From the NCBI GenBank assembly GCA_964576385.1, contig CAZNUS010000001.1, positions 30,668-94,311 of the forward strand: a stretch of 63,644 nucleotides of DNA. Direction: 5' to 3'. This document shows positions 1 through 63,644 of this stretch, piece by piece. The position numbers were made by a program, and so were the translations under genes. The stretch comes from an uncultured Methanosarcinales archaeon. GTDB lineage: Archaea; Nanobdellota; Nanobdellia; Woesearchaeales; GW2011-AR9. The notes under the pieces were generated by a model. It was given only the letters and a program-made list of their open reading frames with translations. It searched no databases and was not told the origin of the DNA. How positions within the stretch are numbered: position 1 is the first letter of the stretch; every line of letters starts with the position of its first letter.

Positions 1-29
1 AATTATTCTTTTCAATAAGTATTCCTAGA

Positions 30-1610
30 GTGGTGAGTAGATGTTTTAACACTATGCCATTTCCACCAGAATCTAGAGCAATATATACTCATTTAATGTC
101 TAGTCGTCGACAGCATAATCCTAAGATTAAAGCATATCATATTGCTTTAGCATCTATGGAATGGGCAGAGAATAGTCCTTATGGTTTTGAAGATAATTTG
201 TTAACGGGTAATTATGCTGCTTGGCCCCATGAGGTCCACTCTGGAAAGATTCAGAGATATAACTGTACTACAATAATTCCTGAAGTATACTTGCAATTAG
301 AAGAGTTTGGGTTAAAGCCAGAGATCGTGCAATTCGTACATTGCCGGACTAAGAAATGCGGGGAGAAAGAGTACTCTGTTGAATCGCATTTTGCAGTAAT
401 TGTAGACCTAGGAAAACCGCAGCCTTATTTAATAGACCCTTTTCAACACCTCTTTGGGCCAATTCATCAAAGAGGGAAGCATTTCATGAGGGTTGGCAGG
501 CGTTTGGATTATCCTCCAGCTACTAGGGAATACTCTCAACTGCTGACGTATTCTGAGGAAGAGTTTGTTGCATTAATGGAACGAATGCGTGATCCGGCAG
601 ATTCCTTGGATATGTTGGTAGCAGGCCAGAAACTGTATAAGCACCGGGATGTTCGGAACGTTAAATGCGGATTAATGGTGTATTATGATGATTTTACTAA
701 TGTAATAAGCACACGATCGAATATCCCTCAGGTAGCGCGCCAAAGTAAGCTGATTCGTTATATCCTTCCTGCTACAGAAGAAGGAGAATTTCAAGAAGGT
801 CGTTTCGAATTATCTTATGCTGAAGGACAAATTGGGTGGAAGGAAGTACAAGGAGAAGTAACGTTAGCTCGTTTAGATCATACAGAAATACAGCGATTAA
901 GCAGGTTATGCAGAAAATCAGTTTATCAAAGTTCCCGTCTTGGTCATTGGTTGGATCATTTAGACAAATCTTCTGAAAGCACTTCTGCTGATAAACATAG
1001 AAGGGACGAATTATATTCTTTAGCTGAACTGTTATGGGGCCGTCTTACTGCTAAGGAAAAAGCAGATGTAGAACCTAAAGTTTTAGCTAGAACTATTTAT
1101 GAAGGAACACATGTGGAACGAGAGCATCATTTTTCAGAAGTTGATCATAAGAAGCGGCTGGTAGGCCTTTTACAACATGTGCGTGAACTCGATTCTCTAA
1201 AAAGTAACTTACTCGGACAACTTCATGATCATAATTGGAAAATAGATCGTCTTCCTTTAGAGGAATCGCGTCGTGTACGCTCCCAATATCAGAAGATTCT
1301 CCGAGAAGAAGAGACTATTGATGAATCGTTAAGGGAGATAAAGGATTTGTATTATTACCGTAGAAAAGAACATGATAGAGTTATGGACCAAGTATTGTTT
1401 GCGGAGCATTTGCGTCCTCTTTCTTTGGAACAAAGAAAAAAAGTATTAACAGAGCAAGGATTAGATTTTCGTCTGGGGTATATTGCTATGGTTGGTGATT
1501 TCTTACCATATCTCTCTGGTTTGAAGAGGGAGATGCAACTAGAACTATTTCGTTCTAATCTTACCGAAAAGATCAAAGCGAGAAGAGCCAAAAGGAATGC
1601 AAAAGTATAA
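30..1610 (+). CDS. orphan hypothetical protein; possible N-terminal Cys-His-Asp (NAT/transglutaminase-like) fold and a helical, coiled-coil-like C-terminal half
   Basis: Long uninterrupted ORF. The track start at 30 is GTG; the first ATG is at 54. The pattern RYNCTT...SHFAVIVD...YLIDPF resembles a Cys/His/Asp papain-like triad. The C-terminal 200 aa are rich in charged heptad-like sequence. No family was recognised with confidence. Confidence 0.4.
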   Translation: MVSRCFNTMPFPPESRAIYTHLMSSRRQHNPKIKAYHIALASMEWAENSPYGFEDNLLTGNYAAWPHEVHSGKIQRYNCTTIIPEVYLQLEEFGLKPEIVQFVHCRTKKCGEKEYSVESHFAVIVDLGKPQPYLIDPFQHLFGPIHQRGKHFMRVGRRLDYPPATREYSQLLTYSEEEFVALMERMRDPADSLDMLVAGQKLYKHRDVRNVKCGLMVYYDDFTNVISTRSNIPQVARQSKLIRYILPATEEGEFQEGRFELSYAEGQIGWKEVQGEVTLARLDHTEIQRLSRLCRKSVYQSSRLGHWLDHLDKSSESTSADKHRRDELYSLAELLWGRLTAKEKADVEPKVLARTIYEGTHVEREHHFSEVDHKKRLVGLLQHVRELDSLKSNLLGQLHDHNWKIDRLPLEESRRVRSQYQKILREEETIDESLREIKDLYYYRRKEHDRVMDQVLFAEHLRPLSLEQRKKVLTEQGLDFRLGYIAMVGDFLPYLSGLKREMQLELFRSNLTEKIKARRAKRNAKV

Positions 1611-1650
1611 TTCAGATGAAAGCTAAGTAGGATCATTTTGTTTTTATTAT

Positions 1651-2358
1651 TCACATTCTGGTGCATATCCCTTCCAATCCTTTACGGCAGCGTTCTGTAG
1701 TTTGTTCTAAGATTGGGAAATATGTTCTTGCAAGATTACTCTTCCCCTTTTCTAATTCATCAATGCATTCATAAGGAGAAGACAATGTACAAGTATCACA
1801 GACGCCAGCGTTCATATACCTAGAAAACTGAGCATGATCAAAACATCTTCCCTTACGATCTAAACCTATGGTAACGCTAGCAAAATCACATCCATCTTTT
1901 CTGTAAATATGCCCATTACTTAATCCTCTTCTTATTTTTAAGGCAATGTTTAACTCTGGAGGAATTGTATGAAGCGGACCTTCAGAAGTTACTACTTGAG
2001 CTGCGGCATCATATATCTCTGGACCAATAGTATAACCTCTGATGCTATTAATAAAAATACACACCCAAATGCCATTCAGATACGTGAACACTCCATCTTG
2101 TTGAGCTAATCCATCTCGTACACTAATTTGTGGTTGCAATGAGTATGCAGAAGATAATGCGTCTATTCCATAATCATTTACCACAAATTCTAGATCATCG
2201 CTCCTGCCCCGTAATCTTTGAAATCCAGTTACCTGTGGTAACACTGCTCCTCCTCCGAGTAGAAGAATATTCCTAGGGGAAATCGAACAAACACTACTTG
2301 CCACTTGTAATATTTCTGCTTCACTAAAAATATTAAATTTTTTTATTGCTGGAGGCAT
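1651..2358 (-). CDS. nucleotidyltransferase-fold protein, AbiEii/DUF1814-like
   Basis: The motif LLLGGGAVLPQVTGFQRLRGRSDDLEFVV fits the pol-beta NTase signature hG[GS]-x(n)-[DE]h[DE]h and the AbiEii pattern R-x-S-[ED]-D-[IL]-[DE]-[LF]. The C-terminus is Cys-rich. The gene is convergent with the 30-1610 ORF. Confidence 0.4.
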   Translation of the reverse strand: MPPAIKKFNIFSEAEILQVASSVCSISPRNILLLGGGAVLPQVTGFQRLRGRSDDLEFVVNDYGIDALSSAYSLQPQISVRDGLAQQDGVFTYLNGIWVCIFINSIRGYTIGPEIYDAAAQVVTSEGPLHTIPPELNIALKIRRGLSNGHIYRKDGCDFASVTIGLDRKGRCFDHAQFSRYMNAGVCDTCTLSSPYECIDELEKGKSNLARTYFPILEQTTERCRKGLEGICTRM

Positions 2359-2386
2359 TTTCTTAGGAACTTATATCATTCTATTT

Positions 2387-2583
2387 TATAGTTGCGGACA
2401 TAAATAATTGAATAATTAATCCCCGCAACTATACAAGAAAACAAACAACGATTTGTTTTCTGTACAAAAATGAAGTAGTTTCTTCATTTTTTGTATCTAA
2501 AGGACATAACTATTCTTTCCGTAAGGAAAGTCACGAACGAAACAAAGTGGAGTGACTTGATGATATGATTATTTATGTCCTTT
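2387..2583. repeat. cluster of four adjacent or nested palindromic modules (families G/E, copy 1)
   Basis: Four hairpins are present. The first is TATAGTTGCGG...CCGCAACTATA (2387-2433). The second is GAAAACAAA-CAACGA-TTTGTTTTC (2437-2460). The third is GTACAAAAATGAAG-TAGTTT-CTTCATTTTTTGTAT (2462-2496). The fourth is AAAGGACATAA...TTATGTCCTTT (2499-2583), which encloses two inner hairpins (CTTTCC-GTAA-GGAAAG and AGTCAC...GTGACT). Confidence 0.85.
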
Positions 2584-2842
2584 ACTATATAAGGTTTTAA
2601 GCTATCTGTAGGGACCTGTGAATAACCTTTATTAAAATATTATTCAACAATTTAATGTTTTATTCCACTTGCCATAAACCATCAGCTTAACCAGAAGTTG
2701 ATAAGTATTTCACAGATTATTACTCTAAGGTAACCATTACCACTCGAAGGTTTTTAATTATCCGTTATTTCTTACACAATCAAAACAATTTCTCCTGTCT
2801 AAATCCATAATCTTTATAAAAGAGCAGTCAAACAAGAAAAGA

Positions 2843-3601
2843 ATGCCCTTTTTAGACTCTATGTTGAATCCAGTACTCCTGCCGTTACTAAAGTTAGGTC
2901 CATTTTTTACCATATTCGTCCTTTCTTTTATCATCTCGCTAATCATTGTTTTAGTTTACAAATATTTCACTAATCAAGAAGAGATGAAACGGTTAAAAGA
3001 ACTACAGAAAGAGTATACGCAGAAGATAAAGGGATTAAAGGACAAGCCAGAAGAGATGATGAGAATACAGAAAGAAGCGATGCAGTCCAATTTTCAATAT
3101 ATGAAGCACTCTTTTAAAGCTACCCTTATTACTATGCTGCCGGTTCTTCTGTTGTTCGGCTGGATGAATGGGCATTTGGCTTACGAACCAATCTTTCCAG
3201 AAGAAAATTACAGTCTTACCGCTAAGTTTGCAGAGGGGACAACTGGAGAAGCAGAATTAATCGTTGCTGAAGGAACAGAGTTGTTGAGCGAAGTGAAACA
3301 ACCGATAAATAGCGAAGCCAATTGGCGTTTGAAGAGTAAAGAAGGCGACCATCAATTAACCGTAAAAGTAGGGAAGGAAGAACAAAGCAAGAATGTCCTT
3401 ATCACGAAAGAGCTAAAATATGAAGAGTCAATCTCTTTTTATGAAAATTCCGCAATTAGCAGTATCCAAATAAATTATAATAAGCTAAGGCCGTTAGGTG
3501 GATTTTCTATGTTTGGCTGGCAGCCAGGTTGGTTGGGAATTTATATTATACTTTCCATTATCTTTAGCATCGGGTTACGAAAAGTGTTTAACGTTTATTA
3601 A
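2843..3601 (+). CDS. DUF106 / archaeal YidC-Oxa1-like (EMC3/TMCO1-type) membrane insertase homologue
   Basis: An N-terminal TM segment is followed by a K/E-rich coiled segment (EEMKRLKELQKEY...KPEEMMRIQKEAM) and then further TM segments. This is the typical DUF106 layout. Confidence 0.55.
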   Translation: MPFLDSMLNPVLLPLLKLGPFFTIFVLSFIISLIIVLVYKYFTNQEEMKRLKELQKEYTQKIKGLKDKPEEMMRIQKEAMQSNFQYMKHSFKATLITMLPVLLLFGWMNGHLAYEPIFPEENYSLTAKFAEGTTGEAELIVAEGTELLSEVKQPINSEANWRLKSKEGDHQLTVKVGKEEQSKNVLITKELKYEESISFYENSAISSIQINYNKLRPLGGFSMFGWQPGWLGIYIILSIIFSIGLRKVFNVY

Positions 3602-3611
3602 AAAAATAAAA

Positions 3612-4646
3612 ATGGGGGTTTTAAAAATGAATGAACATCAAGAACAACATCATGCTCCTGAGCATGCCGACTCCAGTAAAGCACCAACAAATAAGTTGGA
3701 TTATTGGAAAATTGGAACTTTAGTATTGGGGATACTATTGGTTGTATCAGTATTTACTAACGGGTTTAATCTTATCAGCGGACTTTCTGAAAAAGAAGCC
3801 AGCAGCAAAGCGCTTACATTTGTTAATCAAAATCTTCTGCAAGGGCAGGCAGTAGCTGAGTTAGGGGATACTAATGAAGAAGCTGGTCTTTACAGTATGG
3901 AACTAACTGTTTCAGGAAGAAAAATTACTGGATATGTTACTAAAGATGGAAAATTATTTTTTCCTCAGGCAATAAACCTAGATCAAGACCCTTCCTTACT
4001 GAACCAACAACAGCAGGCTCAACAAGCTCCGGTAGAAGTGCCTAAATCAGCTAAACCAGAAGTTGAATTATATGTCTTTACTTACTGTCCTTATGGCTTG
4101 CAGATGGAAAAAGCAGCAGCTCCCGTGGTTAAATTATTAGGCAATAAGATGGACTTCAAAATCCGCCAGATTGGAGCAATGCATGGTCCTTATGAAGAGA
4201 AAGAAGCAAAGCGACAGCTTTGTATCAATAAGTTATATCCTAAAAAGTTTTGGGACTATTTAACATACTTTGCTATAGATTCCGATATCGGGAACTGTCG
4301 TGGCGATGATACTTGTGTTAATCCTTTAATCAATAAGCTTTACAATAAGCTTAGTATTGATGGTTCAAAAGTAGATGCTTGCATGAATAAAGATGGAGCT
4401 TCTTTATACGCTGCTGAGGAAAGTAATTCTCAGCAGAATAGCGTAGGTGGATCGCCTACAATGATAATTAATGGAGTGCAATCCTCTGTAGCTAGAAATC
4501 CAGAAGCGATTAAACAAGCTATTTGTTCTGCCTTTAGCACTGAACCATCAGAATGTCAACAAACGTTAAGCTCTGATAGTGCTTCTCCTGGGTTTGGCTC
4601 AAGCACAGGTGCAGATGCTGCCGCAGCTGCCAGTTGTGGTATCTAA
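3612..4646 (+). CDS. membrane-anchored thioredoxin-fold (DsbA-like) protein with a CPYG motif
   Basis: The start was refined to the ATG at 3612 because the track start overlaps the upstream gene; an ATG at 3627 is also possible. There is an N-terminal TM anchor. YVFTYCPYGLQME sits where the DsbA CxxC normally lies. Many paired Cys residues occur in the C-terminal half. Confidence 0.45.
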   Translation: MGVLKMNEHQEQHHAPEHADSSKAPTNKLDYWKIGTLVLGILLVVSVFTNGFNLISGLSEKEASSKALTFVNQNLLQGQAVAELGDTNEEAGLYSMELTVSGRKITGYVTKDGKLFFPQAINLDQDPSLLNQQQQAQQAPVEVPKSAKPEVELYVFTYCPYGLQMEKAAAPVVKLLGNKMDFKIRQIGAMHGPYEEKEAKRQLCINKLYPKKFWDYLTYFAIDSDIGNCRGDDTCVNPLINKLYNKLSIDGSKVDACMNKDGASLYAAEESNSQQNSVGGSPTMIINGVQSSVARNPEAIKQAICSAFSTEPSECQQTLSSDSASPGFGSSTGADAAAAASCGI

Positions 4647-4778
4647 TTTTAAACATCTTTTCTTTTTATTTTTTTAAAATTTTTCTCAACATTAATCTTT
4701 GTCTTAATATCAATTTTAGTTAAATATTTATATAACTGGAACTATTCTACCCTAATGTTTAAAAAAGAGGAAGGCAGT

Positions 4779-7076
4779 ATGGTCATTTCTGTTCCAGGTT
4801 TAATTCCAGGGCTAATTTTATTTAGTCTGTTGATAATACTTAGTTCATCCTCTTCTGCGGAGATAGATTTAGATGCTAGCTTGCGATGGGCTCAAGAGAA
4901 TTATGTAGGGACAGATTTACCAAAAGGCGCTTCTTCCCTGCTTAAAAATGAACGGATTATTTTGTACGTTGAGGATAAAGAATGGGTTTTAAATGGAATA
5001 ACAAAGGATGGTAACGTTAAAAGTATTGGCAAAGGGGAACTAGACCATCCTACATTGCTTATTTACACCACTACAACTACCATTGAAGAAATATTATCAT
5101 CCCAAGATCAGATACGGGCTTTTATTGATGCTAAGAAAGGAGATAAAATAAGATTGCATCCTCTCGGTGTAGTTAGAACTGTTAAATTTTCTATTGCTTC
5201 CTTGCTCACCATATTCTTTGGAAACGATGATTCCATCCCGAAATCGGTTAATGAAGATTTGCCTGAAGATGTTCCTGAAAAAAATGTAAAACGGCGCCTG
5301 TATTCCGATACTGTCCGTCCTCTTCCCGAACCTAAGCCTCAGCAGTTGGAACCGCAATATATAACAGAAAGTGAAGAGACTGAAGAAACTGAAAACATCC
5401 CTTGTGAAACGATTGGTGATTGCTCTGATGGAAAGCCATTATGTTTTGACGGATTCTGCCGTACCCTTGATGAATTTATCGTATTAGCTAATTCCTGTGA
5501 TACTATCGAAGATTGTAGAGATGGTCAAATATGCGAAAGTAACAGATGTGTTAATGAGAGCATTCCTGAAGAAGATAGCGATGAGATAGCTTGTGAAGAT
5601 GTTGGCGATTGTCCTAGTGAGAAACCGTTCTGTCAAGGAAATATCTGTGTAAGCCTTTCTGAAGTTATCGCTGCTTCTAATTATTGTGAAACTACCGAAG
5701 ATTGCGCAGAGAATGAAGTCTGCAAAAATAATAGATGCGCTTCCTATGCTCCTCTTGGTTGGTACGCTCAGATATGTGAACTTGATGAAGATTGCCGTGA
5801 AGGCATGATTTGTAGTGACGGAAGATGTGCTATTCCTGTAGAGCCAGAAAATCCAGAAGAGCCAGATCTAGTAGGGCCTGAAAGTGAAGGAACAACATAT
5901 TCTTCTTGTGATTCTGATGAAGCGTGTGCTGCGGATGAAATTTGTGTAGCATCGGTATGTATTGTTGGTTATAGATCCTGTGATACTTCTGAAGATTGCA
6001 TAGAAGGTAAAATCTGCAGGGACGAAAAATGTGTGGCTTTAAGAGCAGTACCGCCTCCACAAGAACGTAGCGTTGGAGAAAGGATAAGAACTCTTTTTAG
6101 GACTATTTTTAGACAAGAGCCCATACCATATGGTGATGATGTTCGACCTCAAGAAGGAGATTTATGTGCACAGAATGATCGGTATAATAATGGGGTTTGT
6201 GATGAGGATTGCCCAAATCCTGATCCTGACTGTGAAGAAGCAGAAGATTGTGATAATACTATCGATGATGATGGAGACGATAGGATTGATTGCCGTGATT
6301 CAGACTGTGATTCAATAAGAAGGGATAGTGATAGAAAACGTTGCCAATATCGTATAGAAAGCAGGTGCTCTGATGATTTTGATAACGATGCAGATGGGTT
6401 TACTGATTGTGCCGATACTGATTGTGAAGACAACGATGCTTGCGCAGAACCAGAAGTTCCCGATATTTCTACGCTAGGATGGGGTGAGTTTGACCATTGT
6501 AAAAGAAGGTTATTAATTATTAATGATCTACAAACCTGTATAGGTAGTGGTTATCTCTTAAGCAATAAAGTGATAGCAGTGCGCATAGGGCCGGTAGGTG
6601 CAGATTTAACTCCTTTAGATTATGAGGTTTTAGAGCAGGATGGGGAATATGGCAGGTCAGCAAGATTATGTTCTAGCTTACAAACAATTGATCCAGTAAA
6701 CACCTTAGCAACAGCTAATGCTTCGGAGTTATATGACCAAGAAGGTTGTCCTGTTGATGGAACATATGAAGGAGTAAATGTAGGATACAGATATTTTGAT
6801 ATTCCCGTGGATGAAGATTCTACTGTTCCTATCACCTATGATCTGCAGATCAATTTTGGCAGGACAGAAGAATGTGTAGCTGGAGGGGACAAGAAAAAAT
6901 TTGAGAATAATATAAATTGCTGCGGCTATGGATCGTTAAAGAGTTTTCGAGTTCCTATAGAAAATCATGGAATAAACAAAGCTTTCTTTTTAAGATTAAG
7001 CTCAGTAGTTCCTGCTTGCGATTATTATGAATCTGCTCAGTGCAGCGTACCTAGCCTTTCCACGTGCGTAAGCTAA
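4779..7076 (+). CDS. secreted Cys-rich repeat protein (seven 6-Cys modules plus Asp-rich Cys motifs), putative surface adhesin
   Basis: An SD-like AGAGGAAGG lies 5-13 nt upstream of the ATG at 4779. A signal peptide is present (LILFSLLIILSSSSSA). There are seven repeats of C-[ED]-T/D-x-E/G-D-C-x3-5-C-x4-5-C. These are followed by CDNTIDDDGDDRIDCRDSDCD and CSDDFDNDADGFTDCADTDCEDNDAC, which look like metal- or Ca-binding Cys/Asp motifs. Confidence 0.7.
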   Translation: MVISVPGLIPGLILFSLLIILSSSSSAEIDLDASLRWAQENYVGTDLPKGASSLLKNERIILYVEDKEWVLNGITKDGNVKSIGKGELDHPTLLIYTTTTTIEEILSSQDQIRAFIDAKKGDKIRLHPLGVVRTVKFSIASLLTIFFGNDDSIPKSVNEDLPEDVPEKNVKRRLYSDTVRPLPEPKPQQLEPQYITESEETEETENIPCETIGDCSDGKPLCFDGFCRTLDEFIVLANSCDTIEDCRDGQICESNRCVNESIPEEDSDEIACEDVGDCPSEKPFCQGNICVSLSEVIAASNYCETTEDCAENEVCKNNRCASYAPLGWYAQICELDEDCREGMICSDGRCAIPVEPENPEEPDLVGPESEGTTYSSCDSDEACAADEICVASVCIVGYRSCDTSEDCIEGKICRDEKCVALRAVPPPQERSVGERIRTLFRTIFRQEPIPYGDDVRPQEGDLCAQNDRYNNGVCDEDCPNPDPDCEEAEDCDNTIDDDGDDRIDCRDSDCDSIRRDSDRKRCQYRIESRCSDDFDNDADGFTDCADTDCEDNDACAEPEVPDISTLGWGEFDHCKRRLLIINDLQTCIGSGYLLSNKVIAVRIGPVGADLTPLDYEVLEQDGEYGRSARLCSSLQTIDPVNTLATANASELYDQEGCPVDGTYEGVNVGYRYFDIPVDEDSTVPITYDLQINFGRTEECVAGGDKKKFENNINCCGYGSLKSFRVPIENHGINKAFFLRLSSVVPACDYYESAQCSVPSLSTCVS

Positions 7077-7208
7077 TTTTCTCAGTTTTTTATAGTGATT
7101 ATTCAGCTGAGCAAATAACAATTTCTTGGCATAACCTTTATAAATAATCCTCGTTCTAATCCTTAAATCCTTAAAGGGATAAACTAAAAGACATATGTGT
7201 CTTTTATA

Positions 7209-7258
7209 TATAGCAACCACTAATTATTTAACAATAATTAAGGGTGGTAGTTGCTATA
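7209..7258. repeat. palindromic module (family G, copy 2)
   Basis: The sequence is TATAGCAACCAC-TAATTATTTAACAATAATTAAG-GGTGGTAGTTGCTATA. It shares the TATAG...CTATA ends and the AATAATTAA loop with 2387-2433, but the stem sequences differ while keeping pairing. Confidence 0.75.
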
Positions 7259-7394
7259 AATCTGGAGGCGACTCGGATCACTTGTTCTGAGCAGCATTCA
7301 TTTTTTAGCATATCTTAAAATTCACAAGACAGGAAATATAGGCTAATCATTAAAGCTTATAAATAGGATATACAAATCATATTTTGAGGTAAAC

Positions 7395-7667
7395 ATGCCA
7401 GCAGGAAAGCATAAATCGGGAAGATACAGAAAAATATTTGTGAGAACACCAGGAAGCAGGACGGTTATCCATTATCGTGAACGAAAGCCTTCCCGGGCTA
7501 AATGCGCTTTATGCAAAGGTATTTTAGCTGGTGTGCCTAGGGAAATGTCCAGCACCATGCGCAATATTTCTAAATCTGCTAAAAAGCCGGAACGGCCCTA
7601 TGGCGGATACCTCTGTTCTGCCTGTACTAAGCAATTACTAATAGAAAAAGCGAGGGGAAGGAAATGA
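7395..7667 (+). CDS. rpl34e: 50S ribosomal protein L34e
   Basis: GRYRKIFVRTPGSRTVIHYRERKPSRAKCALCKG is the characteristic L34e N-terminus. An SD GAGGT lies 5 nt upstream of the ATG. Confidence 0.9.
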   Translation: MPAGKHKSGRYRKIFVRTPGSRTVIHYRERKPSRAKCALCKGILAGVPREMSSTMRNISKSAKKPERPYGGYLCSACTKQLLIEKARGRK

Positions 7668-8047
7668 GTTTATTTACTGTCGGAAGATTATGTGTAAAGA
7701 CTGCCGGTAGGGATGCAGGAAAAGAATGTGTTGTAGTTGAACAATTAGATAATACCTATGTATTAGTTGATGGCGGAGTTCGCCGAAAAAAAGTAAACCT
7801 TAAGCATTTAGAGCCGTTATCTGAAGTAGTAGAGCTAAAGAAAGGAGCTTCGCATGAAGAGGTTACCAAATTATTTTCTAAGTTAAATCTTCCGGTGTGG
7901 GATCATAACAGTAAATCTGTTTCCGAGAGACCAAAGAAACAGAAAAAGAAATCAGAAGAGAATACTGGAGCTAAGGGAAAGCAGGCTAAAGAAAAAGGTG
8001 CTGAAGAGAAGAAAGCTGTAGAGAAAAAAGCTGTAGAAAAAATTTAG
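7664..8047 (+). CDS. rpl14e: 50S ribosomal protein L14e (KOW domain) with a Lys/Glu-rich C-terminal tail
   Basis: GRLCVKTAGRDAGKECVVV...DGGVRRKKVNLKHLEP is present. A 4-nt ATGA overlap with rpl34e indicates translational coupling. The tail contains KKAVEKKAVEK repeats. Confidence 0.85.
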   Translation: MSLFTVGRLCVKTAGRDAGKECVVVEQLDNTYVLVDGGVRRKKVNLKHLEPLSEVVELKKGASHEEVTKLFSKLNLPVWDHNSKSVSERPKKQKKKSEENTGAKGKQAKEKGAEEKKAVEKKAVEKI

Positions 8048-8114
8048 GCAGTTTATTTTCGTTAAACATTCACTGTTATAACAGTTTAAAGTAGGTGTTT
8101 CTGGTAGGAGAGCT

Positions 8115-9182
8115 ATGCTATTACAAGAATTAACGTTATGCTTATCAAGTTTGGCAGTGGGGTTTACTCGAGGATATCTTTTAGATCGTCATTCTGGCTG
8201 GATTGTTGAGCTTGATGCAGATAGTTTAGGTTTAGCCATGGAGAATAATCTTTCTGAACAGAGTAAGTTGCAAACAGTTCATGTTGATATTGGTAAGGCA
8301 TATCGCTCTGATAATCATCGAATGGCTGCCGGAGATCTATCACTTTTAACAGCTTTTAGCATTTTTGCGCCGTTGGCTTCAGGAGTACCTCCTGTTGATA
8401 CCCCAATGATCTGGAGTATCTCTGCTTTAGCAGCAGGATTATCATATCTAACTGGAAAGTTTGTCGGTGAGAATGTAAGCCGGCTGATAAGAAATAGTGT
8501 TGATTTAACTGCTCAAGAAGAGGAAGATTTAGAGAAAAGAGTACGTTCCTTTAAGGAGAAAGCTCTTCAAGGTGCTCCTGTTGATTCAGATTTAAAGGAA
8601 TTATCTGATTATTGTCTTCGTCTTGGTCTTGAAACAAGGAATTCTCAAACGTTCAGAAAAATGATTTATCAATCAAGAGATTTATTTTCTTACAGCAGGG
8701 CTTGTAATGCCAGTAGGCTATTTCTTAGCGATGATTTACCGGACTACTTAGGTGTAGTAGAGAATAGGCCTTCTGCTAAAGGCAATCGTGCTCATGCCCT
8801 TGTCAGATTAGGTGAAGTGTACTACCGATTAGATCTGGAGATGCCTTTACAATGCTTTTACTCCTTAACTGAGTCTCTTGCTTCTAATGAATCATTTAAA
8901 GAATCATCTAAAGAAGCACATGAACAAATAATTGTAGAGAGACTTCCAGAGTATCGGTTAAATGTTGTTGTTTCCACCATAGATCAACCGGCTATGTCTG
9001 ACGTTGTCTCTTTTCTTCACACCGATTTAGCTGATTGTAATTATAAACGCTATCTTATATCTGGTACAAATCATTTTTCCATAAACGAGACTGTTAAAAT
9101 AGTAGAACAACAATTTATAGATTATTTAGGAGTGCAAATAATTAGCCGTAGTGATTTAGGTACAGAAAGAGTTCTTCACTAA
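8115..9182 (+). CDS. orphan hypothetical protein
   Basis: Uninterrupted 355-aa ORF with AGGAG upstream. No recognisable motif. The composition (R, L, S, D rich; few K or N) differs from the neighbouring housekeeping proteins. Confidence 0.5.
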   Translation: MLLQELTLCLSSLAVGFTRGYLLDRHSGWIVELDADSLGLAMENNLSEQSKLQTVHVDIGKAYRSDNHRMAAGDLSLLTAFSIFAPLASGVPPVDTPMIWSISALAAGLSYLTGKFVGENVSRLIRNSVDLTAQEEEDLEKRVRSFKEKALQGAPVDSDLKELSDYCLRLGLETRNSQTFRKMIYQSRDLFSYSRACNASRLFLSDDLPDYLGVVENRPSAKGNRAHALVRLGEVYYRLDLEMPLQCFYSLTESLASNESFKESSKEAHEQIIVERLPEYRLNVVVSTIDQPAMSDVVSFLHTDLADCNYKRYLISGTNHFSINETVKIVEQQFIDYLGVQIISRSDLGTERVLH

Positions 9183-9293
9183 CCAGATAGTGTCTTGTGG
9201 TAAGATAAGGCTGGTATTTATAGCGGCGGAAGTAAATATGCGTAGTTTATCTGGCGCTATATCCAGAGGAAATTACTCTTAGATATCCGAATA

Positions 9294-10979
9294 TTAATTT
9301 CCTCTCGTATATTTTTCAAAAACCAATGTCCATAGCTCTTCCAAATCTAACTCTAAACCGACAACTGGTACAGAAAGTTTCCAATTGGTGATCACTTGCG
9401 GATGTAATTCTCCGATAATCCCTACTTCTTTTTGTCCTCTTGTGTTTCCCTTAACTACGATTCTGCCAACTCTTCCTGGGATGTAACTTTTATGCTCTGT
9501 TTCCACAACGCTATAATTCAAGTTAAGAGAACACATCAGCGCATCTAGTACTTGTTTAATTTCAGTAAAATCAGCAGTTTCATGGGACAATGTTACTGCC
9601 AAATGCTCTGATTCTTTTATGTTCGTGTCATAATTTCCAGAGCTATCTTGATGAAATACTTTTCCTATTTCAAACACATTCTGTGGATATTCATTATGCT
9701 GATTTTCTTTTAAGGTCTTCATTAGGCTGGCTAATAAGCTGTTTCTCAAATGATTATAATCGCCTAAAGAATTTTTTAGTTTAATTAATGGTGAAGAAAG
9801 GCCCATATTTTTATTTAATTCTTGTTCAGTTATTAGATGGTAATTTTTTGCTTCCACCAATTCCATGCCTATCAAGACTTCCCTTAGTTTACGAGCAAAC
9901 TTTTCTAAGAGGTCTTCTTCTCCAATAGTAGCCACATTTGGTATTTCTTCAGTAAAATTCTCATATCCGTAAGCGATAGCGATATCTTCCATAAGATCAA
10001 CCTGATGCAAAATATCTGCCCTATATGCTGGAATGAAGACTTCTCCTTTATCATATCCATACCCCATTTTAGCTAATAATTCTATTGCCGATAATTCTTT
10101 CAGTTGTAGCCCTAATCTTTTATTGATATACGTCAAGTCCAGTTTCATTCGGTGAGGTGTTAAGTTGGGCGTGGTAATAGTCTTGTCTGGATATTCTATA
10201 TCTAAGCTGTAAATCTGTCCGCCCATATCAGCAAATAAGGTGACAAACATATGTAGCGCTGATTGAACATTTAAAAAATCATTCCCAGTGCACTCGATGA
10301 ATACTTCAGTAGTATCAAGATCAACTTTTCCAGTATCATTAGAGTTAGTGTAAGGAAGCATGCACATAACATTCTCTTTACTATCGATAAAAAAAGGATA
10401 TTCTTTCCACCCGATTGTCAAGTGCTTATACTTTTGCCCGGTTGGATGTAATTCTTCTACTTGGCTGGCTTTTATCTGGTGATTAAATCCCAATGGCTGA
10501 AACATCACCGTATTGGGGTTTTTAGCAATGTAGCGCACGGGAAAGTTGATGCTTTTTAGAGGATAGATTCCGTAAGCAGATTTTTTTCTGTTTCTTCCAT
10601 GAGTAGTAGCTAATTTTTCCTGAGCCTGCATAATTCCCCGTATTTTTTCATCGGTAAATTGTATATTTTTTACAATTGCGCAGGCGGTATATGGCCGCAT
10701 CGTTACTGATTTGTCTACGATCACTTTAAAGCCTGATTTTTTGATAGGATATTCTCTTAAGCCAGTTTTTACTCCTATAAATGAAGAGAATGCTCTGGCA
10801 AAACCTTGTTCAGAAAGCATATCTGGGCGGTTAGGAAACACTTCTACAACTATTTCATTTCCTTCAACCTTCTCCAAGTCTGTTCCTAACATGCTGATAC
10901 GGTCCTTCAGCTCGTCTAGAGGCAGTTTCTTTCCTACAAGTGTTTCAAACACTTCTTTGTTTAAGGTTACGGTTGGCAT
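9294..10979 (-). CDS. pheT: phenylalanine--tRNA ligase beta subunit (archaeal type)
   Basis: The N-terminus MPTVTLNKEVFETLVGKKLPLDELKDRISMLGTDLE and the ~560-aa length are typical of archaeal PheT. It lies adjacent to pheS. Confidence 0.88.
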   Translation of the reverse strand: MPTVTLNKEVFETLVGKKLPLDELKDRISMLGTDLEKVEGNEIVVEVFPNRPDMLSEQGFARAFSSFIGVKTGLREYPIKKSGFKVIVDKSVTMRPYTACAIVKNIQFTDEKIRGIMQAQEKLATTHGRNRKKSAYGIYPLKSINFPVRYIAKNPNTVMFQPLGFNHQIKASQVEELHPTGQKYKHLTIGWKEYPFFIDSKENVMCMLPYTNSNDTGKVDLDTTEVFIECTGNDFLNVQSALHMFVTLFADMGGQIYSLDIEYPDKTITTPNLTPHRMKLDLTYINKRLGLQLKELSAIELLAKMGYGYDKGEVFIPAYRADILHQVDLMEDIAIAYGYENFTEEIPNVATIGEEDLLEKFARKLREVLIGMELVEAKNYHLITEQELNKNMGLSSPLIKLKNSLGDYNHLRNSLLASLMKTLKENQHNEYPQNVFEIGKVFHQDSSGNYDTNIKESEHLAVTLSHETADFTEIKQVLDALMCSLNLNYSVVETEHKSYIPGRVGRIVVKGNTRGQKEVGIIGELHPQVITNWKLSVPVVGLELDLEELWTLVFEKYTRGN

Positions 10980-11009
10980 AACTATTCTTTGGTAGTTTTA
11001 TTCTTTGAT

Positions 11010-11153
11010 AGTAGCGAACATTCATTTTATTCTAATAATTTATCGCTACTATACTCTAAAATAACCGACAGTTATTTTAGGTACAAAAATGAATAGTTTT
11101 TCATTTTTTGTATATAAAAAACATAACTATTTAGATTATTAGTTATGTTTTTT
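11010..11153. repeat. cluster of four palindromic modules (family E, copy 2)
   Basis: Four hairpins are present: AGTAGCGA...TCGCTACT (11010-11050), CTAAAATAAC-CGACA-GTTATTTTAG (11056-11080), GTACAAAAATGAA-TAGTTT-TTCATTTTTTGTAT (11081-11113) and AAAAAACATAACT...AGTTATGTTTTTT (11116-11153). The last two match 2462-2514 over about 50 nt. Confidence 0.85.
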
Positions 11154-11586
11154 AGTAGATCATCTTTTCTTCGATATTTTTGAGGTTATTATTTATAATA
11201 ATTGGCTGCATTCCATCAACTTCTTCTTGAAGGTCAGATTGAGGAATTCCATTGAGGAGATAAATCCGCTTATTCCTGGAAAAAGCATACCCCATTTCCA
11301 AAAAGGTATTTGGTCCAATATAATTCTTTTTCTTGTTTTTATCATAATTCAATATTAAGATAGCTTCGGCTTGATCAATCTTGTTAAAATGCATCTTCAT
11401 ACGTTCTGCTTTTATCTTTGAAAAACGGACAGGATCTTTTTCTTTGATATCATTCCAGTACTGCTTGTCCCAGCCGTGGGCAGCAGAATCTGGCAAGAGA
11501 ACAGTGTGTCCTTCTTTTTGCAGGTGTGCTGCTACTTCATTCATTTGTTGTATGAATTCCAGGCTTCCACAGAGTGTAATAATCAT
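11152..11586 (-). CDS. nucleoside 2-deoxyribosyltransferase-like protein
   Basis: Small Rossmann-like protein. It starts MIITLCGS and has GPNTFLEMGYAFSRNKRIY, which resembles the D-x-G-T-x-x-E-x-G-Y-A catalytic Glu loop of PF05014-type proteins. Confidence 0.45.
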   Translation of the reverse strand: MIITLCGSLEFIQQMNEVAAHLQKEGHTVLLPDSAAHGWDKQYWNDIKEKDPVRFSKIKAERMKMHFNKIDQAEAILILNYDKNKKKNYIGPNTFLEMGYAFSRNKRIYLLNGIPQSDLQEEVDGMQPIIINNNLKNIEEKMIY

Positions 11587-11622
11587 AGTTTTTTATTGAC
11601 CGCTTGCGATGATTGGAATTTT

Positions 11623-13170
11623 TTATTTAAGGAATAATTTCATCTCCTTTATTTGTTTTAAATCATTTTTGTATAAATCACGGATATCTGAAATATTCCA
11701 ATATTCGCTGATGATCCTTCCCATGCCTTGTCCCCATGCTAATACTGGGCAGTCAAATCCCAGCAAGGGAGTGGTTACTTCCGGCCTAAAAATTCCTGCC
11801 CCGCCTAGTTCTATCCATTGCTTCCTGATCGGATGAAATACTTCTATTTCCATCGATGGTTCGCAATAGGGAAAATGGGCAGGCCTCATCCTTACTTTTT
11901 CATAACCCATTTTCTTATAGAACTGAGTTAAGTACCCTTTTAAGTGTTTTAAGTTAGCTTGCGGATCTACGACGATGCCCTCCACTTGATAAAATTCAAA
12001 TAGATGCTTCCAATCCAATGCCTCGTTGCGAAATACTCTTCCTACGGCAAAGAACTTAGCCGGCAAATTTTCTTTCTTAAGCCTAGCCAATGTTTGCGCG
12101 GATAATACCGTCGTGTGGGTGCGCAGTAAGATTTGTTCTGCTTCTTCTTTGCTAAAGGAATATTTCCATCCGGTGCTGCCAGTATTAGCTCCATCTTCGT
12201 GCACTTTCTTAACTGCTTCCCATAATGCCGGTAATTTTGCTTTTCCCGGCAGGTAAAACGTATCCTGCATCTCTCGGGCAGGATGATCTTGAGGTACAAA
12301 TAGCGCATCTAAATCCCAAAAAGCGGATTGAACATAATTCCCGCTCATCTCTTTAAAACCCATCTCTAACCAGATACTTTTGATATATTCTAAAGCCTCA
12401 TTATCAAAATGCTTTTTACCTATAGTTCTTTTTGGAACATTTACTTCGATATCATAGGCGCGGAACTCTTTCTCTTTCCAGCTTCCGTCTTTGAGCATTT
12501 TTATGGTTAGCCGATTGATGAATTCTCCGCTTAAATCTAGTGCGGCTAATTGCCTGCCTAAGTCAGTAAGTTCAATTGATATCTTTTTTTCTTCTTCTAG
12601 TTTGACGATCTCCTTCCGGCCTTTTAACTCTTGAAAAGCAAATTTATCCACATCTTCTAAATGATCTGAATCCAAGGGAAAATTCTTCTGCAGGAATTTT
12701 TCTTCCAGGCTTGGTTCATTGAGAAATTTTTTCCCCTGCTCCGTTATCTTTACCATCAAAACCGCATTTTCATTGTTTTCTTTCTGCGTTTCGATAGCTG
12801 CTTTTCTTTTGAGAACTCCTATACAGGCATTGATCTCTTCCCTGCTGAGCTTGGACTTTTTTGAGATAACATTTAATCCTTTAAAATGATCATCCAATGT
12901 CTTCAGAAAAATATTTTCCGGTAATCCTGTTTTTTTGTAGATCATTCCATTTTTATCTAAGAAAATAAGCTTTTTCTTTTCTATCTTTATTTTTAGAAGC
13001 TGTTTATTTTCTAGCCACTGTAATGCGCGCATCACTTCTATCTCTTGAAGTTTAGAGCTGCTGATGATCTTGGGCAATTCTGTTTCCTTTGTTAATACTG
13101 GCAGAACTACTCGTTCTAAAGGATGCAGCTTTACCGCCAAGCTTTTTAGCTCAGGGTTTATAGTAGACAT
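11623..13170 (-). CDS. pheS: phenylalanine--tRNA ligase alpha subunit (archaeal type)
   Basis: The start was refined to the ATG at 13170 (MSTINPELK). The class II core carries HPAREMQDTFY and GAGIFRPEV motifs, with N-terminal winged-helix repeats. Confidence 0.88.
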   Translation of the reverse strand: MSTINPELKSLAVKLHPLERVVLPVLTKETELPKIISSSKLQEIEVMRALQWLENKQLLKIKIEKKKLIFLDKNGMIYKKTGLPENIFLKTLDDHFKGLNVISKKSKLSREEINACIGVLKRKAAIETQKENNENAVLMVKITEQGKKFLNEPSLEEKFLQKNFPLDSDHLEDVDKFAFQELKGRKEIVKLEEEKKISIELTDLGRQLAALDLSGEFINRLTIKMLKDGSWKEKEFRAYDIEVNVPKRTIGKKHFDNEALEYIKSIWLEMGFKEMSGNYVQSAFWDLDALFVPQDHPAREMQDTFYLPGKAKLPALWEAVKKVHEDGANTGSTGWKYSFSKEEAEQILLRTHTTVLSAQTLARLKKENLPAKFFAVGRVFRNEALDWKHLFEFYQVEGIVVDPQANLKHLKGYLTQFYKKMGYEKVRMRPAHFPYCEPSMEIEVFHPIRKQWIELGGAGIFRPEVTTPLLGFDCPVLAWGQGMGRIISEYWNISDIRDLYKNDLKQIKEMKLFLK

Positions 13171-13300
13171 GGTAAAGAAGAATGGTGAATTATTTATAAA
13201 ATTAATGCGGGCAGAAAACAAACTATTTTGAAGAAGTTAATGTTTCACTATATACTAAACATAAAAAACAAGAAAAATGATAAAAAAATAAAAAACTTAC

Positions 13301-14098
13301 CTATTTCAACCCGTCCCAGACATCATTAAACATCGTGTCCATGGAGGAGGTAAAGTAGGGGGTTTTTACCCAGATGCCTAAATCATAGGAAGGATGAACA
13401 TCTTTGTCATCAAGCACCATAAAGACCATATCTTTTCCATCAACAGTCATAAATCTGGATTTAACTTTTTCATTATGCTTGACATCAGCAATTCCTTTTA
13501 ATTCCTGAACAATTTTTTGTCCATCTTTACCTAATGGAGCAGCTATCCTTATTTTTACCCCTTTCTTCTTGGCTTTTTCTAGACTTGCTTTCAATCCTTC
13601 TACTTTTCTTAAGAATCCTTTTTCAGTAGTCATGATGTTTACATTATTCTTCGCTTCTTTTATCAATAAGTCTAAGTGGTTGTATAAATTATGCCTTCCT
13701 CTCAAGCAGCCGCTCAAATCAGTTGGATCTACTAAGGAAATACCTTGGGTATGCAGCGTTTCTAATTCTCCCATCAATGGTGATCCTCTTACACTATCCA
13801 ATCGCTTAACTTTCTCCTGCGCAGTCAGGTGCATGTGTTTTTTTACCCTGTCGACTACTTCTGCTGGCGGAATAGCAATATACTTGATAGGCTTGCCTAG
13901 TTTCATTATTACAAATCCTTTCTTCTCTAAGCTTTCTAGAACATCATAACTTCGAGAGCGTGGAACATCAGCAATATCAGAAAGCTCTCCTGCAGTAGAA
14001 ACTCCTCGGCTTAACAAAGAAGCCCATAGCTTTACTTCGTATAAATTTAAGTCGAAGTAGCGCCTTAATTTACTTAATAAGTCATCTTTTACGATCAT
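13301..14098 (-). CDS. TrmB-family transcriptional regulator
   Basis: N-terminal wHTH LNLYEVKLWASLLSRGVSTAGELSDIADVPRSRSYDVLESLEKKGFV, plus a C-terminal effector-like domain. Confidence 0.8.
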   Translation of the reverse strand: MIVKDDLLSKLRRYFDLNLYEVKLWASLLSRGVSTAGELSDIADVPRSRSYDVLESLEKKGFVIMKLGKPIKYIAIPPAEVVDRVKKHMHLTAQEKVKRLDSVRGSPLMGELETLHTQGISLVDPTDLSGCLRGRHNLYNHLDLLIKEAKNNVNIMTTEKGFLRKVEGLKASLEKAKKKGVKIRIAAPLGKDGQKIVQELKGIADVKHNEKVKSRFMTVDGKDMVFMVLDDKDVHPSYDLGIWVKTPYFTSSMDTMFNDVWDGLK

Positions 14099-14505
14099 TT
14101 TTCACCAATCCCCCTCTTTTAAATTTTTTAATAAACAAAAGTTCATTAAAGCAAAATAACTCAAAATTCACTTCTTAACTGTGCTTAACTTTTGTTACTG
14201 AGATATCAGTAAATCCCACTACTATTAAAAGGTTGTGGTTTTGCAAAATATAGGCTACCTTCTTATTTCCTCTTTTCTTTCCTGAATCTTTTACGATTCT
14301 CCAAGCAGTATGATTATTCAAAATTATTTTTGCACGTTTGCTATCTCAACTTTCATACTGCATGCTAGGGCAGAAATTGTACTTGTGCACTTGATAAATA
14401 TGTAAAGCGGAATAATCTTTGAGGATATCGCTAAATTTTGTTTTGATTTCCATCATTATTTCTCTGGATTGTTCTACCTTATGCGCTGTTAAACTCTCCG
14501 ACCTA

Positions 14506-14604
14506 CGAGTGACCGAAGGGAACGGAGTGGGGAGGACAAGGAGGAACGAAGTGACGACGAAGAGTTATGACGCAAGGACACACGTTCAGGCGAACACAGT
14601 GAGC
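14506..14604. repeat. purine-rich, locally GC-rich segment with a reiterated GAAC-N4-5-AGTGA motif
   Basis: GGGAACGGAGTGG (14518-14530), GGAACGAAGTGAC (14543-14555) and CGAACACAGTGAG (14591-14603) are reiterated. Related TCACGAAC...GTGA hairpins occur at 2531-2556 and 26809-24. Confidence 0.5.
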
Positions 14605-14623
14605 AATTAAAAAACAGTATCAA

Positions 14624-14661
14624 AGACACTCTCATCGTAACACAATCAAAATCGGGGCAGC
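14624..14661. repeat. left arm of the bipartite inverted repeat enclosing pip
   Basis: AGACACTCTCA (14624-14634) and AATCGGGGCAGC (14650-14661) are exact reverse complements of 15738-15748 and 15686-15697. Confidence 0.85.
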
Positions 14662-14723
14662 ATTTTCTTTTTATTATTGTTAAATAGTAACTTATTTAAA
14701 GAAGCTGAGGAATCCAGATATAA

Positions 14724-15686
14724 ATGACACTCAATGAACTTTTTCCAGAAATTGAAACATTTGATGAAGGAAGATTGAAGGTATCAAGTCTTCATGAACT
14801 GTATTATGAGCAGAGTGGTAATCCAGATGGTAAACCAATAGTGTTTCTTCATGGAGGGCCTGGAAGTGGAACAAATCCTAAATATCGTAGATTTTTTGAT
14901 CCTGAGTTTTATAAAATTATTTTATTTGATCAACGAGGAGCTGGGAAAAGTACGCCCCATGCAGATATTAGTGAAAACACAACTCAAGATTTAGTTTTAG
15001 ATATGGATAAATTGCGAGAGCATCTTGGACTTGACGAATGGATGATTTTTGGTGGGAGTTGGGGAAGCACTTTAGCATTATCTTATGCAACTTCTCATAC
15101 TGATAGAGTAAAAGGACTCATTCTTCGCGGTATTTTTCTTTGTAGAGAAAAAGAAATCGCATGGTATTATGAAGAAGGTGGTGCACAAATGGTCTTTCCA
15201 GAAGAATGGGAGAGATATAAAGCACAGATTCCTGGAATTGAACCAGGAAATATGGTTGAAGCATATCATAAATTATTAACAAGTGAAGATGAACGTGTAC
15301 GATTAACTGCTGCATTAGCTTGGAGTAGATGGGAAGCAGCAACATCAAAACTAGAAAATGATGGTAGTTTAACAAGTAAGTTTGAGGATCCACATCTAGC
15401 TTTGTCTTTTGCTCGAATTGAAAATCATTATTTTAGAAATGGAATATTTTTACCATCTGATGATTATTTACTTGGAGAAGTTGCAAAGTTACAAGGAATT
15501 CCAACAAGAATTGTGCAAGGAAGGTATGACATGGTTTGTCCAATTGGAACAGCATGGGAAGTTAAAAAAGCAATGAATTTACTTGATGAAGAATTCCGAG
15601 TTGTAACTGCTGGTCATTCAGCTTTTGAACCGGCAATAAGAAGCGAGTTATTACAAGCGACACAAGACTTCAAGCAATACTTCTAG
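14724..15686 (+). CDS. pip: proline iminopeptidase (prolyl aminopeptidase, S33 alpha/beta hydrolase)
   Basis: HGGPGSG, the nucleophile elbow GGSWGSTLAL, and an overall N-terminus LYYEQSGNPDGKPIVFLHGGPG typical of bacterial Pip. Confidence 0.85.
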   Translation: MTLNELFPEIETFDEGRLKVSSLHELYYEQSGNPDGKPIVFLHGGPGSGTNPKYRRFFDPEFYKIILFDQRGAGKSTPHADISENTTQDLVLDMDKLREHLGLDEWMIFGGSWGSTLALSYATSHTDRVKGLILRGIFLCREKEIAWYYEEGGAQMVFPEEWERYKAQIPGIEPGNMVEAYHKLLTSEDERVRLTAALAWSRWEAATSKLENDGSLTSKFEDPHLALSFARIENHYFRNGIFLPSDDYLLGEVAKLQGIPTRIVQGRYDMVCPIGTAWEVKKAMNLLDEEFRVVTAGHSAFEPAIRSELLQATQDFKQYF

Positions 15687-15748
15687 CTGCCCCGATTCTT
15701 TCTCTTTAATTTTACAAATGCCTAAACATCTTCAAGGTGAGAGTGTCT
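15686..15748. repeat. right arm of the bipartite inverted repeat enclosing pip
   Basis: GCTGCCCCGATT starts at the last base of the pip stop codon. TGAGAGTGTCT lies 40 nt further on. Confidence 0.85.
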
Positions 15749-15787
15749 CTTTACAAAAACTAAGTGTATCCTGAGTAATAATTGAGT

Positions 15788-16891
15788 TTACCACTTCTTA
15801 AACCTTAACAAAGCTCCAATTCCGCCTAATCCGTCCAGTTTTCTCCCAGCTTCATTCTCTGAAGATAAGATATGCACTTCTCCTTTAGCATCGTCAACTT
15901 TTTTCATCAGCTGATCAAGCTCCATAAATCCTGAACTATCTGCTAGCTTATCTTCAACTCGTTTCTCTCTTATTTTTTTATCACTAGCTGTTTTTCTTTT
16001 TCTGATAAATTCTTCAGTAAGAATTAATTTTTCTACTGCTCCTTGCTCAACAGCTGAGATTACTTCTTTCCAGCCATAGGCAGCCAATCCTTCAGTATTA
16101 ATCTCTTTCAGCAGTTCATCGATCAGTACTTTTTCTTCCCTGGCGCGGGAATGCTCTAACACTTTTCTTAATTCTGGGCTTTTGATGACTTCATCCAATG
16201 AAGCTTCAACAACATCTGAACAAGTAGCTAAAGCAATTTTCTGTTTCAGTTCCTTATTGCTTATTTTTTTATACAGTTCTTCTTTATAGAATGCTGGCGA
16301 AGCTAAAATAACCTGTTCGGGATGATAGCGGTTAAAATACGATTCTAAGATACCAAAAATCTCTAAATAGAAATCATTTTTTACTTCATTAGCCTGCGCT
16401 TTTTTCGGAACGTCTCCTTTTAGCTTGGTAAGAATCTCATAGCCAGATTTTTTAGTAAGAGCAAATAAGGCTTCTTCTCTATCTAGAAGACAGATGAGGT
16501 AAGAGTATTTCTTTTGTGCTGCTTCCACTAATTTTTGTTTCTGATAAGACATCCATTGCTTTTTTTCTAAACTAAATTCTGAATCTAATTCCAAGGAAAT
16601 GGATTGATGACTGCCGGCGGGAGCAAATTCCGGCCCCTCCCTAATAGTTCCGTTTATCCTTAGTGAATTCGTTTCCGGCTCTAGATCTACAGTCTCAGCT
16701 TCAATGGTTACGATAAAATATTTTTTTGCTGTTTTGGCGTTTTCACCATCTCCTATCTTAATTTTACGGGAAGTTTTAGCGGTAACTATGTCTTTAGCAT
16801 CAATAAGATGGCTAAGATACCATAAGTCTTCGCTGTCGGTGACTCTTAGCCGTACAATTCCTTTGCGGAAATCCTGATTGATTATTTGCAT
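15788..16891 (-). CDS. pelA: Pelota (mRNA surveillance / ribosome rescue factor)
   Basis: The start was refined to the ATG at 16891 (MQIINQDFRKGIVRLRVTDSEDLWYLSHLI). The eRF1-like three-domain length fits. Confidence 0.85.
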   Translation of the reverse strand: MQIINQDFRKGIVRLRVTDSEDLWYLSHLIDAKDIVTAKTSRKIKIGDGENAKTAKKYFIVTIEAETVDLEPETNSLRINGTIREGPEFAPAGSHQSISLELDSEFSLEKKQWMSYQKQKLVEAAQKKYSYLICLLDREEALFALTKKSGYEILTKLKGDVPKKAQANEVKNDFYLEIFGILESYFNRYHPEQVILASPAFYKEELYKKISNKELKQKIALATCSDVVEASLDEVIKSPELRKVLEHSRAREEKVLIDELLKEINTEGLAAYGWKEVISAVEQGAVEKLILTEEFIRKRKTASDKKIREKRVEDKLADSSGFMELDQLMKKVDDAKGEVHILSSENEAGRKLDGLGGIGALLRFKKW

Positions 16892-17054
16892 ATTGGGACC
16901 ATGAAGAAACACAGATATAAAAATGTTTATATATAGGAAAATTATTTGACTGCATTAAGTCTTACAAACTATCTTACAAACTATTAATCTGCTTAATGAT
17001 ATAAGCTCATAAGATAAACATAAACTAATATAGACGCATAAAAAGGAAACAGAT

Positions 17055-18257
17055 ATGAAAAAAGCACAAGCAGCCGGAGCTGCAGTCTTAGTTGCAGTTA
17101 TTGGTATGATGATCATTGGTTTTATAGTTATGGTTAACCCTGAGGAGCGGGCTAACATTCTAGATGAAACAGATACTGAGACAGGCGCAGCCGGAACAGA
17201 TTCTGATGAAGAAGGTCAGCTGGAAGAAGCGCGTTCTTTAGTTAATCTCTTAAAAGAAAACCCTGGGCGTATTGATTATCTGACTCACGGAGAAATTGAA
17301 CATCCTCTTCCGGTAGTTAATATATTTACTAAAACCGAAAGCGAGGTTATCGCTGAGAAAAAAAGCATCTATGCTAAGAAAAGTTCTTTTTCTGAAGAGC
17401 AGGACAGTTTTAAGTTTACTATTGATGATTTAGGGCATACTGAGAATTTATTGTTGGCTTTCCAAGTAAAGGGAGCTAAAGGAAGGGTTTTGATCAGCTT
17501 AAATGGTGAGAGTATCTATAATGGAGAACTAGAATTAGGAAATCCTGCACCGCTTACTTTACCTAAAAATTTTCTAAAAGATGAAAACACTTTACTGTTT
17601 AGTTTATCCTCACCAGGAATATTTTTTTGGTCCACTAACCTTATTGTTATAGAAAATCTAAAGATAGTTGCTGATGTTACTGATTTAGAAGCGCAAAGGT
17701 CAAAATATCTCTTTTTAGTTTCGGAAACAGAGAAAAGCAATCTTGAAAAAGTTGTCTTAAAATTTCAGCCAGACTGCTTGTATGATGAAGTAGGTCCATT
17801 AAGGATTACGGTGAATGGCAATGAGCTTTATCGAGGCATCCCTGATTGTGATTTAGCTTTTGTTCCTATTGAATTCTCTCCAGAACTAGTTAAGAAAGGT
17901 GAAAATGAGATAGAATTTTATACGGAGCGAGGAGCATACTTGTTATCCCATGTCTTAATTAATTCTGAGCTGAAGGAACTAGACTTTCCTACATATTATT
18001 TTGATTTATCCCATGAGCAGTTTAACAATCTTGCTAATGGTAAAGAACACTTAAGGTTAAAGATGGAATTTGTGGATGTAACCTCTAGCAAGTTTGGAGA
18101 GATAGTTTTTAACGGCTTCCAGAATCACTTTGATACTAAAGAAGTAAGCTTGGCTTTAGACCTAAGCAAGGATGCAGTAAAAGGAACAAATTCTTTAAAG
18201 ATTAAGCCTAAGAAGACTATTGAGGTTAGAGAATTAAAGGTTGATTTGGTAAGATAG
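17055..18257 (+). CDS. secreted or membrane-anchored protein with three internal beta-rich repeats; candidate class III (type IV pilin-like) signal peptide
   Basis: MKKAQAAGAAVLVAVIGMMIIGFIVMV fits the [KR][GA][Q..][A..] plus hydrophobic-stretch pattern. There are three repeats of I-x-x-NG-x-x-x-Y/F...G-x-N-x-L/I-x-F. Confidence 0.45.
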   Translation: MKKAQAAGAAVLVAVIGMMIIGFIVMVNPEERANILDETDTETGAAGTDSDEEGQLEEARSLVNLLKENPGRIDYLTHGEIEHPLPVVNIFTKTESEVIAEKKSIYAKKSSFSEEQDSFKFTIDDLGHTENLLLAFQVKGAKGRVLISLNGESIYNGELELGNPAPLTLPKNFLKDENTLLFSLSSPGIFFWSTNLIVIENLKIVADVTDLEAQRSKYLFLVSETEKSNLEKVVLKFQPDCLYDEVGPLRITVNGNELYRGIPDCDLAFVPIEFSPELVKKGENEIEFYTERGAYLLSHVLINSELKELDFPTYYFDLSHEQFNNLANGKEHLRLKMEFVDVTSSKFGEIVFNGFQNHFDTKEVSLALDLSKDAVKGTNSLKIKPKKTIEVRELKVDLVR

Positions 18258-18354
18258 TTTTTTTATGATCTCTCTAATTTTACTTCATTTTTTACTTTGA
18301 TAATTTTTTTTGCTAGAACAAAACTAGTTGAGGAAATAAAGAATGAGGAGGGAT

Positions 18355-18499
18355 GTACTTATTTAGTTAGATGGCCAAGAGGTCAATTCTGCTAAGCTAT
18401 AGTGACAGGCACAGATGTGAAAATCTTCGAAATCACTACTATTTCTGATAAGAATTACTTCGAATTTTCACCAGAATTGACGGCCAACTAAATACGTAC
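18355..18499. repeat. MITE-like palindromic element, family B copy 1 (145 bp)
   Basis: Termini are GTACTTATTTAGTTAGATGGCC ... GGCCAACTAAATACGTAC. Internal arms pair (GTCAATTCTG/CAGAATTGAC and GTGAAAAT/ATTTTCAC). Confidence 0.85.
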
Positions 18500-18561
18500 G
18501 GGAGGATAAAATGACTAAGTTAAAGAAAATTTTTAAATTGTCATTTAAATTTCACCAAAGC

Positions 18562-19440
18562 TTAACCCATAACCCCATACCATTGAAATAATAATCTATC
18601 AGCAGCTTTAACTATGTCATATTCTTGTCCAGAAACTAGGATGCAAGTACCTAACAGTTCTATTTTTGGCTCGCCTAATCGTAATTCTACTACTGGCTTG
18701 CCTTTACTGTTTTGACAGTTGATTATCTCTCTTTCCGTACAAATATCATTCTTTTCAGTACAGGACCCTACTGGTATTCTATCCAATCCTTTAACGATAT
18801 TAAAGCTCAATTCTGAAAGCGCTAAAGTATAATATTTATCAGTAACATTTGGGTCTATGGCTATGAATACTTTTTCTCCTTGATTAAAAGCAACATCATC
18901 AAGCTTCCCGGAAATACTGATAGATTCTACTTCTTTTGGACCAAAGTGCAAAGGGACTTTTAACAAAGTATCTTTGCTCCTTAATTCCGCCCACCATAAC
19001 CCTTCATTCTTTACAAAACTGAACCCATTATACATATATCCTCTTGATTCGTCCAATTTTCCTTCACGATTCATGTTGTGGAGGTCTTCTAAAGTAATAG
19101 TTACCGTTGCTCCAGTAATCTTGTTATAAACCTTAAATCCGCCTAGAGTGAACGCTAGCATGGCAATGATAATTATTATACTTATTAAGATAATTTTTCC
19201 TTCAGATATTTTATTATTTGGTTCTATCTGTTCTTCATTCGTGTTTACTTCAAGTTTAGGGGTATCAATTAGGTTCTTGTCAACAGTATTATTGCTTAAG
19301 AGTGTGCCTTTAGTTGATTTCTTCTTAGGAACTTCTGTTAAATCATCAAATTCCCCGGCGAGTTCTTTATTCTCTTCTAAAAATTCATTGATATCTAACT
19401 CCGTCATCACTTCCTTCTTAGGAGCCTTCTTTTTAGCCAT
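18562..19440 (-). CDS. single-pass membrane protein, function unknown
   Basis: The start was refined to the ATG at 19440 (MAKKKAPKKEV). There is a TM segment IILISIIIIIAMLAFTLGGF, and the C-terminal ectodomain has 6 Cys. The gene is flanked by B1 and B2. Confidence 0.6.
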   Translation of the reverse strand: MAKKKAPKKEVMTELDINEFLEENKELAGEFDDLTEVPKKKSTKGTLLSNNTVDKNLIDTPKLEVNTNEEQIEPNNKISEGKIILISIIIIIAMLAFTLGGFKVYNKITGATVTITLEDLHNMNREGKLDESRGYMYNGFSFVKNEGLWWAELRSKDTLLKVPLHFGPKEVESISISGKLDDVAFNQGEKVFIAIDPNVTDKYYTLALSELSFNIVKGLDRIPVGSCTEKNDICTEREIINCQNSKGKPVVELRLGEPKIELLGTCILVSGQEYDIVKAADRLLFQWYGVMG

Positions 19441-19497
19441 AATTTCTTTTTCTGAAGCCTCTTTATATATTTTATGAAGAAGAATGTAATGAATCAA

Positions 19498-19712
19498 GCG
19501 TAAGTATTTAGTTAGGTGGCCAAGAGGTCAATTTTGCTGGGCTGTTATGACAGGCACAGATGTGAAAATAACCGAAATAACTGCCATTTCCGATAAGAAT
19601 TACCTTGGATTTTCACCTGAACATTGCTCTCATCAGCAACATATAAAATTGCATTTTTGAAATTTAACCAATTTGTGCAATTTTCTATATTGACGGCCAA
19701 CTAAATACGTGC
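19498..19712. repeat. MITE-like palindromic element, family B copy 2 (215 bp, carries a 68-bp nested insertion)
   Basis: It has the same termini and interior as B1 in the same orientation. An extra 19622-19689 contains its own hairpin AAAATTGCA...TGCAATTTT. Confidence 0.85.
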
Positions 19713-19731
19713 AAAATTAGTTAAGAAAAGC

Positions 19732-19875
19732 TTACTTCAGCCATTTCATCGCTTCAGCTTTGCTAATTTCTTCGTAAGCATCCGGTGAATGGCACGTAGG
19801 GCATTCCTCCGGAGGATTAACCCCATAATGGATATCTCCGCAAACCTTACAACGCCAATACTTCTTTTCTTTCAT
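19732..19875 (-). CDS. small rubredoxin-like zinc/iron-ribbon protein (47 aa; not in the ORF track)
   Basis: My translation is MKEKKYWRCKVCGDIHYGVNPPEECPTCHSPDAYEEISKAEAMKWLK. The two CxxC knuckles (CKVC and CPTC) with GDIHYG resemble the rubredoxin-like C-terminal domain of rubrerythrins. Confidence 0.65.
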   Translation of the reverse strand: MKEKKYWRCKVCGDIHYGVNPPEECPTCHSPDAYEEISKAEAMKWLK

Positions 19876-19902
19876 GTTAAACCCCCTATCTTGAACTTAT
19901 GT

Positions 19903-20136
19903 CTAAAACGGCCAGCGAAAAATAGCAAATGCTAAAATAGCATGTGAAATAACTGAAATATACAGCGCATACCAATAATAACAATGGTAAGAATAGAACT
20001 TTTTGTACCAATCATACTTAAACAAATGATTGGTTAATTTATGCATCCCCATGCACCTGCAGGATAAGGAAATTAATAATAAGCAAAGCACATTCGTAAT
20101 ACCCAACAGAAATAATACCTGAAATTTTTCTACCAT
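19903..20136 (-). CDS. small two-TM membrane protein rich in aromatic residues, His and Cys
   Basis: 77 aa with two hydrophobic segments. It contains CRCMGMH and YSYHCYYWY. It lies 28 nt upstream of the rubredoxin-like gene on the same strand. Confidence 0.4.
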   Translation of the reverse strand: MVEKFQVLFLLGITNVLCLLLISLSCRCMGMHKLTNHLFKYDWYKKFYSYHCYYWYALYISVISHAILAFAIFRWPF

Positions 20137-20198
20137 TTTCTTTTCCTCTTCTTATCTTTTTGTTATGATTATTTTCCGTCTATTTCTCCAACTAATCC

Positions 20199-20355
20199 GT
20201 ATTTGTTTAGCTCGGCGCGGTCAAATGGTGGATTTTGTCTTGGGAACGTTTATGAGGCCTATTGTTCGGTTCAATTGGTAAAACAATCTAGTTTTGGATG
20301 AATCGACGTAAATAAACCGACAAAACCCACGACCGCCGAATTGCTAAACAAATAC
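20199..20355. repeat. long-hairpin element, family A copy 1 (157 bp)
   Basis: GTATTTGTTTAGCTCGGCGCGGTC ... GACCGCCGAATTGCTAAACAAATAC has 13 perfect terminal bp. A GC-rich stem follows, and then GTGGATTTTGTC/GACAAAACCCAC. Confidence 0.88.
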
Positions 20356-20362
20356 ACCAATT

Positions 20363-21274
20363 CTAATTCGCCCGGTAATCATACTTCCAATCAGTAGGTT
20401 TAACATTTCGCATCAATTTAGCAGTAGCAATGAGATTTTTTGCTAATAATTTTGTTTCCTCGCCATAACATTCGCTTAAGACTATTTTTTTATCTTCCTG
20501 GGTTGAGTAACATACGGATGACATGGCATACATATTGCTAAATGGTGGGAAGATCATGCCAAAATGATTTAAAGTCATAAATAAGTTTGAGATGGTCATA
20601 GCAGCTCCTGCTTCATGTCCGGTAACTATAATCCCAGCAACTTTCCCCAGGAATCTTCGTAATAATCCGCTCCCTGGAACCTCATTGTCGGCAGTTAATT
20701 CTATAAATTTCATCTGTTTTTTATTCAGCTCTTTATCCTTGGGATTTTTTGGATCTGCAGGCATTAAGCTTCCATCTAAGCTAATACAGCGGTCGATGAA
20801 CGTAGCCATTAAAGTAGAAATTTTAAAATTATTAATGGGAGTTGCAAAAATGATTACATCTCCAGCGATAATCTTATCGTATAGGATATTGGTCATATCA
20901 TCCCCTGCTTTTCCGCGGGGATAGCAAGAGCAATAGAAATGGCATTGGGTGTTGGTTGTTGAATAACAAGCCTTACAATATTTGATGTTATAATTGCGTA
21001 ACGGAAGTAGTTCTATTTCTGCTCCTAAGTCCTTGCAATATCTTAAACATCTCTCTAATAATTCTTCAGAATTAGACTTCTCTTTGGCCATATCCATGTC
21101 ATCCCTGGCCGATCCAGAAATACCTACTACTTTTATTTTGCCGTTCTTTTTTTGGTTCATGCGTTTAGCTTCTGTTATTGCTGCGCTCCGTACCAGCTTA
21201 AACCTGTTTAAAGTATCTAAGTCAATCTTTAGAATTCTCATTAACTCTCTATCAGACAACTTTTTTTTGCTCAT
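20363..21274 (-). CDS. flavodoxin-fold NADPH-dependent FMN reductase / iron-sulfur flavoprotein (Isf)-like protein
   Basis: IKVVGISGSAR is present, along with a Cys cluster YCKACYSTTNTQCHFYCSC, DDMTNILYDKIIAGDVIIFATPINNF and GIIVTGHEAG. There is an N-terminal extension of about 55 aa. Confidence 0.6.
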   Translation of the reverse strand: MSKKKLSDRELMRILKIDLDTLNRFKLVRSAAITEAKRMNQKKNGKIKVVGISGSARDDMDMAKEKSNSEELLERCLRYCKDLGAEIELLPLRNYNIKYCKACYSTTNTQCHFYCSCYPRGKAGDDMTNILYDKIIAGDVIIFATPINNFKISTLMATFIDRCISLDGSLMPADPKNPKDKELNKKQMKFIELTADNEVPGSGLLRRFLGKVAGIIVTGHEAGAAMTISNLFMTLNHFGMIFPPFSNMYAMSSVCYSTQEDKKIVLSECYGEETKLLAKNLIATAKLMRNVKPTDWKYDYRAN

Positions 21275-21369
21275 ATTGTTAGAACGAAATAGGGTTTATG
21301 ATTTTATTAGTTTTTTAGGATGCAATTTTAGATTAGTTAGGATGAGCCTGGCAAATAATTAAACTAAAA

Positions 21370-21438
21370 TTAGCAGCACCCGCATCCATTCCCTGACATT
21401 ACTTTTACCTTTTTTTTGACTGCTTTTTTTTTGGCCAT
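21370..21438 (-). CDS. candidate micro-ORF: 22-aa Lys-rich peptide ending GCGCC
   Basis: My translation is MAKKKAVKKKVKVMSGNGCGCC. AGAGGT lies 7 nt upstream of the ATG. The ORF sits 95 nt upstream of the flavoprotein gene on the same strand. It is speculative. Confidence 0.3.
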   Translation of the reverse strand: MAKKKAVKKKVKVMSGNGCGCC

Positions 21439-21473
21439 AATTTTACCTCTTGAGCTAATAACAACTTTCTGGG

Positions 21474-21615
21474 TTATGTACTTAGTAATTTATGTACTTA
21501 GTAATACTAGTATGTTTATTAAACTATCTAACATGTCTATTAAACAATCTGACCTATCAATTAAACTATATGGGATGTCTAGAATAAATTAATCGAAATA
21601 AATCAATCTATCCGC
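21474..21615. repeat. tandem direct repeats: a 16-nt unit x2, then about five degenerate 20-22-nt units
   Basis: TTATGTACTTAGTAAT occurs twice (21474-21505). It is followed by ATGTTTATTAAACTATCTAAC, ATGTCTATTAAACAATCTGACC, TATCAATTAAACTATATGGG, ATGTCTAGAATAAATTAATCG and AAATAAATCAATCTATCCGC. Confidence 0.7.
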
Positions 21616-21636
21616 TATTTAATACTTAGTTGCTTG

Positions 21637-22353
21637 CTAACAAGAACAACCATATGGCCCTTGCGCGCATTTCACGCAAGAATTATAAGAGCATCTCCTG
21701 CAGCCGGAACAATCAGCATCGGTTTTGCAATCTACACTATAACAAGCTCCCTCGCTACAAATGGCTTTGCTTCCGCAGTCATAGTCTGAGTTGCATTCTG
21801 GTTCTTCTACTGTCGGTTCTTCCACTGGTGCTGTTTCAGTGGCATTTGAATCTTTAGCAGGAACTTCCTCACCTTGTTCCGCAGGAGTGGTTTCTCTCTG
21901 TTCCTGCACTTCTATTTTTAGAGAGCTTTCTGCCATTAGTATTGATTCCTGGCTGATTACGGAAATTTTTATTTCATGCAGCCCTTCTTTCCCTGTGGTT
22001 AATTCCCAGGTGTTGTAGCAGGTGGTCTGGAGATTGCAGGCAAAAGTGTCTTGCTGCTTGCCGTTCGCAAAAGGTTTTGAAGAAGTCCAAGCAATGGCTT
22101 TTATTCCTCTTTGGTTATCTGCTCTAATCTCTAAGAGAAAAGGTTGATTTAAGGCAGGATTGGAAGGGCTGGCATACGTGGTTATTTGGGTAGGCGGGAA
22201 AGTGACCTCTTGCTTTATTTTTTGAGCTTCATTCCCTTCTGTTTTTTGTTCTATTTCTTTTCCTGCTTGCTGCTGTTCTGAACTTGGCTGACAGCTAATT
22301 AGCAAGATAAATAGGAACAGAATTAAAGTCAGACAAATCAGGTGATGTTTCAT
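21637..22353 (-). CDS. secreted lipoprotein with a C-terminal Cys-rich module
   Basis: A lipobox-like LLISC follows the signal peptide. The C-terminus ECNSDYDCGSKAICSEGACYSVDCKTDADCSGCRRCSYNSCVKC is of the same type as the repeats in 4779-7076. Confidence 0.65.
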   Translation of the reverse strand: MKHHLICLTLILFLFILLISCQPSSEQQQAGKEIEQKTEGNEAQKIKQEVTFPPTQITTYASPSNPALNQPFLLEIRADNQRGIKAIAWTSSKPFANGKQQDTFACNLQTTCYNTWELTTGKEGLHEIKISVISQESILMAESSLKIEVQEQRETTPAEQGEEVPAKDSNATETAPVEEPTVEEPECNSDYDCGSKAICSEGACYSVDCKTDADCSGCRRCSYNSCVKCAQGPYGCSC

Positions 22354-22406
22354 TTTTTTTAATCGTTAACTTTATGCTGCGAATCGGATTTCTGCTTAGG
22401 AGTAAC

Positions 22407-23237
22407 TTATCTGCATCCAGAGAAACGTCTAAGCTGATCTACATCTAAAAATCCAACATTTCTTTTAACTTCTTTCCCATTTGGTTCTAAAATCCAAGTA
22501 GGTGTTCCGGTAATATCTTTCTGCCGGCATAATCCTGCTTGGGAATTTTCTCCCTGTGGATGACACTCTACACGATTTATGTATTTCATAGATTCTCCTA
22601 GCATCTCTTCAGACTTAATACACACACCGCAACGAAAAGAGCTGTACATAACTACTCCTTTTTCCGTCATGCACTGTGCCAGTTGATCATAGTTCTGCTC
22701 TTGTGGAGATACCAGATTAAAGAAAATTAATGCTACCACATTTACTATTAAAACCCATTGAAACCAAGATTGGGGCACTTTTAGGAATGACTTATGTTCT
22801 GGATTTTCTAATGCTTTATGGAGCATAACTCCTAATGCTAAGGCAATCACTATAATTATATGGAGGATTGTACATAAAGGGCATAGTACTCTTAAGATCA
22901 TTTCAGCTATTACCATGTAAATTACGAATAAAAAACCTAGGATTAACCAGGACAGCATAAATGTAGTAAGTTCGCCTTGTTTCTGCATTGACATCCAAGC
23001 TAAAGCCATCAGAAAGATGAACCATATCCCGCTCCATACCGCTACAGGTACACCTAAAAATAAAGAATATGAGCTGGCAATTGCAGACGAGCAGGATATT
23101 GCGTTATTAACATCACACCAGGATCCGCTGGTAGGTGGAAAATAATGTTGTTGAACTAGATATGCGCTGGTAATGAATCCTATAATACTAATAATTATGA
23201 TTATTTTTAACAACAGATCTTTCTTTAGGTGCTCCAT
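22407..23237 (-). CDS. vitamin K epoxide reductase (VKOR) homologue fused to a thioredoxin-like domain
   Basis: A loop Cys pair CDVNNAISC and a TM CxxC (CPLC) occur in a 4-5 TM core. The C-terminal soluble domain carries RCGVC. Confidence 0.75.
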   Translation of the reverse strand: MEHLKKDLLLKIIIIISIIGFITSAYLVQQHYFPPTSGSWCDVNNAISCSSAIASSYSLFLGVPVAVWSGIWFIFLMALAWMSMQKQGELTTFMLSWLILGFLFVIYMVIAEMILRVLCPLCTILHIIIVIALALGVMLHKALENPEHKSFLKVPQSWFQWVLIVNVVALIFFNLVSPQEQNYDQLAQCMTEKGVVMYSSFRCGVCIKSEEMLGESMKYINRVECHPQGENSQAGLCRQKDITGTPTWILEPNGKEVKRNVGFLDVDQLRRFSGCR

Positions 23238-23518
23238 ACCTGTTTAATTTTTTAAAAGAGTATATAAATTTAATTGGTTCTGAATTGATAAATTTCTAAT
23301 GGTTTTAAATTTTTAATACTTTTTAGACAAAACATACTCTTATTTAAGATAGTGTCTCATTTCAGATAGGCCATATTTACATAATAGTTATAAAGAAGAT
23401 ATTACACACTTTTTAATCTGGGCGAAAAATATTTAACTATTCCCTTAATAAGGCTATTTTATCCTAATGTCTATTTTATTTTAATATACCGACAGTTGCC
23501 GGAAAAGAGGTGTTAACC

Positions 23519-24478
23519 ATGAAATATTTTATTGATAGTGCGGACATAGATGAAATTTCCCATGCTTTTGGTTTAAACTTAGCTCATGGTGTAACTACCA
23601 ATCCTTCTTTATTGCTTAAAGCGGTGCAGAAAAGAGGGGGGTTAAACCTTCAGGATTATATTGTTGATATTCTTCATATTACCGGAGATCATCCAGTCAG
23701 CCTTGAAGTAGTTGGAACTACTGTTCAGGAAATGGTTGCGGAAGGAAAGAAGCTTTTTGAATTATTCGGAAAGGAAGGTAATATTAATGTCAAAATACCA
23801 GTTAATCCAACAACAGAAAAAGATGGACCTAACTCTTTGGATGGTATTCATGCTATTAAAGAGCTGCATAAAATGGGTATTCCAGTAAACTGTACCTTAA
23901 TTTTTACTCCTGCCCAGGCTTTATTAGCTGCTCATGCTGGTGCAGAATTTTATAGCCCTTTTGCCGGAAGAATCGATGATTATCTTCGGGAGGTAGGATT
24001 AGGTTGGAAACCAGTTAGCGCTGATCCCCAATCGGGACAATTTACTAAATCAGATTATTTTCCTGCAGTAGGGTACATCCGTAGGGGAGAAAGAATAAGT
24101 GATAATGGGGTAGTTTCGGGAGTAGATCTGGCATTGCAGTGTCGCTTACTGCTCAGTTCTTACGGCTTGTCTTCTAAGATGATTTTCGCTTCAACTAGAA
24201 ATTTTGATCAAATGGTAGAAGCAGAAATGGCTGGGGCTGATATTGCTACGTTACCTCTAGAAGTTATGATGCAGTTGCAGAGAGCAGAGCGATTGTATAA
24301 TAAAGAAGGAATTCCAAAAAGCCGTGTTCAGCCTCACTTTACAAGATTAAATTTAGATGACTTGCCTGACAGAAGATTAAAAGCAATGGTGTACCATCCT
24401 AAAACTTGTGAAGGGATGCAGGGATTTATTAAAGATGCCTCCTTAGTTCCAGCTTATCGAAAATTGTTGTATTCCTAA
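23519..24478 (+). CDS. tal: transaldolase / fructose-6-phosphate aldolase family protein
   Basis: The start was refined to the ATG at 23519, with AAGAGGTG upstream. Motifs include MKYFIDSADIDEI, GVTTNPSLL, NVKIP (Schiff-base Lys), NCTLIF and SPFAGRIDD. Confidence 0.8.
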   Translation: MKYFIDSADIDEISHAFGLNLAHGVTTNPSLLLKAVQKRGGLNLQDYIVDILHITGDHPVSLEVVGTTVQEMVAEGKKLFELFGKEGNINVKIPVNPTTEKDGPNSLDGIHAIKELHKMGIPVNCTLIFTPAQALLAAHAGAEFYSPFAGRIDDYLREVGLGWKPVSADPQSGQFTKSDYFPAVGYIRRGERISDNGVVSGVDLALQCRLLLSSYGLSSKMIFASTRNFDQMVEAEMAGADIATLPLEVMMQLQRAERLYNKEGIPKSRVQPHFTRLNLDDLPDRRLKAMVYHPKTCEGMQGFIKDASLVPAYRKLLYS

Positions 24479-24484
24479 GACGTT

Positions 24485-24630
24485 TAAATAACTTGTAGTT
24501 AAATAATAACTAAATAATAACTAAATAATAACTAACAATTAGATTATAATTAAATAATAACTAAATCATAAATAATAATTTAATCATAAAAAATAACTAA
24601 ATTATAAATAACAATTTAATTATAATTAAA
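24485..24630. repeat. AT-only tandem repeat (an 11-mer AAATAATAACT x3 exact, then degenerate units)
   Basis: Three exact units lie at 24501-24533. Related TAAATAA(C/T) units fill the whole spacer between tal and the next gene. Confidence 0.8.
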
Positions 24631-24637
24631 AAAGATC

Positions 24638-25549
24638 ATGACTCCATCTAGCATAAGGTCGTTTACGCTTCAAGATCTGCCTGATCTAGATGAGGTAGTC
24701 CTGTCAGCATTGTCTTTATTCTCTCAGGAAAAAATACCTCCTCTTAAAATAACCTACAAACGACCTTTAGTTGTAGGCAGTGGAAATGCTGCTGCTACCG
24801 GAAAAATTATCTTTGAAGAGAGTGATGCTATCTTTGCCGATGAGTCCTCTTTTGAGAAGAAATTACAAAATATACCAGCTATTGATGGGGTTATTTTAAT
24901 CTCAGCTTCTGGTGGAAAGCACGCTCCTATCATAGCTGACATTTGTCGAAAAAAAGGAAAAAAGATAACTCTGCTTACTAATAATCCAAGCGCGCCAGCA
25001 AAAGAATTTGTTGATGAAGTGTATTACTTTCCTAAGAATAGGGAGCCTTATTCTTACAATACTTCTACGTACTTAGGTATGATCTTAAGTAAAACTAAAG
25101 AAAATCCTATGGAGATCTTAATATTTATTAAAGAACTTATTGAGCCAAAGGATTATTCTATATTCTCACGATATACTAAATATTATTTTTTTGTTCCGGA
25201 AAATCTTCATGGTATCATCAAGATGCTCCATGCAAAATTCACCGAGTTATTCGGCAGAAATATAGCTCGTGATATTGAGACGTTTGAGTTTAGCAAGCAT
25301 GCTACTACGATTGTACCAGCTGATGAGTTGTTTGTAAGTTTTGGAAGACAAGAATCAAGTTACAGTGCCAATCATATATCTATTCCTCTGCCAAAGAATG
25401 CTAATTATGGCGCGATGATGGCGGTAAGCTATTACATTATTGGAAAAATACAGAGGAATCATCCTCCTTGGTTTAAACAAAATATAGTTAGTTACTGTGA
25501 ACGCGCTACCAAGACGTTTAAACAAGAAGTAAAACCCATTGTGGATTGA
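24638..25549 (+). CDS. SIS-domain-like putative sugar-phosphate isomerase
   Basis: VVGSGNAAATGK and ILISASGGKHAPI resemble SIS-fold phosphosugar-binding motifs. The gene lies next to tal. The call is weak. Confidence 0.3.
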   Translation: MTPSSIRSFTLQDLPDLDEVVLSALSLFSQEKIPPLKITYKRPLVVGSGNAAATGKIIFEESDAIFADESSFEKKLQNIPAIDGVILISASGGKHAPIIADICRKKGKKITLLTNNPSAPAKEFVDEVYYFPKNREPYSYNTSTYLGMILSKTKENPMEILIFIKELIEPKDYSIFSRYTKYYFFVPENLHGIIKMLHAKFTELFGRNIARDIETFEFSKHATTIVPADELFVSFGRQESSYSANHISIPLPKNANYGAMMAVSYYIIGKIQRNHPPWFKQNIVSYCERATKTFKQEVKPIVD

Positions 25550-25661
25550 AACTAAGTACTATCACTCTTTATTTCTCTATGTATCGCTAATTTCTGTCTG
25601 AATAAAAGTCTATTTGCCAGCTGAAACAGGGCGCGATCACAACATTTTTATTTTTAAAAGA

Positions 25662-26768
25662 TTAATAGTAATGTGTATCTACGATAGGTTGCCAGAATAA
25701 TCTATAAGTTTCATCATTGTTTCCTTTGCAGATTCCCTCAAAAGAACATCTGTTGTGTTTTGGGATATTTACAAAGAGAAAGAAAGTACAAGGGTCTTTG
25801 TTGCAGGTTCTATCTGTGCATAGTGTTTTTTCTTTGCAACAGCTTCTTCCAAGCGGCCAGAAAAAATCATGGATTATTGATATATTTTTGTTTGAAAGTT
25901 TTGATATTATTCTTATTGCTTTTACTGATGCATTACGTACCTCCTGATCTGATTTTAATGTTTTTTTTAGTAAAAGTGCTTCTTTTAGTTCATTATCAAG
26001 GACTTCAATACATCCTGTTCGGAGAAGCACTCTTTGCATATGATAATCCATGACTGGCACAAGATTTTCTTTGTCTTTAAATTTAATCATGTCGGTGTCA
26101 ATAATCAACTGGATGAAGAGTGTGCTTTTCTTTCGTAAAGGATCATCAAAGGAAGGAAACGGCTTTAATAATTCATAAAGACCAGTTCCATCTTTAAACA
26201 AGAATCCATTACATTTTTTTAACATATTTCCAATTTTTCCATCATAGTCTTCATTTATTTTCTTTGAAATATCAATGATAAACTGTGCTCGTTGTTCTAA
26301 TCTGTCAAGTGTGCAATGTTCAGGACTTTCATCATCAGCAAAAAGAGGTTTTAATCTTTCAATCAATTCTCCTACCTGTAACGTTGTTAAATATGTTGGA
26401 TCAATTAATTTAGACTTTTCTTTTCCTAAATTAGTAAATACATACTCTAAGTAATCCCATCCCTTGAGGTTTCTTTTTCTGTTGATTAAGGTATGAGTTT
26501 GATGACAAATTGCAGTAGAATAGAACCAAGCACGAAGTTTAGTTTCATTGTCAGAAGTAAACGTAAGGTATGGTCTTTTGAAATGCCCTGGTCTAAGTTC
26601 TAATGGCATTAACCTCTCAGCAATAAGTTTACATTGCTCTTTGTTAATAACCACTTTATCATCCATGAGAGAATTAGTTGCGTGATTCTTTATATAATTT
26701 TTGAGGATGCAATCCACCAATAAAATCTGCTTTTTCCACTGGTGGTTGCTGAAATGAAATGAAAGCAA
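25662..26768 (-). CDS. Qng1/DUF2419-like or HhH-GPD-related glycosylase-like protein with a C-terminal Cys cluster
   Basis: VPVMDYHMQRVLLRTGCIEV resembles the ADYR-x-P-Q-x-L-x-x-x-G motif of queuosine-salvage proteins. The C-terminus is CCKEKTLCTDRTCNKDPC. The call is tentative. Confidence 0.3.
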   Translation of the reverse strand: MLSFHFSNHQWKKQILLVDCILKNYIKNHATNSLMDDKVVINKEQCKLIAERLMPLELRPGHFKRPYLTFTSDNETKLRAWFYSTAICHQTHTLINRKRNLKGWDYLEYVFTNLGKEKSKLIDPTYLTTLQVGELIERLKPLFADDESPEHCTLDRLEQRAQFIIDISKKINEDYDGKIGNMLKKCNGFLFKDGTGLYELLKPFPSFDDPLRKKSTLFIQLIIDTDMIKFKDKENLVPVMDYHMQRVLLRTGCIEVLDNELKEALLLKKTLKSDQEVRNASVKAIRIISKLSNKNISIIHDFFWPLGRSCCKEKTLCTDRTCNKDPCTFFLFVNIPKHNRCSFEGICKGNNDETYRLFWQPIVDTHYY

Positions 26769-26773
26769 CTAGA

Positions 26774-26824
26774 GAATCCGCAGATTCACGTCGTTGCCGA
26801 CAAGCAACTCACGAACTCCAGTGA
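26774..26824. repeat. three consecutive short GC-richer hairpins
   Basis: GAATC-CGCA-GATTC, GTTGC-CGACAA-GCAAC and TCAC-GAACTCCA-GTGA. The last is related to the hairpin at 2531-2556. Confidence 0.7.
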
Positions 26825-26862
26825 TTTGATGTCCACCAGCAGCCCAAAAAGTATTATTCCGG

Positions 26863-27324
26863 TCAGAGCCTGTTGCCATTCAACTTTATCATCTCCTTTA
26901 ACAAAGGAACAAAAGGCTTGCTGCCAGAAGAGATAGGATAGCTCTCTAATTTGTGTACGGGCAACCATTCTACTTTTTCAAAAATGGCTGGTTCATTGAT
27001 GATTGGCTGACCTTGGATAATAACGATATACTTCCTCATAGTATATTCTCTTTGTTTATGGTTAATATATTTTTTTTCTCCAAGAAGATGCATACTGCTA
27101 ACAGTCACACTCTCTCCAATCTCTTCTTTAATTTCCCTTACAAGATTCTGCTGAAATTCCAATTCAGTAGGTTTCTCATAATTCTTGCAGGATTCCGGCT
27201 CAACTTTCCCACCTACTGATTCATAATGTTTTGCTTCCTTGCGGAAAAGCATAAGAACTTTGTTTTCTCTAACAATAAAAGCACCGACAACATGCTGCAT
27301 ATGTTCCACCTGATATTTTATCAT
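26863..27324 (-). CDS. NUDIX hydrolase
   Basis: A Nudix box GGKVE...LVREIKEEIGE is present, with an insertion between the G and RE-x2-EE-x-G parts. Confidence 0.75.
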   Translation of the reverse strand: MIKYQVEHMQHVVGAFIVRENKVLMLFRKEAKHYESVGGKVEPESCKNYEKPTELEFQQNLVREIKEEIGESVTVSSMHLLGEKKYINHKQREYTMRKYIVIIQGQPIINEPAIFEKVEWLPVHKLESYPISSGSKPFVPLLKEMIKLNGNRL

Positions 27325-27334
27325 TCGATATACT

Positions 27335-28738
27335 TTAAATTTTCTTTAACTCATACCCTTCCGTAGTATCGCCAACGATCCATCCTAATTTAGTAATTTC
27401 ATTCCGTAACTGGTCTGACTTAGCCCAAGCTTTATCTTTTCTAGCTTGCAATCGCTCTTCTGCTAACTGTTTTACTTTTGTTGGAATTCTTTCTTTTTTT
27501 AACTCCCCTAAGTTGAACCCAAAAATACGATCAAATTCTAGGGCTAAACAATACTTATCATGGTTGCTGAGCTGTTCATCCTTGAGAACTTCCCATAAGG
27601 TGGCGAGGGCCTGGGGAGTATTCAAATCATCATTTATTTCGTCTTTAAAGCGGGAGAGGTACTTTTGCTGCAACTCTTTGTTATCCTTCACATGCTTCGC
27701 TTTGACCTCAAGAACTTTTTCAAACAGTTTTTTGCGGGATGCTTTTGCACCCTCCATAGCTTCCCAACTGAACATCAATGGTTTGCGATAATGTGCCGTT
27801 AAGCAAAAATAACGATAATCAAGTGGGTCAAATCCTTTTCCCTCCAACGTTGCTAATGTTAAAAATCCTTCTCCTGATTTAGACATCTTTTCCTTCTCTA
27901 AAACTAAAAACTCATTATGCATCCAGAATTGAACCCATGGTTTTTTTCCGGTAAACGCTTCAGATTGGGCAATTTCATTGGTATGGTGTACTGGGATATG
28001 ATCAATGCCACCGCAATGAATGTCAAACTGCTCTCCTAGGTATTTAATAGACATGGCTGAACATTCAATGTGCCAGCCTGGATAACCTTCTTCTCCCCAA
28101 GGAGACTTCCATTTCATCTCCTGCTCTTGAAATTTTGATTTGGTAAACCATAGCACAAAATCGTGAGGATTTTTCTTGTTTTCATCTTTTTCTACCCGGG
28201 CTTTCTTGTCAGCAGACAAATCCAATTTTGCCAGTTTTCCATAATCGGGAACTTTAGAAGTATCAAAGTAAACGTTACCGCCCTTAAAATACGTAAATCC
28301 TTTTTCTTCTAACGTTTTGATCATATTTATTTGTTCAATAATATGGTCTGTCGCTCTACACCATATGCTTGGAAATAGAATATTCAATTTTTTTAGGTCC
28401 CGCTTGAACGCATCAGTATAATACTCCGCAATCTCCCATACAGTTTTATGTTCACGTTTTGCCCCTTTGAGCATTTTATCTTCGCCGGTATCAGCATCGC
28501 CTTCATTTTCGCCCGTTAAATGCCCTACATCGGTAATATTCATAACATGCTTAACTTTAAAATCGTTAAATAGAAGTGTCCTTTTTAATAGATCATCAAA
28601 TAGATATGCTCGCAGATTGCCTAGATGGGCAAAATTATAGACAGTAGGGCCGCAGGTGTATAATCCAACTTCATTCTTTTTCAGCGGTGTAAATTTTTCT
28701 TTTCTACGAGTTAATGTGGTATAGATGGTTAAGGACAT
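27335..28738 (-). CDS. cysS: cysteine--tRNA ligase
   Basis: CGPTVYNFAHLGNLR (HIGH-type), the KMSKS motif, and WHIECS zinc-site context. Confidence 0.92.
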   Translation of the reverse strand: MSLTIYTTLTRRKEKFTPLKKNEVGLYTCGPTVYNFAHLGNLRAYLFDDLLKRTLLFNDFKVKHVMNITDVGHLTGENEGDADTGEDKMLKGAKREHKTVWEIAEYYTDAFKRDLKKLNILFPSIWCRATDHIIEQINMIKTLEEKGFTYFKGGNVYFDTSKVPDYGKLAKLDLSADKKARVEKDENKKNPHDFVLWFTKSKFQEQEMKWKSPWGEEGYPGWHIECSAMSIKYLGEQFDIHCGGIDHIPVHHTNEIAQSEAFTGKKPWVQFWMHNEFLVLEKEKMSKSGEGFLTLATLEGKGFDPLDYRYFCLTAHYRKPLMFSWEAMEGAKASRKKLFEKVLEVKAKHVKDNKELQQKYLSRFKDEINDDLNTPQALATLWEVLKDEQLSNHDKYCLALEFDRIFGFNLGELKKERIPTKVKQLAEERLQARKDKAWAKSDQLRNEITKLGWIVGDTTEGYELKKI

Positions 28739-28747
28739 TTTTTAGTA

Positions 28748-30397
28748 TCACATAGGACAAACAATACTGTTTAACTCCTGGCTCCAAGTTTTTATATTTT
28801 CCGAGTAATCTATTGGACATTCAATCAATACTGGACCTTTTTCTTTAAAGGCTTTTTCTAAGGTGGGAAGTAAATCTTCTGCCTTGTTAATACGTATCCC
28901 TTTTGCGCCATACGATTGTGCATATTTAACAAAATCAGGATTATGATAGTCTAGCCCAAAATCAGCCAACCCCATAGCTTGCTGTTTCCATTTGATAAAC
29001 CCATAAGCATTATCATTCAAAATTAATACCACGATGTTTAGTCCCAGCCGTACGGCAGTTTCCAATTCTTGAGAATTCATCATAAAGCCCCCATCTCCGA
29101 CGACGGCAAGGACATTTTTATGAGGGTTAATCATTTTTGCTGCCATCGCTGAAGGTAATCCTGCCCCCATAGTTGCTAAGGCATTATCTAATAGAAAAGT
29201 ACCTATTTCATAAGTTGGATAATGGCGGGAAAACCATAATTTATACACTCCATTATCTAAACAGATAATATCATCTTTTCTTAATGATTTTCTGCAATCC
29301 GCAACAATGCGGCGTGGCCTTAGCGGGTAGTGTGCCTCATGTATACCTTGAACAAACAGTTTTTGCTCTAATTCCTTCTTTATTTTTTCTTCGTATTTCC
29401 CATCATAGCGGTACTCTTGTAAATGCTGCCGTAGTTGTGTTAGTGAATGAGCAATATCGCCTATTAATTCTTGAACCGGAGCATAATAGATATCATTTTC
29501 TGCAGGAGTAAAATCTAGGTGTATTATTTTTTTCTCTAATTTTGGATTCCACACGCTTGGAGGATATTCCGATGGAGAATACCCTATGGTGATAATGAGA
29601 TCGGCTCTGTCAACAATACAATGAACATAATCTTTCTTATGAATCCCAAAAGCATGAAGTGAATTTTTATGAGTATCGCTAAAGACTCCTTTTCCTAGTT
29701 GAGTATGAACAACATAAATATTGGTTTGTTCGCAAAATTGAAGTAAGCTTTCTTTTACTAACTTGCGTTGAGCTCTGCTAGAAAGGATAATCAAGGGGTT
29801 CTTGGCAGCTTTTATCATCTCTGCAGTATTCATTATGGCTTTAAGATCAGCAACTGGGCGGCGGATTTTTAGTGCCGGATGCGGGGAAATATGCTCTAAC
29901 CATTTTTCTGATGCTATATCTTCTGGTAATTCTATATGGCATGCTCCTTGCCGTTCAGTAGTAGCAGTTTTAAACGCAGTCCTTATTTCTTTAGGGATAT
30001 CAAGATACGTATTTATACGCGTAGACCGTTTGGTAATCGGTTTCATTAAATGAACTATATCAATTACTTGAAAATTGGCTTGTTTGTTTTCCCTAATCCC
30101 TTTCTGTCCAGTTATTGCTATGAGGGGCATACCTCCTAGCTGTGCATGGGCAATTCCCGTAACTAAATTTGTTGCGCCAGGACCTAACGTAGAAAGACAA
30201 ATTCCGGGCTTGCCAGTAAGCCTACCATAGGTAGCAGCCATAAATGCGGAAGCTTGCTCATGGCGGTTAACGATAAGCTTTATTTTAGATTTTCTAATAC
30301 TCTCCAGAAGCTGTAAATTCTCCTCTCCAGGCAATCCAAATATATATTCTACCTTTTCCTCTTCCAGACATTTTACAAATAGATCCGCAGCGTTCAT
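28748..30397 (-). CDS. thiamine-diphosphate enzyme, acetolactate synthase large subunit-like
   Basis: The N-terminus is AADLFVKCLEEEKVEYIFGLPGEEN. GGMPLIAITGQ is present, as is the ThDP motif GDGGFMMNSQELETAVR...NDN. Confidence 0.75.
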   Translation of the reverse strand: MNAADLFVKCLEEEKVEYIFGLPGEENLQLLESIRKSKIKLIVNRHEQASAFMAATYGRLTGKPGICLSTLGPGATNLVTGIAHAQLGGMPLIAITGQKGIRENKQANFQVIDIVHLMKPITKRSTRINTYLDIPKEIRTAFKTATTERQGACHIELPEDIASEKWLEHISPHPALKIRRPVADLKAIMNTAEMIKAAKNPLIILSSRAQRKLVKESLLQFCEQTNIYVVHTQLGKGVFSDTHKNSLHAFGIHKKDYVHCIVDRADLIITIGYSPSEYPPSVWNPKLEKKIIHLDFTPAENDIYYAPVQELIGDIAHSLTQLRQHLQEYRYDGKYEEKIKKELEQKLFVQGIHEAHYPLRPRRIVADCRKSLRKDDIICLDNGVYKLWFSRHYPTYEIGTFLLDNALATMGAGLPSAMAAKMINPHKNVLAVVGDGGFMMNSQELETAVRLGLNIVVLILNDNAYGFIKWKQQAMGLADFGLDYHNPDFVKYAQSYGAKGIRINKAEDLLPTLEKAFKEKGPVLIECPIDYSENIKTWSQELNSIVCPM

Positions 30398-30461
30398 TTT
30401 TTATTTTTAATATTCCTCAATATTTTTTTAAGATGTCTTTGAAAAACTATTCCAACTTCTC

Positions 30462-30556
30462 TTATAGTAAATTGCAAAAATAATGGAACTTTTTATGTGC
30501 AATTTACTATTTAGCAAATCTCACAAATGTTCAATAATTAATGAGATTTGCTATTA
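30462..30556. repeat. double-hairpin element, family C copy 1 (95 bp)
   Basis: AGTAAATTGCA...TGCAATTTACT is followed by TAGCAAATCTCA...TGAGATTTGCTA. I read it as identical at all 95 positions to 47177-47271. Confidence 0.9.
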
Positions 30557-30617
30557 TTATAAAATTATAACCTAATATGATCAGGTTATGATCCAGTTCC
30601 TTGTAATAGGATAAAAT

Positions 30618-31979
30618 TTAATAAACATTTATCGCTTTGATATTAACAAATTCTTTTAATCCATAATGGGATAATTCCCTGCCTAACCCGCTCTGCTTGA
30701 TTCCGCCAAAAGGCATTCTGGGATCAGACTTAACGATGGAATTAATAAACACAGCTCCACACTCTAACTCCCGAGCAATTTTTTCTGCTTTATCTAAATC
30801 CTTACTCCAAATACTTCCGCCTAAACCAAATTCAGTATTGTTGGCTAGTCTTACTGCTTCTTTTTCATTTTTGAAAATGATCACTGGGGCAATCGGTCCA
30901 AAAACTTCTTCGGAAAATACCTTCATGGATTCCTGTACATTAGTTAAGATAGTTGGTTGGAAGAAGAAACCTTTAGGCAGGCGTTTTCCTCCATAACATA
31001 GTTTGGCTCCATTTTTGATGGCATCTTCTACAACCTTCTCCATTTCTAGAACTGCAGCAGAATCTATCAACGGTCCAATGTCAGTATCTTCTTGTAAAGG
31101 ATCGCCTAATTTTTTATGTGATAGGTAATCATTAAATTTTTCCAAAAAGGCGGCACTTATTTTTTCTGAAACGATAAATCTCTTGGCGGCAATACAGCTT
31201 TGCCCACAGTTCTGCATCCGTCCTTGGACTGCTCCTTTAGCTGCTAAATCGATATCTGCGTCCTCTAAAACGATTAATGGATCAGAGCCCCCCAGTTCTA
31301 ACAACACTTTTTTTAGATGTCTCCCGGCTGTCTCTGCAATCTTTTTTCCAGCATTAGTGCTTCCCGTCAAGGAAACACCTGCAACCGATGGAGATGATAA
31401 GATATAATCTATAGCATTGTGTTCAATAATGATCGTTTTAAACAAATGTTTGGGAAATCCTGCTTCCAGAAAAAGCTGTTCAATCTCTAATGCCGATCCT
31501 GTAACTGCCCGGGCATGTTTAAGCAGTATGGTGTTTCCAGCCATCATGGTAGGGATGGCAAAACGAAGCACCTGCCAGAATGGAAAGTTCCAAGGCATTA
31601 TACCTAAAATGATGCCTAATGGCTCAAAAATAACTGCATGTTTTTTTCCATCGGCAGAAACAATTTCTTCATGGAGCCAGTGTGCAGAATGTTGTGCATA
31701 AACTTCTGCGGTCCATGCGCATTTTTCAACTTCTGCTCTCCCTTCCTTAACGGGCTTGCCCATTTCCGTAGCCATTAGGATGGCATATTTGTCCTTATTT
31801 TTTCTTAACACTTTTGCTAACTGTACAAAATATGTTGATCGTTGGCTTAATGAACTGTCTTTCCAGTGAAGGAAGGCTTGATGTGATTCCTGAATGATAT
31901 GGTTTACCTTTTCTTGCGCCATAGTACTATATTCAGCAATAACTTCTTCCGTAGCAGGGTTAATGGTAGTAAATTTCAT
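30618..31979 (-). CDS. NAD(P)-dependent aldehyde dehydrogenase (succinate-semialdehyde dehydrogenase-like)
   Basis: ELGGSDP, catalytic Cys context NCGQSCIAAKRF and FGPIAPV; 453 aa. Confidence 0.8.
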   Translation of the reverse strand: MKFTTINPATEEVIAEYSTMAQEKVNHIIQESHQAFLHWKDSSLSQRSTYFVQLAKVLRKNKDKYAILMATEMGKPVKEGRAEVEKCAWTAEVYAQHSAHWLHEEIVSADGKKHAVIFEPLGIILGIMPWNFPFWQVLRFAIPTMMAGNTILLKHARAVTGSALEIEQLFLEAGFPKHLFKTIIIEHNAIDYILSSPSVAGVSLTGSTNAGKKIAETAGRHLKKVLLELGGSDPLIVLEDADIDLAAKGAVQGRMQNCGQSCIAAKRFIVSEKISAAFLEKFNDYLSHKKLGDPLQEDTDIGPLIDSAAVLEMEKVVEDAIKNGAKLCYGGKRLPKGFFFQPTILTNVQESMKVFSEEVFGPIAPVIIFKNEKEAVRLANNTEFGLGGSIWSKDLDKAEKIARELECGAVFINSIVKSDPRMPFGGIKQSGLGRELSHYGLKEFVNIKAINVY

Positions 31980-31991
31980 AGGTATTCCTTA

Positions 31992-32116
31992 AGAGAAGTT
32001 TGAAAAATAGTAATTTTGGCAAATTAACTCTTATTTTACGCCAAAATTATGGCTATTTCAAATTCTCTTTAGAACTTTGCATATGATCTATTGAATTTTG
32101 CAAAGTTCTCTTAAGC
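31992..32116. repeat. double-hairpin element, family D copy 1 (125 bp)
   Basis: TTTGAAAAATAGTAATTTTGGC...GCCAAAATTATGGCTATTTCAAA is followed by AGAACTTTGCA...TGCAAAGTTCT. It matches 41995-42176 apart from a 58-bp insertion in the latter. Confidence 0.9.
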
Positions 32117-32186
32117 TATTTTCAATTTAATATAATTTACGTTATTGCCTGGTAAGATAGTTTCACGCATTTTTCTGATTCTTAGG

Positions 32187-32798
32187 CTAATTTTTAATTA
32201 TTTCTGCTTCCTTTAAACTATCTTCCACCAATTGAAAGTTGATATTTTCCAGTTCTTTCCCTATTTCATTAGGATCTGATTTAGTTGCCGGATGCTTCGG
32301 CCCTAGCAGACAGCAGATCTCCGGTCCAGCAGAGGTATCATACGTGCCTATTTCCTTGGCGATTTTTATGATTTCTACTTTGTCGAAAGTTAATACTGGC
32401 CGAAATATTTCCAAGGAAACATGCTTAGTGATGGTCACTAAGTTGCTTAACGTTTGGCTACTTACCTGGGCAAGATTTTCCCCGGTGATAAGATATTCTG
32501 CCTTTTCTTTTTTTGCAATAATTTCCGCGGCCTTCATCATCAGAATTTTTGATAAAATAAAATAATCCTTATGGTTGCATTTTTTAGTTATTTCCGTTAA
32601 CACTTTAGTAAAGGGGATAAGATACACTTTGCTAAGCTCAAGTATTTTTACCAATTCCTTAACTTTATCTAATTCCTTTTCATCAGTTAAAGGCATCTGG
32701 TGAAAATGGACAGGAATTACTTCTAGCCGTTTCTGCATTAAATGTATCGCTACCGGAGAATCAATTCCTCCGCTAAGTAAAGCCACCGCTTTTTCCAT
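32187..32798 (-). CDS. stand-alone PP-loop ATP pyrophosphatase domain, ThiI-like (tRNA 4-thiouridine synthase C-terminal domain)
   Basis: The PP-loop is AVALLSGGIDSPVA. At 203 aa it lacks the NFLD/THUMP N-terminal domains of full-length ThiI. Confidence 0.6.
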   Translation of the reverse strand: MEKAVALLSGGIDSPVAIHLMQKRLEVIPVHFHQMPLTDEKELDKVKELVKILELSKVYLIPFTKVLTEITKKCNHKDYFILSKILMMKAAEIIAKKEKAEYLITGENLAQVSSQTLSNLVTITKHVSLEIFRPVLTFDKVEIIKIAKEIGTYDTSAGPEICCLLGPKHPATKSDPNEIGKELENINFQLVEDSLKEAEIIKN

Positions 32799-32879
32799 GT
32801 TATGAAAAACATAAAAGGAGTTAATAAATATTGTGGACTATTTCTTCAAAGAATTACTTGATCACTAGTACTCAAAGCA

Positions 32880-32910
32880 GTACGTGTTTAGTTAGATGGC
32901 CAACTAAATA
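32880..32910. repeat. minimal family B element (31 bp; the two termini fused with no interior)
   Basis: GTACGTGTTTAGTTAGATGGCCAACTAAATA is the B 5' terminus joined directly to the B 3' terminus through the shared GGCC. Confidence 0.8.
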
Positions 32911-32993
32911 TCTCTCAAAAGGATATAACCTGTTAAAATTGGTGTAAAATTACACCAAAACTGTTTTATACTATTCTGAAAGACCCTCATCCA

Positions 32994-33887
32994 ATGAAAA
33001 AACAGAATACCTCCTGTTCTGTAAATAATAGAAGAGTATTTGAGCAGAAATTATTATCATGGTATTCTTCTCAACAGCGGGATCTCCCTTGGAGGAAAAC
33101 AGAAAACCCTTACCAGATACTAATTTCAGAAGTCATGCTCCAGCAGACACAGGTGGACCGAGTTATCCCTAAATATTTAGCCTTTCTAAATAGATTTCCC
33201 GATGTCCAATCTTTAGCTTCTTCTTCTGGAGGAGAAGTAATCAAGATATGGAGCGGGTTGGGATATAATAGACGAGCCATAAAATTGCATGAATGCGCTC
33301 AGGCTGTCATGCAGAATTACTCTGGGAAATTTCCGGAATCAATCGAACAATTGCAGCAATTGCCCGGAATCGGCCCGTATACTGCAGCAGCTATCATGGC
33401 TTTTGCTTATAATAGACCCGCGTTAGTTATTGATACCAATATTCGGCGTGTTTTCTTTAGGATGTTCTTAGGTCAAGAAGACTTGCTGCCTACATTGCCA
33501 TCAACCATTAACGGACATATCTCTCAACATAGGAGCCGAGATTACCATAACGCGTTGATGGATTTTGGAGCGGCGATCTGCACAGCCCGATCTCCCAAAT
33601 GTGAATCTTGCATGTTCTCTGATCAGTGCGTTTCTTTCAAAAAATACAGTAAAACAGAAATGGAAACCATGGCCTCAACTATCTTTAAGACGAAACAAAG
33701 CAAATTTGAAGGTTCAAATAGATACTACCGCAGCCTAGTTTTAAAAGAAGTACAAAAGAAAAATGGAATTTTTATGGCTGAATTAGAGAAGGTTATGCCA
33801 AAAGATAAGGAAATTCAAAATATCCTTCATCAGCTATCCAAAGATAAACTCATTATCCAGAAGGAAGGGAGAGTTTTTCTTCCATAA
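32994..33887 (+). CDS. HhH-GPD DNA glycosylase with a 4Fe-4S cluster, MutY/Nth-like (no NUDIX-type C-terminal domain recognised)
   Basis: LPWRKTENPYQILISEVMLQQTQV, the HhH LPGIGPYTAAAI, and an exact C-x6-C-x2-C-x5-C (CTARSPKCESCMFSDQC). Confidence 0.8.
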   Translation: MKKQNTSCSVNNRRVFEQKLLSWYSSQQRDLPWRKTENPYQILISEVMLQQTQVDRVIPKYLAFLNRFPDVQSLASSSGGEVIKIWSGLGYNRRAIKLHECAQAVMQNYSGKFPESIEQLQQLPGIGPYTAAAIMAFAYNRPALVIDTNIRRVFFRMFLGQEDLLPTLPSTINGHISQHRSRDYHNALMDFGAAICTARSPKCESCMFSDQCVSFKKYSKTEMETMASTIFKTKQSKFEGSNRYYRSLVLKEVQKKNGIFMAELEKVMPKDKEIQNILHQLSKDKLIIQKEGRVFLP

Positions 33888-33894
33888 TCCTCAA

Positions 33895-33962
33895 ATTATG
33901 CAAAAAATTTCGCTGGGTTTAAAAGCCCGCTCTTCAGAGTGAAATTTTTCTATCCTAAAAAT
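33895..33962. repeat. family F1-like hairpin (copy c; conserved ends, different interior)
   Basis: ATTATGCAAAAAATTTC...GAAATTTTTCTATCCTAAAAAT shares the ends ATTATGCAAAAAAT and TCCTAAAAAT with 38066-38146 and 52438-52518. Confidence 0.65.
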
Positions 33963-34270
33963 ACGATCTCTCTAAAGGAAGCTAGAAAGGGGATTAATAA
34001 TTAGTGCCAATAGTAAGAATAGTTGAAAGTCTAGTTAAAGAGATAATAAAGAAGTTTTCTAAAGCTGAAACTAACAAGATCATCGACCTAATGGAAACTC
34101 TCGAAATTAATCTTAATAAAGGTAAATTTCTCAATTTATTTAGAGGAATAGTGATTAAAGAGTTAAGGCACATATTACTAACGGTTGAGGCAGAAGGATT
34201 TGAGTGACTATTTCTAACAAATTGGTAGTTCATTAAAAAAACTTAAATACCATAGTAGATTAATCTATGT

Positions 34271-36253
34271 ATGAAAAAAATAACCAGGTGTTTTTTGTTC
34301 TTATTCACCATATTGTTTACAACACCTTTAGTTTTAGCTCAAAATCTCTACCAGCAGGACTCTCTTCAACTAGAATTATCTGTTAAAAGTGGATTTGAAC
34401 TTGTTCCAGAAACGACTGCATCATCGGTAAAAGATGTTTCTGTCCAGCTGCTCCTATTTCCCAGCGATGATTTTAGGCAAAAGATCACAAAGCTTGAAGC
34501 AGATCAGTTTGGCGCTACAAATAAAATAGAGAAGGATAAAATAATCTACACCTGGGAAAATCCCTTGTTAAAAGGTTACAACTTCGGGTATCGGGCGTTG
34601 ATCAATAATAATAATGGGAGAGTAGAAGTAAGCAAAAAAATAAATTTTCCATTAAGTAATCTGGAAGGCCAAGAAGCGTATACATTACCAACAGGAAAAA
34701 TTGACTCTGCCAACCCTAAAATAATTGCTAAAGCAACAGAACTAGCAGCTGGAGAAGATGATTTATTCTCGGTAGTGTTTAACCTAGCTAACTGGGTTAG
34801 TCAAAATATTGACTATAATTTAAATGAATTAACAACTAATGTAGCTCAGCCGGCTAGTTGGGTGCTGGAAAATAAACAGGGAGTATGCGATGAAATGACT
34901 TCTTTGTTTGTAGCTATGTGCCGTTCTTTAGGTATTCCTGCTAAATTTGTTTCAGGGATATCTTATACAGAAAATAAGCAGGTTCTTGCTGCTTTAGGCA
35001 AGAATTGGGCTGGGCACGGATGGGCAGAAGTTTATTTTCCAACCATTGGCTGGGTAAGTTTTGATATTGCTTTTGATGAGTATGGCTATATTGATGTAAC
35101 TCATATCAAATTACGTGAATCGCTTGATCCTGACGATCCTGCAACTAAATTTGAATGGCTTGCCAACAATGTTAACCTAACAACAGAAAAATTAGAATTA
35201 GATGTGGACGTTTTACAGCAAGGACAGTTTGTACCGGAAGAAATTCAATTAGAGCAGGAAATACTATCTAAATCAGTTTCCTTTGGTAGTTATAATTTAG
35301 TTAAAGGCATCCTTAAAAACACTGCAAATCACTATACTGCAACTACTCTTAGTTTAGCCGCACCTCAGGAAGTGGAGATCATTGGAAGAAATAAAAGAAC
35401 TGTTTTACTTGCTCCTCGAGAAGTACGGGAAACGTACTGGATAATTAACGTAGCAGAAAAACTAGAGCAAGATTACTGGTATACTTTTCCTATGGTGATG
35501 TACTCTGAAAAAAATATATCAGTGAATGATGAATTTATTGCTAAAACTGGAGAAAGCATGTACTCCCTTCAAGAGATAGAAGATCTTACAGTAGTTGATG
35601 AAAGAAAATCTTACTCTAGAAAAGTATTCTTTGACTGCAATTATCCTCGGGAAGTTAAGCCAAAAGAACAAAATGTATTTTCATGTACCATCCAAAACAT
35701 AGGTTCTGAAAATTTAAAGAACACTCACTATTGCCTTGATGATTCTTGTGAAGTAATAGACTTAAATGCTGGTGATCAAAAAGAGCAAAAGATAACTATT
35801 TCAGAAGAGAAAATAGGCTGGCATCATCTTATCGTTAGCGCAGAAAATGAGCTGATAGAGAAGAAATCAGCCCTTTCCTTCGTCGTTTTAGATGAGCCAG
35901 ACATTGATATTCTCGTAGACGTTCCTAAGATAGTTCCATTTGGTAAAGATATCCTTATGGGGTTAACTATCAAGAAAAGTTCTTTTAGCACACCTAAAAG
36001 ATTAGTTCTTACCTTAAATGGGTTGGGAATAGAGCAGCGTTGGGAGATTGATGAACTTCTCAATGAACAAGAATTAGAGATAACTATTCCTGGCAGCAGG
36101 TTAATGAAAAATAATGTACTGATTATCAATGCAGTTTGGCAGGGGCAGGCAGAATCATTTTCTCAAGAGATAAACATACAAGGGACATCTGGCAGCTTTA
36201 TTGAATCCCTGAATATGTTTTTGAATAGAATTTTAGCTTTTTTTGAAGGATAA
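34271..36253 (+). CDS. secreted transglutaminase-like cysteine protease domain protein
   Basis: A Sec signal peptide is present. The Cys/His/Asp triad context is QGVCDEMTSLFVAMCRSLGIPAKFVSG, GHGWAEVYF and WVSFD. The C-terminal region is long and beta-rich. Confidence 0.8.
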   Translation: MKKITRCFLFLFTILFTTPLVLAQNLYQQDSLQLELSVKSGFELVPETTASSVKDVSVQLLLFPSDDFRQKITKLEADQFGATNKIEKDKIIYTWENPLLKGYNFGYRALINNNNGRVEVSKKINFPLSNLEGQEAYTLPTGKIDSANPKIIAKATELAAGEDDLFSVVFNLANWVSQNIDYNLNELTTNVAQPASWVLENKQGVCDEMTSLFVAMCRSLGIPAKFVSGISYTENKQVLAALGKNWAGHGWAEVYFPTIGWVSFDIAFDEYGYIDVTHIKLRESLDPDDPATKFEWLANNVNLTTEKLELDVDVLQQGQFVPEEIQLEQEILSKSVSFGSYNLVKGILKNTANHYTATTLSLAAPQEVEIIGRNKRTVLLAPREVRETYWIINVAEKLEQDYWYTFPMVMYSEKNISVNDEFIAKTGESMYSLQEIEDLTVVDERKSYSRKVFFDCNYPREVKPKEQNVFSCTIQNIGSENLKNTHYCLDDSCEVIDLNAGDQKEQKITISEEKIGWHHLIVSAENELIEKKSALSFVVLDEPDIDILVDVPKIVPFGKDILMGLTIKKSSFSTPKRLVLTLNGLGIEQRWEIDELLNEQELEITIPGSRLMKNNVLIINAVWQGQAESFSQEINIQGTSGSFIESLNMFLNRILAFFEG

Positions 36254-36313
36254 TCAGTTATTTAATTTGGTAGTAAGTTAGAAAATATAAAAAAAATAAA
36301 AAGAAGAAATAAA

Positions 36314-36358
36314 TTATTTCTTCTTCTTTCCTTTCTTAGTTGCTTTTTTCTTAGCCAT
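36314..36358 (-). CDS. candidate micro-ORF: 14-aa poly-Lys peptide
   Basis: My translation is MAKKKATKKGKKKK. A strong SD AGAGGTGA lies 5 nt upstream. The 3' half overlaps a perfect palindrome GAAGAAATAA/TTATTTCTTC. It could be fortuitous. Confidence 0.2.
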   Translation of the reverse strand: MAKKKATKKGKKKK

Positions 36359-36548
36359 GATATCACCTCTTTAAAAAATAAGAAAGATGTTGAAGTTTTT
36401 AAACGTTTCTTTTTTGATATTTTTTATTTTATCTAATTTTCAAATTCTTTATTTTTTTTAACAAGATTATCAGTAAACTGATGAAGTGATATATTAGTGC
36501 ATAATGAGGTAGAAATGTTTAAAAATAAAGAATCATTTTAATCTCTTT

Positions 36549-37769
36549 ATGACTGAAGAAAAAATTGATGAAAAGATACTTTATCACGACGGGCAGGATT
36601 TACCGATGATAAAAGAGCAGAGCAGGAATGTTGAAGATTCCCTCGCTAAACTGGAAGAAGAGCGAAAAAATATCTATAGTACCCTTACTAAATTACAGGA
36701 AGAAGGAGCTATGCTGCGAGAACTGTTCGATAAAGCCAGCCATGAGCTTTCTAATTTAAAAAAGCCTGCTTTGCTTGTCTCCGAGGTGTTAAGCATTCAT
36801 AAAGATAAGGATAAGGCAGTAATTAAACTTCCTAACGGCAACAAGTTTTATTGTTATGTCTCCAAAAATGTGAAGGGTCTTGAAATTGGCGATTCCGTGC
36901 TTGTCGAGCAAAAATCACTAAACATTACCGAAAAAATAAACCTTAGTGAAAATCTAGAAGTAGAAAAATTTGTAATAGTAGAGAAGCCTACTGAAACCTG
37001 GGAAGAAATAGGCGGCCTTAAAGATGAGATTCGTGAGATCAAGGAAGTTATTGAATTGCCTTTGAAAAAACCAAAGCTTTTTGAAAAAATAGGGATAAAA
37101 CCACCTAAAGGGGTATTATTATACGGGCCTCCCGGTACGGGGAAAACTTTACTGGCAAAAGCAGTGGCTAATTCTACTGATGCTACATTCATAGAAGCAG
37201 TAGGTTCAGAATTAGTGCAAAAATTTATTGGTGAAGGGGCAAAATTAGTGAAGGATATCTTTGAATTAGCTCGAAAAAAGTCTCCTGCTATTGTTTTCAT
37301 TGATGAAATTGATGCGCTGGCTGCTACCAGAATGGATACTGGCACTTCTGGAGAAAGGGAGGTAAACAGGACTTTTATGCAGCTTCTCTCTGAACTTGAT
37401 GGGTTTAAGCACTTAGACAATGTTAAGATTATTGGTGCTACCAACCGTATAGATATTTTAGATAGCGCTCTTCTTCGTCCAGGGAGATTAGATAGATTAA
37501 TCGAAGTAGGTCTGCCTGATGCAGAGGAATGTTTAGAAATATTAAAAGTGCATACTGGGGAGATGAACCTAAAGAAAGTTGTTTTAAAAGAGATTGCGGA
37601 AAATATTGTCGGCCTGAGCGGAGCTGAAATTAGAGCTGTCTGTACAGAAGCAGGATATTTTGCCATTAGGGAAGACCGCGACTACGTTACACAAGAGGAT
37701 TTCCGTAATGCTATTGATAAGGTCTGTGTTGAAGAAGAAGAAGATGACGGAGAAGGGATGATTGGGTAA
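36549..37769 (+). CDS. pan: proteasome-activating nucleotidase-type AAA+ ATPase
   Basis: An N-terminal coiled coil is followed by an OB region. Walker A is GPPGTGKT and Walker B is VFIDEID. The second region of homology is present. The C-terminus ...GEGMIG lacks a Hb-Y-X motif. Confidence 0.85.
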   Translation: MTEEKIDEKILYHDGQDLPMIKEQSRNVEDSLAKLEEERKNIYSTLTKLQEEGAMLRELFDKASHELSNLKKPALLVSEVLSIHKDKDKAVIKLPNGNKFYCYVSKNVKGLEIGDSVLVEQKSLNITEKINLSENLEVEKFVIVEKPTETWEEIGGLKDEIREIKEVIELPLKKPKLFEKIGIKPPKGVLLYGPPGTGKTLLAKAVANSTDATFIEAVGSELVQKFIGEGAKLVKDIFELARKKSPAIVFIDEIDALAATRMDTGTSGEREVNRTFMQLLSELDGFKHLDNVKIIGATNRIDILDSALLRPGRLDRLIEVGLPDAEECLEILKVHTGEMNLKKVVLKEIAENIVGLSGAEIRAVCTEAGYFAIREDRDYVTQEDFRNAIDKVCVEEEEDDGEGMIG

Positions 37770-38065
37770 GGTTACTTGGTCTTTAATCCCCAGATCAATA
37801 GTTTAATTCTCCGCATTAATAATTGGATAGAAGTTTAAACAATGGTCATTTTTTGAGATTAACTAGGTTTAGCAACTTTTTCTCGTAAGGCCTTTTTTCT
37901 TGTAAGGCTTATACCCTAACTTATTTGAAAATTTTGTGTGTGCTCAGCAGTTACTTCCGTATCCCATTGAGGGAATGGTGTTCACCTAATCATCGCACAT
38001 TCCACGTTCTTTACTCTTTTAGAGGTATTAAAAGGCCACTTATAAAGTTTTACTCTCTATCTTTT

Positions 38066-38146
38066 ATTATGCAAAAAATAGCCAGAAAACCAGCGGCTTT
38101 AGTCGCTGGATGAATGGCACTATTTTTCTGGCTATTTTGCATCCTA
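38066..38146. repeat. hairpin element, family F1 copy a (81 bp)
   Basis: ATGCAAAAAATAGCCAGAAAA...TTTTTCTGGCTATTTTGCAT has an inner hairpin CCAGCGGC-TTTA-GTCGCTGG. It matches 52438-52518 at 78 of 81 positions. Confidence 0.9.
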
Positions 38147-38279
38147 AAAATGCGTAGTTTAGAAACCGTCTCAGTTCAAACCTCGCACGCGGAGAAAAGC
38201 AACGACTTTTCTAGCGTCCCAGAATTGTTAAGCAATTCTTAGGACTTTAGTGCGAGGTTAGACGGTTTCACGCATTTTT
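38146..38279. repeat. four-level nested hairpin, family F2 (134 bp)
   Basis: The outer stem is AAAAATGCGT..AGAAACCGTCT / AGACGGTTTC-ACGCATTTTT. Inside it are AACCTCGCAC/GTGCGAGGTT, GAAAAG/CTTTTC and AGAATTG/CAATTCT. The 3' 25 nt recur at 32160-32184. Confidence 0.85.
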
Positions 38280-38286
38280 ATGATTC

Positions 38287-39318
38287 TTATAAATCCCTAG
38301 ATGGCACTTTCAGGTCAAAACATACCCTAAACACTCCAGGAGAAAACTGTCCGCATTTTACTGCCCGCAGCACTTTTATAGAATATCCTAATTGTGAGCA
38401 CAATTTCTTTATTTTCTTTGCTTCCAAAGTGGTATCCTTTTCATTTATAAAACTGTACAAATGGATGATCCCTTTTGGCTTTATTTTCGGGAGAGCTATA
38501 TCCAGAAATTCCTCACTAGTTTTCGGCAGCGGCATAATAATTCTATCAAATGTACGTTTCAGAGTTGGCATCACTTTTCGCACATCGCCTAAATAGATAG
38601 CAATTTTATCGCTAAGATTGTTCCTTTCAATATTTGTTTCAGCATAATAATGCGCCAAAGGATTTATTTCAATCCCGTAAATTTTTTTTGCAGGTGAATT
38701 TTTAGCTAAAACTAATGGATACGGCCCTGCCCCAGAAAACATTACTAATACTTCCTCTCCTTTCTTAACCTGTTGAGCAATCCTTAACCTTTCTCCAGAT
38801 GACCTGGCAGAGAAATATGTTTTTTCCAGATGGAGAAAAATCTTTACTCCATTTTCCAAATGAGTTGTTTTTTTAGTTAATTTTCCGGCTAAAATACGCA
38901 CTTTTCTTGTCCTAAAAATACCCTCGTGCATATGTTCTTTTTTTACTACTGTTTCTATCTGCTTATTAACGTTCAAATAAGCTTCAGCAATAAGCTTTTC
39001 TTTGCTTTCCAATTCCCTTGGAATTTCTAAGATCATTATTTTTCCAACTATCTCTTGGCTTTTAGGGAGTAGCTGCATCTCTTCTTCAGTTAATTTTCCT
39101 TGTAATATTTTTTCTACGGTCAATGGCTTTGGCTTTTCAGGAAAATGTATCTTTACCTCGATTACTTCTGCATTAGGGATCTTCACTTTCTTTTTTAAGG
39201 GGAAGTACATAAACTCAAACTCTTTAAATGGCAATAATTCTGGTATGCCTAAGTTGCTTTTTAGAATAAACTGCTTAATCTTTTCCGCCTCTTTTAGTTG
39301 TGCCTTTACCGCTAACAT
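38287..39318 (-). CDS. trm5: tRNA (guanine37-N1)-methyltransferase Trm5/Taw22 family (Met-10+ like)
   Basis: Class I SAM motif VLVMFSGAGPYPLVLAK, in the typical three-domain length of about 340 aa. Confidence 0.75.
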   Translation of the reverse strand: MLAVKAQLKEAEKIKQFILKSNLGIPELLPFKEFEFMYFPLKKKVKIPNAEVIEVKIHFPEKPKPLTVEKILQGKLTEEEMQLLPKSQEIVGKIMILEIPRELESKEKLIAEAYLNVNKQIETVVKKEHMHEGIFRTRKVRILAGKLTKKTTHLENGVKIFLHLEKTYFSARSSGERLRIAQQVKKGEEVLVMFSGAGPYPLVLAKNSPAKKIYGIEINPLAHYYAETNIERNNLSDKIAIYLGDVRKVMPTLKRTFDRIIMPLPKTSEEFLDIALPKIKPKGIIHLYSFINEKDTTLEAKKIKKLCSQLGYSIKVLRAVKCGQFSPGVFRVCFDLKVPSRDL

Positions 39319-39582
39319 CAGATAGAAGTAATCAAAATCAATTTAAAAACATTGCTCTTTAATTTATTGCTCTTTAATCCATTGAAGCTACCTACTCTGG
39401 CTAATAAATGCAATATCTATCTTTATATATACATAAATTTAAAAATAACAATCTAACTTTACCCTAAACTTTTTTACTAAATAGCATAGGTGATATGTTT
39501 TTTATAATACATTGGATAGTACTCTTTAAGGTACTCAAAGTCTATACTTAACTAAACGTTCAAAAATATCTAAACAACAACC

Positions 39583-41970
39583 ATGGTCTCACAACTTGGT
39601 CCTAAAAAAGACAGGGAACTTTTACTTGAAGAAGCTTTAGATCGCTTGGAAGCTGTAGAAGACAATGACCATCGTGTTCCTCGCTCTGAGCTGTTAGCAG
39701 TTCTAAAATATGTTATTCGTGAAACAGATGGAAGCCCTAAACCTGAAAATAAAGCAACGTCCATCATTGATAGAGCCCATCAAAAGGGTTATCTTGGCAA
39801 GCCTAAACACTTGCGTTTTACTACCGGGCACTGTAGGAACTTACTTCGGCGATACTTCGGTGACGATCATTTTGAAGGAGTGGAAGATGATCAGGAAGCA
39901 ATTGATTTAGGAACATATATTGGCCAAGATGGGTTGGAAGCAATTTTAGATAGCCCTCAAAAATTAGGTCATTTTGATTTAAGACAGTACATTGATGGGT
40001 TAGGGAAAACAATAGAATTAACTTCTGGGGAGATGCGCGTATTGATGATGATTTTTGACCGTCAACAAGGGCTTTCTGGACAGCATGATAAATTTTATTA
40101 TGAACGGATGAGAAGTGCTACAACAGGCACACTTAGAGATAGGGTCATTGGCAGGCTGGAGTCAAGTGGAGCAGCATATAATTATCTCTTCCCTAAGACG
40201 CAGGTTGAGACATTCTTTTTTGATGAACATCATGGGTATACAGCAGTAAGGCCGAAGATGAGGCAGACAATTTCTCAGCTTGAAACTAATGAAGTTGAAC
40301 CGGTAAGATTTTCTTTGAGAACAACCACCCTTCCTGCGGAAATATTAGCTCAAATATCTGGTTTTGGAAAGAGTGGTGGTGAATTTTATTTAGGTGTGAG
40401 TACCTTGAAGGATTCTACGTCCCGGGAATGCTCCGTGCCAAAAATATCCGGTGGAAGCACTGCCCCTGTTACTTTTCGTTATACACCTCATCTACTGGTC
40501 GATGAAGCAGTAATTCAAGCTAAGTTCCTTGAAGTTTATGGTGAAGAAGCAAAAGATTTAGTTATATATCACCTGCCCGACTTAAAACGGATGGGCGTGA
40601 TTCTTCCTGAGCCGGGTATGAAACGGACGTACCGCTTAGAAAACCTAGTTTTATTCTTAGAACAATTAGCTGAACAACCTGCAGAAGAAGGAGAACAGAG
40701 CTTTAATGATGTAGTTATAACAGAATTAAAAGAAAGATTATCCCATCCAGGAGCTTATCGTGATGCGGAATTAGTTAAAGCTAAAGCAGCAAAAAGAAGA
40801 GAATGGATAACACCCGAAGAGATCGGAGCTAGAAGCTTAAGGGTTCAGGAAAAAGTTGCTGATAGCTCTAAAGAGGTAGGGAGACGGGGAGCATGGCGGG
40901 TACTTAGGACATATTTGGAAAGTTCTGGTAGAAACGGTAATGGCGCTAGGGAACATCTTTATGATGCTTTCGACCAATCAGAAGACAGGCCGGATAAAAC
41001 TGATCTTTTGGATCAACTAGATTTTAGAATAACTAGAAACAGCGCTGAAGATACTATAGATGTTCATTCACTGTTAGCTTCACTTTATCAGCGAGTTAAA
41101 GAATCCTTTACCTTACCTCAGCAAGAAGCTTTTAAAACTGTCCGTCAATATTTTACAGCTAGAGGCTTGCCGATCGGGCATGGAGAAATCAAACGCTTGT
41201 TATTGGCGAGCCGACCGATAGAGCTAACAGAACTGGTTAAGGAAACCGGAGCTATAAGAGTAGGAGATATTGGAGAAGAAATAGAACCATACAGACCAAT
41301 CATGAAGAGCACTATTCTGTTGCGTCCTGAAAGTATTGATGCTGCCATAAAGGAAAGATATGGTGAATTTGATAGTGATGATGTGCAGCCGGGGAATTTA
41401 TTTTCAATAGTAAAAGCTGTTTGTTCAGCTTATTTTAGCGGGACTATTCCTGCAAGCATGATTGAGAAAGAATTTGACGCTTATCGTTTCGATCGGCGTA
41501 AAAAAGTTGAAAATAATCCTTGGAAAACTAGAACGGTAAGGATTCTTTCTGAAGCTCTTATCTTGAAGCATGGTTTAGTTGACGATATCTCTAATATCCC
41601 TGATCTTGCCACACTGAAGCAGGAATATCACGAAATATTTGAACTGGACTTGGACACAAGTGCGTATGCAATCCAGAATAATTCTATATCTAATCTGTTA
41701 GTCCAGGCAGGAAGATTAGGTATGCACCAAGAATTTGTTCATGCTGGCGCCTTAGCAACAGTTAACCGCGATCTACACCGAAGAATGAGGGAATTAATTA
41801 TAACTGGAGAAGTACATTCCTATGAGATGGAATTTCCGAACAGCAGAAGGCCGCCGCAGCTATGCTATCGTCTTACTGATGTGTTACGCGTTGCGCAGGC
41901 AGAAAGATTACATTCTGGAACAGAACCACTGCAGGCGTATGTTGATAATAGAATGGAGTTAACTTTATAG
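39583..41970 (+). CDS. large orphan hypothetical protein (795 aa)
   Basis: Uninterrupted 2.4-kb ORF with an ATG start and no SD. I recognised no catalytic or binding motif. The composition is R/E/L/G-rich. It is followed directly by element D2. Confidence 0.55.
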   Translation: MVSQLGPKKDRELLLEEALDRLEAVEDNDHRVPRSELLAVLKYVIRETDGSPKPENKATSIIDRAHQKGYLGKPKHLRFTTGHCRNLLRRYFGDDHFEGVEDDQEAIDLGTYIGQDGLEAILDSPQKLGHFDLRQYIDGLGKTIELTSGEMRVLMMIFDRQQGLSGQHDKFYYERMRSATTGTLRDRVIGRLESSGAAYNYLFPKTQVETFFFDEHHGYTAVRPKMRQTISQLETNEVEPVRFSLRTTTLPAEILAQISGFGKSGGEFYLGVSTLKDSTSRECSVPKISGGSTAPVTFRYTPHLLVDEAVIQAKFLEVYGEEAKDLVIYHLPDLKRMGVILPEPGMKRTYRLENLVLFLEQLAEQPAEEGEQSFNDVVITELKERLSHPGAYRDAELVKAKAAKRREWITPEEIGARSLRVQEKVADSSKEVGRRGAWRVLRTYLESSGRNGNGAREHLYDAFDQSEDRPDKTDLLDQLDFRITRNSAEDTIDVHSLLASLYQRVKESFTLPQQEAFKTVRQYFTARGLPIGHGEIKRLLLASRPIELTELVKETGAIRVGDIGEEIEPYRPIMKSTILLRPESIDAAIKERYGEFDSDDVQPGNLFSIVKAVCSAYFSGTIPASMIEKEFDAYRFDRRKKVENNPWKTRTVRILSEALILKHGLVDDISNIPDLATLKQEYHEIFELDLDTSAYAIQNNSISNLLVQAGRLGMHQEFVHAGALATVNRDLHRRMRELIITGEVHSYEMEFPNSRRPPQLCYRLTDVLRVAQAERLHSGTEPLQAYVDNRMELTL

Positions 41971-41994
41971 TTTTCTTTCTTTTCTTCTTTGATT

Positions 41995-42176
41995 AGAGAA
42001 GTTTGAAAAATAGTAATTTTGGCAAATTAACTATTATTTTACGCCAAAATTATGGCTATTTCAAATTCCCTGAGTGAAGAAACTACTTCACTGGGGCACA
42101 AATGAAATCGTTGTTTCATTTCGTGCTCTTTAGAACTTTGCACATAATTTATTGAATTTTGCAAAGTTCTCATTAG
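41995..42176. repeat. family D copy 2 (182 bp) carrying a 58-bp nested insertion
   Basis: It is the same as D1 except for 42069-42126. That insertion is two hairpins whose cores are exact reverse complements of the cores at 2443-2454 (12 nt) and 2471-2486 (16 nt). Confidence 0.9.
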
Positions 42177-42249
42177 CTAAATAGTTTTTATTAGCTAAAT
42201 ATTTTTTTCCTTCCATAAAATTATAATTAAATACATCAATTCTACTAAA

Positions 42250-43008
42250 ATGAGCAGTAATTATCTCGCAGAGAACGAATTTGAACAGCGTTTGATGAAT
42301 AAATCATGGAAGAAAGAACATACTTCTGGTTATCGCAATGATAATATAGACAACTCCATAATTTCCTTCAACAATTTTCTGAAAGAGAAAAAAATAACCG
42401 GCAGACTGCTGGACATCGGCTGCGGGAATGGAAAAAATTCTGTTTTCTTTGCAAATAATGGTTTTTCAGCAGTGGGCATAGATTTTGCCCCTAACGCTAT
42501 CAAGAAATCATTAAATTATGTTATAAACAATTATGCTGCTACTAATATTAATCAACCAAATCCTAATGTGCAGTTTTTAGTTGCAGATATATTAAACGAA
42601 AATATTGTGAAGAAGCTATCGACTAGAATGAACAACAAACTATCCGCTAAAATTGACAATAAGCAATCACCAAAAAATAATTTAAACAAATTTGATGTTA
42701 TTATTGACTGTGGCTGTCTGCATCACCTTCGGAGAAAATATTGGCAGCGCTACTTAAGAAATATTACGCGTTTGCTCAAATCAGGAGGATATTATTATTT
42801 ACATGGTTTCAGCAACCAAAGCTTTTTACTTGGAAGGATAAAAAAAAGTAATTATTTTCGGGTAAGGCATGGGCATTATACTTGTTTTTTTTCTGAAAAA
42901 GAAATCCAGAGAAAATTCAGCAAGGACTTCAACATCCTTAAAACCTATGAATTTCCTAACAGTAATGCTAAATTTTTAGTAAGAGCATTTTATATGCAGA
43001 AGAATTAA
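42250..43008 (+). CDS. class I SAM-dependent methyltransferase
   Basis: Motif I is LLDIGCGNGKNSVFFA and post-I is AVGIDF. There is an Asn-rich insertion. The substrate is unknown. Confidence 0.7.
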   Translation: MSSNYLAENEFEQRLMNKSWKKEHTSGYRNDNIDNSIISFNNFLKEKKITGRLLDIGCGNGKNSVFFANNGFSAVGIDFAPNAIKKSLNYVINNYAATNINQPNPNVQFLVADILNENIVKKLSTRMNNKLSAKIDNKQSPKNNLNKFDVIIDCGCLHHLRRKYWQRYLRNITRLLKSGGYYYLHGFSNQSFLLGRIKKSNYFRVRHGHYTCFFSEKEIQRKFSKDFNILKTYEFPNSNAKFLVRAFYMQKN

Positions 43009-43043
43009 ATGTATTATGGTTTTAAGCAAAATATTACTTCTAT

Positions 43044-44015
43044 CTAATTTTTGTTTTGTACTATTTTCTGTCCAAACACTTTCACAATATTTCCATACGT
43101 CAACTGTCCTATCTCTTTTTCTGTTAACCCCCATTCCGGAAGTATCTTCTCCACCAAATTCCTATACAAGTAAAGTGAAGGATATCCTGAAGGATACGGT
43201 CCATGAAGCTTTTCTCCGACTGTATGTGGAGCATGGTCCGTTTCAATCCAATCGATCTTCCTTTGTTTCAATAGTTTCCTCATGGTTAGCATATCTTCCC
43301 TACTTCTCAAGGGGGGATTCATCTTGTAGAGCAAGCCTCCTGATAAATTCATGATAGAATCATCCCATAGAAGATGGTGAGGTGTAACCCCGCAGACGAT
43401 GTTTACACCTTCTTTTTTTGCCTGCCAGACTAATTCTACCGCTTCTGGAACAGAGATATGGCAAACATACAGTGTTCCTAAAAATCCAGTTTCTTTTACC
43501 ATTTTTATCTGTTCTTTTACTGATTCAATCTCCGCTATTTTAGGGCGGGAGAGGCAGTGGGAAATAGGTATAGAAGGATCAAATGCTGAACTCATATAAC
43601 TTTCTTTTTCACAATGCACTGCTAAAACTCCTTGGTAATTTTCCTGAGCCAAAAGTGAATAAATCTTCCGTTGCAATACTTCTTCAACTACCGCTAAATT
43701 ACCAGTAGATTTTCCTGCATATAGTTTTAATCCAATCACCTCTTTTCGCGCAGCTGCCGTTCTCACTGCCTCTTTTAACTGGTGCTCATCAGCAGTAGCC
43801 CCTATATACAGAAAATATCTGCTTTTTTCCTGTTCCGGAACTAAACTAATTCTACGCAATACATCAGCCTCGCACAAAATTGGCTTGAATGTATTTGGCA
43901 TATCAAAGACAATGTCCACTCCTTGTTCTTTAGCTAGCTCTAATCCATGAATGATGGTTTCCTTATATTTTTGTTCTTCATCACGAAAATGGACATGGGG
44001 GTCTATTCTTACCAT
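43044..44015 (-). CDS. pyrC: dihydroorotase-like amidohydrolase
   Basis: Metal ligands are DPHVHFRD, GLKLYAG (Lys), VHCE, CHIS and ETDHAPH. It lies adjacent to pyrE-pyrF. Confidence 0.65.
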   Translation of the reverse strand: MVRIDPHVHFRDEEQKYKETIIHGLELAKEQGVDIVFDMPNTFKPILCEADVLRRISLVPEQEKSRYFLYIGATADEHQLKEAVRTAAARKEVIGLKLYAGKSTGNLAVVEEVLQRKIYSLLAQENYQGVLAVHCEKESYMSSAFDPSIPISHCLSRPKIAEIESVKEQIKMVKETGFLGTLYVCHISVPEAVELVWQAKKEGVNIVCGVTPHHLLWDDSIMNLSGGLLYKMNPPLRSREDMLTMRKLLKQRKIDWIETDHAPHTVGEKLHGPYPSGYPSLYLYRNLVEKILPEWGLTEKEIGQLTYGNIVKVFGQKIVQNKN

Positions 44016-44060
44016 TTTATTTTCAGAGAGGATTCAGTCAAAAAATGATGACAAAAAACA

Positions 44061-45509
44061 TTAAATCATATCTTTTAATATATTATAAGCTGCTAAAATA
44101 CGTTCATCTGCAGTTGGCTTGTCATTAATAGCCCTTCCTACGACTAAAAGAGATGAGCCATTTCTGAGAGCATTTCCTGGAGTTACAACTCTTGCTTGAT
44201 CAGCTCCCACAGCCCCATCAGGGCCTTCAATACCAGGAGTGACATATAATAGGTCTGCTGGTAGTTTGTGTTTAATATTTGGCAGATCTGCTGCTGAACA
44301 GACAATTCCATCCAGGCCTGCTTCGTAAGCACGGCAAGCTAACCTCAAAACTTGTTCTTCCACTGTTCCAGATAACCCTATTTGTTCGCTCATTGTCTGT
44401 TGGTTTGTACTGGTAAGAATAGTTACCCCTAAAATTTTTGGACGATCATAACCTCTTTCTTCTGCCCCTTTTTTTGCTCCGTCTACTGCTGCTTTCATCA
44501 TCTTTACCGTACCTAACGTGTGCACCGTTAACATAGAAACACCTTGTTTGGCCGCTTTGTAAGCGGCATTATATACTGTTTTAGGAATATCATGTAATTT
44601 TAAATCTAAGAATACCTTTGCGCCATATTTTTGAACTGCTTCTATTGCAGCCGGACCAAAATCAATATATGATTCTAAACCTACTTTAAATATATCTACA
44701 TAATCTTTTAATTCTGCTACTCTTTCCTCTAGTTGTTCTAATGTCTGCAGACCGTCTAAAGGGAGGCATAATTTTTCCCTAGCTAACTGCTCTAGCTTCA
44801 TCAATTCGATTCGTTCAAGCAAGCTTAATGGCGCTGTGCCATATTGGTCAAAATATCGTTCTACTGCTCGTGCAACTCGATAGCTAGGCCTTTGTCTCTG
44901 AAAAGCTAAGGGTAGTAATTCTCGTGCATTACTTAAGGCATGATATCTCACCCCTCGTTCTTGCAACACTTGTTCTACTGTTTTTCCGTCGTCCCTTGTT
45001 TCATTTCTGTTCGTTAATCCTAATGCAGCAATGACTTCTACTCCTTGATCTCTTAGGCAGTCTAAGGAGTCCAATGTTTTCAGCAGAGAATCTCCGGTCG
45101 TAGTAACATCTTCAATAACTACTACTTTACCTCTTGGTTCTCCGATGAAATATCTATCTTTTGAAGCGCCATGCTCTTTTGCTTTTCCTCGACCCATTGC
45201 TAAACTATATTTCTCAGGATTTCCTGAGCGCAGAGCCCATTTGAATTGAGTAAGTAATCCAACTGGGGTAGCTCCTTCAGGAACACCATAGAAACAATCT
45301 GGGTTCAGCCCTAATTGCCTAGTAAAATAAATAATCTGGTCTGTTAATAAGTCCATCGTAACAGCATTTTCCGTTCCCCTGCGCCAGTTTACGTAATAAG
45401 GGGATGATCTGCCAGATTTTAAGGGGATGGACTTTTCTGCAAAGCCAACTAACTCTTGACCTAGAACTAAAGAGTTAAAAAATTTCTGATTAAATAGTTG
45501 ATTTGACAT
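44061..45509 (-). CDS. bifunctional orotate phosphoribosyltransferase / OMP decarboxylase (fused PyrE-PyrF, UMP synthase-like)
   Basis: The N-terminal half has LKSGRSSPYYVNW and the PRPP loop VVVIEDVTTTGDS. The C-terminal half has FLDLKLHDIPKTV, MLTVH, ILTS and LVVGRAI. Confidence 0.8.
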   Translation of the reverse strand: MSNQLFNQKFFNSLVLGQELVGFAEKSIPLKSGRSSPYYVNWRRGTENAVTMDLLTDQIIYFTRQLGLNPDCFYGVPEGATPVGLLTQFKWALRSGNPEKYSLAMGRGKAKEHGASKDRYFIGEPRGKVVVIEDVTTTGDSLLKTLDSLDCLRDQGVEVIAALGLTNRNETRDDGKTVEQVLQERGVRYHALSNARELLPLAFQRQRPSYRVARAVERYFDQYGTAPLSLLERIELMKLEQLAREKLCLPLDGLQTLEQLEERVAELKDYVDIFKVGLESYIDFGPAAIEAVQKYGAKVFLDLKLHDIPKTVYNAAYKAAKQGVSMLTVHTLGTVKMMKAAVDGAKKGAEERGYDRPKILGVTILTSTNQQTMSEQIGLSGTVEEQVLRLACRAYEAGLDGIVCSAADLPNIKHKLPADLLYVTPGIEGPDGAVGADQARVVTPGNALRNGSSLLVVGRAINDKPTADERILAAYNILKDMI

Positions 45510-45520
45510 ATTATCTGTAG

Positions 45521-45548
45521 ATTATTATTATTATTATTATTATTATTA
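45521..45548. repeat. (ATT)9 microsatellite 12 nt upstream of the pyrE-pyrF start
   Basis: Nine uninterrupted ATT units lie between the upp stop and the pyrE-pyrF start codon. Confidence 0.9.
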
Positions 45549-45588
45549 AGAGTATAATTTACTTTTTCCGCTGATGTTGTCAGAGATA

Positions 45589-46311
45589 TTATGTATTGGT
45601 ATCCAATAGGTTAACTCCACCGCCAAAACTTAAATCTCCCGCATCCCCTAACCCAGGAACAATATATCCTCGCCCATCTAGTTTTTGATCTATTACTGCA
45701 GTATAGACTTTGCTCCTAGGGACGCTACCTAAAAATCGCTCAATTCCCTGAGTTGTTGCTATTACTGAAAGTGCAATAGTTTCTTTTGGCGTGCCATAAA
45801 GTTCGAATAATGATTGACAAGTTGTTACTAAGCTGCATCCTGTTGCCAGCATTGGATCGGGAATCAATAAGGTTGTTCCAGTCAAGTCCCGCAATGCCGG
45901 GGGAACGTTAACATAATTTAATTTTACTCCAATCGCTCCTTTTCCATCATAGGTATCTTCGATACGTTTTGCGTCAACAAACGCTACTGGAGCTTCTTCG
46001 AACACTTCTTGCACACCATAAGTCATGGATAATCCTGCTCGAAGAATGCAAAGTATCCCTACATTTCCTTTTAATTGTCTATAATCCGCAGTTCCTCCAT
46101 GTCCTACTACTTCTCTAATTCTTAATCCTTCAGGCGTACTCTGCTGAAACAAATCCTGCCGAACTTTAGCTGCCAATTCCTTTCCGACAGTTTGAGTATT
46201 TCTTCTAAACAATGCACTAGATTGTTGTAATCTTCTATTCCGCATCTGAGCAACTACTTGTTCTAATGTGGGATGGACAAAAACCCCGCTACCTTCTTCA
46301 AAATAATCCAT
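45589..46311 (-). CDS. upp: uracil phosphoribosyltransferase
   Basis: PRPP loop LLIPDPMLATGCS and uracil-binding IVPGLGDAGD. Confidence 0.85.
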   Translation of the reverse strand: MDYFEEGSGVFVHPTLEQVVAQMRNRRLQQSSALFRRNTQTVGKELAAKVRQDLFQQSTPEGLRIREVVGHGGTADYRQLKGNVGILCILRAGLSMTYGVQEVFEEAPVAFVDAKRIEDTYDGKGAIGVKLNYVNVPPALRDLTGTTLLIPDPMLATGCSLVTTCQSLFELYGTPKETIALSVIATTQGIERFLGSVPRSKVYTAVIDQKLDGRGYIVPGLGDAGDLSFGGGVNLLDTNT

Positions 46312-46560
46312 TATCCCATCGTCTCCTTAATTGTTTGATTCACAAAATTCTTGAAATAAATAAAACTCTTAATATATACACCTTTAAATTGTTGTGAAGA
46401 AGCTATTAATTTTGTCATCAAAAGTAAAATATGCCTAAGAATATTATAAAAAGATTTCTACTATCGGGTATATAGGTTAAGCAAGGATTCGGTTTATCAC
46501 GAATGTTAGTATAAATACGAAATATTTATATATGTTATACTATTTAGAACAATTGTTATA

Positions 46561-47157
46561 ATGATTAGAACAATAATCTCTAAGCAGTATTGGAATATTT
46601 TCCAGCTATTTTATGCTAATCATAATAATCCTTTACATTTACGAGATATATCTAGAAAGATAAAATTAAAAGAAAGTGCTACTAGCAGGCATTTACACGC
46701 TTTAGAAAATAATAATATTCTTAAAAGTCAAAAAGATGCTAATCTTAGGAAATATTGTTTAAAAAAACAAGCTATACCGGAAATTTTCTCATTGTTTGAC
46801 GATGAAAAACTAGGGCATTTACCATTATTAAGAAAAAATGCTATTAAAGAATACTTAGCTGCTTTAAAAAACAAGCCCATTTTGATGGTTATCTTTGGCT
46901 CAACAGCAAAAGGAAATTACACCGATAATTCTGATGTTGATATTTTAGAAATATTTTCTAACAAGACTGAGACTACCAAAGCAAAGTCTCATGCTGGATC
47001 ACTTACCGGGCTAAAGATCCAGTCATTTCAGATAACTGAAGCAGATTTTTATAAAGAATTAAAAATGAAAGAAGATATGGTGATACAATCGGCTTTAAAT
47101 ACTGGATTCCCCGTATTCAATAATAAATTTTTTTATGAGTTGATTTATAATGGATGA
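46561..47157 (+). CDS. minimal nucleotidyltransferase (MNT) with an N-terminal winged-helix domain; antitoxin-type partner of HEPN
   Basis: An ArsR-like wHTH (LHLRDISRKIKLKESATSRHLHALENNNILK) is followed by the NTase motif VIFGSTAKGNYTDNSDVDILEIF. Confidence 0.7.
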   Translation: MIRTIISKQYWNIFQLFYANHNNPLHLRDISRKIKLKESATSRHLHALENNNILKSQKDANLRKYCLKKQAIPEIFSLFDDEKLGHLPLLRKNAIKEYLAALKNKPILMVIFGSTAKGNYTDNSDVDILEIFSNKTETTKAKSHAGSLTGLKIQSFQITEADFYKELKMKEDMVIQSALNTGFPVFNNKFFYELIYNG

Positions 47158-47176
47158 ATTTCATCTAAAAAAGTTA

Positions 47177-47271
47177 TTATAGTAAATTGCAAAAATAATG
47201 GAACTTTTTATGTGCAATTTACTATTTAGCAAATCTCACAAATGTTCAATAATTAATGAGATTTGCTATTA
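47177..47271. repeat. double-hairpin element, family C copy 2 (95 bp)
   Basis: Identical to 30462-30556. It lies between the MNT and HEPN genes and contains the only in-frame start candidate (TTG at 47263) for the HEPN ORF. Confidence 0.9.
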
Positions 47272-47757
47272 GCATCTAAAAATGAGCTAAATAAGAAAAT
47301 AGACACTTACTTGCATGATAAACAGATTTTTACTATTTCTGAAGAAGTTAACGAAATAAAAGGGCACTTGGAAAAAGCCGGGCATAATCTAAGATTTGTA
47401 GAGCACACTACAAAAACAGATTTTTCCGATTGGGTGTTGGTAGGCTGTTATTACACTTTGTATCATGCGGCTTTGGCTTTATTGCTGAAGAAAGGTTTAT
47501 TTTCAAAAAATCATGATGCTACTTTATGTCTTTTGATTAGAGAGTATTACAAAGAATTTTCAGAAGATGAATTTGAATTAATCAATTTTACTTTTCTGAA
47601 TAATGAAGATATCTTATTCTATATCCATGCTAAAGATAAGCGTGAACAAGCTTCTTATTCGACAAAGATTGCTTTTAAAAATTCTGATGTTAATCTAATA
47701 GTTCTAAAAACACGGCTTTTATTCAATAAGGCCAAAGAGATAATTACTAGCGAATGA
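47263..47757 (+). CDS. HEPN-domain protein (start uncertain; possibly 5'-disrupted)
   Basis: All-helical, about 160 aa, with GHLEKAGHNLRFVEH and KDKREQASYS (an R-x4-SY HEPN-like motif). It follows an MNT gene, which is the classic MNT/HEPN arrangement. There is no in-frame ATG near the 5' end. Confidence 0.55.
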   Translation: MLLASKNELNKKIDTYLHDKQIFTISEEVNEIKGHLEKAGHNLRFVEHTTKTDFSDWVLVGCYYTLYHAALALLLKKGLFSKNHDATLCLLIREYYKEFSEDEFELINFTFLNNEDILFYIHAKDKREQASYSTKIAFKNSDVNLIVLKTRLLFNKAKEIITSE

Positions 47758-47783
47758 TCTAGATGGTTTAATCTTATCTATCA

Positions 47784-48821
47784 TTACCCGCCAAAAAATC
47801 CGCTCAGTCCTTTCTGTCCTAAACTTTTCTGTTCCTGCTTTAATTTATCTAATTTACTGCGGACCCTTTCATCGTTGAAATCATGCTTTTTCACTAAAAT
47901 TTCGATGAGCTCTTTTTCATCAATCTTTCTCCATTTCAGTTCATAATCATCAGTTACTGGCATATTCACGATAGTAGTAAAGATTTCTTTCCAATCCAGA
48001 TCAGGGTAGTGCTTGTTCCATTCCACTTTATCAAAGACTTCATCGGTTGGTACTTCCTTAACTAAAGCTAAAGCTTTTTTCGGTCCTATCCCTTTAACAC
48101 CTCCAGGATTATAATCCGTACCTACCAAAATAGCAATTACTACCAACTGATCAAAAGTAATAGCCAGATTGCTCAATACTTCTTTCAAGGAAATAAGCTC
48201 CGGTTTGACATTAACAAAAGCGAACTTTCCTGCTCTTTTACGTTTCCCGGCAATGGATAAATTTCTTACCAGTAACGTAGCTTTAAAGATTAAATTATCA
48301 TAGTCTTGTGAAATGACAGCATAAGCATCTCCTTTTTTGACAATATGCGCGGCCTGCGCTTCTCCTTCAGAAGGTGCTTGGACTATCGGCAAACCTAGTG
48401 CAGAAATAACTTCTTTGGCATCAGCAATCATCTCTTTTGATAAAACGGCGGTGCGAGAAGCAAATTTTTTCATCGCTTCAATATCTCCAGCTTCTTCTGC
48501 CTCCTTTAATTTGAAAGCAGCTTCTTGTTTTACTGCCGAGCGTTTCTCCCAGGTTTTTCTCTTAATCTCCGGTGCTTTTCCATCGAAAACAAAGATCAAT
48601 TTCAGTCCTTCTTCCATCAGGGAAGTAGTCCGGTTAAATAAGCCGATAAGATGAGAAGTTACATTCCCATGGCTGTCCAGCAAAGCCGAACCGTCAGCAC
48701 TTCTGATGGTAGTCAGAAATTGATATAACATGTTCATGGCATCTACTGCTAAAACTTTATCTTTAAGATCGCTGATAGAGATTTCTTTCTTTACCACTAA
48801 ATCTTTGAATTGCAGTCCCAT
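47784..48821 (-). CDS. fen: flap endonuclease 1
   Basis: N-terminus MGLQFKDLV...AVDAMNMLYQFL, XPG N and I regions, and a C-terminal PIP box QKGLSGFF. Confidence 0.92.
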   Translation of the reverse strand: MGLQFKDLVVKKEISISDLKDKVLAVDAMNMLYQFLTTIRSADGSALLDSHGNVTSHLIGLFNRTTSLMEEGLKLIFVFDGKAPEIKRKTWEKRSAVKQEAAFKLKEAEEAGDIEAMKKFASRTAVLSKEMIADAKEVISALGLPIVQAPSEGEAQAAHIVKKGDAYAVISQDYDNLIFKATLLVRNLSIAGKRKRAGKFAFVNVKPELISLKEVLSNLAITFDQLVVIAILVGTDYNPGGVKGIGPKKALALVKEVPTDEVFDKVEWNKHYPDLDWKEIFTTIVNMPVTDDYELKWRKIDEKELIEILVKKHDFNDERVRSKLDKLKQEQKSLGQKGLSGFFGG

Positions 48822-48845
48822 TTTAGAATAACAATAAGCGATTAT

Positions 48846-50072
48846 TTAATTAACTTTCCTCACTACTACATTCTCAAATGCTTTAGCTTCTAACATCTCT
48901 TCGGCTTTCTTACCCAATTCTTCGGTGTATAAGAATAACAAAGGCATCTTTTTCATCTGCGCTTCCATATACGCTGAAGATAGGTCTTTTTCGTCACAGC
49001 GTTTTTTATTTTTTGCTTTACAATAATAAGTGATTTCTCCAACTGCTGAAGGAACTTTTAAGATGAAACTCATCTCAGCATTCTTTCGGATAGTTTCTTT
49101 TTGTTCAATATCAACCTTCAGATGGCGGAAAAACTTCTCCAGCTGCGGTAGGAAGGTGTCCTCTATAGGTTTACGAATTTCTTTAATGAGACTTTTCTCC
49201 TTTGATAAGGTGGACTCTTTCTTTTGGTCAACATCTTCTATATTGTTTATACGTTTATTTTCTCTTTGCTCAAACTGTTCTAAATTATTATTCTCCTCCC
49301 TATTTTTTATTTCTGATGGCTGACGAATAGTTATTGATGGTGTATTCTCAGTGTTATCATCCTTTAGCATATTATCTTTATTATAGCCTACCTCCGCTTT
49401 ATAACTGCTAGAAGAATCATTCAACGGTTTATAACTTGTTGTCGGTAATTCATTTCTTGCTTCTATAGGGGGTGGTAATGGAGAAACAGGTATTTGAGTT
49501 GAGTTACCATTATTACCCTTGTTCTTATTATTACCCTTTTCATCACCATTATAATTATTATTAGTACCACTATTATTATTATTATTATTATTATTATTAT
49601 CATTATTTTTATTATCACTTAAAGAAATACCATCAAGATAATTTCCGATATTAACATTGGCTTCTTCGGTAGAAAGAAGGTGCCATTTCCAAAACAGTTC
49701 TGTTTTTCCTTCAAAGCTAACATGTAATGGTACGGAGAAATCCTTCATTGACCTTAAGGACACTTTTTCCAGCAGGTCTAGATCTTTTTCCCGCAGTATC
49801 TTTTTTTCTTTTAATTTTTCTAAAACTTGGAAATCTTTTGGGTTAAGATTGTTGGAGGCAAATTTAAACAGTTGCTCTTCCTGTCCCGGCAGATAATAAA
49901 GAGGCGAACCGCCTACTTTTAGATTAGAAATTTTCACTTTTCCTCTTGACGCTAGATCAGAAAGGCTGGCGGAAGTGATTAATAATTGCTGGTTGATATG
50001 TTTTCCTACTTTTGTCGGTAAACTAGGTCCAGCCATCCGAAGAAAAGAAAGTATCCTGTCTTGATCATCCAT
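48846..50072 (-). CDS. hypothetical protein: N-terminal winged-helix-like domain, Asn-rich low-complexity linker, C-terminal globular domain
   Basis: ILSFLRMAGPSLPTKVGKHINQQLLITSASLSDLASRGKV is wHTH-like. A poly-N tract is encoded by (ATT)9 at 49572-49600. The C-terminal ~110 aa could be PD-(D/E)xK-like, but that is a guess. Confidence 0.4.
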   Translation of the reverse strand: MDDQDRILSFLRMAGPSLPTKVGKHINQQLLITSASLSDLASRGKVKISNLKVGGSPLYYLPGQEEQLFKFASNNLNPKDFQVLEKLKEKKILREKDLDLLEKVSLRSMKDFSVPLHVSFEGKTELFWKWHLLSTEEANVNIGNYLDGISLSDNKNNDNNNNNNNNNSGTNNNYNGDEKGNNKNKGNNGNSTQIPVSPLPPPIEARNELPTTSYKPLNDSSSSYKAEVGYNKDNMLKDDNTENTPSITIRQPSEIKNREENNNLEQFEQRENKRINNIEDVDQKKESTLSKEKSLIKEIRKPIEDTFLPQLEKFFRHLKVDIEQKETIRKNAEMSFILKVPSAVGEITYYCKAKNKKRCDEKDLSSAYMEAQMKKMPLLFLYTEELGKKAEEMLEAKAFENVVVRKVN

Positions 50073-50130
50073 ACAAGATTAGGGATGATAAAACTTTATA
50101 AGATTTTTGGGGGTGAAGACGTTAGAAATT

Positions 50131-51621
50131 TTAGTTTTTGATCTTTATATTTCCATTATTTATTTCAATGACTTGGTTGTCGTTAAGAATTCTGGTGGCA
50201 TGTTGTACACCAACTAGGCAAGGTATCCCTAACTCTCTGGCAATAATAGCTGCATGACAAGCAATCCCGCCTTCTTCAGTGATTAATGCTTTAATTTTTC
50301 TTAAATAGGGTGCAAAATCCTGTCGTGTCATTGTAGTTACTAAGATATCATTTTGTTCAATTTTAGAGAGATCCTTGTTAGTATATACTATTTTGACGTT
50401 ACCTTGGACATTTCCTGGAGAAGCAGTAGTTCCTGCAAGAGATGGCATTTTTTCTAGTATTGGAGTCAGTCCTAATCTTTTTGCTTCTTCTTTAGCTTCT
50501 GTTCCAGAGATGATTGAAACATTATCTCCTATCTGTTTCAGCAGAAATGATTCCTTTCTTCTGCTTAGCTCATCTTGATCAAATACTATTCCGTTTTTCA
50601 GATGGTATAACAACTCCTGGTCGGTTAATAAAACAACCTCATCTAAAAGTAGCCCTATCTTTGATCCAAGGTCGCTATAAAATCTCCTAAGGTGGAAATT
50701 CAATTTTTGCCTGACCGTATCAGCATAATCTCGAAAAAATACTGCTTTTTTTAACATGGATAGAAGATCTTGAAATTTAACTTTAGAATTACACAATGTA
50801 GAATCACTCAATTCATTTTTATTTATCAAGAATTGCTCATGTGTATTGCTAGAATTTAGCTGTTGAATAACTTTTTCAAATTCTTCAGTTCTAATCTTAA
50901 AATTCTCTTGTATCTTTTTTAGTTCTTCTTGAGGTTTTTTAATATGTTCTAATTCTCTGGAAAAATGTTCCAGGTCATAAGGATCGTGGTCGAAATCAAA
51001 TAATGGCATATGCTTATACTTCTCTGTATGTGCCTGCAGTTCTTTCTTTAATTCTTCCGCAGTAAAGCTCTCTTTTTGTATCGCTATCTGCAGTAAGTCT
51101 ACTTTTTCCATCATCACATAGTTTGGCTTTAACGGTACAGAAAGAACTCTTAAAAATTCTGCTATCTCTTCTTCGCTTTTCCCTGCCTTTTTTAATACTT
51201 TCTCAATCTGTAAGTCTATCCGGTGGCATATTCTGTAAGCCATCCACTTTCTAGGATAAAAATCACCATGGAAGAATAGAACCTTTTCAAATAATTCTCC
51301 CAATTTCTGCCCTGGCCAGTTTTGATAATCCAGTAGAAGCAACTTTATTAATTCATATTTTTCTTCCAGAGTTTCTTTAGCTTCTGGGATCATGCTTAAA
51401 ACAAATTCCCTGTTGGAAAATTCACCATCAATGTGCTGATTAAATAGTTGATGTTGTTCTTGATCAAAAAAATAATCAGTTCTTTTTCCATCAAAATACG
51501 TGATAGTATTAAAAATACCTGTGCCATACCTCTCTTTAAAATGTTTCCCTATACCTCTATTCCATGCTAAAGCTCCAGGTACGGCTAATCGTCTAGTATT
51601 GCATAATTCCCATGTAATCAT
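50131..51621 (-). CDS. protein with a C-terminal PEP-utilising-enzyme mobile (swivel phospho-His) domain and an unrecognised helical N-terminal region
   Basis: LVTTMTRQDFAPYLRKIKALITEEGGIACHAAIIARELGIPCLVGV matches the swivel domain, including the phospho-His context GG-x-x-x-H-A-A-I-x-A-R-E. I did not recognise an ATP-grasp or PEP/pyruvate domain. Confidence 0.6.
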   Translation of the reverse strand: MITWELCNTRRLAVPGALAWNRGIGKHFKERYGTGIFNTITYFDGKRTDYFFDQEQHQLFNQHIDGEFSNREFVLSMIPEAKETLEEKYELIKLLLLDYQNWPGQKLGELFEKVLFFHGDFYPRKWMAYRICHRIDLQIEKVLKKAGKSEEEIAEFLRVLSVPLKPNYVMMEKVDLLQIAIQKESFTAEELKKELQAHTEKYKHMPLFDFDHDPYDLEHFSRELEHIKKPQEELKKIQENFKIRTEEFEKVIQQLNSSNTHEQFLINKNELSDSTLCNSKVKFQDLLSMLKKAVFFRDYADTVRQKLNFHLRRFYSDLGSKIGLLLDEVVLLTDQELLYHLKNGIVFDQDELSRRKESFLLKQIGDNVSIISGTEAKEEAKRLGLTPILEKMPSLAGTTASPGNVQGNVKIVYTNKDLSKIEQNDILVTTMTRQDFAPYLRKIKALITEEGGIACHAAIIARELGIPCLVGVQHATRILNDNQVIEINNGNIKIKN

Positions 51622-51640
51622 TTTTATCCTTCCCTTTACT

Positions 51641-52381
51641 TTAAGATTTTTCCTTCTCCAAAATACTTCTTATTACACTGAATCCCTGCTCGGTCCTTCC
51701 TAGCTGTAGGCCTTGCGTATCATTTGTAATAACATCATTATCTGCAATTAAATATACCTCAAACCCATACCCATATCTTTTTTCTATCTCTTTGCTGGCA
51801 TCTACTGCGGCCATGATATCATTTACATTGTCATCACAATAATCAACTATCCTTGCTCCTCTTGCTCTAATTGCTTCATAAGCTCTGACCAGTATATCAG
51901 TGGTTTTCTTATTTCCAGTACCTGTTTCCTCGGAAGTCAATAGCGCTGAAACATACCCTTCCAGTCCTGCGCCATGAATAAAACTTCTAGCCATCTGATA
52001 CGTTCCTACGGTTATCATTACTGCTTCTTCTCCAGCAGAAGCTTCAAACTGTAATTGTTTTACAACGCCATTAAGTGCAGCAATAGAGATCTCTCCTATC
52101 CTTATTCCTTGTTCCTGCGCTTGCGAAACTTTTTTAGTGAAATCTACATCTATAAATAATTTTGATCTGATATCACTCTCCCTTGTTAATTTCCTGATTA
52201 CCTCATCCCTGTCAACTGCACTAGCTAATGTTCCTCCGAGATCATAGGCATGCACTATTTCTGATCTTGGATGATAAACTGGTGAAGAATGTTCCCCTGA
52301 GTAAGGCAAGGATATCATGCCTTCGGAAAGAGGTGAAGGAAAATGCCGGTATTCTCTTCCAAATATTGTTTCAGCAGTCAT
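51641..52381 (-). CDS. HAD-like fold protein with a degenerate motif I (hypothetical)
   Basis: VHAYDLGGTL lies where hhhDxDxT is expected. A later CDDNVNDI resembles HAD motif IV. The composition is R/G-rich. The call is weak. Confidence 0.3.
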   Translation of the reverse strand: MTAETIFGREYRHFPSPLSEGMISLPYSGEHSSPVYHPRSEIVHAYDLGGTLASAVDRDEVIRKLTRESDIRSKLFIDVDFTKKVSQAQEQGIRIGEISIAALNGVVKQLQFEASAGEEAVMITVGTYQMARSFIHGAGLEGYVSALLTSEETGTGNKKTTDILVRAYEAIRARGARIVDYCDDNVNDIMAAVDASKEIEKRYGYGFEVYLIADNDVITNDTQGLQLGRTEQGFSVIRSILEKEKS

Positions 52382-52437
52382 TTTATGAAGCTCACGCTAT
52401 TAGTTTCCTATATTACAGATAACCACTTCTATTTCTA

Positions 52438-52518
52438 ATTATGCAAAAAATAGCCAGAAAACCAGCGACTTTAGTCGCTTGATGAATGGCACTATTTCTC
52501 TGGCTATTTTGCATCCTA
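52438..52518. repeat. hairpin element, family F1 copy b (81 bp)
   Basis: Matches 38066-38146 at 78 of 81 positions. It lies in the divergent promoter region between 52381 and 52684. Confidence 0.9.
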
Positions 52519-52683
52519 TGATATTTTTTATTTTTCTTGTTCTTAATCTCTACTACAACCCATTTAAACTATCAAAACCATCTATTCTCTTTTTTGAAAT
52601 AGATGGACTATATTAATAATTGTGGTGGTAAACACCACCAAAATACCAAAAATTTAAAAATAGAAAGTATATTTTACCTTATT

Positions 52684-53433
52684 ATGTATGAAGAAATTCT
52701 CCGGGAGACAGGTCTTAGTTCTAATGAAGCTAAAGTGTACGAAGCGTTATTACATCTCGGGGAATCTTCGGTGCAGAAAATATCCATAAAATCTAAAGTA
52801 CATCGAAGAAATGTCTACGATTCCTTGGCAAAATTGATGGAAAAGGGTTTAGTTTCTGAGATTTTTATTAAAGGAGAGAAAAATTTTAAGGCTCAAAATC
52901 CTACCCGGCTTTTATCATTGTTAAAAGAGAAGGAAGAAAAGATTAGCAAAGACCTTCCAGAGATGCAGGCAAAATATGAATCCTTGGAAGAAAAGGAAGA
53001 TGCATATCTTTACAGGGGCGTAGAAGGAATAAAAAATTATCTCAATGATATCATTAAAACAAAGGAGACTGTTTATTTTATCGGTGCAAAAGGGATGTGG
53101 CTGGATCCGCGGCTGAAGCATTTTTTGCCTCAGTTTGAACGGGAAAGAAAAAGACTGGGAATAAAATTTAAGCATATCTTTGATCACGAAGTAAAAGAAC
53201 AGCTGCCGGAGATCTGCCGTCTAGTAGGCAAACCCTATAAATTTCTTCCCAAAGATTATTCTTCTCCGACCATGGTAGATATTTTTGGTGATTATGTAGT
53301 TACTTTTATCAGCGCAGGCAAAGTAGGCCAGCTTCCCGAAGAGCCGATACAATTTGTGATGAAATCTAGAAAACTAGCTGACGGCTACCGTAAATTCTGG
53401 CAGTTTATGTGGGATAATATTGCAGAAGATTGA
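52684..53433 (+). CDS. TrmB-family transcriptional regulator
   Basis: The start was refined to the ATG at 52684 (MYEEILRETGLSSNEAKVYEALLHLGESSVQKISIKSKVHRRNVYDSLAKLMEKGLV). Confidence 0.8.
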   Translation: MYEEILRETGLSSNEAKVYEALLHLGESSVQKISIKSKVHRRNVYDSLAKLMEKGLVSEIFIKGEKNFKAQNPTRLLSLLKEKEEKISKDLPEMQAKYESLEEKEDAYLYRGVEGIKNYLNDIIKTKETVYFIGAKGMWLDPRLKHFLPQFERERKRLGIKFKHIFDHEVKEQLPEICRLVGKPYKFLPKDYSSPTMVDIFGDYVVTFISAGKVGQLPEEPIQFVMKSRKLADGYRKFWQFMWDNIAED

Positions 53434-53493
53434 TGGTGTTAAAGATTAGATTTTATCATTTAAGAACTTGAGTATGTCCATTTTAAAGAGAGT

Positions 53494-54174
53494 CTAAGGT
53501 CTCATCCACTTTACTTCATAATAAGTAACATCATTTTCATCATCAACTACTGCTAATAACAGCCGTTTCTTGGTGCTGTGCGCTACTCTGTTCTTTGCCG
53601 AGAATTCATGCCATGTAAATACCGAAGCTTCGTGTACTGGGAAAATGATCCATCGGGCATGATCTTCTCCAGGCTTTACTCCACGATCATATACCCGGAA
53701 ATCTGCGCCAAATTTTAAAGCAGTTTTTATGATGTATCCTCTATTTCTTATATCTTTGAACACACAATAGCGTATCCAGAAATTAGGCTCTACTTTTTTT
53801 GCTTTTTTAACATATGCTTCAAAAGGCATGACTCTGCCTGATTCTGTCTTCACTTCTAATCTTCCTTTTTCCATGAGGTAAAGTGCTTCTAATAATGATA
53901 CTTCTACTTTCCCATTATCATCTAACGTGCCAAAACGCGATTGGTTGTATAATTCTCTGGCTTCATCAGAAGATTCGGTAATTACTTTTGTTTCTGCCAG
54001 AATTCCGTGGACTACTCTTTTCACTTTCTTTTCTATAGGTTCTTCAACAGTGCTAGCTGGAAGCATTTCTGCTTTTTTTTCTTCTACCTTTTCTTCTGCA
54101 GTTTCTTTATCTTCCAAATCCTCTAGTAGCGTCTCCTGTTCTTCTGCTTTTTTCTTTTTGGATTTCTTACTCAT
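53494..54174 (-). CDS. endA: tRNA-splicing endonuclease (tRNA-intron lyase) with an acidic/Lys-rich N-terminal extension
   Basis: The catalytic domain context is RNRGYIIKTALKFGADFRVYDRG...HARWIIF. Confidence 0.8.
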   Translation of the reverse strand: MSKKSKKKKAEEQETLLEDLEDKETAEEKVEEKKAEMLPASTVEEPIEKKVKRVVHGILAETKVITESSDEARELYNQSRFGTLDDNGKVEVSLLEALYLMEKGRLEVKTESGRVMPFEAYVKKAKKVEPNFWIRYCVFKDIRNRGYIIKTALKFGADFRVYDRGVKPGEDHARWIIFPVHEASVFTWHEFSAKNRVAHSTKKRLLLAVVDDENDVTYYEVKWMRP

Positions 54175-54222
54175 AGAACCTCGATTTGCCTAGTGATTTT
54201 TAAACGTTTGCTTTAGAAAAAA

Positions 54223-54381
54223 GTATTTGTTTAGCTCGGCGCGGTCATCTTTGTTTGCCGAGTTTTTGGTATTTACCGGAAAGTTCTATTTACCCGCCTT
54301 ACTAACCACACAACCATAATTTCATCGACGGTACATCTTTAGCGGGGCTCGGTAAACGACCGCCGGAAGCTAAACAAATAC
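54223..54381. repeat. long-hairpin element, family A copy 2 (159 bp)
   Basis: It has the same 24-nt termini as A1 and A3, but the interior differs and still pairs (GTTTGCCGAG/CTCGGTAAAC). The junction AAAAAAGTATTTGTTT is repeated just downstream at 54383-54398. Confidence 0.88.
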
Positions 54382-54445
54382 AAAAAAAGTATTTGTTTGA
54401 TCGATAATTAACTTGTTCTCAACCACCAAAAACCATATTTTAAGC

Positions 54446-55093
54446 CTATTTTTCACTAAGAATAACCTTGAGCTCATTAATACTTTTCTTGGGATCAATA
54501 GATTTAGATACAAAACTTCCTGAGACAAAATAATCCGCTCCACCTTTTTTTGCATCTTTAATCGTTTGTAGGTTTATTCCTCCATCAACGATAATTTTTA
54601 TTTTAGAATTAAGCTTTTTTATTTTAGAGATTTTCTTCAGCTGCTCCGGTAAAAATGGCGCACCATAATATCCTGGATGGACAGTTAAGATCAGCAGGTA
54701 ATCTATAATCTCTAAATAACCTCTTAGTTGATCTATTCCTGTTTCTGGTCTCAAAGCAAAGGCAATTGGCTTCTTTTCTTTTTTCATCCAAGAGATAAAT
54801 TTATTTTTATCTTCAATAGCTTCCCAATGAGGGATGATTAAATTCACTTCTCTTTTATGCTTTTCAATCCACGTTTCTGGATCTTTGATCATCAGGTGGG
54901 CATTATAACTAAATCCTTTTCTTAGCTTAAACGGGAAATTAAAATAATTTGTAGGTACAAATTTTCCATCAGTAACATCTAGATGCAGTTCCTTTGAAAC
55001 TCCCCTTAACTTCTTTAGCAATACTACTAATTCTTCTTGATTTTTAGGCATGACTGAAGGCCAGATCTTGTCTTTCATCACTGCAGGCGCCAT
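54446..55093 (-). CDS. rpe: ribulose-phosphate 3-epimerase-like protein
   Basis: IWPSVM, HLDVTDGKFVP, HPGYYGAPF and VDGGIN. Confidence 0.7.
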   Translation of the reverse strand: MAPAVMKDKIWPSVMPKNQEELVVLLKKLRGVSKELHLDVTDGKFVPTNYFNFPFKLRKGFSYNAHLMIKDPETWIEKHKREVNLIIPHWEAIEDKNKFISWMKKEKKPIAFALRPETGIDQLRGYLEIIDYLLILTVHPGYYGAPFLPEQLKKISKIKKLNSKIKIIVDGGINLQTIKDAKKGGADYFVSGSFVSKSIDPKKSINELKVILSEK

Positions 55094-55103
55094 AGTTTTT
55101 GGA

Positions 55104-55559
55104 TCATTTTTCTAATTTCTTTATTTTATTTAATCTTCTGATATGCCTTTCCTCATGGGAAAAGGGTATTTTTATCCATAATTCAACCATCTCTTCAACT
55201 TCCTTTTCTGAAACGTAGTCTGCAGGTATGCACAGAATATTAGCATTGTCATCATTTTTTGTGCTAGCGACCATTGATTTAGAAAAACCCGTTACTGCTC
55301 TTATTCCTTTAACTTTATTAGTAGCGATGCATACCCCTTGGCCATTTCTACAGAGAACAATACCCAAACTATCCTTTGATTCAGCTACAGACCTAGCAAC
55401 AGGTATAACATAATCAGCGTAATCATCATTTTTATCAAGAGTGAAGGGGCCTTTGTCTTCAACAGTAAAGCCCTTTTTTTTAAGAAATAAGATTATTTTT
55501 TTCTTTAACTCAAATCCACCATGGTCAGAGCCGATATAAATCTTGTTTGACATCATCAT
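55104..55559 (-). CDS. rpiB: ribose-5-phosphate isomerase B (RpiB/LacA family)
   Basis: The start was refined to the ATG triplet run at 55551-55559, preceded by AAGGTG. KIYIGSDHGGFELKKKI and LCRNGQGVCIATNK are present. Confidence 0.8.
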   Translation of the reverse strand: MMMSNKIYIGSDHGGFELKKKIILFLKKKGFTVEDKGPFTLDKNDDYADYVIPVARSVAESKDSLGIVLCRNGQGVCIATNKVKGIRAVTGFSKSMVASTKNDDNANILCIPADYVSEKEVEEMVELWIKIPFSHEERHIRRLNKIKKLEK

Positions 55560-55626
55560 CACCTTTTTTAATACCAATAACAGTAAACTGAAATATGTTT
55601 TTTAATCTATCGGTATAATCAATAAC

Positions 55627-56244
55627 TTATTTTTCTCTGATTTTCCTTAACATTTGATCATGATATTTTGAAAACATCAACAACGAAAGTATAGCGCCAA
55701 TTAAAGCTAAGAGCATATCCCATTGGGTGTCCCAAATATCACCTTGCGTTCCTAAAAAAGCATTTCCAGTTCCTGGAGAAGTTACTAACGATGCACCCCA
55801 TTCTAACAATTCATACCCTGCGCTGATCATTAACACTACGCTTATGACTAAGAAGAACAGCATCTTTCCTCTCTCAAGCTTGGTATTTCTCAAAAGAACT
55901 TCTCTGATGATGATTGCCGGGAAAAAACCTTGGGCTAAATGACCTAAACGATCGTAATGATTTCTGGTCAAATCGAAATAATCTTTGATCCAATTAAATA
56001 AAGGATTTTCTGCATAAGTGTAGTGTCCTCCAACTATTAAAAGGATGGAATGAACCGCCACAAACACATAGACCATGTTGGTAAACTTAAATTTTGGATA
56101 CGTTGCAGCAAGGATGCCTATACCAATTAAAGCAGGAAATACTTCTAAAAGCCAAACACCATAATCTTTAGGATCGATCAACGACCAAATTAAAATCGCT
56201 AAAACGATAATCCCCAAAATGACTAAGAATCTTTTTTGTTTCAT
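55627..56244 (-). CDS. DUF2238 (YjdF-like) integral membrane protein
   Basis: About 6 TM segments. RNHYDRLGHLAQGFFPAIIIRE resembles the conserved YjdF-family loop. Confidence 0.45.
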   Translation of the reverse strand: MKQKRFLVILGIIVLAILIWSLIDPKDYGVWLLEVFPALIGIGILAATYPKFKFTNMVYVFVAVHSILLIVGGHYTYAENPLFNWIKDYFDLTRNHYDRLGHLAQGFFPAIIIREVLLRNTKLERGKMLFFLVISVVLMISAGYELLEWGASLVTSPGTGNAFLGTQGDIWDTQWDMLLALIGAILSLLMFSKYHDQMLRKIREK

Positions 56245-57155
56245 GCTTTACCTTTGCTTCCCAACAATGTAATTCTTTGTTCAACTACCTTGGCGATTTG
56301 TTCCCGAGCTGGTGCTAACATATTTCTAGGATCAAATTCTTCTGGCTTATTCTTAACAACCTTCCGGATGCCTACATCAAATGCTAATCTTAAATCCGTA
56401 TCCATATTCACTTTACAGATGCCTTGTCTAATTGCTGCTTTTACTTGAGTATCAGGAACTCCCTGCATTTCTCCCAGCTTAGCTCCATATTTCTGAGCCA
56501 GATGTACAAGTGATATCGGTACGCCAGAAGCTCCATGCAGAACTAAAGGTATTTTCACTTTCTGCCTGATCTCTTTTAACAAATCGATCCTTAGCCGTGC
56601 TTTTCCTGCAAATTTATAAGCTCCATGTGAAGTTCCAATGGCTACTGCCAAAAAATCACAGCCAGTTTTCTCCACAAATTCTTTTGCTTTGAATGGATCT
56701 GTGTATAGGATATTTCGCGCCTCTACTTTATCTTCTGCGCCTCCTATTGTTCCCAGCTCAGCCTCAACAGAAACACTTTTTTGATGCGCTAAATGAACTA
56801 TTTTCTTAGTAAGTGATATATTTTTCTCAAAAGGAAAATGTGATGCATCAATCATCACTGAAGAATATCCCACTTTGATCGCCCGTTTAATTATTTTGAT
56901 ATCTCTTCCATGATCAAGATGTAAGGCAATAGGAATTTTAATCTTTTCAGAAGCGGTTTTGACCATGCCATACAAAAGATCCATCCCGGCGTATTCGATA
57001 GCTCCTTCTGACGTTGCTAAGATTAATGGAGATTTTAATTTGACCCCTGCCTGCACAATACCTTGCATGATCTCTAAGTCATTGATATTGAAATGCCCTA
57101 TAGCATAATGTCCGCGTTGGGCTTTTTTGAGTAAAGTTTTGGTGTTAGCTAACAT
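56241..57155 (-). CDS. fba: class II fructose-bisphosphate aldolase
   Basis: GHYAIGHFNINDLE, HLDHG and IGTSHGAYKF. A 4-nt overlap with the downstream membrane gene is present. Confidence 0.85.
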   Translation of the reverse strand: MLANTKTLLKKAQRGHYAIGHFNINDLEIMQGIVQAGVKLKSPLILATSEGAIEYAGMDLLYGMVKTASEKIKIPIALHLDHGRDIKIIKRAIKVGYSSVMIDASHFPFEKNISLTKKIVHLAHQKSVSVEAELGTIGGAEDKVEARNILYTDPFKAKEFVEKTGCDFLAVAIGTSHGAYKFAGKARLRIDLLKEIRQKVKIPLVLHGASGVPISLVHLAQKYGAKLGEMQGVPDTQVKAAIRQGICKVNMDTDLRLAFDVGIRKVVKNKPEEFDPRNMLAPAREQIAKVVEQRITLLGSKGKA

Positions 57156-57274
57156 TGGACCTCTTTTGATAAATATTAAGAAACGGACCTATATAAATTA
57201 TAGGGAGGGAATTTCTTTAATATTTACATAAATATTAGAAATATTTAAATATATGATATATCTACGTAATTAAA

Positions 57275-57511
57275 ATGGGAACAATAACTATAAGCATAAA
57301 TGATGAAACTGAAGAGATATTTAGGGAAGTAGTAGAGCAAGAGCTGGGAACAGGAAAAGGAAAACTAGGCCAAGCCGTACAAGAAGCTCTTCAAGAATGG
57401 ATTAAAGAAAAAAAAGAAGAAGAGATCGCTAAAAGACAGCTTGTTTTTTTAGAAAAGGGATATAAATTCGGTAAATTTAAATTTTCGCGGGATGAGCTTC
57501 ATGAACGATAA
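57275..57511 (+). CDS. ribbon-helix-helix-type antitoxin (VapB-like)
   Basis: 78 aa. The N-terminal beta-strand TITISINDETEE is followed by helices. It overlaps the PIN gene by 20 nt. Confidence 0.6.
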   Translation: MGTITISINDETEEIFREVVEQELGTGKGKLGQAVQEALQEWIKEKKEEEIAKRQLVFLEKGYKFGKFKFSRDELHER

Positions 57512-57944
57512 TACTAAGATATACCTTATTGATACTAATATTTTAGTTTATGCTTATGATCATACTGACCGTAAAAAGCATCAGTGTGCTAAAGATCTTC
57601 TGGAAAAATGCTGGAAAAAAGAAGTTGCTTATGCTATTTCTTCTCAGAATTTAGCTGAATTTTTTATAATCATTACCAAAAAAGTACCTTCACCGCTAAC
57701 AGTAGAAGAAGCTGAGCAGATTATCGCTGATATCTGTTCTTTTTCTTCTTGGAAAGTGTTACGCTATACTGAAGAAACTATCCAGATGGCAATTAAGCTT
57801 TACAAGAAAGAAAAGAAACATTTCTGGGATGCTCTTATTGCTGCGACGATGCTGGAGGCAGGCATCACCCATATTTATACTGAAAATGAGAAGGATTTAC
57901 GGTCTTTTGAAGGGTTATCAGTAATTAATCCTTTAACTAATTAG
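57492..57944 (+). CDS. vapC: PIN-domain toxin (VapC-like)
   Basis: IYLIDTNILVYAYD carries the first acidic residue. Later acidic residues are in SSQNLAEF and WDALIAAT. Length is about 150 aa. Confidence 0.75.
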   Translation: MSFMNDNTKIYLIDTNILVYAYDHTDRKKHQCAKDLLEKCWKKEVAYAISSQNLAEFFIIITKKVPSPLTVEEAEQIIADICSFSSWKVLRYTEETIQMAIKLYKKEKKHFWDALIAATMLEAGITHIYTENEKDLRSFEGLSVINPLTN

Positions 57945-57990
57945 GCTATTTTATTTTCTTAAACAAAAATTATTTTCTTAGACAAAAACT

Positions 57991-59316
57991 TTAATTTACT
58001 TGATCTAAAAAGCTTAATATCACTTTATCTGTTGCTGGATCATATCCTCTGAAAAAAAGCATATGTGCTTGATAATCATCAAAACCTCTTCTTAATTTAT
58101 ATAACAGATCAAAAAATTCTTGTTGTACTAAATGTTCTTTAGAGCGGTCTAACTTCTTAATATTAGAATCTATCCTCTCTCGGTATTCGGTTACAACAAC
58201 TCCCTTGCGCCTACCTCTGCCCCTGTCAGCAGCAAAGAGATAAGGCGGGTAAATCAAATCAAAATGTTTTGGTGGCAATGCCATCATCTCCTTACATAGC
58301 TTCATGTTATTTATCGCATGGATTATACTTTCATTTTTTACTTCAACTTTTGCATGGTAACTAACTCCGTCAATCTCAAAATAATTAGTCCATTCAGGGC
58401 CTTCCGTACCAGGCACAACAAACAATGGCTCGTACTTATAGGATGGCGCATTATCATCATAGGGATTAGGGAATTTGACCGGCTTATATACAACGCCCCA
58501 AACCCCTCCAAAAACTCTTCTTATCACCTTTTCAAAGATTTGACCAAAATTAGCCAATGTTTTCAATGATAAATCCTGGATAGTATGATCCGGAATAAAA
58601 ACTCTAGTCTTAACTCCTAACCGCGTTCGGAAGTGATAAATAACACCAAATTCTCCTTTTTCAAAACTCTCTATTTTTCCTAGATAAGGCCCTTTAAGTA
58701 ATTCCTGAGAAGAACTGCCGCTTCTACCTTCAGTCATGGCAAATATTTGTTTGGCTTTGATTAAACTAGCTTGTAATCCTTCAATCCAAGTTTCAATTTG
58801 TTTTACTTGTTTTGTTATTTTAGTTAATAGGCTTTGTAATTCCCTGTTAACCGCTGCTGCCTTTTGCTCATCATGGCTAGATGCAATATCTGCTAACAGT
58901 TGTATTTCAGCTTCTGCCTTCGTTAATTCCTGGCTTAACAACCCTTCATATCTAGAAGCATACTCAACCAAAACATTATGTTCAATCTCAAATTCCCCAA
59001 CTATTTTTCTAATTTCTGTGAAAATATCATAATGGTTCTTAACAAAATCATGATGATCACCTAAAAAAAGAGAAAGATTACCATACATCTTTTCAAGATC
59101 TTCCTTTACTTTTTCTTCAAAAATAGCTGCTCTTCTTTCTGCTAAAGAAACATAGCGAAGAACCTTTATGGCTTTTCTAACTTCTGTTTTTTCTTTTTCA
59201 GGATTAGTCTCTTGTTCTATCCCTTCTAATTCTTTGATTAGTTCCTGGACATATTTAAACTCAGCAGCAGCCCAAGCCACAGCAAGGTTAAGGTCTTTTA
59301 TTACTTTCTCTGCCAT
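57991..59316 (-). CDS. orphan hypothetical protein (441 aa): helical N-terminal half, beta-rich C-terminal half
   Basis: Uninterrupted ORF with no recognised motif. It is convergent with vapBC. Confidence 0.5.
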   Translation of the reverse strand: MAEKVIKDLNLAVAWAAAEFKYVQELIKELEGIEQETNPEKEKTEVRKAIKVLRYVSLAERRAAIFEEKVKEDLEKMYGNLSLFLGDHHDFVKNHYDIFTEIRKIVGEFEIEHNVLVEYASRYEGLLSQELTKAEAEIQLLADIASSHDEQKAAAVNRELQSLLTKITKQVKQIETWIEGLQASLIKAKQIFAMTEGRSGSSSQELLKGPYLGKIESFEKGEFGVIYHFRTRLGVKTRVFIPDHTIQDLSLKTLANFGQIFEKVIRRVFGGVWGVVYKPVKFPNPYDDNAPSYKYEPLFVVPGTEGPEWTNYFEIDGVSYHAKVEVKNESIIHAINNMKLCKEMMALPPKHFDLIYPPYLFAADRGRGRRKGVVVTEYRERIDSNIKKLDRSKEHLVQQEFFDLLYKLRRGFDDYQAHMLFFRGYDPATDKVILSFLDQVN

Positions 59317-59367
59317 GAAAACAAAAAAGCTTCAGAACTTAAATATCTTCCTGTAAAATGGCACTAT

Positions 59368-60324
59368 TTACTGAAGTTTTCTTGCCACTATCTTATACTT
59401 TTTTATGAACATCAATGCTTCTTTCTCTGACAGCAATCCGCTTTTTGTACCGATCATCTGAATAACTGAAGAAGAATTAGCTTGCCCTAAACAGAGAGCA
59501 TCAGCAAAGGACTTTTTTTTAATTATTCCTGCTAAAAATCCTGATGTAAACGCATCCCCAGCCCCGGCAGTATGGACTACAGATATATCTGGCGGATTTA
59601 AAGAATATTTATCTGCTCCATTTCCAGCATAGAGTTTTCTTGGTCCATCGGTTATAATTACTATTTTTGGGCCTAATCTCTGCAATAAATTGATCATTTC
59701 GGTAGAACTTTTCTTCACTTTCAGTAAAGCCTGTGCTTCTTCTTTATTTAATACTAAACAAGTAGTTGCTCGTAACACTTTTTTTAAGTATGGAATGCCT
59801 TTCTCTGCCAGATATAATGATGGATTAAACAGCATTTTTTTATTTTTTTCCCTGGCATAATCAGCTAACTCTTCTGCTACGCTAAATGACTTCCCCCACA
59901 AGGTAGCTAGGTAGATCCAATGAGCTCGCAATTTTCTTTTAGAAAAATCAGCTTTATTCAATTCCGCAGAAGCTCCTTTGTGTACTAAGATCACTCTATC
60001 CTTCTCTTGCAAGGAATGAATTAATGTTGAGAAATCCGTGCTTTTATTACTACGATGTTTGCAAATATTTTTTATTTTTAACTGCTTTAGTTCTTTTAGG
60101 ATGAATTCAGCATGGTGGTCATTTCCAAGTTTTGTTAATGTTTTTACTTTTAGGCCCATCTTTGCTAAAGCGGCAGCAGAATTGCCTGCCCCTCCGCCGG
60201 TATGATATTCAGAATCTTTAACTATTATTTTATCACCTAGCCTTAACGAAGAAAATGGTTCTTTGATGGTTAGAAAATGATCTACTGTTGCTGAACCTAC
60301 ACAAAGTACATCGTATTTGAACAT
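59368..60324 (-). CDS. PfkB-family carbohydrate kinase (ribokinase-like)
   Basis: DVLCVGSATVDHF, a GG dipeptide region, and the C-terminal TAGAGDAFTSGFLAG motif. Confidence 0.8.
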   Translation of the reverse strand: MFKYDVLCVGSATVDHFLTIKEPFSSLRLGDKIIVKDSEYHTGGGAGNSAAALAKMGLKVKTLTKLGNDHHAEFILKELKQLKIKNICKHRSNKSTDFSTLIHSLQEKDRVILVHKGASAELNKADFSKRKLRAHWIYLATLWGKSFSVAEELADYAREKNKKMLFNPSLYLAEKGIPYLKKVLRATTCLVLNKEEAQALLKVKKSSTEMINLLQRLGPKIVIITDGPRKLYAGNGADKYSLNPPDISVVHTAGAGDAFTSGFLAGIIKKKSFADALCLGQANSSSVIQMIGTKSGLLSEKEALMFIKKYKIVARKLQ

Positions 60325-60405
60325 CTTTCCTCTTTTTTAGGGAGTATCATTTACTGGTTTAAAATAGTTGCTGTTGCGGAAGGTAGTTTCTGCTTTGACA
60401 AATTT

Positions 60406-60927
60406 CTATTCAGAAAGCATCTTTAATATTTCCTTACCAAATTTCTCTGCGGCAACTGGGCCATTGGCAGTAATGATCTTTCCATCAACAGTAACATCTT
60501 TTCCTGTATAACTTGCTCCCTTGCTTTCTAACAATACTGACTGCTTTTTATCTAAATTCCAAACGGTGGCTTTTTTTTCCTGCAGCACACCAGAATAAGC
60601 TAAAATAGTTGGAGCGATGCAGATAGCTGCTAATATCTTTCGTTGCAATACGGCTTCCTGAGCAATTTTTTGCGCTTCCTTATCCTGTTGGTAGGCAACT
60701 GCCCCAGGTCCACCGATAAAAACGACTGCATCATAATCCATAACTTTTACCCCTGATAAGGCTAATTCTACCTTCGTCTTTCCACCTAAAGAACCTTCCG
60801 CAAAACCTTGCTTCTTAGAAGCAGTTATTACTTTAATGCCTGCATTTTCCAAAATTTCTTTTGGAGCACTATATTCATGGTCTTGATAACCTAGCTGTGC
60901 AATAATTATTAAAACTTTTTTTATCAT
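60406..60927 (-). CDS. DJ-1/PfpI-family protein
   Basis: Nucleophile elbow AAICIAPTILA, with VVFIGGPG upstream. Confidence 0.8.
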   Translation of the reverse strand: MIKKVLIIIAQLGYQDHEYSAPKEILENAGIKVITASKKQGFAEGSLGGKTKVELALSGVKVMDYDAVVFIGGPGAVAYQQDKEAQKIAQEAVLQRKILAAICIAPTILAYSGVLQEKKATVWNLDKKQSVLLESKGASYTGKDVTVDGKIITANGPVAAEKFGKEILKMLSE

Positions 60928-60983
60928 GTTTTGTGAGAAATAGCCTGAACATTAAAAATCTAACTACTTCCTTTACGACCAAA

Positions 60984-61925
60984 TTAATAGGCACTACTCT
61001 TGATTTCTTTTTCCAATTCTTTCTTAGAGCGGTAAAAGAAGTATCCAATTACACTAAAAGTAATAACTGGAGAGATCCAAGCGGGGATATGAACTCCGAA
61101 ACTATCTGCTAACATGATTACCCCTAAGCATAGAATAGAATACATCGCTCCATTCTTTAACAATTTATACTTTTTAACTCTCTCGATATTGCCGATAGTT
61201 AACTGTCTCACTACTATAGCTCCTAATCCATTCCCTATCAAAATTAAAGGTATGGAGAGAGTGAAAGCAAAAGCTCCCAATACTCCATCTATAGAGAATG
61301 TTGCATCAATAACTTCTAAGTAAAGTATCTTGCTCAGATCACTAATTCCCGAATTTTTGTGGAGCATCTGGTGCTCAACTTTTTCTGCGTTCTGCTTAAA
61401 GCCGTGAGTGATAAAGAAAGCAGTTGAGCCGATTACTGCGCCAAATGCCATCAACGGGCTTTTTTTAAGGGCAAACCAGACTACTCCTGCTAATATAATA
61501 GAGACTACTGCAAAGAACCAAACACCTTGTCGTTCAAAAAATCTTTCTGCATGCAATCCGATAACCTTTGGCTCAAGAAAAAGCCAATGGAAGAATAAAA
61601 AGATCAAGAATATTCCTGCACCACTTAGCAAAATAGGGGCAGATGCTTCCATTGCTTCTGCTACTAACGGATCGGAGCTAAACGTAGCCATAAACGAGCC
61701 TAAGAATCCTAAACCTGGATTGGTCGCCCAGATAATTATCCAAGGTAAAAAACCTCGCACTAGGAACACGGCAATAAGAATGCCGTAACGGAGAAACCAT
61801 TTTCTTGCTTTTTGTGAAACATGTCCTAATACTTCCGCATTGATGACTGCATTGTCGATACTGTTGATTACTTCAAATAAACATAACCCTAGAACAACCA
61901 GGATCATGGAAAGTATATCGATCAT
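60984..61925 (-). CDS. DUF475 / TerC-superfamily integral membrane protein
   Basis: A SIDNAVINAEVL motif near the N-terminus and multiple TM segments. Confidence 0.5.
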   Translation of the reverse strand: MIDILSMILVVLGLCLFEVINSIDNAVINAEVLGHVSQKARKWFLRYGILIAVFLVRGFLPWIIIWATNPGLGFLGSFMATFSSDPLVAEAMEASAPILLSGAGIFLIFLFFHWLFLEPKVIGLHAERFFERQGVWFFAVVSIILAGVVWFALKKSPLMAFGAVIGSTAFFITHGFKQNAEKVEHQMLHKNSGISDLSKILYLEVIDATFSIDGVLGAFAFTLSIPLILIGNGLGAIVVRQLTIGNIERVKKYKLLKNGAMYSILCLGVIMLADSFGVHIPAWISPVITFSVIGYFFYRSKKELEKEIKSSAY

Positions 61926-62128
61926 ATTACTTAGTTCGGTTCATCTGATTTAAATATTTTCCGAAAGAAAATGCTTTGAAATGTGTTGAAGGCTTAGCAC
62001 AATGCTAGAATAATACTGTTCATTGAATAATTTCCCTCAGAAAAATAATTACATTTATCCCCTACTTAACTTCCACTTCCTTTGAACCTATCATAACTTA
62101 TTTAAATTAAGAAGGTATTGGACCAATC

Positions 62129-62740
62129 ATGCCTAAAAACAATTTCCTGTTAGTAGATCTCAATGAACCTCAAACCAAAAAGCTGGCGGAAACCATCACT
62201 TCAGAAACCAGCCGAAAAATATTAAATTATTTGGCTGATAAAGAGCACGGCACAGAAGCGCAAATATCTAAAGAATTAGCTTTACCGATCTCTACAGTGC
62301 ATTACCACCTTCAAAAACTGCTCGAAGCCAGCTTGCTGAAAGTGGAAGAATTTCATTATAGTCCAAAAGGGAGGGAAGTGAATCACTATCAGCTTGCTAA
62401 CAAGTACATTATTATCACCCCGCAAAAAATATCCGGGTTAAAAGAGAAATTGAGAGGGATATTGCCAGTTTTAGGGATAAGTTTAGGTATTGCTGCAGTG
62501 ATAAAAATAGTAACTTCCTTTGATTCAGTCTTCTTTAAAAGCAGCTCTATAGAAGCTATCAGTGAAGAAACTGCGGAATACTCTAGTTTTATGGTCGCTG
62601 AAAAAGTATCTGAAGTTGTTCCTGCAATTTCTCAATCTATTGACATAGCATTATGGTTTGCAGTAGGAAGTGTAACTACTGTGCTAATTTATGTTATTTT
62701 TGTTATAGTTAAGGAAAAATATCTTCGGAAAAGAAGTTAA
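62129..62740 (+). CDS. ArsR-type winged-helix protein with C-terminal TM segments
   Basis: ETSRKILNYLADKEHGTEAQISKELALPISTVHYHLQKLLEASLL is followed by two hydrophobic segments. Confidence 0.65.
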   Translation: MPKNNFLLVDLNEPQTKKLAETITSETSRKILNYLADKEHGTEAQISKELALPISTVHYHLQKLLEASLLKVEEFHYSPKGREVNHYQLANKYIIITPQKISGLKEKLRGILPVLGISLGIAAVIKIVTSFDSVFFKSSSIEAISEETAEYSSFMVAEKVSEVVPAISQSIDIALWFAVGSVTTVLIYVIFVIVKEKYLRKRS

Positions 62741-62764
62741 AAAAAAATAGTGTACTAAAAAAAT

Positions 62765-62924
62765 GTATTTGTTTAGCTCGGCGCGGTCAAATGTGTGGAT
62801 TTTAAATTGGGAACGTTTATGAGACCCATCGTTCGGTTTCCTCGATTCAACAGTTTATTTTTGGATGAATAAACGCATTCATAAACCGACAAAATCCACG
62901 ACCGCCGGATTGCTAAACAAATAC
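62765..62924. repeat. long-hairpin element, family A copy 3 (160 bp)
   Basis: It has the same termini as A1 and A2. The interior is closely related to A1 (GTGGATTTT/AAAATCCAC and GTTTATGA/TCATAAAC). Confidence 0.88.
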
Positions 62925-62947
62925 AACAAAATTAAAAAAATAAAAAT

Positions 62948-63002
62948 TTATCTCCTTCTTTTAACCCACCTTACGCCTAGCCATACTAATGCGCCTGCGA
63001 TT
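62948..63002. repeat. 55-bp exact direct repeat, copy 1 (a gene 3'-end remnant on the minus strand)
   Basis: Identical to 63590-63644. On the minus strand it reads ...AIAGALVWLGVRWVKRRR-stop, a TM anchor plus basic tail. No long ORF lies upstream of it. Confidence 0.85.
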
Positions 63003-63066
63003 GCATAATATATATAAATAATAAGATTATTGCAAAGATTATAAATTAAGGCAGGCTGATAGTGAT

Positions 63067-63471
63067 ATGAATGAAAGATTAAGATACATTACTGAACTTC
63101 AAGCGATTTTAAAAATAAGCGTACTCCCTAAGTTAGAAGCCATATTAAAGAAATATTTTAAAATAAAGATCAGAACAGAGTTATTGGATAAATTTGAAGA
63201 ACAATTTTCTATAGGCCAGATGCTAGTTGTAAAAAATAAAAAAGACAGGTCAACACTTTTAGAAATAAACATTGGTTTTCACAGTACAGATGAAGATTTT
63301 ACTTCTCTTGATAGTATTTCTCTCAGTGGAGATATAAAAACTAACCTTTTTTCCGATAAATTAGAGGTTATTCAACTCTGGTACGAAGAAATGGAATCTG
63401 CTTTGGAGGCATATATTCAACCAGAAGAAGGAGTAACTGCATTTAAATTAAGGGCAGTAGTGCAAACTTAA
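63067..63471 (+). CDS. hypothetical protein (134 aa)
   Basis: ATG-initiated ORF lying between the two 55-bp direct repeats. No motif was recognised. Confidence 0.45.
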   Translation: MNERLRYITELQAILKISVLPKLEAILKKYFKIKIRTELLDKFEEQFSIGQMLVVKNKKDRSTLLEINIGFHSTDEDFTSLDSISLSGDIKTNLFSDKLEVIQLWYEEMESALEAYIQPEEGVTAFKLRAVVQT

Positions 63472-63589
63472 TTTCACCAAAATCAGAATTTATTGAAAAG
63501 TGATTATCTTTAACATGAAAAAAAAGCAACTGAAATGCGTGTTATTCTTCTAGATAAAAATAACTTTTCAACAAAATAAATTAAAAAAA

Positions 63590-63644
63590 TTATCTCCTTC
63601 TTTTAACCCACCTTACGCCTAGCCATACTAATGCGCCTGCGATT
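63590..63644. repeat. 55-bp exact direct repeat, copy 2 (runs into the window edge; probably the 3' end of a minus-strand gene)
   Basis: Identical to 62948-63002. Similarity with small indels extends about 20 nt further on the A/T-rich side (62924-62947 vs 63569-63589). Confidence 0.85.

Follow-up and report, generated by a model that had tools for sequence, protein, structure and literature searches.

Several families of palindromic MITEs in the intergenic DNA of a woesearchaeal genome, probably moved in trans

What are the recurrent palindromic elements that occupy the intergenic DNA of this small, uncultured archaeon from groundwater, and how did they come to be there? The window analyzed here, a stretch of 63 644 nucleotides, belongs to a genome of the Woesearchaeota (DPANN) whose closest relative genome shares only ~65% protein-level identity with it. 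The original prediction, made from sequence alone, held that the elements are mobile, non-autonomous, and palindromic and that they form several families. These points stand, and target-site duplications (TSDs) prove transposition for families A, B, and E. With a probability of roughly 0.8, the spacers of the window harbor several MITE families that would be moved in trans by a transposase encoded elsewhere. Family pairs were recovered by self-BLASTN and a repeat search of the window (Table 1).

Table 1. Palindromic elements of the window, with their ends, duplications, and immediate settings.
Element	Coordinates	Description
A1, family A	20199-20355	157-nt foldback MITE; ends GTATTTGTTTAGC / GCTAAACAAATAC; 8-bp TSD ACTAATCC / ACCAATTC (6/8); adjoins the stop codon of an FMN-reductase gene (20363-21274, minus strand)
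A2, family A	54223-54381	159 nt; TSD AGAAAAAA / AAAAAAAG (6/8); 25-nt ends common to A1 and A3, interior different
A3, family A	62765-62924	160 nt; TSD AAAAAAAT / AACAAAAT (7/8); 84% identical to A1
B1, family B	18355-18499	145 nt; true ends GTACTTATTTAGTT... / ...AACTAAATACGTAC; TSD GGAGGGAT / GGGAGGAT (6/8); in a convergent spacer
B2, family B	19500-19712	213 nt, B1 plus a 68-nt double-hairpin insertion; ends (GTAA / GTGC) and TSD decayed
B3, family B	32880-32911	internally deleted remnant; termini 8 nt apart (GTACGTGTTTAGTT AGATGGCC AACTAAATAT)
C copy 1	30462-30556	doublet of ~45-nt mini-hairpins, TAGTAAAT…ATTTACTA and TAGCAAAT…ATTTGCTA; TTA on either flank
C copy 2	47177-47271	95/95 identical to C copy 1; between nucleotidyltransferase and HEPN genes, overlapping the predicted TTG start of the latter
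D1, family D	10985-11151	same four hairpins as D2, stems compensated
D2, family D	2360-2592	four hairpins in a row, the first a TAGT…ACTA mini-hairpin (2389-2431)
E1, family E	31993-32110	118-nt MITE; ends GAGAAGTTTG / CAAAGTTCTC; exact 4-bp TSD TTAA
E2, family E	41996-42171	176 nt; exact 4-bp TSD ATTA
F1 copy a	38056-38146	91-nt hairpin, ATGCAAAAAATAGCCAGAAAA … TTTTTCTGGCTATTTTGCAT
F1 copy b	52428-52518	93% identical to F1 copy a; in a divergent spacer
F1 copy c	33895-33960	only the ends common with a and b (ATTATGCAAAAAAT … ATCCTAAAAAT); 3′ boundary approximate
Nested element	38146-38289	concentric hairpins; adjoins the stop codon of a TRM5/TYW2 gene
Partial copy of nested element	32139-32184	3′ arm, 83% identical; adjoins the stop codon of a ThiI gene

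Thirteen repeat-bearing spacers had minimum free energies with z-scores of −2.4 to −9.6 relative to dinucleotide shuffles, and length-matched coding controls averaged +0.24. As is usual for MITEs (<~600 bp, no coding capacity), the elements are small (30–213 nt) and all lack an ORF. Families A, B, and E carry conserved terminal inverted repeats (13 nt, at least 14 nt, and 10 nt, respectively) and TSDs of fixed length and variable sequence (8, 8, and 4 bp), and copies of A and B lie dispersed at non-homologous sites beside unrelated genes. Around families C, D, and F, the flanking repeats are readable either as duplications or as palindromic TA/TTA extensions. The termini quoted for these elements sit where predicted and recur in the window far above chance: GTATTTGTTTAGC matches six times, as three inverted pairs (0.15 expected), GTATTTAGTTAGATGGCC three times (0 expected), and ATTATGCAAAAAAT three times (0.31 expected).

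Families A and B, both genuine MITEs, constitute a single superfamily: aligned in register, the ends give GTAYKTRTTTAG, and the elements are foldback structures of 145–175 nt with 8-bp TSDs. At least seven families had been proposed; that there are multiple families stands, and they are better described as a few superfamilies. No counterpart of the proposed family F2 was identified, and the likely pair behind family G (62924-63002 / 63569-63644) exists as a direct repeat rather than a palindrome. Across 112 copies of family A, the 8-bp TSD was exact in 59 and matched at 7/8 positions or better in 84 (offset control 2/112); other lengths were tried, and none fits. The target context is A/T-rich and weakly palindromic (A-x-T-A / N8 / T-A), with T at −10 in 81/112 copies and A at +10 in 67/112. 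The family was found in 102 stretches from ~25 MAGs, mostly Woesearchaeota but also Thermoplasmatota, Methanosarcinales, Altiarchaeales, and a few bacteria, and A3 recurs base for base in an independent NCBI assembly (JACPNB010000099.1).

Family A, the largest of the families, recurs with identical 13-nt ends in dozens of further archaeal genomes and a small number of bacterial genomes, as found by a search that demanded exact ends, so that this invariance is partly built into the search. Only the terminal 12–13 nt are common to 29 subfamilies with unrelated interiors, and the GC content of the elements ranges from 22% to 65%, tracking the host, with the ends invariant. This combination, spanning archaeal phyla and some bacteria, sets family A apart from prokaryotic MITEs in general. 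The interiors differ in sequence yet remain self-complementary, with compensatory changes. After removal of the termini, ~27 centre-spanning pairs still form (z −3.4), and one subfamily contained 9 doubly changed pairs, compared with 4.3 ± 1.1 in shuffled controls (0/500) and 0–3 in slid controls, a covariation signal inflated by the copies' shared ancestry.

Family B actually ends 4 nt outside the earlier call, at GTAC GTATTTAGTT... The family was detected in 18 metagenome contigs. Among 17 metagenome copies, 15 begin with GTAC at both ends, and the 8-bp TSD is exact in 11 and matches at 7/8 positions or better in 15 (control 0). All three sites predicted for the window exist, although B3 is a deleted copy consisting of termini only and not a full-size member. 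The 68 bp by which B2 was said to exceed B1 are indeed an insertion, which has no clear TSD of its own. TSDs of the A and B copies in the window match at 6–7 of 8 positions (that of B2 has decayed). We infer that these copies are old, because their TSDs are decayed and their sequences are 78–84% identical.

Family E (~119 nt) is also present in other Woesearchaeota MAGs, and its 4-bp TSDs are exact in 5/6 cases and match at 3/4 positions in the remaining one. One E copy had been described as carrying two hairpins that the other lacks; these correspond to a 54-nt double hairpin at 42072-42125 (flanks CCCT / CTCT), present in E2 and absent from E1. For two nested double hairpins, the flanking 4-bp repeats match at 3/4 positions. 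The region 38146-38279, for which hairpins within hairpins had been claimed, folds as three concentric stems around two small hairpins. Nested insertions were confirmed by comparison with intact copies in two loci of other genomes, L013 and L027, the latter (MAG JACPCC01) carrying a 91% identical copy of 38189-38285; the 92-nt nested insertion in L013 has no clear TSD. The original prediction left to be checked whether the families extend beyond the window: A, B, C, E, the modules of D, and the element at 38189-38285 all occur elsewhere.

Families C and D are built of ~45-nt TAGT…ACTA mini-hairpins, and their modules recur in other Woesearchaeota MAGs; single modules of D were found separately. 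The predicted identity of the two C copies holds at every position, and these copies are probably recent, so that activity both old and young is represented in the window, as had been proposed. The stems of D1 and D2 are compensated (GTAGCGA / TCGCTAC versus GTTGCGG / CCGCAAC), and the 58 bp thought to be extra in D2 were recovered as ~45–58 nt enclosed by its fourth hairpin, folding as two small hairpins. TAGT…ACTA units number 22 in 879 kb, compared with 3–9 in shuffles. They are uniform in length (43–46 nt), with a conserved foot and variable but compensated stems, and occur singly, as doublets, or in variable-order arrays, consistently with TA or TTA flanks.

This architecture, together with nested insertions that lack a clear TSD, raises the possibility that the small hairpins (C and D modules and nested inserts) are REP/BIME-like or IS200/IS605-type elements moved by a single-strand transposase of the Y1/RAYT type. 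Enterobacterial REP/BIME elements are likewise short, imperfectly palindromic units with a conserved foot, arranged in variable-order mosaic clusters in spacers and often behind genes. The style is similar but the motif is different: REPs measure 20–40 nt, have a GTAG foot, show no duplications, and need a RAYT gene, whereas the ~50 ORFs of the window include no Y1/RAYT gene. The consistent TA or TTA flanks would fit TA/TTA-duplicating DDE elements equally well, and the imperfect 4-bp repeats around the two nested double hairpins also speak against single-strand transposition. For the larger families A, B, and E, with their clear duplications, the explanation is inapplicable; for the small hairpins we consider it unlikely. 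More probably, the ~45-nt mini-hairpins represent a second, TA/TTA-flanked class of mobile element.

Another reading is that the host selects the hairpins as cis elements, for instance transcription terminators or stabilizers of mRNA 3′ ends, and that they stay conserved at their sites and appear repeated only through common function. The position of family A would agree with this. Its copies are intergenic in 106/112 cases, and those that could be classified occupy 52 tandem, 24 convergent, and 4 divergent spacers (background 277/99/79). They lie a median of 34 nt from a facing 3′ gene end and 88 nt from a facing 5′ end, with 33/100 copies at most 15 nt behind stop codons. Several window elements also adjoin stop codons, and compensatory change maintains the stems. 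However, whereas intrinsic or oligo-T terminators join a hairpin behind a gene to a T-run on the coding strand, coding-strand T5+ runs in family A were not enriched (21/82 versus 16/82 for A5+), and orientation relative to the upstream gene was unbiased. The suggestion that the elements double as bidirectional terminators is not supported, even though copies follow stop codons. G-U and C-A cells occur at similar frequencies, giving no sign of strand-specific RNA selection, and certain copies occupy divergent spacers or sites immediately upstream of start codons. Since the same element stands beside unrelated genes in many genomes and insertion is proved by the variable duplications of 8 and 4 bp, a cis-regulatory origin is highly improbable. 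More improbable still is that the elements are structured small-RNA genes or recombination sites of the integron attC kind. Conserved termini around unrelated palindromic interiors do resemble attC architecture, and the taxa reported to carry archaeal integrons overlap those bearing the elements. In attC sites, R″ (RYYYAAC) is 5′ and R′ (GTTRRRY) is 3′, and the sites form cassette arrays beside intI. The box order here is the reverse (GTTTAGC 5′ / GCTAAAC 3′); copies are dispersed, one per spacer, with no cassette arrays, and no integrase is encoded among the ~50 window ORFs. Moreover, site-specific recombination does not yield duplications that differ among copies, as these do, and the searches gave no Rfam match even at E ≤ 1 and no tRNA.

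Transposition of MITEs by an enzyme encoded elsewhere remains the preferred reading. In agreement with the original prediction that no transposase lies nearby, the ~50 window ORFs showed no domain of a transposase, an integrase, or a RAYT. The window and 120 related loci (~880 kb in total) yielded neither a transposase nor an autonomous element bearing these ends; the whole-genome search for end pairs covered pairs at most 600 nt apart. Members of the IS66/ISBst12 group are single-ORF DDE elements whose ends begin GT(A/G)A. Families A and B duplicate 8 bp, as does this group, of which ISDge4 (IS66 family) has the ends GTGACTACTCAGCA / GTAACTGCTCAGCA and the direct repeat CCTCGATG (PMC12898284). 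Unlike the GTAA start of the group, the ends of A begin GTAT and those of B GTAC; past GTA there is no similarity to the ISDge4 ends, and no IS66-type transposase was found beside any copy. The IS66/ISBst12 group is a candidate source, as yet only a lead drawn from two generic features and the general description of the family.

Each insertion of an A or B element duplicates 8 bp at an A/T-rich site, the hallmark of a DDE-type staggered cut with subsequent gap repair. The terminal 12–13 nt of family A would serve as the binding and cleavage site of the transposase. The foldback may be required for propagation or favored in it; it might join the two ends or be kept by arm-to-arm correction. Insertion of elements into each other generates the hairpin-within-hairpin mosaics, and the position behind genes could reflect target choice combined with selection against promoter hits.

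The elements share with prokaryotic MITEs, such as Correia/NEMIS of Neisseria and the SM elements of Sulfolobus, a small non-coding body, terminal inverted repeats, TSDs, many intergenic copies, hairpin-forming potential, and the absence of an internal transposase; they differ in that the window families have no known parent IS. Family A also recalls the plant Stowaway and Tourist elements in its short conserved terminal repeat, fixed duplication length, small uniform size, stable structure, and heterogeneous interiors, but those are eukaryotic, duplicate 2–3 bp (TA/TWA), and are moved by Tc1/mariner and PIF/Harbinger transposases. A MITE-Tracker census of archaea placed "a Woesearchaea genome" among those with the highest MITE densities, at 105 per Mb (PMC11602168). 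The literature searched contained no published occurrence of the terminal strings (GTAYKTRTTTAG; GAGAAGTTTG; TAGTAAA…), in line with the expectation that no named family has these termini. These families are so far undescribed, and family A among them is a real, fairly ordinary genomic parasite.

The window is archaeal DNA: its housekeeping genes include those for Pelota, both PheRS subunits (alpha and beta) of archaeal type, the tRNA-splicing endonuclease and a PAN-like AAA ATPase. Its GC content is ~36%, and ~15% of it is intergenic. The final 2.2 kb are 100% identical to JACPNB010000099.1 (NCBI assembly GCA_016185745.1), the remaining assemblies with window proteins (L103 and L104) represent the same strain (100% identity), and the closest relative of a window enzyme shares 65% identity. 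Searches of the window found no tRNA or tmRNA genes, and an Rfam search (gathering score and E ≤ 1) returned only two chance-level matches, one to a plant miRNA and one to a plastid UTR.

The original prediction described the spacers as colonized by palindromic elements in several families, and the repeats proved real. Its three quoted termini were found where predicted, in numbers far above shuffled expectation, and the family pairs were recovered by a repeat search and sensitive self-BLASTN of the window. Family C copies are identical at 95/95 positions, B2 exceeds B1 by exactly 68 nt, the fourth hairpin of D2 is enlarged relative to D1, and the E copies differ by a 54-nt double hairpin present in E2 and absent from E1. 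Folding z-scores of 13 repeat-bearing spacers ranged from −2.4 to −9.6, compared with a mean of +0.24 for coding segments of matched length. Summed over the listed parts, the elements occupy ~2.2 kb of the window (~22% of intergenic DNA, ~3.4% of bases). Transposase, integrase and RAYT models match none of the ~50 window ORFs, in agreement with the predicted absence of a transposase nearby. The reading of the elements as mobile, non-autonomous and palindromic was judged correct on a basis that includes 8-bp target-site duplications (TSDs) of families A and B and 4-bp TSDs of family E.

Coordinates of repeat elements and other features in the window and in related loci
Feature	Location	Remark
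A1	20199–20355	
A2	54223–54381	
A3	62765–62924	
B1	18355–18499	
B2	19500–19712	
B3	32880–32911	
C, copy 1	30462–30556	
C, copy 2	47177–47271	
D1	10985–11151	
D2	2360–2592	
E1	31993–32110	
E2	41996–42171	
F1b	52428–52518	
Nested element	38146–38279	Folds into three concentric stems enclosing two small hairpins
Recurring element	38189–38285	Recurs in other Woesearchaeota MAGs
Tandem array	24500–24629	A/T-rich; periods 11, 18 and 36 nt; unit TAAATAATAAC
Direct repeat	62924–63002, 63569–63644	79 nt; 92% identical; non-palindromic (…TTATCTCCTTCTTTTAACCCACCTTACGCCTAGCCATACTAATGCGCCTGCGATT)
Nucleotidyltransferase and HEPN genes	46561–47757	
Cysteine-rich protein gene	4755–7076	773 aa; DUF7107 match
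DNA repeats in the cysteine-rich protein gene	5382–6082	
ATT runs	45521–45548, 49548–49615	One in a spacer, the other (~23 units) within an ORF
ORF with ATT run	48846–50072	408 aa; no family match
Spacers without any repeat family	7077–7663, 14099–14723	587 and 625 nt
Stretch similar to L099	7385–7618	68% identical
Family A, Altiarchaeales MAG (L007)	3081–3255	
Family A, Caldisericum MAG (L086)	4695–4841	
Family A, JACQNE01 (L013)	6669–7040	

Several other features were recorded. The tandem array is flanked by the transaldolase gene and the ORF that follows it; comparable low-complexity arrays adjoin family A copies in Thermoplasmatales/Altiarchaeales loci (L007, L035, L093). The direct repeat, which may be the family G of the original prediction, runs on in L103 to ~2234; there its second copy and the 3′ end of a DUF4349 gene overlap, and the first copy may thus have arisen by duplication of part of a gene. 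The cysteine-rich protein is probably secreted and has internal repeat modules. The stretch similar to L099, a locus of another Woesearchaeota MAG, may on the strength of that identity hold a small gene or RNA that was missed in gene calling.

Family A is a true MITE, and a widespread one. Scanned for the two ends at a spacing of 120–150 nt, a genome set with one representative of each GTDB species yielded 102 stretches from ~25 MAGs, mainly of groundwater Woesearchaeota/Nanoarchaeota, which hold as many as ~16 exact-end copies each. Further carriers are Thermoplasmatota, Methanosarcinales, one Altiarchaeales MAG and, among bacteria, two Acidobacteria, one Caldisericum and one more bacterium. 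Across a set of 112 copies, including the three from the window, an 8-bp TSD is identical in 59 and matches at ≥7/8 positions in 84 (offset control, 2/112), and no other TSD length fits; the window copies retain 6–7/8 matches. Targets are rich in A/T and their context is symmetric (T at −10 in 81/112, A at +10 in 67/112), and within the duplication position 2 is A and position 7 is T. Such duplications indicate a staggered 8-bp cut with post-insertion repair, i.e. DDE-type transposition. The Thermoplasmatales MAG CAZHIY01 holds six copies of one subfamily with ~99% mutual identity (L034, L035, L036, L069, L095, L098), with exact 8-bp duplications at those of L034, L035, L036 and L069; this looks like a recent burst, and CAZHIY01 is the best place for seeking an active family A transposase. 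One subfamily is common to the Altiarchaeales and Caldisericum MAGs, whose copies have identical 30-nt ends beyond the 13-mer and each a perfect 8-bp duplication, which points to cross-domain transfer or a binning error.

Family B ends were located on 18 contigs in a metagenome scan. In all evaluable copies the true terminus lies 4 nt farther out (GTAC GTATTTAGTT…); an 8-bp duplication follows it, exact in 11/17 and matching at ≥7/8 positions in 15/17 (control, 0). Once these ends were known, the view of B3 as an "empty site" was dropped: B3 is a deleted copy, reduced to two ends plus 8 nt. The terminal 13 positions of A (GTATTTGTTTAGC) and B (GTACGTATTTAGT) agree at 9/13, giving the consensus end GTAYKTRTTTAG with the paired opposite end CTAAAYAMRTAC, and the two families have size (145–175 nt) and duplication length in common. 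We treat them as one superfamily.

The remaining families differ in kind. Family E (118–119 nt, ends GAGAAGTTTG / CAAACTTCTC) has 4-bp A/T-rich TSDs that are exact in five copies (TTAA, ATTA, TAAA, AAAA, AATA) and match at 3/4 positions in one; no separate duplication was found for its inner 41-nt hairpin, so the unit moves whole. Family C is a doublet of ~45-nt hairpins with four further MAG loci, TTA…TTA flanks in every case, and compensated stem differences (TTGC/GCAA vs CAC/GTG). The second window copy lies between an MNT-like nucleotidyltransferase gene and a HEPN-domain gene, likely a toxin-antitoxin pair, and overlaps the TTG predicted as start codon of the HEPN ORF. A TAGT…ACTA foot is shared by 22 hairpins in 879 kb (3–9 in shuffles); nearly all these mini-hairpins, which include the first hairpins of C and D, are 43–46 nt long with differing stems and TA or TTA flanks. 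The description as modular was confirmed by family D, whose modules are found singly, and in different arrangements, in other MAGs. C, D modules and E recur in other Woesearchaeota MAGs; F1 was found in the window only. For C, D and F, a flanking duplication is indistinguishable from a palindromic TA extension; these families may be MITEs that duplicate TA/TTA or else single-strand elements of a REP-like type.

Elements also insert into elements, as predicted. Judged against four intact copies, the JACQNE01 family A copy is interrupted by a complete family E element and a 92-nt double hairpin. The second hairpin of the JACPCC01 family C copy carries a 56–60-nt double hairpin in its loop (flanks ATGT/GTGT), and the E2 insert is flanked by CCCT/CTCT; as duplications, these 3-of-4 flanking repeats are only suggestive. 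The B2 insert has no clear duplication.

The placement of family A raises the question of a terminator role. Copies are intergenic in 106/112 cases, and the 80 classifiable ones lie in 52 tandem, 24 convergent and 4 divergent spacers (background 277/99/79). Facing 3′ gene ends lie a median of 34 nt away (33/100 within 15 nt) and facing 5′ ends a median of 88 nt (none within 15 nt); by these 3′-end distances, the abutting of stop codons is general for family A. The proposed doubling as terminators is unproven: coding-strand T5 runs (21/82) are not commoner than A5 runs (16/82) and lend no specific support, and tests for T-tract targeting and strand bias in family A were both negative. Target preference and selection against promoter disruption are enough to explain the placement. 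In the window, B3, F1b and D2 lie in divergent spacers, and D2 and B2 directly upstream of start codons. Readings of the elements as attC sites, CRISPR, terminators or small RNAs were all rejected.

The foldback itself is maintained. Family A interiors form 29 clusters among the 112 copies, mutually unrelated in sequence, and without the 13-nt ends they still hold a mean of ~27 centre-spanning base pairs (z −3.4). In one 20-copy subfamily, 97% of cells pair, with nine doubly changed pairs vs 4.3 ± 1.1 in shuffles (0/500) and 0–3 in slid controls, although the copies are related and their independence is overstated. Even so, the lineages that propagated retained the foldback. G-U and C-A cells occur at similar frequencies and family A copies have no preferred orientation with respect to the upstream gene, so nothing indicates a strand-specific RNA. 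Interior GC tracks the host, from 22% (Altiarchaeales MAG) to 65% (an Acidobacterium), with unchanged ends, by which the copies were retrieved. Family A follows the long-known pattern of the Stowaway/Tourist-type MITE superfamilies, in which ends are conserved, duplication length is fixed, size is uniform and structure is stable, but interiors vary.

Neither the window nor the 102 family A and 18 family B loci yielded an autonomous copy. The 102 loci were searched for A end pairs 250–7000 nt apart, orphan ends beside ORFs and recurrent ORF families. The sole long end pairs are nested insertions, and the ORFs beside orphan ends are ordinary genes (radical SAM enzymes, methyltransferases, a histidine kinase, SSB). 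Viral contigs gave 0 matches to the family A pattern. IS66-family elements typically generate an 8-bp duplication and have ends starting GTA, two generic features that families A and B share. The A/B ends start GTAT or GTAC and are otherwise unlike those of ISDge4, a documented ISBst12-group element whose ends read GTGACT… and GTAACT… and whose repeat is 8 bp long (PMC12898284). For A and B, an IS66 link is a lead, not an assignment.

We also consider a broader explanation, with a probability of about 0.12: the GTAYKTRTTTAG foldbacks would form a MITE superfamily that spans domains and is moved by a transposase supplied from outside, with the foldback as the selected feature. The reduced DPANN genomes, which carry most copies, would then not encode this transposase, and its supplier could be a host, a cell living in partnership or a mobile element that escaped detection. 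The foldback might be needed for transposition, or be retained by the cell as a 3′-end hairpin behind genes. If true, shared subfamilies, e.g. the Altiarchaeales and Caldisericum copies, could mark physical host-symbiont or gene-exchange partnerships.

The terminal strings are absent from the literature searched, in keeping with the earlier statement that no named family has them. In 2024, a census of 8,220 archaeal genomes with MITE-Tracker listed "a Woesearchaea genome" among the densest, with 105 MITEs per Mb; it describes no families (PMC11602168). MITE-rich Woesearchaeota are thus already on record in bulk, whereas the families, ends, duplications, distribution and nesting are not. Because DPANN genomes are very small, dense colonization by mobile DNA is not the first expectation. 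The elements are new MITE families, real, mobile and non-autonomous, and they go somewhat beyond the routine in that their ends stay invariant across phyla and GC contents, their foldbacks are maintained and they lack an identifiable partner transposase. Ends, duplication length, size and target are now precisely defined for at least three element classes, which serves genome annotation, helps to avoid terminator or small-RNA miscalls and guides the hunt for the missing transposase. Subfamilies common to unrelated MAGs could mark gene exchange or binning errors, and the 13-nt ends, invariant across phyla and 22–65% GC, point to an unusually conserved transposase-end interaction.

Follow-up and report, generated by a model that had tools for sequence, protein, structure and literature searches.

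A proline iminopeptidase gene carried in a probable integron-like cassette of Woesearchaeota

Introduction

The attC recombination sites of integrons have the border motifs RYYYAAC and GTTRRRY. Foldback MITEs and mobile insertion cassettes (MICs), such as MIC231 of Bacillus cereus, are non-autonomous units bounded by inverted repeats, and MICs carry passenger genes; the ends of these elements are common to all copies and are recognised by a transposase, and the complementarity of their arms is kept from copy to copy. Shared 28-bp sites, inversely oriented, lie on either side of the pdif modules of Acinetobacter plasmids, and the CTX phage presents a folded single-stranded attP as a substrate to Xer-family recombinases. 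We know of no arrays among Xer-dependent modules in which the arms are private to each cassette.

One study, according to its text, applied models specific for IntI and models of the canonical attC in defining archaeal integrons and CALINs (Ghaly et al. 2022, PMC9668308). In the rAID-1 arrays of gut Bacteroidales, a tyrosine recombinase of the XerD family (non-IntI) is described beside a variable gene array, and the text of that preprint calls the repetitive intergenic sequences reminiscent of integrons (Ross et al., bioRxiv 10.1101/471110). A search of the published literature did not reveal any account of Xer-type cassette arrays from Woesearchaeota or DPANN, and neither "cassette" nor "DPANN" occurs in a 2021 review of archaeal tyrosine recombinases.

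The locus examined here lies in a 63,644-nucleotide stretch of DNA from a groundwater genome of the Woesearchaeales (the window, to which all positions refer). The initial annotation, made from the sequence alone, had noticed a proline iminopeptidase gene (pip) inside a bipartite inverted repeat, like cargo in a hairpin loop, and had offered two accounts: insertion of the gene into, or its capture by, a palindromic element, or a horizontally acquired single-gene cassette bounded by the repeats.

Results

The pip gene (positions 14724 to 15686, plus strand) encodes a protein of 320 aa with matches to NCBIfam TIGR01249 and Pfam Abhydrolase_1, and is annotated as prolyl aminopeptidase, a synonym of proline iminopeptidase. 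Residues 11–316 aligned with profile positions 2–306 of the 307 positions of TIGR01249 at 420.8 bits, above the curated equivalog cut-off of 259.75, and by this full-length match Pip is predicted to be a prolyl aminopeptidase of the TIGR01249 type. The gene was found in 3 of 41 related genomes. The evidence, in which the Pip tree is a quick tree, supports the view that Pip is a bacterial-type protein, patchy among relatives, that was probably acquired horizontally. A TATA-like box, TTATTTAAA, is located at positions 14692 to 14700 on the plus strand, 24–32 nt 5' of the pip ATG. Upstream sequence is available for 13 other pip loci, with L116 and L117 counted as one context, and in 12 of these the exact core TATTTAAA or a one-letter variant of it (the latter in L118 and L035) was found no more than 40 nt 5' of the ATG; locus L125 is without the box. 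From general knowledge of archaeal promoters, we take this box to act as the pip promoter. The arms had been said to enclose pip with a promoter of its own, and the conserved TATA-like box does lie inside them. A T-rich stretch 3' of pip, read from the sequence at positions 15698 to 15716 (plus strand), is a likely terminator.

Three pairs of inverted-repeat blocks, all read here on the plus strand, surround the gene. In block 1, the inner arm of the initial annotation, AATCGGGGCAGC (14650–14661) is the exact complement of GCTGCCCCGATT (15686–15697), which begins on the final base of the pip stop codon (TAG, 15684–15686). In block 2, the outer arm of that annotation, AGACACTCTCA (14624–14634) is matched by its exact reverse complement TGAGAGTGTCT (15738–15748), and the perfect complementarity reported for both pairs was thus confirmed. 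To these we add a third, outermost pair, block 3, in which AGGACACAC (14575–14583) pairs with GTGTATCCT (15764–15772) with one C.A mismatch; this pair is perfect in L118, a metagenome contig described below. The blocks are therefore 12, 11 and 9 nt in length, the last with its one mismatch, and are separated by spacers of 41 and 15 nt on the left and of 40 and 15 nt on the right. When the 1231-nt unit was folded as single-stranded DNA, blocks 1 and 2 were paired in both the minimum-energy and the centroid structures. A search for the same arms around other genes, as that annotation had proposed, revealed no other copy of the inner or outer arm sequence in the 1.53-Mb assembly.

Shuffled and simulated sequences served as controls for the occurrence of such repeats. 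With at most one mismatch allowed, the inner arm had 2 matches in the window compared to 0.10 expected, a number reached in 0 of 100 shuffles; the outer arm alone was weak, with 3 matches compared to 0.74 expected, a number reached in 7 of 100 shuffles. Nested double exact inverted repeats (arms of 11 nt or more, gaps of no more than 60 nt between arms, span 100–3000 nt) numbered 25 at 21 loci in the real genome, compared to 1–5 per genome in six block shuffles and 3–8 in six Markov-3 simulations, a chance expectation of about 0.1–0.3 per window. By sequence statistics alone, the arm pair is only borderline.

Relatives among the Woesearchaeota contain arrays of cassettes joined by a conserved core, ATAAC-GAT-GTTAT, which is followed by a GC hairpin and a purine tract. 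The cassettes are arranged head to tail, each starting with GTTAT and finishing with ATAAC, with private inverted-repeat blocks just inside these ends. Arrays of TAACGATGTTA sites on the same strand and with gene-size spacing were found in G011 (12 sites), G020 (10, 6 and 2 sites), G019 (5 sites), and on contigs C24 and C38 of the genome studied here (G000); the G011 array is located at 64.7–79 kb of contig C2, and contig C116 of G020 also holds an array. At least 20 nt of chained exact inverted-repeat blocks was found between the two ends of the same cassette in 27 of 34 inter-site cassettes; by the same measure, mismatched ends gave 6 of 1120 and the direct orientation 0 of 34. The outermost block has the form GTTATnnnn pairing with n'n'n'n'ATAAC and covaries between cassettes. 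In the 27 blocks examined, edges were sharp: their extension gave a total of 2 mismatches, with G.U pairs practically absent. These mismatches are too few for a G.U versus A.C bias to distinguish a strand or RNA from DNA. Cargo was found in both orientations relative to the junction sites, the ORFs of the G011 array lying on both strands, and includes toxin-antitoxin genes, methyltransferases and unknowns. The hairpin modules differ even between copies of one cassette. The loose pattern ATAAC-N2-5-GTTAT was not enriched (18 found compared to 15–24 in shuffles); only the full core with its hairpin is informative. When intergenic flanks were compared with permuted partners at a score of at least 20, true pairs gave 11, permuted pairs 4.2 and the direct orientation 10, controls that dispersed repeats inflate.

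A gene for a tyrosine recombinase of the XerA type follows the last site, on the same strand, on G000 contig C38 (gene at 3407–4228) and in G011. The two proteins are 55% identical and score 231.7 bits (C38) and 235.5 bits (G011) against NF040815, the best-scoring model for them, for which the cut-off is 220. Of 13 genomes with both a recombinase gene and a site, 6 have the two on one contig and strand at a distance of no more than about 6 kb; among the remaining 7 there are 4 in which the recombinase gene is no more than 1.5 kb from a contig end. These counts rest on an exact 11-mer, so that cores of variant sequence are missed, and related genomes do not contribute to them independently. A second, more distant paralogue, 34% identical, is encoded on C42. 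A search for a recombinase-proximal site conserved between G000 and G011 yielded a match of only 31 nt, and hence no conserved attI-like site could be demonstrated.

The pip unit recurs on L118, in which positions 1700–2913 correspond to 14566–15780 of the window with 80.7% identity over 1221 nt. The inner arm of L118 is AGAATCGGGACAGT / ACTGTCCCGATTCT, so that compared to the window two base pairs are changed on both sides; the change of the stop codon from TAG to TAA is matched by a C to T change in the left arm. The two copies do not differ in block 2, which extends to 12 nt in L118. Identity between the left arms is 22 of 23 positions within the blocks compared to 8 of 15 in the spacer between them. 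These two are the homologous pip sequences with arms readable in full (n=2), and compensated changes in DNA inverted repeats cannot separate selection for pairing from selection for identical inverted copies. It is because L118 has the same arms with compensated changes that chance is excluded; the initial annotation had called chance unlikely and proposed a shuffling test, and its conclusion holds on this comparison, the statistics alone being borderline. In L118 the pip unit sits between two canonical cores, with the GTTAT...ATAAC core halves and the junction hairpin and purine tract in canonical form. The contig is 3001 nt long with a perfect 629-nt terminal repeat, and so must be a circle of 2372 bp or else a tandem repeat. 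The second cassette of this contig contains an Rce1-like gene with arms of its own, and these arms are common to one G011 cassette with different cargo, which keeps alive a version of the capture idea. Of the 13 other DPANN-type pip loci, arms or cores were present in L118 only, and cores were found in none of the 12 others in which they were sought; pip thus seems mostly to travel or reside outside cassettes.

A third context for the pip unit, in addition to L118 and the window, is a high-depth contig from sequencing run X3. This contig covers positions 14522–15783, with unlike sequence beyond both ends, and the depth over the pip unit was 101–123 compared to 3–15 in flanking bins, save two bins of conserved TrmB DNA. 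The variant reads ...CCTGTTATATCC directly before position 14522. Among the changes listed, its left arm differs at 1 of 32 block positions compared to 9 of 55 spacer positions, the latter being 8 substitutions and 1 deleted base. The orientation of pip relative to arms and junction module is the same in G000, L118 and the X3 contig. The contigs of four runs from one study contained no empty TrmB–pelota joint, no circle junction and no joint at the cassette ends, and no recombination event was seen in these run data, which consist of contigs. A joint of 13562 to 15700 in run contigs was not trusted, having only 21 letters on its shorter side.

The chromosomal neighbors of the unit are both on the minus strand: a TrmB-family transcriptional regulator on the left (13301–14098; Pfam PF01978, 5.3e-18, and PF11495) and pelota, with eRF1-like domains 1–3, on the right (15788–16912; PF03463, PF03464, PF03465). 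The pelota stop codon (15788–15790) abuts the cassette, and the C-terminus of pelota is colinear with that of G001. The gap between the two genes is 64–332 nt in 22 of 28 relatives' loci, the other 6 loci having TrmB only, compared to 1689 nt here; spacers of 12 reversed loci were derived from their coordinates. An empty spacer was read in one same-genus relative, the other 21 two-gene loci contributing spacer lengths only, and it contains no such hairpin.

The non-coding stretch from 14099 to 14723, which the initial annotation had found unusually long, is a real feature of 625 nt and a composite of spacer, remnant and cassette parts. An element at 14189–14253, 5' of TrmB, is 82–90% identical in 15 relatives, better conserved than the TrmB coding DNA (69–77%), and contains the palindrome TTACTGA-GATA-TCAGTAA at 14196–14213; it is ancestral spacer outside the cassette and may serve as an operator. 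This is followed at 14358–14477 (minus strand) by a 3' fragment, about the last 40 codons, of a gene for a double AsnC-type HTH regulator, which aligns with gene 3' ends in G003 and G013; the full-length G003 homologue has HTH_AsnC-type and HTH_24 domains. The remnant ends at approximately 14477–14486, where the cassette begins. Within the spacer, a small ORF (14419–14610) had no Pfam match, and comparison of the 625 nt with the genome by blastn revealed no multi-copy family. Neither Rfam at gathering thresholds nor ARAGORN had matches in the whole window.

Homology with L118, the X3 contig, alignment of the left half-core and hairpin with array junction sites, the end of the AsnC fragment, and the position of the pelota stop codon place the whole cassette at 14487–15787 (plus strand), a length of about 1301 nt with boundaries accurate to within about 10 nt. 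At its left end, alignment with 10 array junction sites identifies the right half of a junction core, TGTTAAAC (14487–14494, plus strand; canonical AACGA/TGTTAw), the left core half at this end being replaced by chromosomal sequence. The junction module follows at 14495–14565 (plus strand), a short GC hairpin-like stretch and a GC-richer purine tract, and it is to this module that the purine tract seen earlier in the non-coding stretch belongs. The module resembles that after the core at position 10709 of G000 C38 and matches junction tracts in five relatives and on a further contig of G000; its purine tract is similar to those found at other junctions, which take the form GAGCGTAGCGAGAAG. At the right end, the conserved sequence CTGAGTAATAATTGAGT (15771–15787, plus strand) is continued in arrays by the left core half (..TTAAC GAT GTTAT). 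It precedes canonical cores in L118 and G020 (L181), and is also found beside the recombinase gene on G000 C38. In the window copy this right end is conserved but the right core half is degenerate. The pip unit thus carries both features of the Xer-type cassette family, the core halves with their module and the private multi-block arms.

Discussion

The comparisons made here establish the pip unit as a cassette, with arms that are conserved and changed in a compensated manner, and establish both the arrays and their link to a recombinase. As to the whole, we think it probable that the unit is a mobile cassette of an integron-like system of Woesearchaeota, that the arms are the halves of its recombination site, and that the copy in the window is a solitary insertion off the array. 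Of the accounts offered at the outset, the horizontally acquired single-gene cassette is supported, pip being bacterial-type and patchy, TrmB and pelota being adjacent in relatives, and the arms accompanying pip into the contexts of L118 and the high-depth X3 contig. Insertion into a palindromic element resident at the locus is not supported, given the hairpin-free spacer of the same-genus relative, arm sequences that are unique in the genome, and a right inner arm similar to the sequence that natively follows pip where the gene is not in a cassette. The picture of cargo in a hairpin loop is apt topologically; the hairpin is nevertheless the cassette's own, not that of the locus. The small multi-hairpin MITEs of this genome are a different family; the 150-bp multi-hairpin MITE at approximately 11010–11160, considered as a source of the arms, is unrelated in sequence.

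We infer that the recombinase acts on these sites, that its substrate may be a folded single strand, and that the crossover point, placed from where homology ends, lies in the core. In the mechanism proposed, the stretch 14487–15787 would carry a predicted bacterial-type prolyl aminopeptidase gene, with its own presumed promoter and terminator, as single cargo, and the three arm pairs would represent the private, strictly Watson-Crick blocks of array-type cassettes. In an excised circle, the right arms, core and left arms would form one long imperfect hairpin that serves as the recombination site, analogous to the attC of integrons. The recombinase would exchange strands in the core, at the hairpin tip, with the consequence that after insertion the two halves of the hairpin flank the cargo; equivalently, single-stranded arms could bring the two flanking cores together for excision. 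The copy in the window would be a solitary insertion away from the array, at a core-like sequence on the pelota stop codon. As its core is degenerate at both ends, this copy may now be immobile.

Other explanations for the arms were weighed against the cassette. That two short inverted repeats match by chance in an AT-rich genome might be argued from the 1–8 nested doubles per genome in shuffled or simulated genomes, from several unrelated 11-nt exact inverted repeats within 2.2 kb at the locus, and from the lack of significance of the outer arm alone. We consider this refuted and give it practically no weight: the arms recur in L118 with compensated changes, the flanks in which both arms are located are non-coding, there is a third block in colinear order, and 27 of 34 array cassettes compared to 6 of 1120 controls have the same architecture. 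It is very improbable that the arms represent the terminal inverted repeats of a transposon-type element, either a mobile insertion cassette or a cargo-bearing MITE mobilized by a transposase in trans. Such an element would account for inverted repeats that enclose a passenger gene but no transposase, and the genome is rich in small hairpin MITEs; however, each arm sequence occurs once in the genome and differs between cassettes, no duplicated target site could be recognised where the cassette ends, what is conserved is the direct-repeat core external to the arms, the enzyme linked to the cassettes is a tyrosine recombinase, and the 150-bp MITE family has no sequence relationship to the arms.

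An explanation at the level of RNA, which we regard as unlikely, is that the arms pair in a long transcript to form a stem for processing or stability, as on either side of archaeal rRNAs; through this stem the pip message would be excised, circularised or protected, or pip looped out of a pelota–TrmB read-through transcript. Long-range helices are thermodynamically favored in the single strand, the compensated changes preserve pairing, and the mismatch in block 3 would be a G.U on the minus strand, the sense of pelota and TrmB. Yet both left arms lie 5' of the conserved TATA-like box (-32 to -24), where the gene's own transcript cannot include them, and right block 2 lies past the T-rich stretch, so the pip transcript would lack most of the arms. 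The sharp block edges, 2 mismatches in 27 blocks and near absence of G.U are unlike structured RNA, cargo occurs in both orientations relative to the junction sites, and no Rfam family matches anywhere in the window. Less probable still is an invertible segment, whose arms would serve a recombinase or short-homology recombination as substrates for flipping the cargo, although there are identical inverted copies around a self-contained unit, array cargo is mixed in orientation and a tyrosine recombinase is associated with the arrays. Against inversion, arms private to each cassette provide no shared recognition sequence, inverting a unit that is complete with promoter and terminator would have no obvious effect, known inversion sites do not take the form of three separate blocks whose spacers are unequal (41 and 15 nt on the left, 40 and 15 nt on the right), pip has kept one orientation relative to arms and module in all three contexts, and the run contigs, the only such data, show no strand-changing joint.

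The cassette reading, if correct, has several consequences. It provides a concrete route by which a gene for a bacterial enzyme may enter and spread among genome-reduced DPANN archaea, and an instance of the cassette system at work away from its arrays, where a housekeeping gene has its stop codon. The compensated changes between two copies are natural evidence for selection on cargo-spanning arms. If the mechanism holds, structure-specific recombination of cassettes is not tied to integron integrases, and such arrays may escape integron surveys that rely on models of IntI and of the canonical attC. A more far-reaching proposal, offered tentatively and with more doubt than conviction, is that Woesearchaeota run a second, independently built kind of integron, in which a plain Xer-type recombinase cuts the long hairpin site of the cassette itself at its tip, not at its base, and the private arms are a structural signal, probably read single-stranded; this system would ferry bacterial genes such as pip among DPANN and could insert them off-array at core-like sequences, a stop codon for example, and L118 would be a free two-cassette circle sampled in a metagenome.

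Each of the known systems resembles the Woesearchaeota cassettes in part. With MITEs and MICs they share non-autonomous units bounded by inverted repeats, the upkeep of complementarity between the arms from copy to copy and, with MICs, passenger genes; in contrast to the terminal repeats common to all copies of those elements, each cassette has private arms, and what the cassettes have in common is the direct-repeat core outside the arms. With Xer-dependent modules they share the presumed movement of genes or elements by Xer-family recombinases and, with CTX phage, the proposed use of a folded single strand; the Woesearchaeota core differs in having about 13 conserved nt and an asymmetric GAT center. 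The rAID-1 arrays, as described in the text of that preprint, likewise have a non-IntI recombinase conserved beside a variable array with repetitive intergenic sequences, but in bacterial hosts, with the recombinase 5' of co-directional genes and with immunity-gene cargo, and that text describes no private inverted repeats spanning the cargo.

The closest resemblance is to integrons. In both, a tyrosine recombinase adjoins an array of exchangeable gene cassettes in direct orientation (here 5–12 directly repeated same-strand sites), the borders carry conserved AAC and GTT triplets (here ..ATAAC / GTTAT..), the halves of the recombination site are cassette-specific yet complementary, toxin-antitoxin genes, methyltransferases and unknowns are among the cargo, and bacterial genes have moved into archaea. 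The enzyme, however, is without the IntI-specific insertion: against TIGR02249 the two recombinases score 192.1 and 216.2 bits in two stretches, below the cut-off of 265, and recombinase residues 191–272 align with positions 248–329 of PRK15417, about 70 profile positions being skipped. Whereas integron cassettes are mostly promoterless and co-oriented and are served by a common promoter, those of Woesearchaeota carry their own promoter, as in the TATA-like box of pip, and their cargo lies in both orientations, as on the two strands of G011. The sites, judged by anatomy, also differ: in place of a local hairpin of 57–141 nt after the ORF, R''-L''...L'-R' at the 3' end of the cassette, paired boxes flank the cargo, the AAC and GTT halves of the core being adjacent, 3 nt apart across GAT, with the further paired blocks on opposite sides of the gene.

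The pip locus and its inverted-repeat arms

The pip gene (14724–15686, plus strand) is separated by a non-coding stretch of 625 nt from a gene for a TrmB-family regulator (13301–14098, minus strand), the leftmost of the four parts of the locus, and is followed by pelota (15788–16912, minus strand). The initial annotation placed pip inside a bipartite inverted repeat, and we confirmed that both arm pairs, the inner (14650–14661 and 15686–15697) and the outer (14624–14634 and 15738–15748), are exact reverse complements. A third colinear pair lies outside these two, formed by AGGACACAC (14575–14583) and GTGTATCCT (15764–15772) with one mismatch (C.A). The sequences of the inner and outer arms are each found only at the pip locus in the assembly (1.53 Mb, 58 contigs, 36% GC). 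When 14560–15790 (1231 nt) was folded as single-stranded DNA, both originally noted arm pairs were formed in the minimum-energy and centroid structures.

Upstream of the TrmB-family gene, the palindrome TTACTGA-GATA-TCAGTAA (14196–14213) lies inside an element of 63–65 nt (14189–14253) that has 82–90% identity in 15 relatives, a conservation above that of the TrmB coding DNA; it may serve as an operator or promoter for TrmB, or encode a small RNA. A repeat of approximately 150 bp with four consecutive hairpins, found at about 11010–11160 (C1:41675–41825 in contig numbering) and at about 20 other sites of the genome, also has short forms without the middle; it is probably a MITE and is unrelated to the cassette junctions described below.

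Taken alone, the sequence statistics of the arms are borderline. For the inner arm, 2 matches were reached in 0 of 100 shuffles, which makes it rare, and for the outer arm, which is not rare, 3 matches were reached in 7 of 100; the real genome has 25 nested double repeats of comparable size, spread over 21 loci, versus 1–8 per shuffled genome. What decides against a chance match is conservation in L118, a metagenome contig containing a pip unit (L118 1700–2913, corresponding to 14566–15780 of the window, 80.7% identity over 1221 nt). The outer block is identical in the two sequences, and the outermost block is perfectly paired in L118. In the inner arm two base pairs differ from the window, and these are changed on both sides; one of the two involves the final stop-codon base (TAG in the window, TAA in L118), for which the left arm shows the matching change from C to T. 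The left-arm blocks are identical at 22 of 23 positions, compared with 8 of 15 for the intervening spacer. The arms are non-random because they are conserved with compensated changes; compensation in DNA repeats cannot separate pairing from the identity of inverted copies.

Insertion of pip between TrmB and pelota

In 22 of 28 loci of relatives the TrmB-family and pelota genes are same-strand neighbours, the remaining 6 loci having TrmB only. The spacer between them is 64–332 nt in the relatives (worked out by hand from locus coordinates for twelve reversed loci, computed for the ten others) versus 1689 nt here, and the arms are absent from the spacer of the same-genus genome G001. The short spacers of the relatives and the arm-free spacer of G001 therefore indicate that pip is an insertion at this locus. 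The inverted-repeat observation is real, and of the two interpretations initially offered for it, a horizontally acquired single-gene cassette is borne out and insertion of the gene into a resident palindrome is not.

The Pip protein scores 420.8 bits against the prolyl aminopeptidase equivalog TIGR01249 (cut-off 259.75). The gene is present in 3 of 41 related genomes, counting that of the window: the copy in G012 is 89% identical and lies in a different context without repeats, and G032 has weak pieces only. The database neighbours of Pip comprise about 30 clusters at 66–93% identity, followed by a fall to about 60% with bacteria; three of the named clusters have DPANN names (two Nanoarchaeota-type and one with an Aenigmarchaeota/Aenigmatarchaeota MAG label). 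A quick maximum-likelihood tree was built from 112 rows (midpoint root only; exact duplicates and rows below 290 residues left out). It contains a single clade of 9 DPANN-type rows (SH-aLRT 100) lying amid bacterial sequences; its placement beside Sericytochromatia is weak (support 87).

Among 13 other DPANN-type pip loci, arms or cores occur in L118 only. In several arm-less contexts (L116/117, L122, L125 and L035), the native 3' flank of pip is similar to the right inner arm. Two readings are possible: the arms were assembled around the flank of the gene itself, or the arm-less contexts are decayed cassettes.

Boundaries of the pip cassette

At the left end, sequence from position 14487 onward (TGTTAAAC...) can be aligned to the right half of ATAAC-GAT-GTTAT, the core that joins the cassettes of arrays, and to a hairpin module at C38:10709 of the same genome; other sequence has taken the place of the left core half. 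A remnant of an AsnC-type double regulator, consisting of its last approximately 40 codons (14358–14477, minus strand), stops where the cassette starts, so the spacer underwent more than one event; this gene is full length in G003 (L182:133–1173) and G013. At the right end, the conserved CTGAGTAATAATTGAGT (15771–15787), which in arrays continues into ..TTAAC-GAT-GTTAT, abuts the pelota stop codon (plus-strand TTA, 15788–15790), and the pelota C-terminus is colinear with that of G001 as read from the two sequences. A contig from sequencing run X3 contains a pip-unit copy of about 91% identity covering 14522–15783 at a depth of 101–123, the flanking bins being at 3–15 in all but two (conserved TrmB DNA). 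Past both ends the X3 copy is unlike the window, and ..CCTGTTATATCC.. immediately precedes its left end. These boundaries therefore place the cassette at approximately 14487–15787. X3 provides a third context for the pip unit, which in the window is a solitary off-array insertion. Its outer-end motifs TATGACGCAAGGA and CTGAGTAATATT..TATAAC lie 12 nt apart at C38:4399–4441 (L171), beside a recombinase gene; the pair could be a deletion derivative of that cassette or a shell without cargo.

Cassette arrays and their cores

L118 is a contig of 3001 nt with a perfect terminal direct repeat of 629 nt, and therefore represents a circle of 2372 bp or else a tandem repeat. It contains the pip unit and an opposite-strand unit with an Rce1-like membrane protease gene, each with its own multi-block inverted repeats on its flanks. 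The two units are parted by two direct-orientation copies of a junction, made up of ..ATAAC-GAT-GTTAT.., a GC-rich hairpin whose loop is often TTTAT, and a GAGCGTAGCGAGAAG-type purine tract; the junction is also found on C24, C38 and C41 of the window's genome.

In relatives, the exact 11-mer TAACGATGTTA forms same-strand arrays with gene-sized spacing, with 12 sites on C2 of G011, 10, 6 and 2 on three contigs of G020, and 5 in G019; the reversed control pattern gave 0–5 per strand per genome. Chained inverted-repeat blocks totalling at least 20 nt (exact blocks, each at least 9 nt) join the two ends of 27 of 34 inter-site units in six arrays; when the ends were taken from different units the count was 6 of 1120, and the direct-orientation control gave 0 of 34. 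Among the seven units that fail, some are bounded by loosely matched and probably false sites. Pairing within the blocks is strictly Watson-Crick and their edges are sharp (2 mismatches on extension, n = 27 blocks). The outermost block consists of the core halves, the unit starting with GTTATnnnn and ending with n'n'n'n'ATAAC, and its four private bases covary from unit to unit.

The array cargo, on both strands, includes PIN toxins, methyltransferases, LD-carboxypeptidase, Fic, an Mrr-type nuclease and unknowns. The G011 array has an internal duplicate unit (93.5% identical), and the Rce1-like unit of L118 is found again in G020 (71%). A G011 unit (L178, on C2, 11793–13088) has arms homologous to those of the L118 Rce1-like unit (540–1652), with a compensated T-A to G-C change, and different cargo, three small ORFs versus the Rce1-like gene. 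Elsewhere in the window's genome, genes at C30:14819–16476, C32:11644–12419, C29:2411–3105 and C46:1510–3497 are each enclosed by private exact inverted repeats (two to four blocks), beyond which lie GC-rich pyrimidine tracts; from this arrangement they are likely to be further cassettes.

An array-associated recombinase

On C38, the array sites are followed, directly past the last of them, by a same-strand gene for a tyrosine recombinase of 273 aa, whose G011 orthologue (55% identical) occupies the equivalent position. Both score above the XerA model NF040815; integron-integrase models match them in two pieces only, skipping the IntI-specific domain region. A second, more distant tyrosine recombinase is encoded on C42 of the window's genome. 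An array-type recombinase (45–61% identical) and at least one exact site co-occur in 13 genomes. In 6 of these the gene and sites share a contig and strand within about 6 kb, the sites being upstream; in 4 of the remaining 7 the gene is less than 1.5 kb from a contig end, which fits assemblies breaking at arrays. C27 (right end) and C38 (4501–4564) have in common a variant core proximal to the recombinase (AAC-CTGT-GTTAT and about 55 nt more), at which the contig ends or through which it continues, with different cassettes attached; this suggests either two copies of a repeated site at the array head or strain heterogeneity in the population.

Discussion

The data show a discrete pip unit present in three contexts, private arms kept complementary, conserved direct-repeat cores, arrays of cassettes and a dedicated recombinase paralogue. 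In a circular form, the right arms, core and left arms would fold together into a single long, imperfect hairpin whose tip is the core; strand exchange there would open the hairpin at the tip, leaving one half on either side of the inserted cargo. Such a site would resemble an attC turned inside out, with an R-box-like AAC/GTT pair at the apex and the other helices on the cargo side. No recombination event was observed in the data examined. The arms could instead act in mRNA, but we favour a DNA-level role because pairing is strictly Watson-Crick, the left arms lie upstream of a conserved TATA-like box and cargo orientation is mixed. Of 13 other pip loci, 12 have the TATA-like box, as the exact core TATTTAAA or a one-letter variant, at most 40 nt from the ATG.

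We conclude that the pip unit is an off-array insertion with bacterial cargo, belonging to an integron-like system of new design. This design was not found described in the main text of the literature searched, which included a review of archaeal tyrosine recombinases. Archaeal integrons were defined with IntI and canonical attC models (Ghaly et al. 2022, PMC9668308). The present system behaves like an integron but is without the IntI domain and local attC, two features that define integrons, and it differs also in promoter content and cargo orientation. The closest analogue with a Xer-family recombinase in the literature searched is rAID-1 of Bacteroidales (Ross et al., bioRxiv 10.1101/471110).

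Follow-up and report, generated by a model that had tools for sequence, protein, structure and literature searches.

Three hairpins of about 160 nt, alike at their ends and partly different in the middle, lie between the genes of the archaeal DNA that we analyzed (the window, a stretch of 63,644 nucleotides). They raise the question of whether such sequences are mobile DNA carried by their termini or a family of structured RNA genes, two readings between which the original prediction had not chosen. On the evidence presented below, the hairpins very probably constitute a non-coding MITE family that has a conserved folded core and is moved via its shared termini. The family is previously undescribed and is widespread in tiny DPANN/Woesearchaeota archaea; its kind, the MITE, is ordinary. 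A further question is why the fold of the core has been kept, and here our answers are more tentative.

Three copies with identical inverted termini

The window has a G+C content of ~36% and encodes archaeal housekeeping genes, including those for EndA, aRF1, the alpha and beta subunits of PheRS, CysRS, a FEN1-type nuclease, and TrmB regulators. Contigs of NCBI assembly GCA_016185745.1 (JACPNB01) match it with 100% identity, its proteins are also found on an NCBI contig of 147,931 nt, and the organism is present in run SRR12113424. ARAGORN reported no tRNA or tmRNA.

When the sequence was reread, the three copies (A1, A2, and A3) were found exactly where they had been predicted (Table 1), each opening with the same 24 nt, GTATTTGTTTAGCTCGGCGCGGTC. 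At the right end, the predicted pattern held for its two blocks, GACCGCCG and GCTAAACAAATAC, which are common to all copies, but its degenerate spacer is off by one base for A2, in which three bases and not four (GGA-A) separate GACCGCCG from GCTAAAC. The right end is thus best written as GACCGCCG, then 3 to 4 bases, then GCTAAACAAATAC. The proposed 13-bp perfect inverted termini, GTATTTGTTTAGC...GCTAAACAAATAC, are present in all three copies. The exact 13-mer GTATTTGTTTAGC occurs six times in the window, which corresponds to both ends of each copy; dinucleotide shuffles give a chance expectation of 0.01, and none of 100 shuffles reached six. A BLAST search with all family members detected no fourth family A copy in the window.

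A1 and A3 do share most of their interior, with 84% identity over the full length, whereas the sequence that A2 has in common with them is limited to the outer ~24 nt on each side. The differing interior of A2 still pairs arm to arm as described: the complementary segments GTTTGCCGAG/CTCGGTAAAC and GTGGATTTTGTC/GACAAAACCCAC are real, and in an alignment of 20 sequences they sit in a strongly covarying helix. All three copies fold into end-to-end hairpins (A1, -54.7; A2, -57.6; A3, -52.8 kcal/mol) that none of 200 shuffles matched (z = -4.96, -6.13, and -5.14, respectively).

Table 1. Positions of family A and family B features in the window
Feature	Position	Strand	Length	Description
A1	20199..20355	+	157 nt	MITE, subfamily S1
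A1 left flank	20191..20198	.	8 bp	ACTAATCC; compared with right flank 20356-20363, ACCAATTC, 6/8 identical
A2	54223..54381	+	159 nt	MITE, subfamily S1
Solo partial terminus	54389..54398	+		GTATTTGTTT; separated from the right end of A2 by 7 nt (AAAAAAA)
A3	62765..62924	+	160 nt	MITE, subfamily S1
Family B, diverged relative	18355..18499	+		termini GTACTTATTTAGTT...AACTAAATACGTAC; matches the full S1 structural model
Family B, second copy	19500..19712	+	213 nt	internal insertion; repeat family D3/D14/D18
Family B, mini-element	32880..32913	+	34 nt	two termini only (GTACGTGTTTAGTTAGATGGCCAACTAAATATCT)

Genomic setting of the window copies

All three copies are intergenic. A1 lies 7 nt downstream of the stop codon of an FMN-reductase-like gene (20363-21274, minus strand), to which the "+" strand of its structural model is antisense. 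A2 is located inside a 271-nt spacer between the stop of a ribulose-phosphate 3-epimerase gene (54446-55093, minus strand) and the start of the gene for the tRNA-intron endonuclease EndA (53494-54174, minus strand), an arrangement that is the same in NCBI JACPNB010000019.1. A3 is found 24 nt past the stop of an ArsR/HTH regulator gene (62129-62740, plus strand) and runs in the same direction as this gene, whereas both A1 and A2 are antisense to their neighboring genes. A scan of a type not designed for archaea found no sigma-70 promoter or intrinsic terminator around A2.

The 8-bp flanks of A1, A2, and A3 match at 6/8, 6/8, and 7/8 positions, respectively, the last being the pair AAAAAAAT / AACAAAAT. 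A match of 6/8 is weak in AT-rich DNA, where ~6% of shuffled partners reach at least 6/8, and the flank pair of A1 is a decayed target-site duplication at best. The window copies look old because their duplications have decayed to this degree. We found no empty site for A1, A2, or A3; the only other assembly of the organism also carries A2. The right flank of A3 is repeated at 63569-63644; we weighed this repeat as a candidate empty paralogous site but rejected it, since the homology is limited to the right flank.

The left junction of A2, AAAAAAGTATTTGTTT, was said to be duplicated downstream, and it does occur both at 54217-54232 and at 54383-54398. The solo partial terminus within the downstream copy is what is left of another element, most of it deleted, that abuts A2 head to tail. 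Insertion beside an older terminus, as had been suggested, is plausible and has one exact parallel: among the 105 elements described below, locus L006 alone shows the same succession of end, 8-nt spacer, and end. This end-spacer-end arrangement fits re-use of a regenerated target.

The window also holds a diverged relative, which we call family B (Table 1). The element at 18355-18499 is matched over model positions 1-157 by the covariance model of subfamily S1 (see below), with a score of 48.1 bits and an E value of 1.9e-10. The first 122 nt of the element at 19500-19712 are 84% identical to 18355-18476; no match to this second copy was reported in the S1 covariance-model search. The 34-nt mini-element of family B is analogous to mini-elements of family A, 40 to 49 nt long, that occur in L006 and L077.

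Relatives in DPANN genomes and metagenomes

Searches of genomes and metagenomes uncovered more than 100 further copies of family A, which are located in Woesearchaeota/DPANN genomes and on metagenome contigs. We scanned species-representative genomes (596 Gb) with a gapped pattern consisting of one terminus plus GGCG. Because only 17 bases are specified, hundreds of chance occurrences are expected in 596 Gb, and the matches were indeed mostly chance ones, with a clear excess in DPANN archaea. The excess came from five Candidatus Woesearchaeota MAGs with G+C contents of 33-47% and from "archaeon DeMMO3_35." A second terminus, which the pattern did not demand, lies inverted at a distance of 129-255 nt, most often 154-160 nt, and is within 1 mismatch in nearly all archaeal loci. 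Most of the non-archaeal matches, as well as loci L012 and L019, were set aside as chance because they come without a partner terminus, a hairpin, or a duplication.

A scan of metagenomes for both exact termini spaced 141-171 nt apart yielded 74 further contigs. Terminus invariance and the size mode are partly built into this set by its selection, so that only the genome-scan set is size-unbiased; there, 18 of the 28 listed copies (window copies counted) measure 154-160 nt. Viral contigs gave no matches to any of the three patterns scanned. Taken together, the copies span at least six archaeal MAGs and 74 metagenome contigs, at unrelated sites. From these sources we extracted 105 paired elements, which reduce to 89 distinct copies. 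The length of full copies ranges over 129-255 nt with a mode of 154-160 nt, mini-elements are 40-49 nt long, and none contains a gene. By their interiors, the distinct copies can be sorted into more than 30 classes that have only the termini in common.

Footprints of transposition

Once more copies were aligned, the target-site duplications that had been anticipated for a MITE became apparent as a duplication of fixed length in most copies. Among 91 non-redundant copies with flanks, an 8-bp flanking duplication is perfect in 42 and matches at 7/8 positions in a further 22; lengths of 6, 7, 9, and 10 bp gave no signal. In controls, offset flanks never exceeded 6/8, and 0.8% of trials with shuffled partners gave a perfect match. 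No two of the duplicated octamers are identical, and the flanks within the largest clusters differ as well; the copies therefore represent independent insertions, at sites distributed across several species.

Two pairs of filled and empty sites were recovered as well. In the first, L098 is filled and L174 is empty, the flanks are ~90% identical, and the target is TCTCTTTT; in the second (a different species), L145 is filled and L002 is empty. Each of the empty sites, L174 and L002, has a single copy of the target. The consensus of the reconstructed targets is palindromic, TA-NAWWWWTN-TA (TA-N8-TA), and a palindromic target preference is typical of a dimeric DDE enzyme. Nearly all copies (87/89) are found outside ORFs, and their median distance from the preceding stop codon is 24.5 nt. 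The 8-bp duplications, the independent sites, the filled and empty pairs, and the palindromic target all bear out the proposal of a MITE mobilized through its terminal inverted repeats.

These footprints suggest how the family would move. The unit would be a stretch of non-coding DNA, most often ~155-160 bp long and bounded by the 13-bp inverted termini, which would be recognized by a transposase supplied in trans. Judging from the duplications, the enzyme would make cuts staggered by 8 bp, such that 8 bp of target are duplicated, and it would prefer AT-rich, roughly palindromic sites (TA-NAWWWWTN-TA), which in these genomes would be mostly just past stop codons.

Search for a transposase

We looked for the source of such an enzyme in the window and in ~0.73 Mb of related loci. 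No ORF-bearing element with family A termini was present in this DNA, and a search for pairs of termini (up to 4 mismatches allowed) that are separated by 400-6000 bp and accompanied by a duplication found no transposase. De novo detection of inverted repeats accompanied by an 8-bp duplication returned no other element in the same DNA. When the 554 ORFs of the loci were clustered, the recurrent ones were housekeeping genes, with no transposase among them, and the 46 window ORFs matched no transposase family in Pfam or NCBIfam. Searches of this DNA by tblastn and phmmer with an approximate IS26 transposase sequence as the query detected no IS6-type transposase, which is a weak test. The transposase may be encoded by a host or a virus rather than by the DPANN cell.

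A covarying core behind different termini

Twenty members, including the window copies, could be aligned as subfamily S1. They adopt a Y-shaped fold with a three-way-junction core of ~130 nt. From the base upward, the fold comprises a 13-bp terminal helix (H1); a GC helix, CGCGGTC/GACCGCCG (H2); an A-rich bulge of 5 nt that only the 5' arm carries; a 7-bp helix whose sequence varies freely while its two sides nearly always remain complementary (H3); the junction, at which CGAG on both arms forms tandem G.A/A.G next to a G-C pair in 16 of the 20 copies; a side hairpin on one arm only (H4); and an apical stem-loop (H5). A2 is among the four S1 copies without the CGAG...CGA junction: the CTCG of its 3' arm pairs with CGAG, which makes this part fully Watson-Crick. 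The CGAG motif is absent from A1 and A3. A kink-turn at the CGAG/CGAG junction was considered and dropped, because Watson-Crick pairs border the tandem G.A on either side and there is no 3-nt bulge.

Structure-preserving change of the interior, which the original prediction had read from three copies, holds on larger alignments. In S1, 91% of the alignment cells are paired and 19 of 39 pairs have changed on both sides. None of 500 shuffles reached the S1 covariation score, in a control that ignores relatedness, and slid partners are 35-41% paired; the test responds alike to RNA and to folded DNA. When 56 non-redundant copies with the core were compared, helix H3 took 28 different forms, almost all of them perfectly complementary, and one-sided changes are almost absent. 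A sister subfamily has five covarying pairs in the equivalent helix. More broadly, ~71% of copies form 10 or more arm-to-arm pairs past the termini, and there are classes whose arms do not pair to that extent. A search of the window and 7 related loci against Rfam 15 returned no match on any copy, either at the gathering score or at E ≤ 1.

A covariance model built from S1 (R1) matched further core-bearing classes when it was used as a query. S1 copies themselves score 82-157 bits on one strand and 33-40 bits on the other (A1, 113.8 on plus and 36.7 on minus; A2, 130.2 and 39.4; A3, 102.1 and 33.1). A class from Woesearchaeota with 44-47% G+C (clusters 0 and 2) scores 47-67 bits in one orientation, and elements with the termini GTACGTATTAAGTTAAG...CTTAATACGTAC score 51-67 bits over the full model length. 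Interior classes 3, 4, 6, and 7 reach ~25-30 bits on both strands by the terminal helix only; in these classes the core is absent and the duplications are perfect. Since core-less elements with the same termini have clean duplications, the core is not needed for mobility. Elements with the GTACGTATT terminus have duplications too, of 8-9 bp (e.g., GGTAAGTT in L143). At least three kinds of termini thus enclose the core, and family A termini are found both with it and without it, so that the core behaves as a conserved cargo or module.

Alternative explanations and the role of the fold

The strong covariation, the defined three-way-junction fold, and the strand-specific model scores are what one would expect of stationary structured-RNA genes present as multicopy paralogues. 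Nonetheless, most copies are bounded by 8-bp duplications of unrelated sequence, empty sites exist, perfect inverted termini are also found on elements with an unrelated interior, and nothing in Rfam matches at E ≤ 1; immobility is very improbable in light of these observations. In that non-mobile form, we regard the RNA gene family of the original prediction as excluded, and the folded core may act as RNA. Still less credence, close to none, can be given to REP/BIME-like elements or IS200/IS605-derived PATEs moved by an HUH single-strand transposase: the elements are palindromic, intergenic, and abundant, yet they have regular terminal inverted repeats and variable 8-bp duplications, and no TnpA/TnpB-like ORF occurs in the window. 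REP/RAYT and IS200/IS605 PATEs are not known to have terminal inverted repeats or a target-site duplication, and they insert beside a fixed short motif.

Given a MITE family, the fold might be kept as RNA, namely as a read-through 3'-end module with a role in stabilization, processing, or termination, which would form a layer atop the MITE reading, with retention of those copies and lineages that preserve the fold in the proper orientation; we consider this possible but unlikely. The median distance of 24.5 nt from the upstream stop is consistent with it, and the model "+" strand is co-oriented with flanking genes at a ratio of 21:9 in tandem contexts (p = 0.043) and of 22:9 for copies no more than 70 nt from a stop (p = 0.03), although A1 and A2 are antisense to their neighbors and these p values are marginal and uncorrected for relatedness or multiple looks. 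On the model "+" strand, G.T outnumbers A.C by 54 to 29 (31:17 without the poorly aligned H4) in counts that are non-independent and partly alignment-dependent; sorted by gene sense alone, the two show no asymmetry (35:30), and the sister subfamily has no G.T excess (20 G.T to 17 A.C in its arbitrary cluster orientation and 17:20 on the model "+" strand). Read on the other strand, the conserved tandem G.A would become an unstable C.T/T.C mismatch, and the core has been conserved together with three kinds of termini; it has no Rfam relative. A bacterial precedent is bcr1, which is transcribed and whose structure is kept by compensatory change (PMC3184786). Alternatively, the fold might be kept as DNA, through a fold-back or cruciform that joins the termini and favors transposition of well-paired copies, or through arm-to-arm conversion, in which mismatches between the arms are corrected in folded single-stranded DNA, with no need for a host function. 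This, too, is a doubtful proposition. Pairing past the termini is not specific to the core, since the ~71% of copies with at least 10 such pairs include many unrelated interiors; H3 is nearly devoid of one-sided changes; and the mini-elements of 34-49 nt resemble deletions across a hairpin. Conversion, however, would erase the 5-nt bulge on one arm, the one-armed H4, and the conserved G.A/A.G mismatch. Moreover, core-less classes that pair poorly (clusters 3, 6, and 7) still show perfect duplications, and pairing is therefore not required for mobility.

We favor selection on a folded single strand. Arm-to-arm repair is disfavored because the one-armed bulge, the side hairpin, and the mismatch have been preserved. 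Most likely, it is the single-stranded form that matters, whether as a hairpin at the 3' end of a read-through RNA or as a folded DNA strand, and the strand asymmetries, weak as they are, hint that the fold has a role as RNA or as a single strand. A more specific version, to which we assign a low probability, is that the ~130-nt core is a functional single-stranded module, likely a 3'-end RNA element, that is kept through extensive turnover of its sequence and through exchange of termini.

Significance

DPANN archaea have very small genomes that are nevertheless dense in small palindromic repeats, and one family of these is now defined by its termini, 8-bp duplication, target preference, fold, and distribution. 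Annotators thereby gain a means to recognize such repeats. The repeats account for some assembly breaks and, through the in-frame TAG that the terminus brings with it, for some altered gene ends as well. Copies also offer markers by which closely related populations can be compared for recent genome change. One feature goes beyond the routine, a conserved, covarying core that is common to different termini and dispensable for mobility; the lack of a detectable transposase in the window and ~0.73 Mb of related loci is also notable. Should the core act as RNA, it would be the archaeal equivalent of structured bacterial MITEs such as bcr1, and it would provide a 3'-end element open to experiment in organisms currently beyond genetic manipulation. 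DPANN archaea would then be spreading a structured RNA device on at least three classes of MITE ends.

Comparison with known systems

Described archaeal MITEs are tied to known parent IS elements. Those of Sulfolobus (SM1-SM4) and of Halobacterium/Haloquadratum resemble family A in being non-autonomous and in residing in intergenic archaeal DNA; family A differs from them in that no parent was found in the window and ~0.73 Mb of related loci. A 2024 census of prokaryotic MITEs places one Woesearchaea genome among the MITE-densest archaea, at 105 per Mb, and reports counts rather than families (PMC11602168). In the literature that we searched, we found no description of the terminus or the family; the terminus sequence gave only chance primer matches.

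Among insertion sequences, the IS6/IS26 group generates 8-bp target duplications and has short inverted repeats with cTGTt near the tip, GG tips, and caaa; the IS6 family is abundant across archaeal lineages, and two MITEs are listed for it (PMC7986276). Family A is like IS6/IS26 in its 8-bp duplication and in TTGTT at positions 5-9, and unlike it in that the tip is GT rather than GG and caaa is absent. A relationship to IS6 is only a lead and not an assignment.

Hairpin-folding MITEs are well known in bacteria. The Correia/NEMIS elements of Neisseria, ERIC, RUP, and MITEAba12 are short and intergenic, have terminal inverted repeats and a target-site duplication, and are moved in trans. They form a long hairpin when transcribed, and the Correia duplication is TA. 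These MITEs are unlike family A in their termini, duplications, and hosts, and they are not known to have a conserved core that extends across terminus classes; a general description of bacterial MITEs is available (PMC3184786). The best functional analogue of S1 is bcr1 of the Bacillus cereus group, a non-autonomous element of ~155 bp that has short direct repeats, is dispersed non-conservatively between strains, and is transcribed, with compensatory base-pair changes that keep its multi-stem structure (PMC3184786). Like S1, bcr1 is ~155 bp long, is flanked by direct repeats, and retains its structure by compensatory change. It differs in being bacterial, in its 5-bp rather than 8-bp repeats, in its unrelated sequence, in its two-stem, cruciform-like fold, and in its demonstrated transcription, which for S1 is hypothetical. 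In style, the elements described here come closest to bacterial bcr1 and Correia elements.

Family-A elements and neighboring genes

The terminus of family A (~160-bp hairpin MITEs) reads GTA TTT GTT TAG in frame, and the element therefore supplies an in-frame stop codon. In six cases, the neighboring ORF terminates at the element's own TAG (ORF-to-element distance, -12), and at the related locus L128 both convergent ORFs do so. Another element, L145:7165-7319, follows a conserved AAAAATTAATAAATG box and precedes the start codon of the next gene downstream, as judged by comparison with L002:~7150. The box is possibly a TATA/BRE promoter, in which case the element would lie in the 5' leader of the downstream gene.

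The sequence immediately right of A3 (62927-63002) recurs 642 nt downstream at 63569-63644 with 89% identity, and the homology begins at the A3 boundary. Since the downstream copy corresponds, by comparison with L190, to the 3' end of a DUF4349 gene plus the sequence following it, the segment beside A3 looks like a short gene-end fragment.

The same core within other termini

The conserved core of S1, the subfamily of A1 to A3, is also present in elements of a third terminus class, GTACGTATTAAGTTAAGTCTGTGC...GCACAGACTTAATACGTAC, found in Woesearchaeota of 44-47% G+C. Their duplications are 8-9 bp long (GGTAAGTT at L143, CGTCTTTAG at L077). At the L147 copy, the flanking direct repeat measures ~33 nt (tttaatag.tattttataatgattatgttttt) rather than 8 bp.

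A second repeat family in the window, family B, has termini GTAC(T/G)TATTTAGTT...AACTAAATACGT(A/G)C. Its first full copy matches the S1 structural model with 48 bits in a covariance-model search, and the two full copies, in direct orientation, flank an unannotated gene (18562-19497).

Coordinates of repeat elements in the window and at related loci
Feature	Sequence	Position	Remark
Family A, ORF distance -12	L128	3828-3983	among others
Family A, ORF distance -12	L096	1581-1738	among others
Family A, ORF distance -12	L133	10637-10792	among others
Mini family A	L006	2897-2945	
Mini family A	L006	~4778-4824	
Mini family A	L077	3406-3445	
Family B	window	18355-18499	full copy 1
Family B	window	19500-19712	full copy 2
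Family B	window	32880-32913	mini copy, 34 nt
Third class	L077	1850-1997	
Third class	L077	4763-4911	
Third class	L143	622-768	
Third class	L121	9182-9330	
Third class	L146	1021-1169	
Third class	L105	182-329	
Third class	L147	7855-8013	
Further repeat pair	window	30462-30575 / 47177-47290	
Further repeat pair	window	38056-38146 / 52428-52518	
Further repeat pair	window	31992-32118 / 41995-42179	
Further repeat pair	window	32139-32184 / 38244-38289	

tRNA and aldolase genes

ARAGORN detected no tRNA genes in the 63.6 kb of the window. At the related MAG locus L045, Rfam identifies two tRNAs of 109-111 nt (1571-1679 and 2792-2902), which presumably contain introns; this fits the presence of the tRNA-intron endonuclease gene (EndA) adjoining A2.

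The class-II fructose-bisphosphate aldolase gene (56241-57155) includes 127 nt (56510-56636) that are absent from contig JACPNB010000019.1, which is otherwise identical and on which no aldolase gene is called. This is probably an assembly difference.

Mini elements and further repeats

Mini family-A elements of 40-49 nt comprise both termini and a few inner bases, and may have arisen by deletion across the hairpin or have been left behind by excision. The window also holds at least four further intergenic repeat pairs, mostly palindromic, with 83-97% identity. A sub-threshold Rfam match of 38078-38137 to a miRNA is surely spurious, arising because this segment is a hairpin. Separately, an AT-rich tandem array (TAAATAATAAC..., spacings 11 and 18 nt) lies between two genes at 24489-24633. 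Small palindromic repeats of several families are abundant in this genome.
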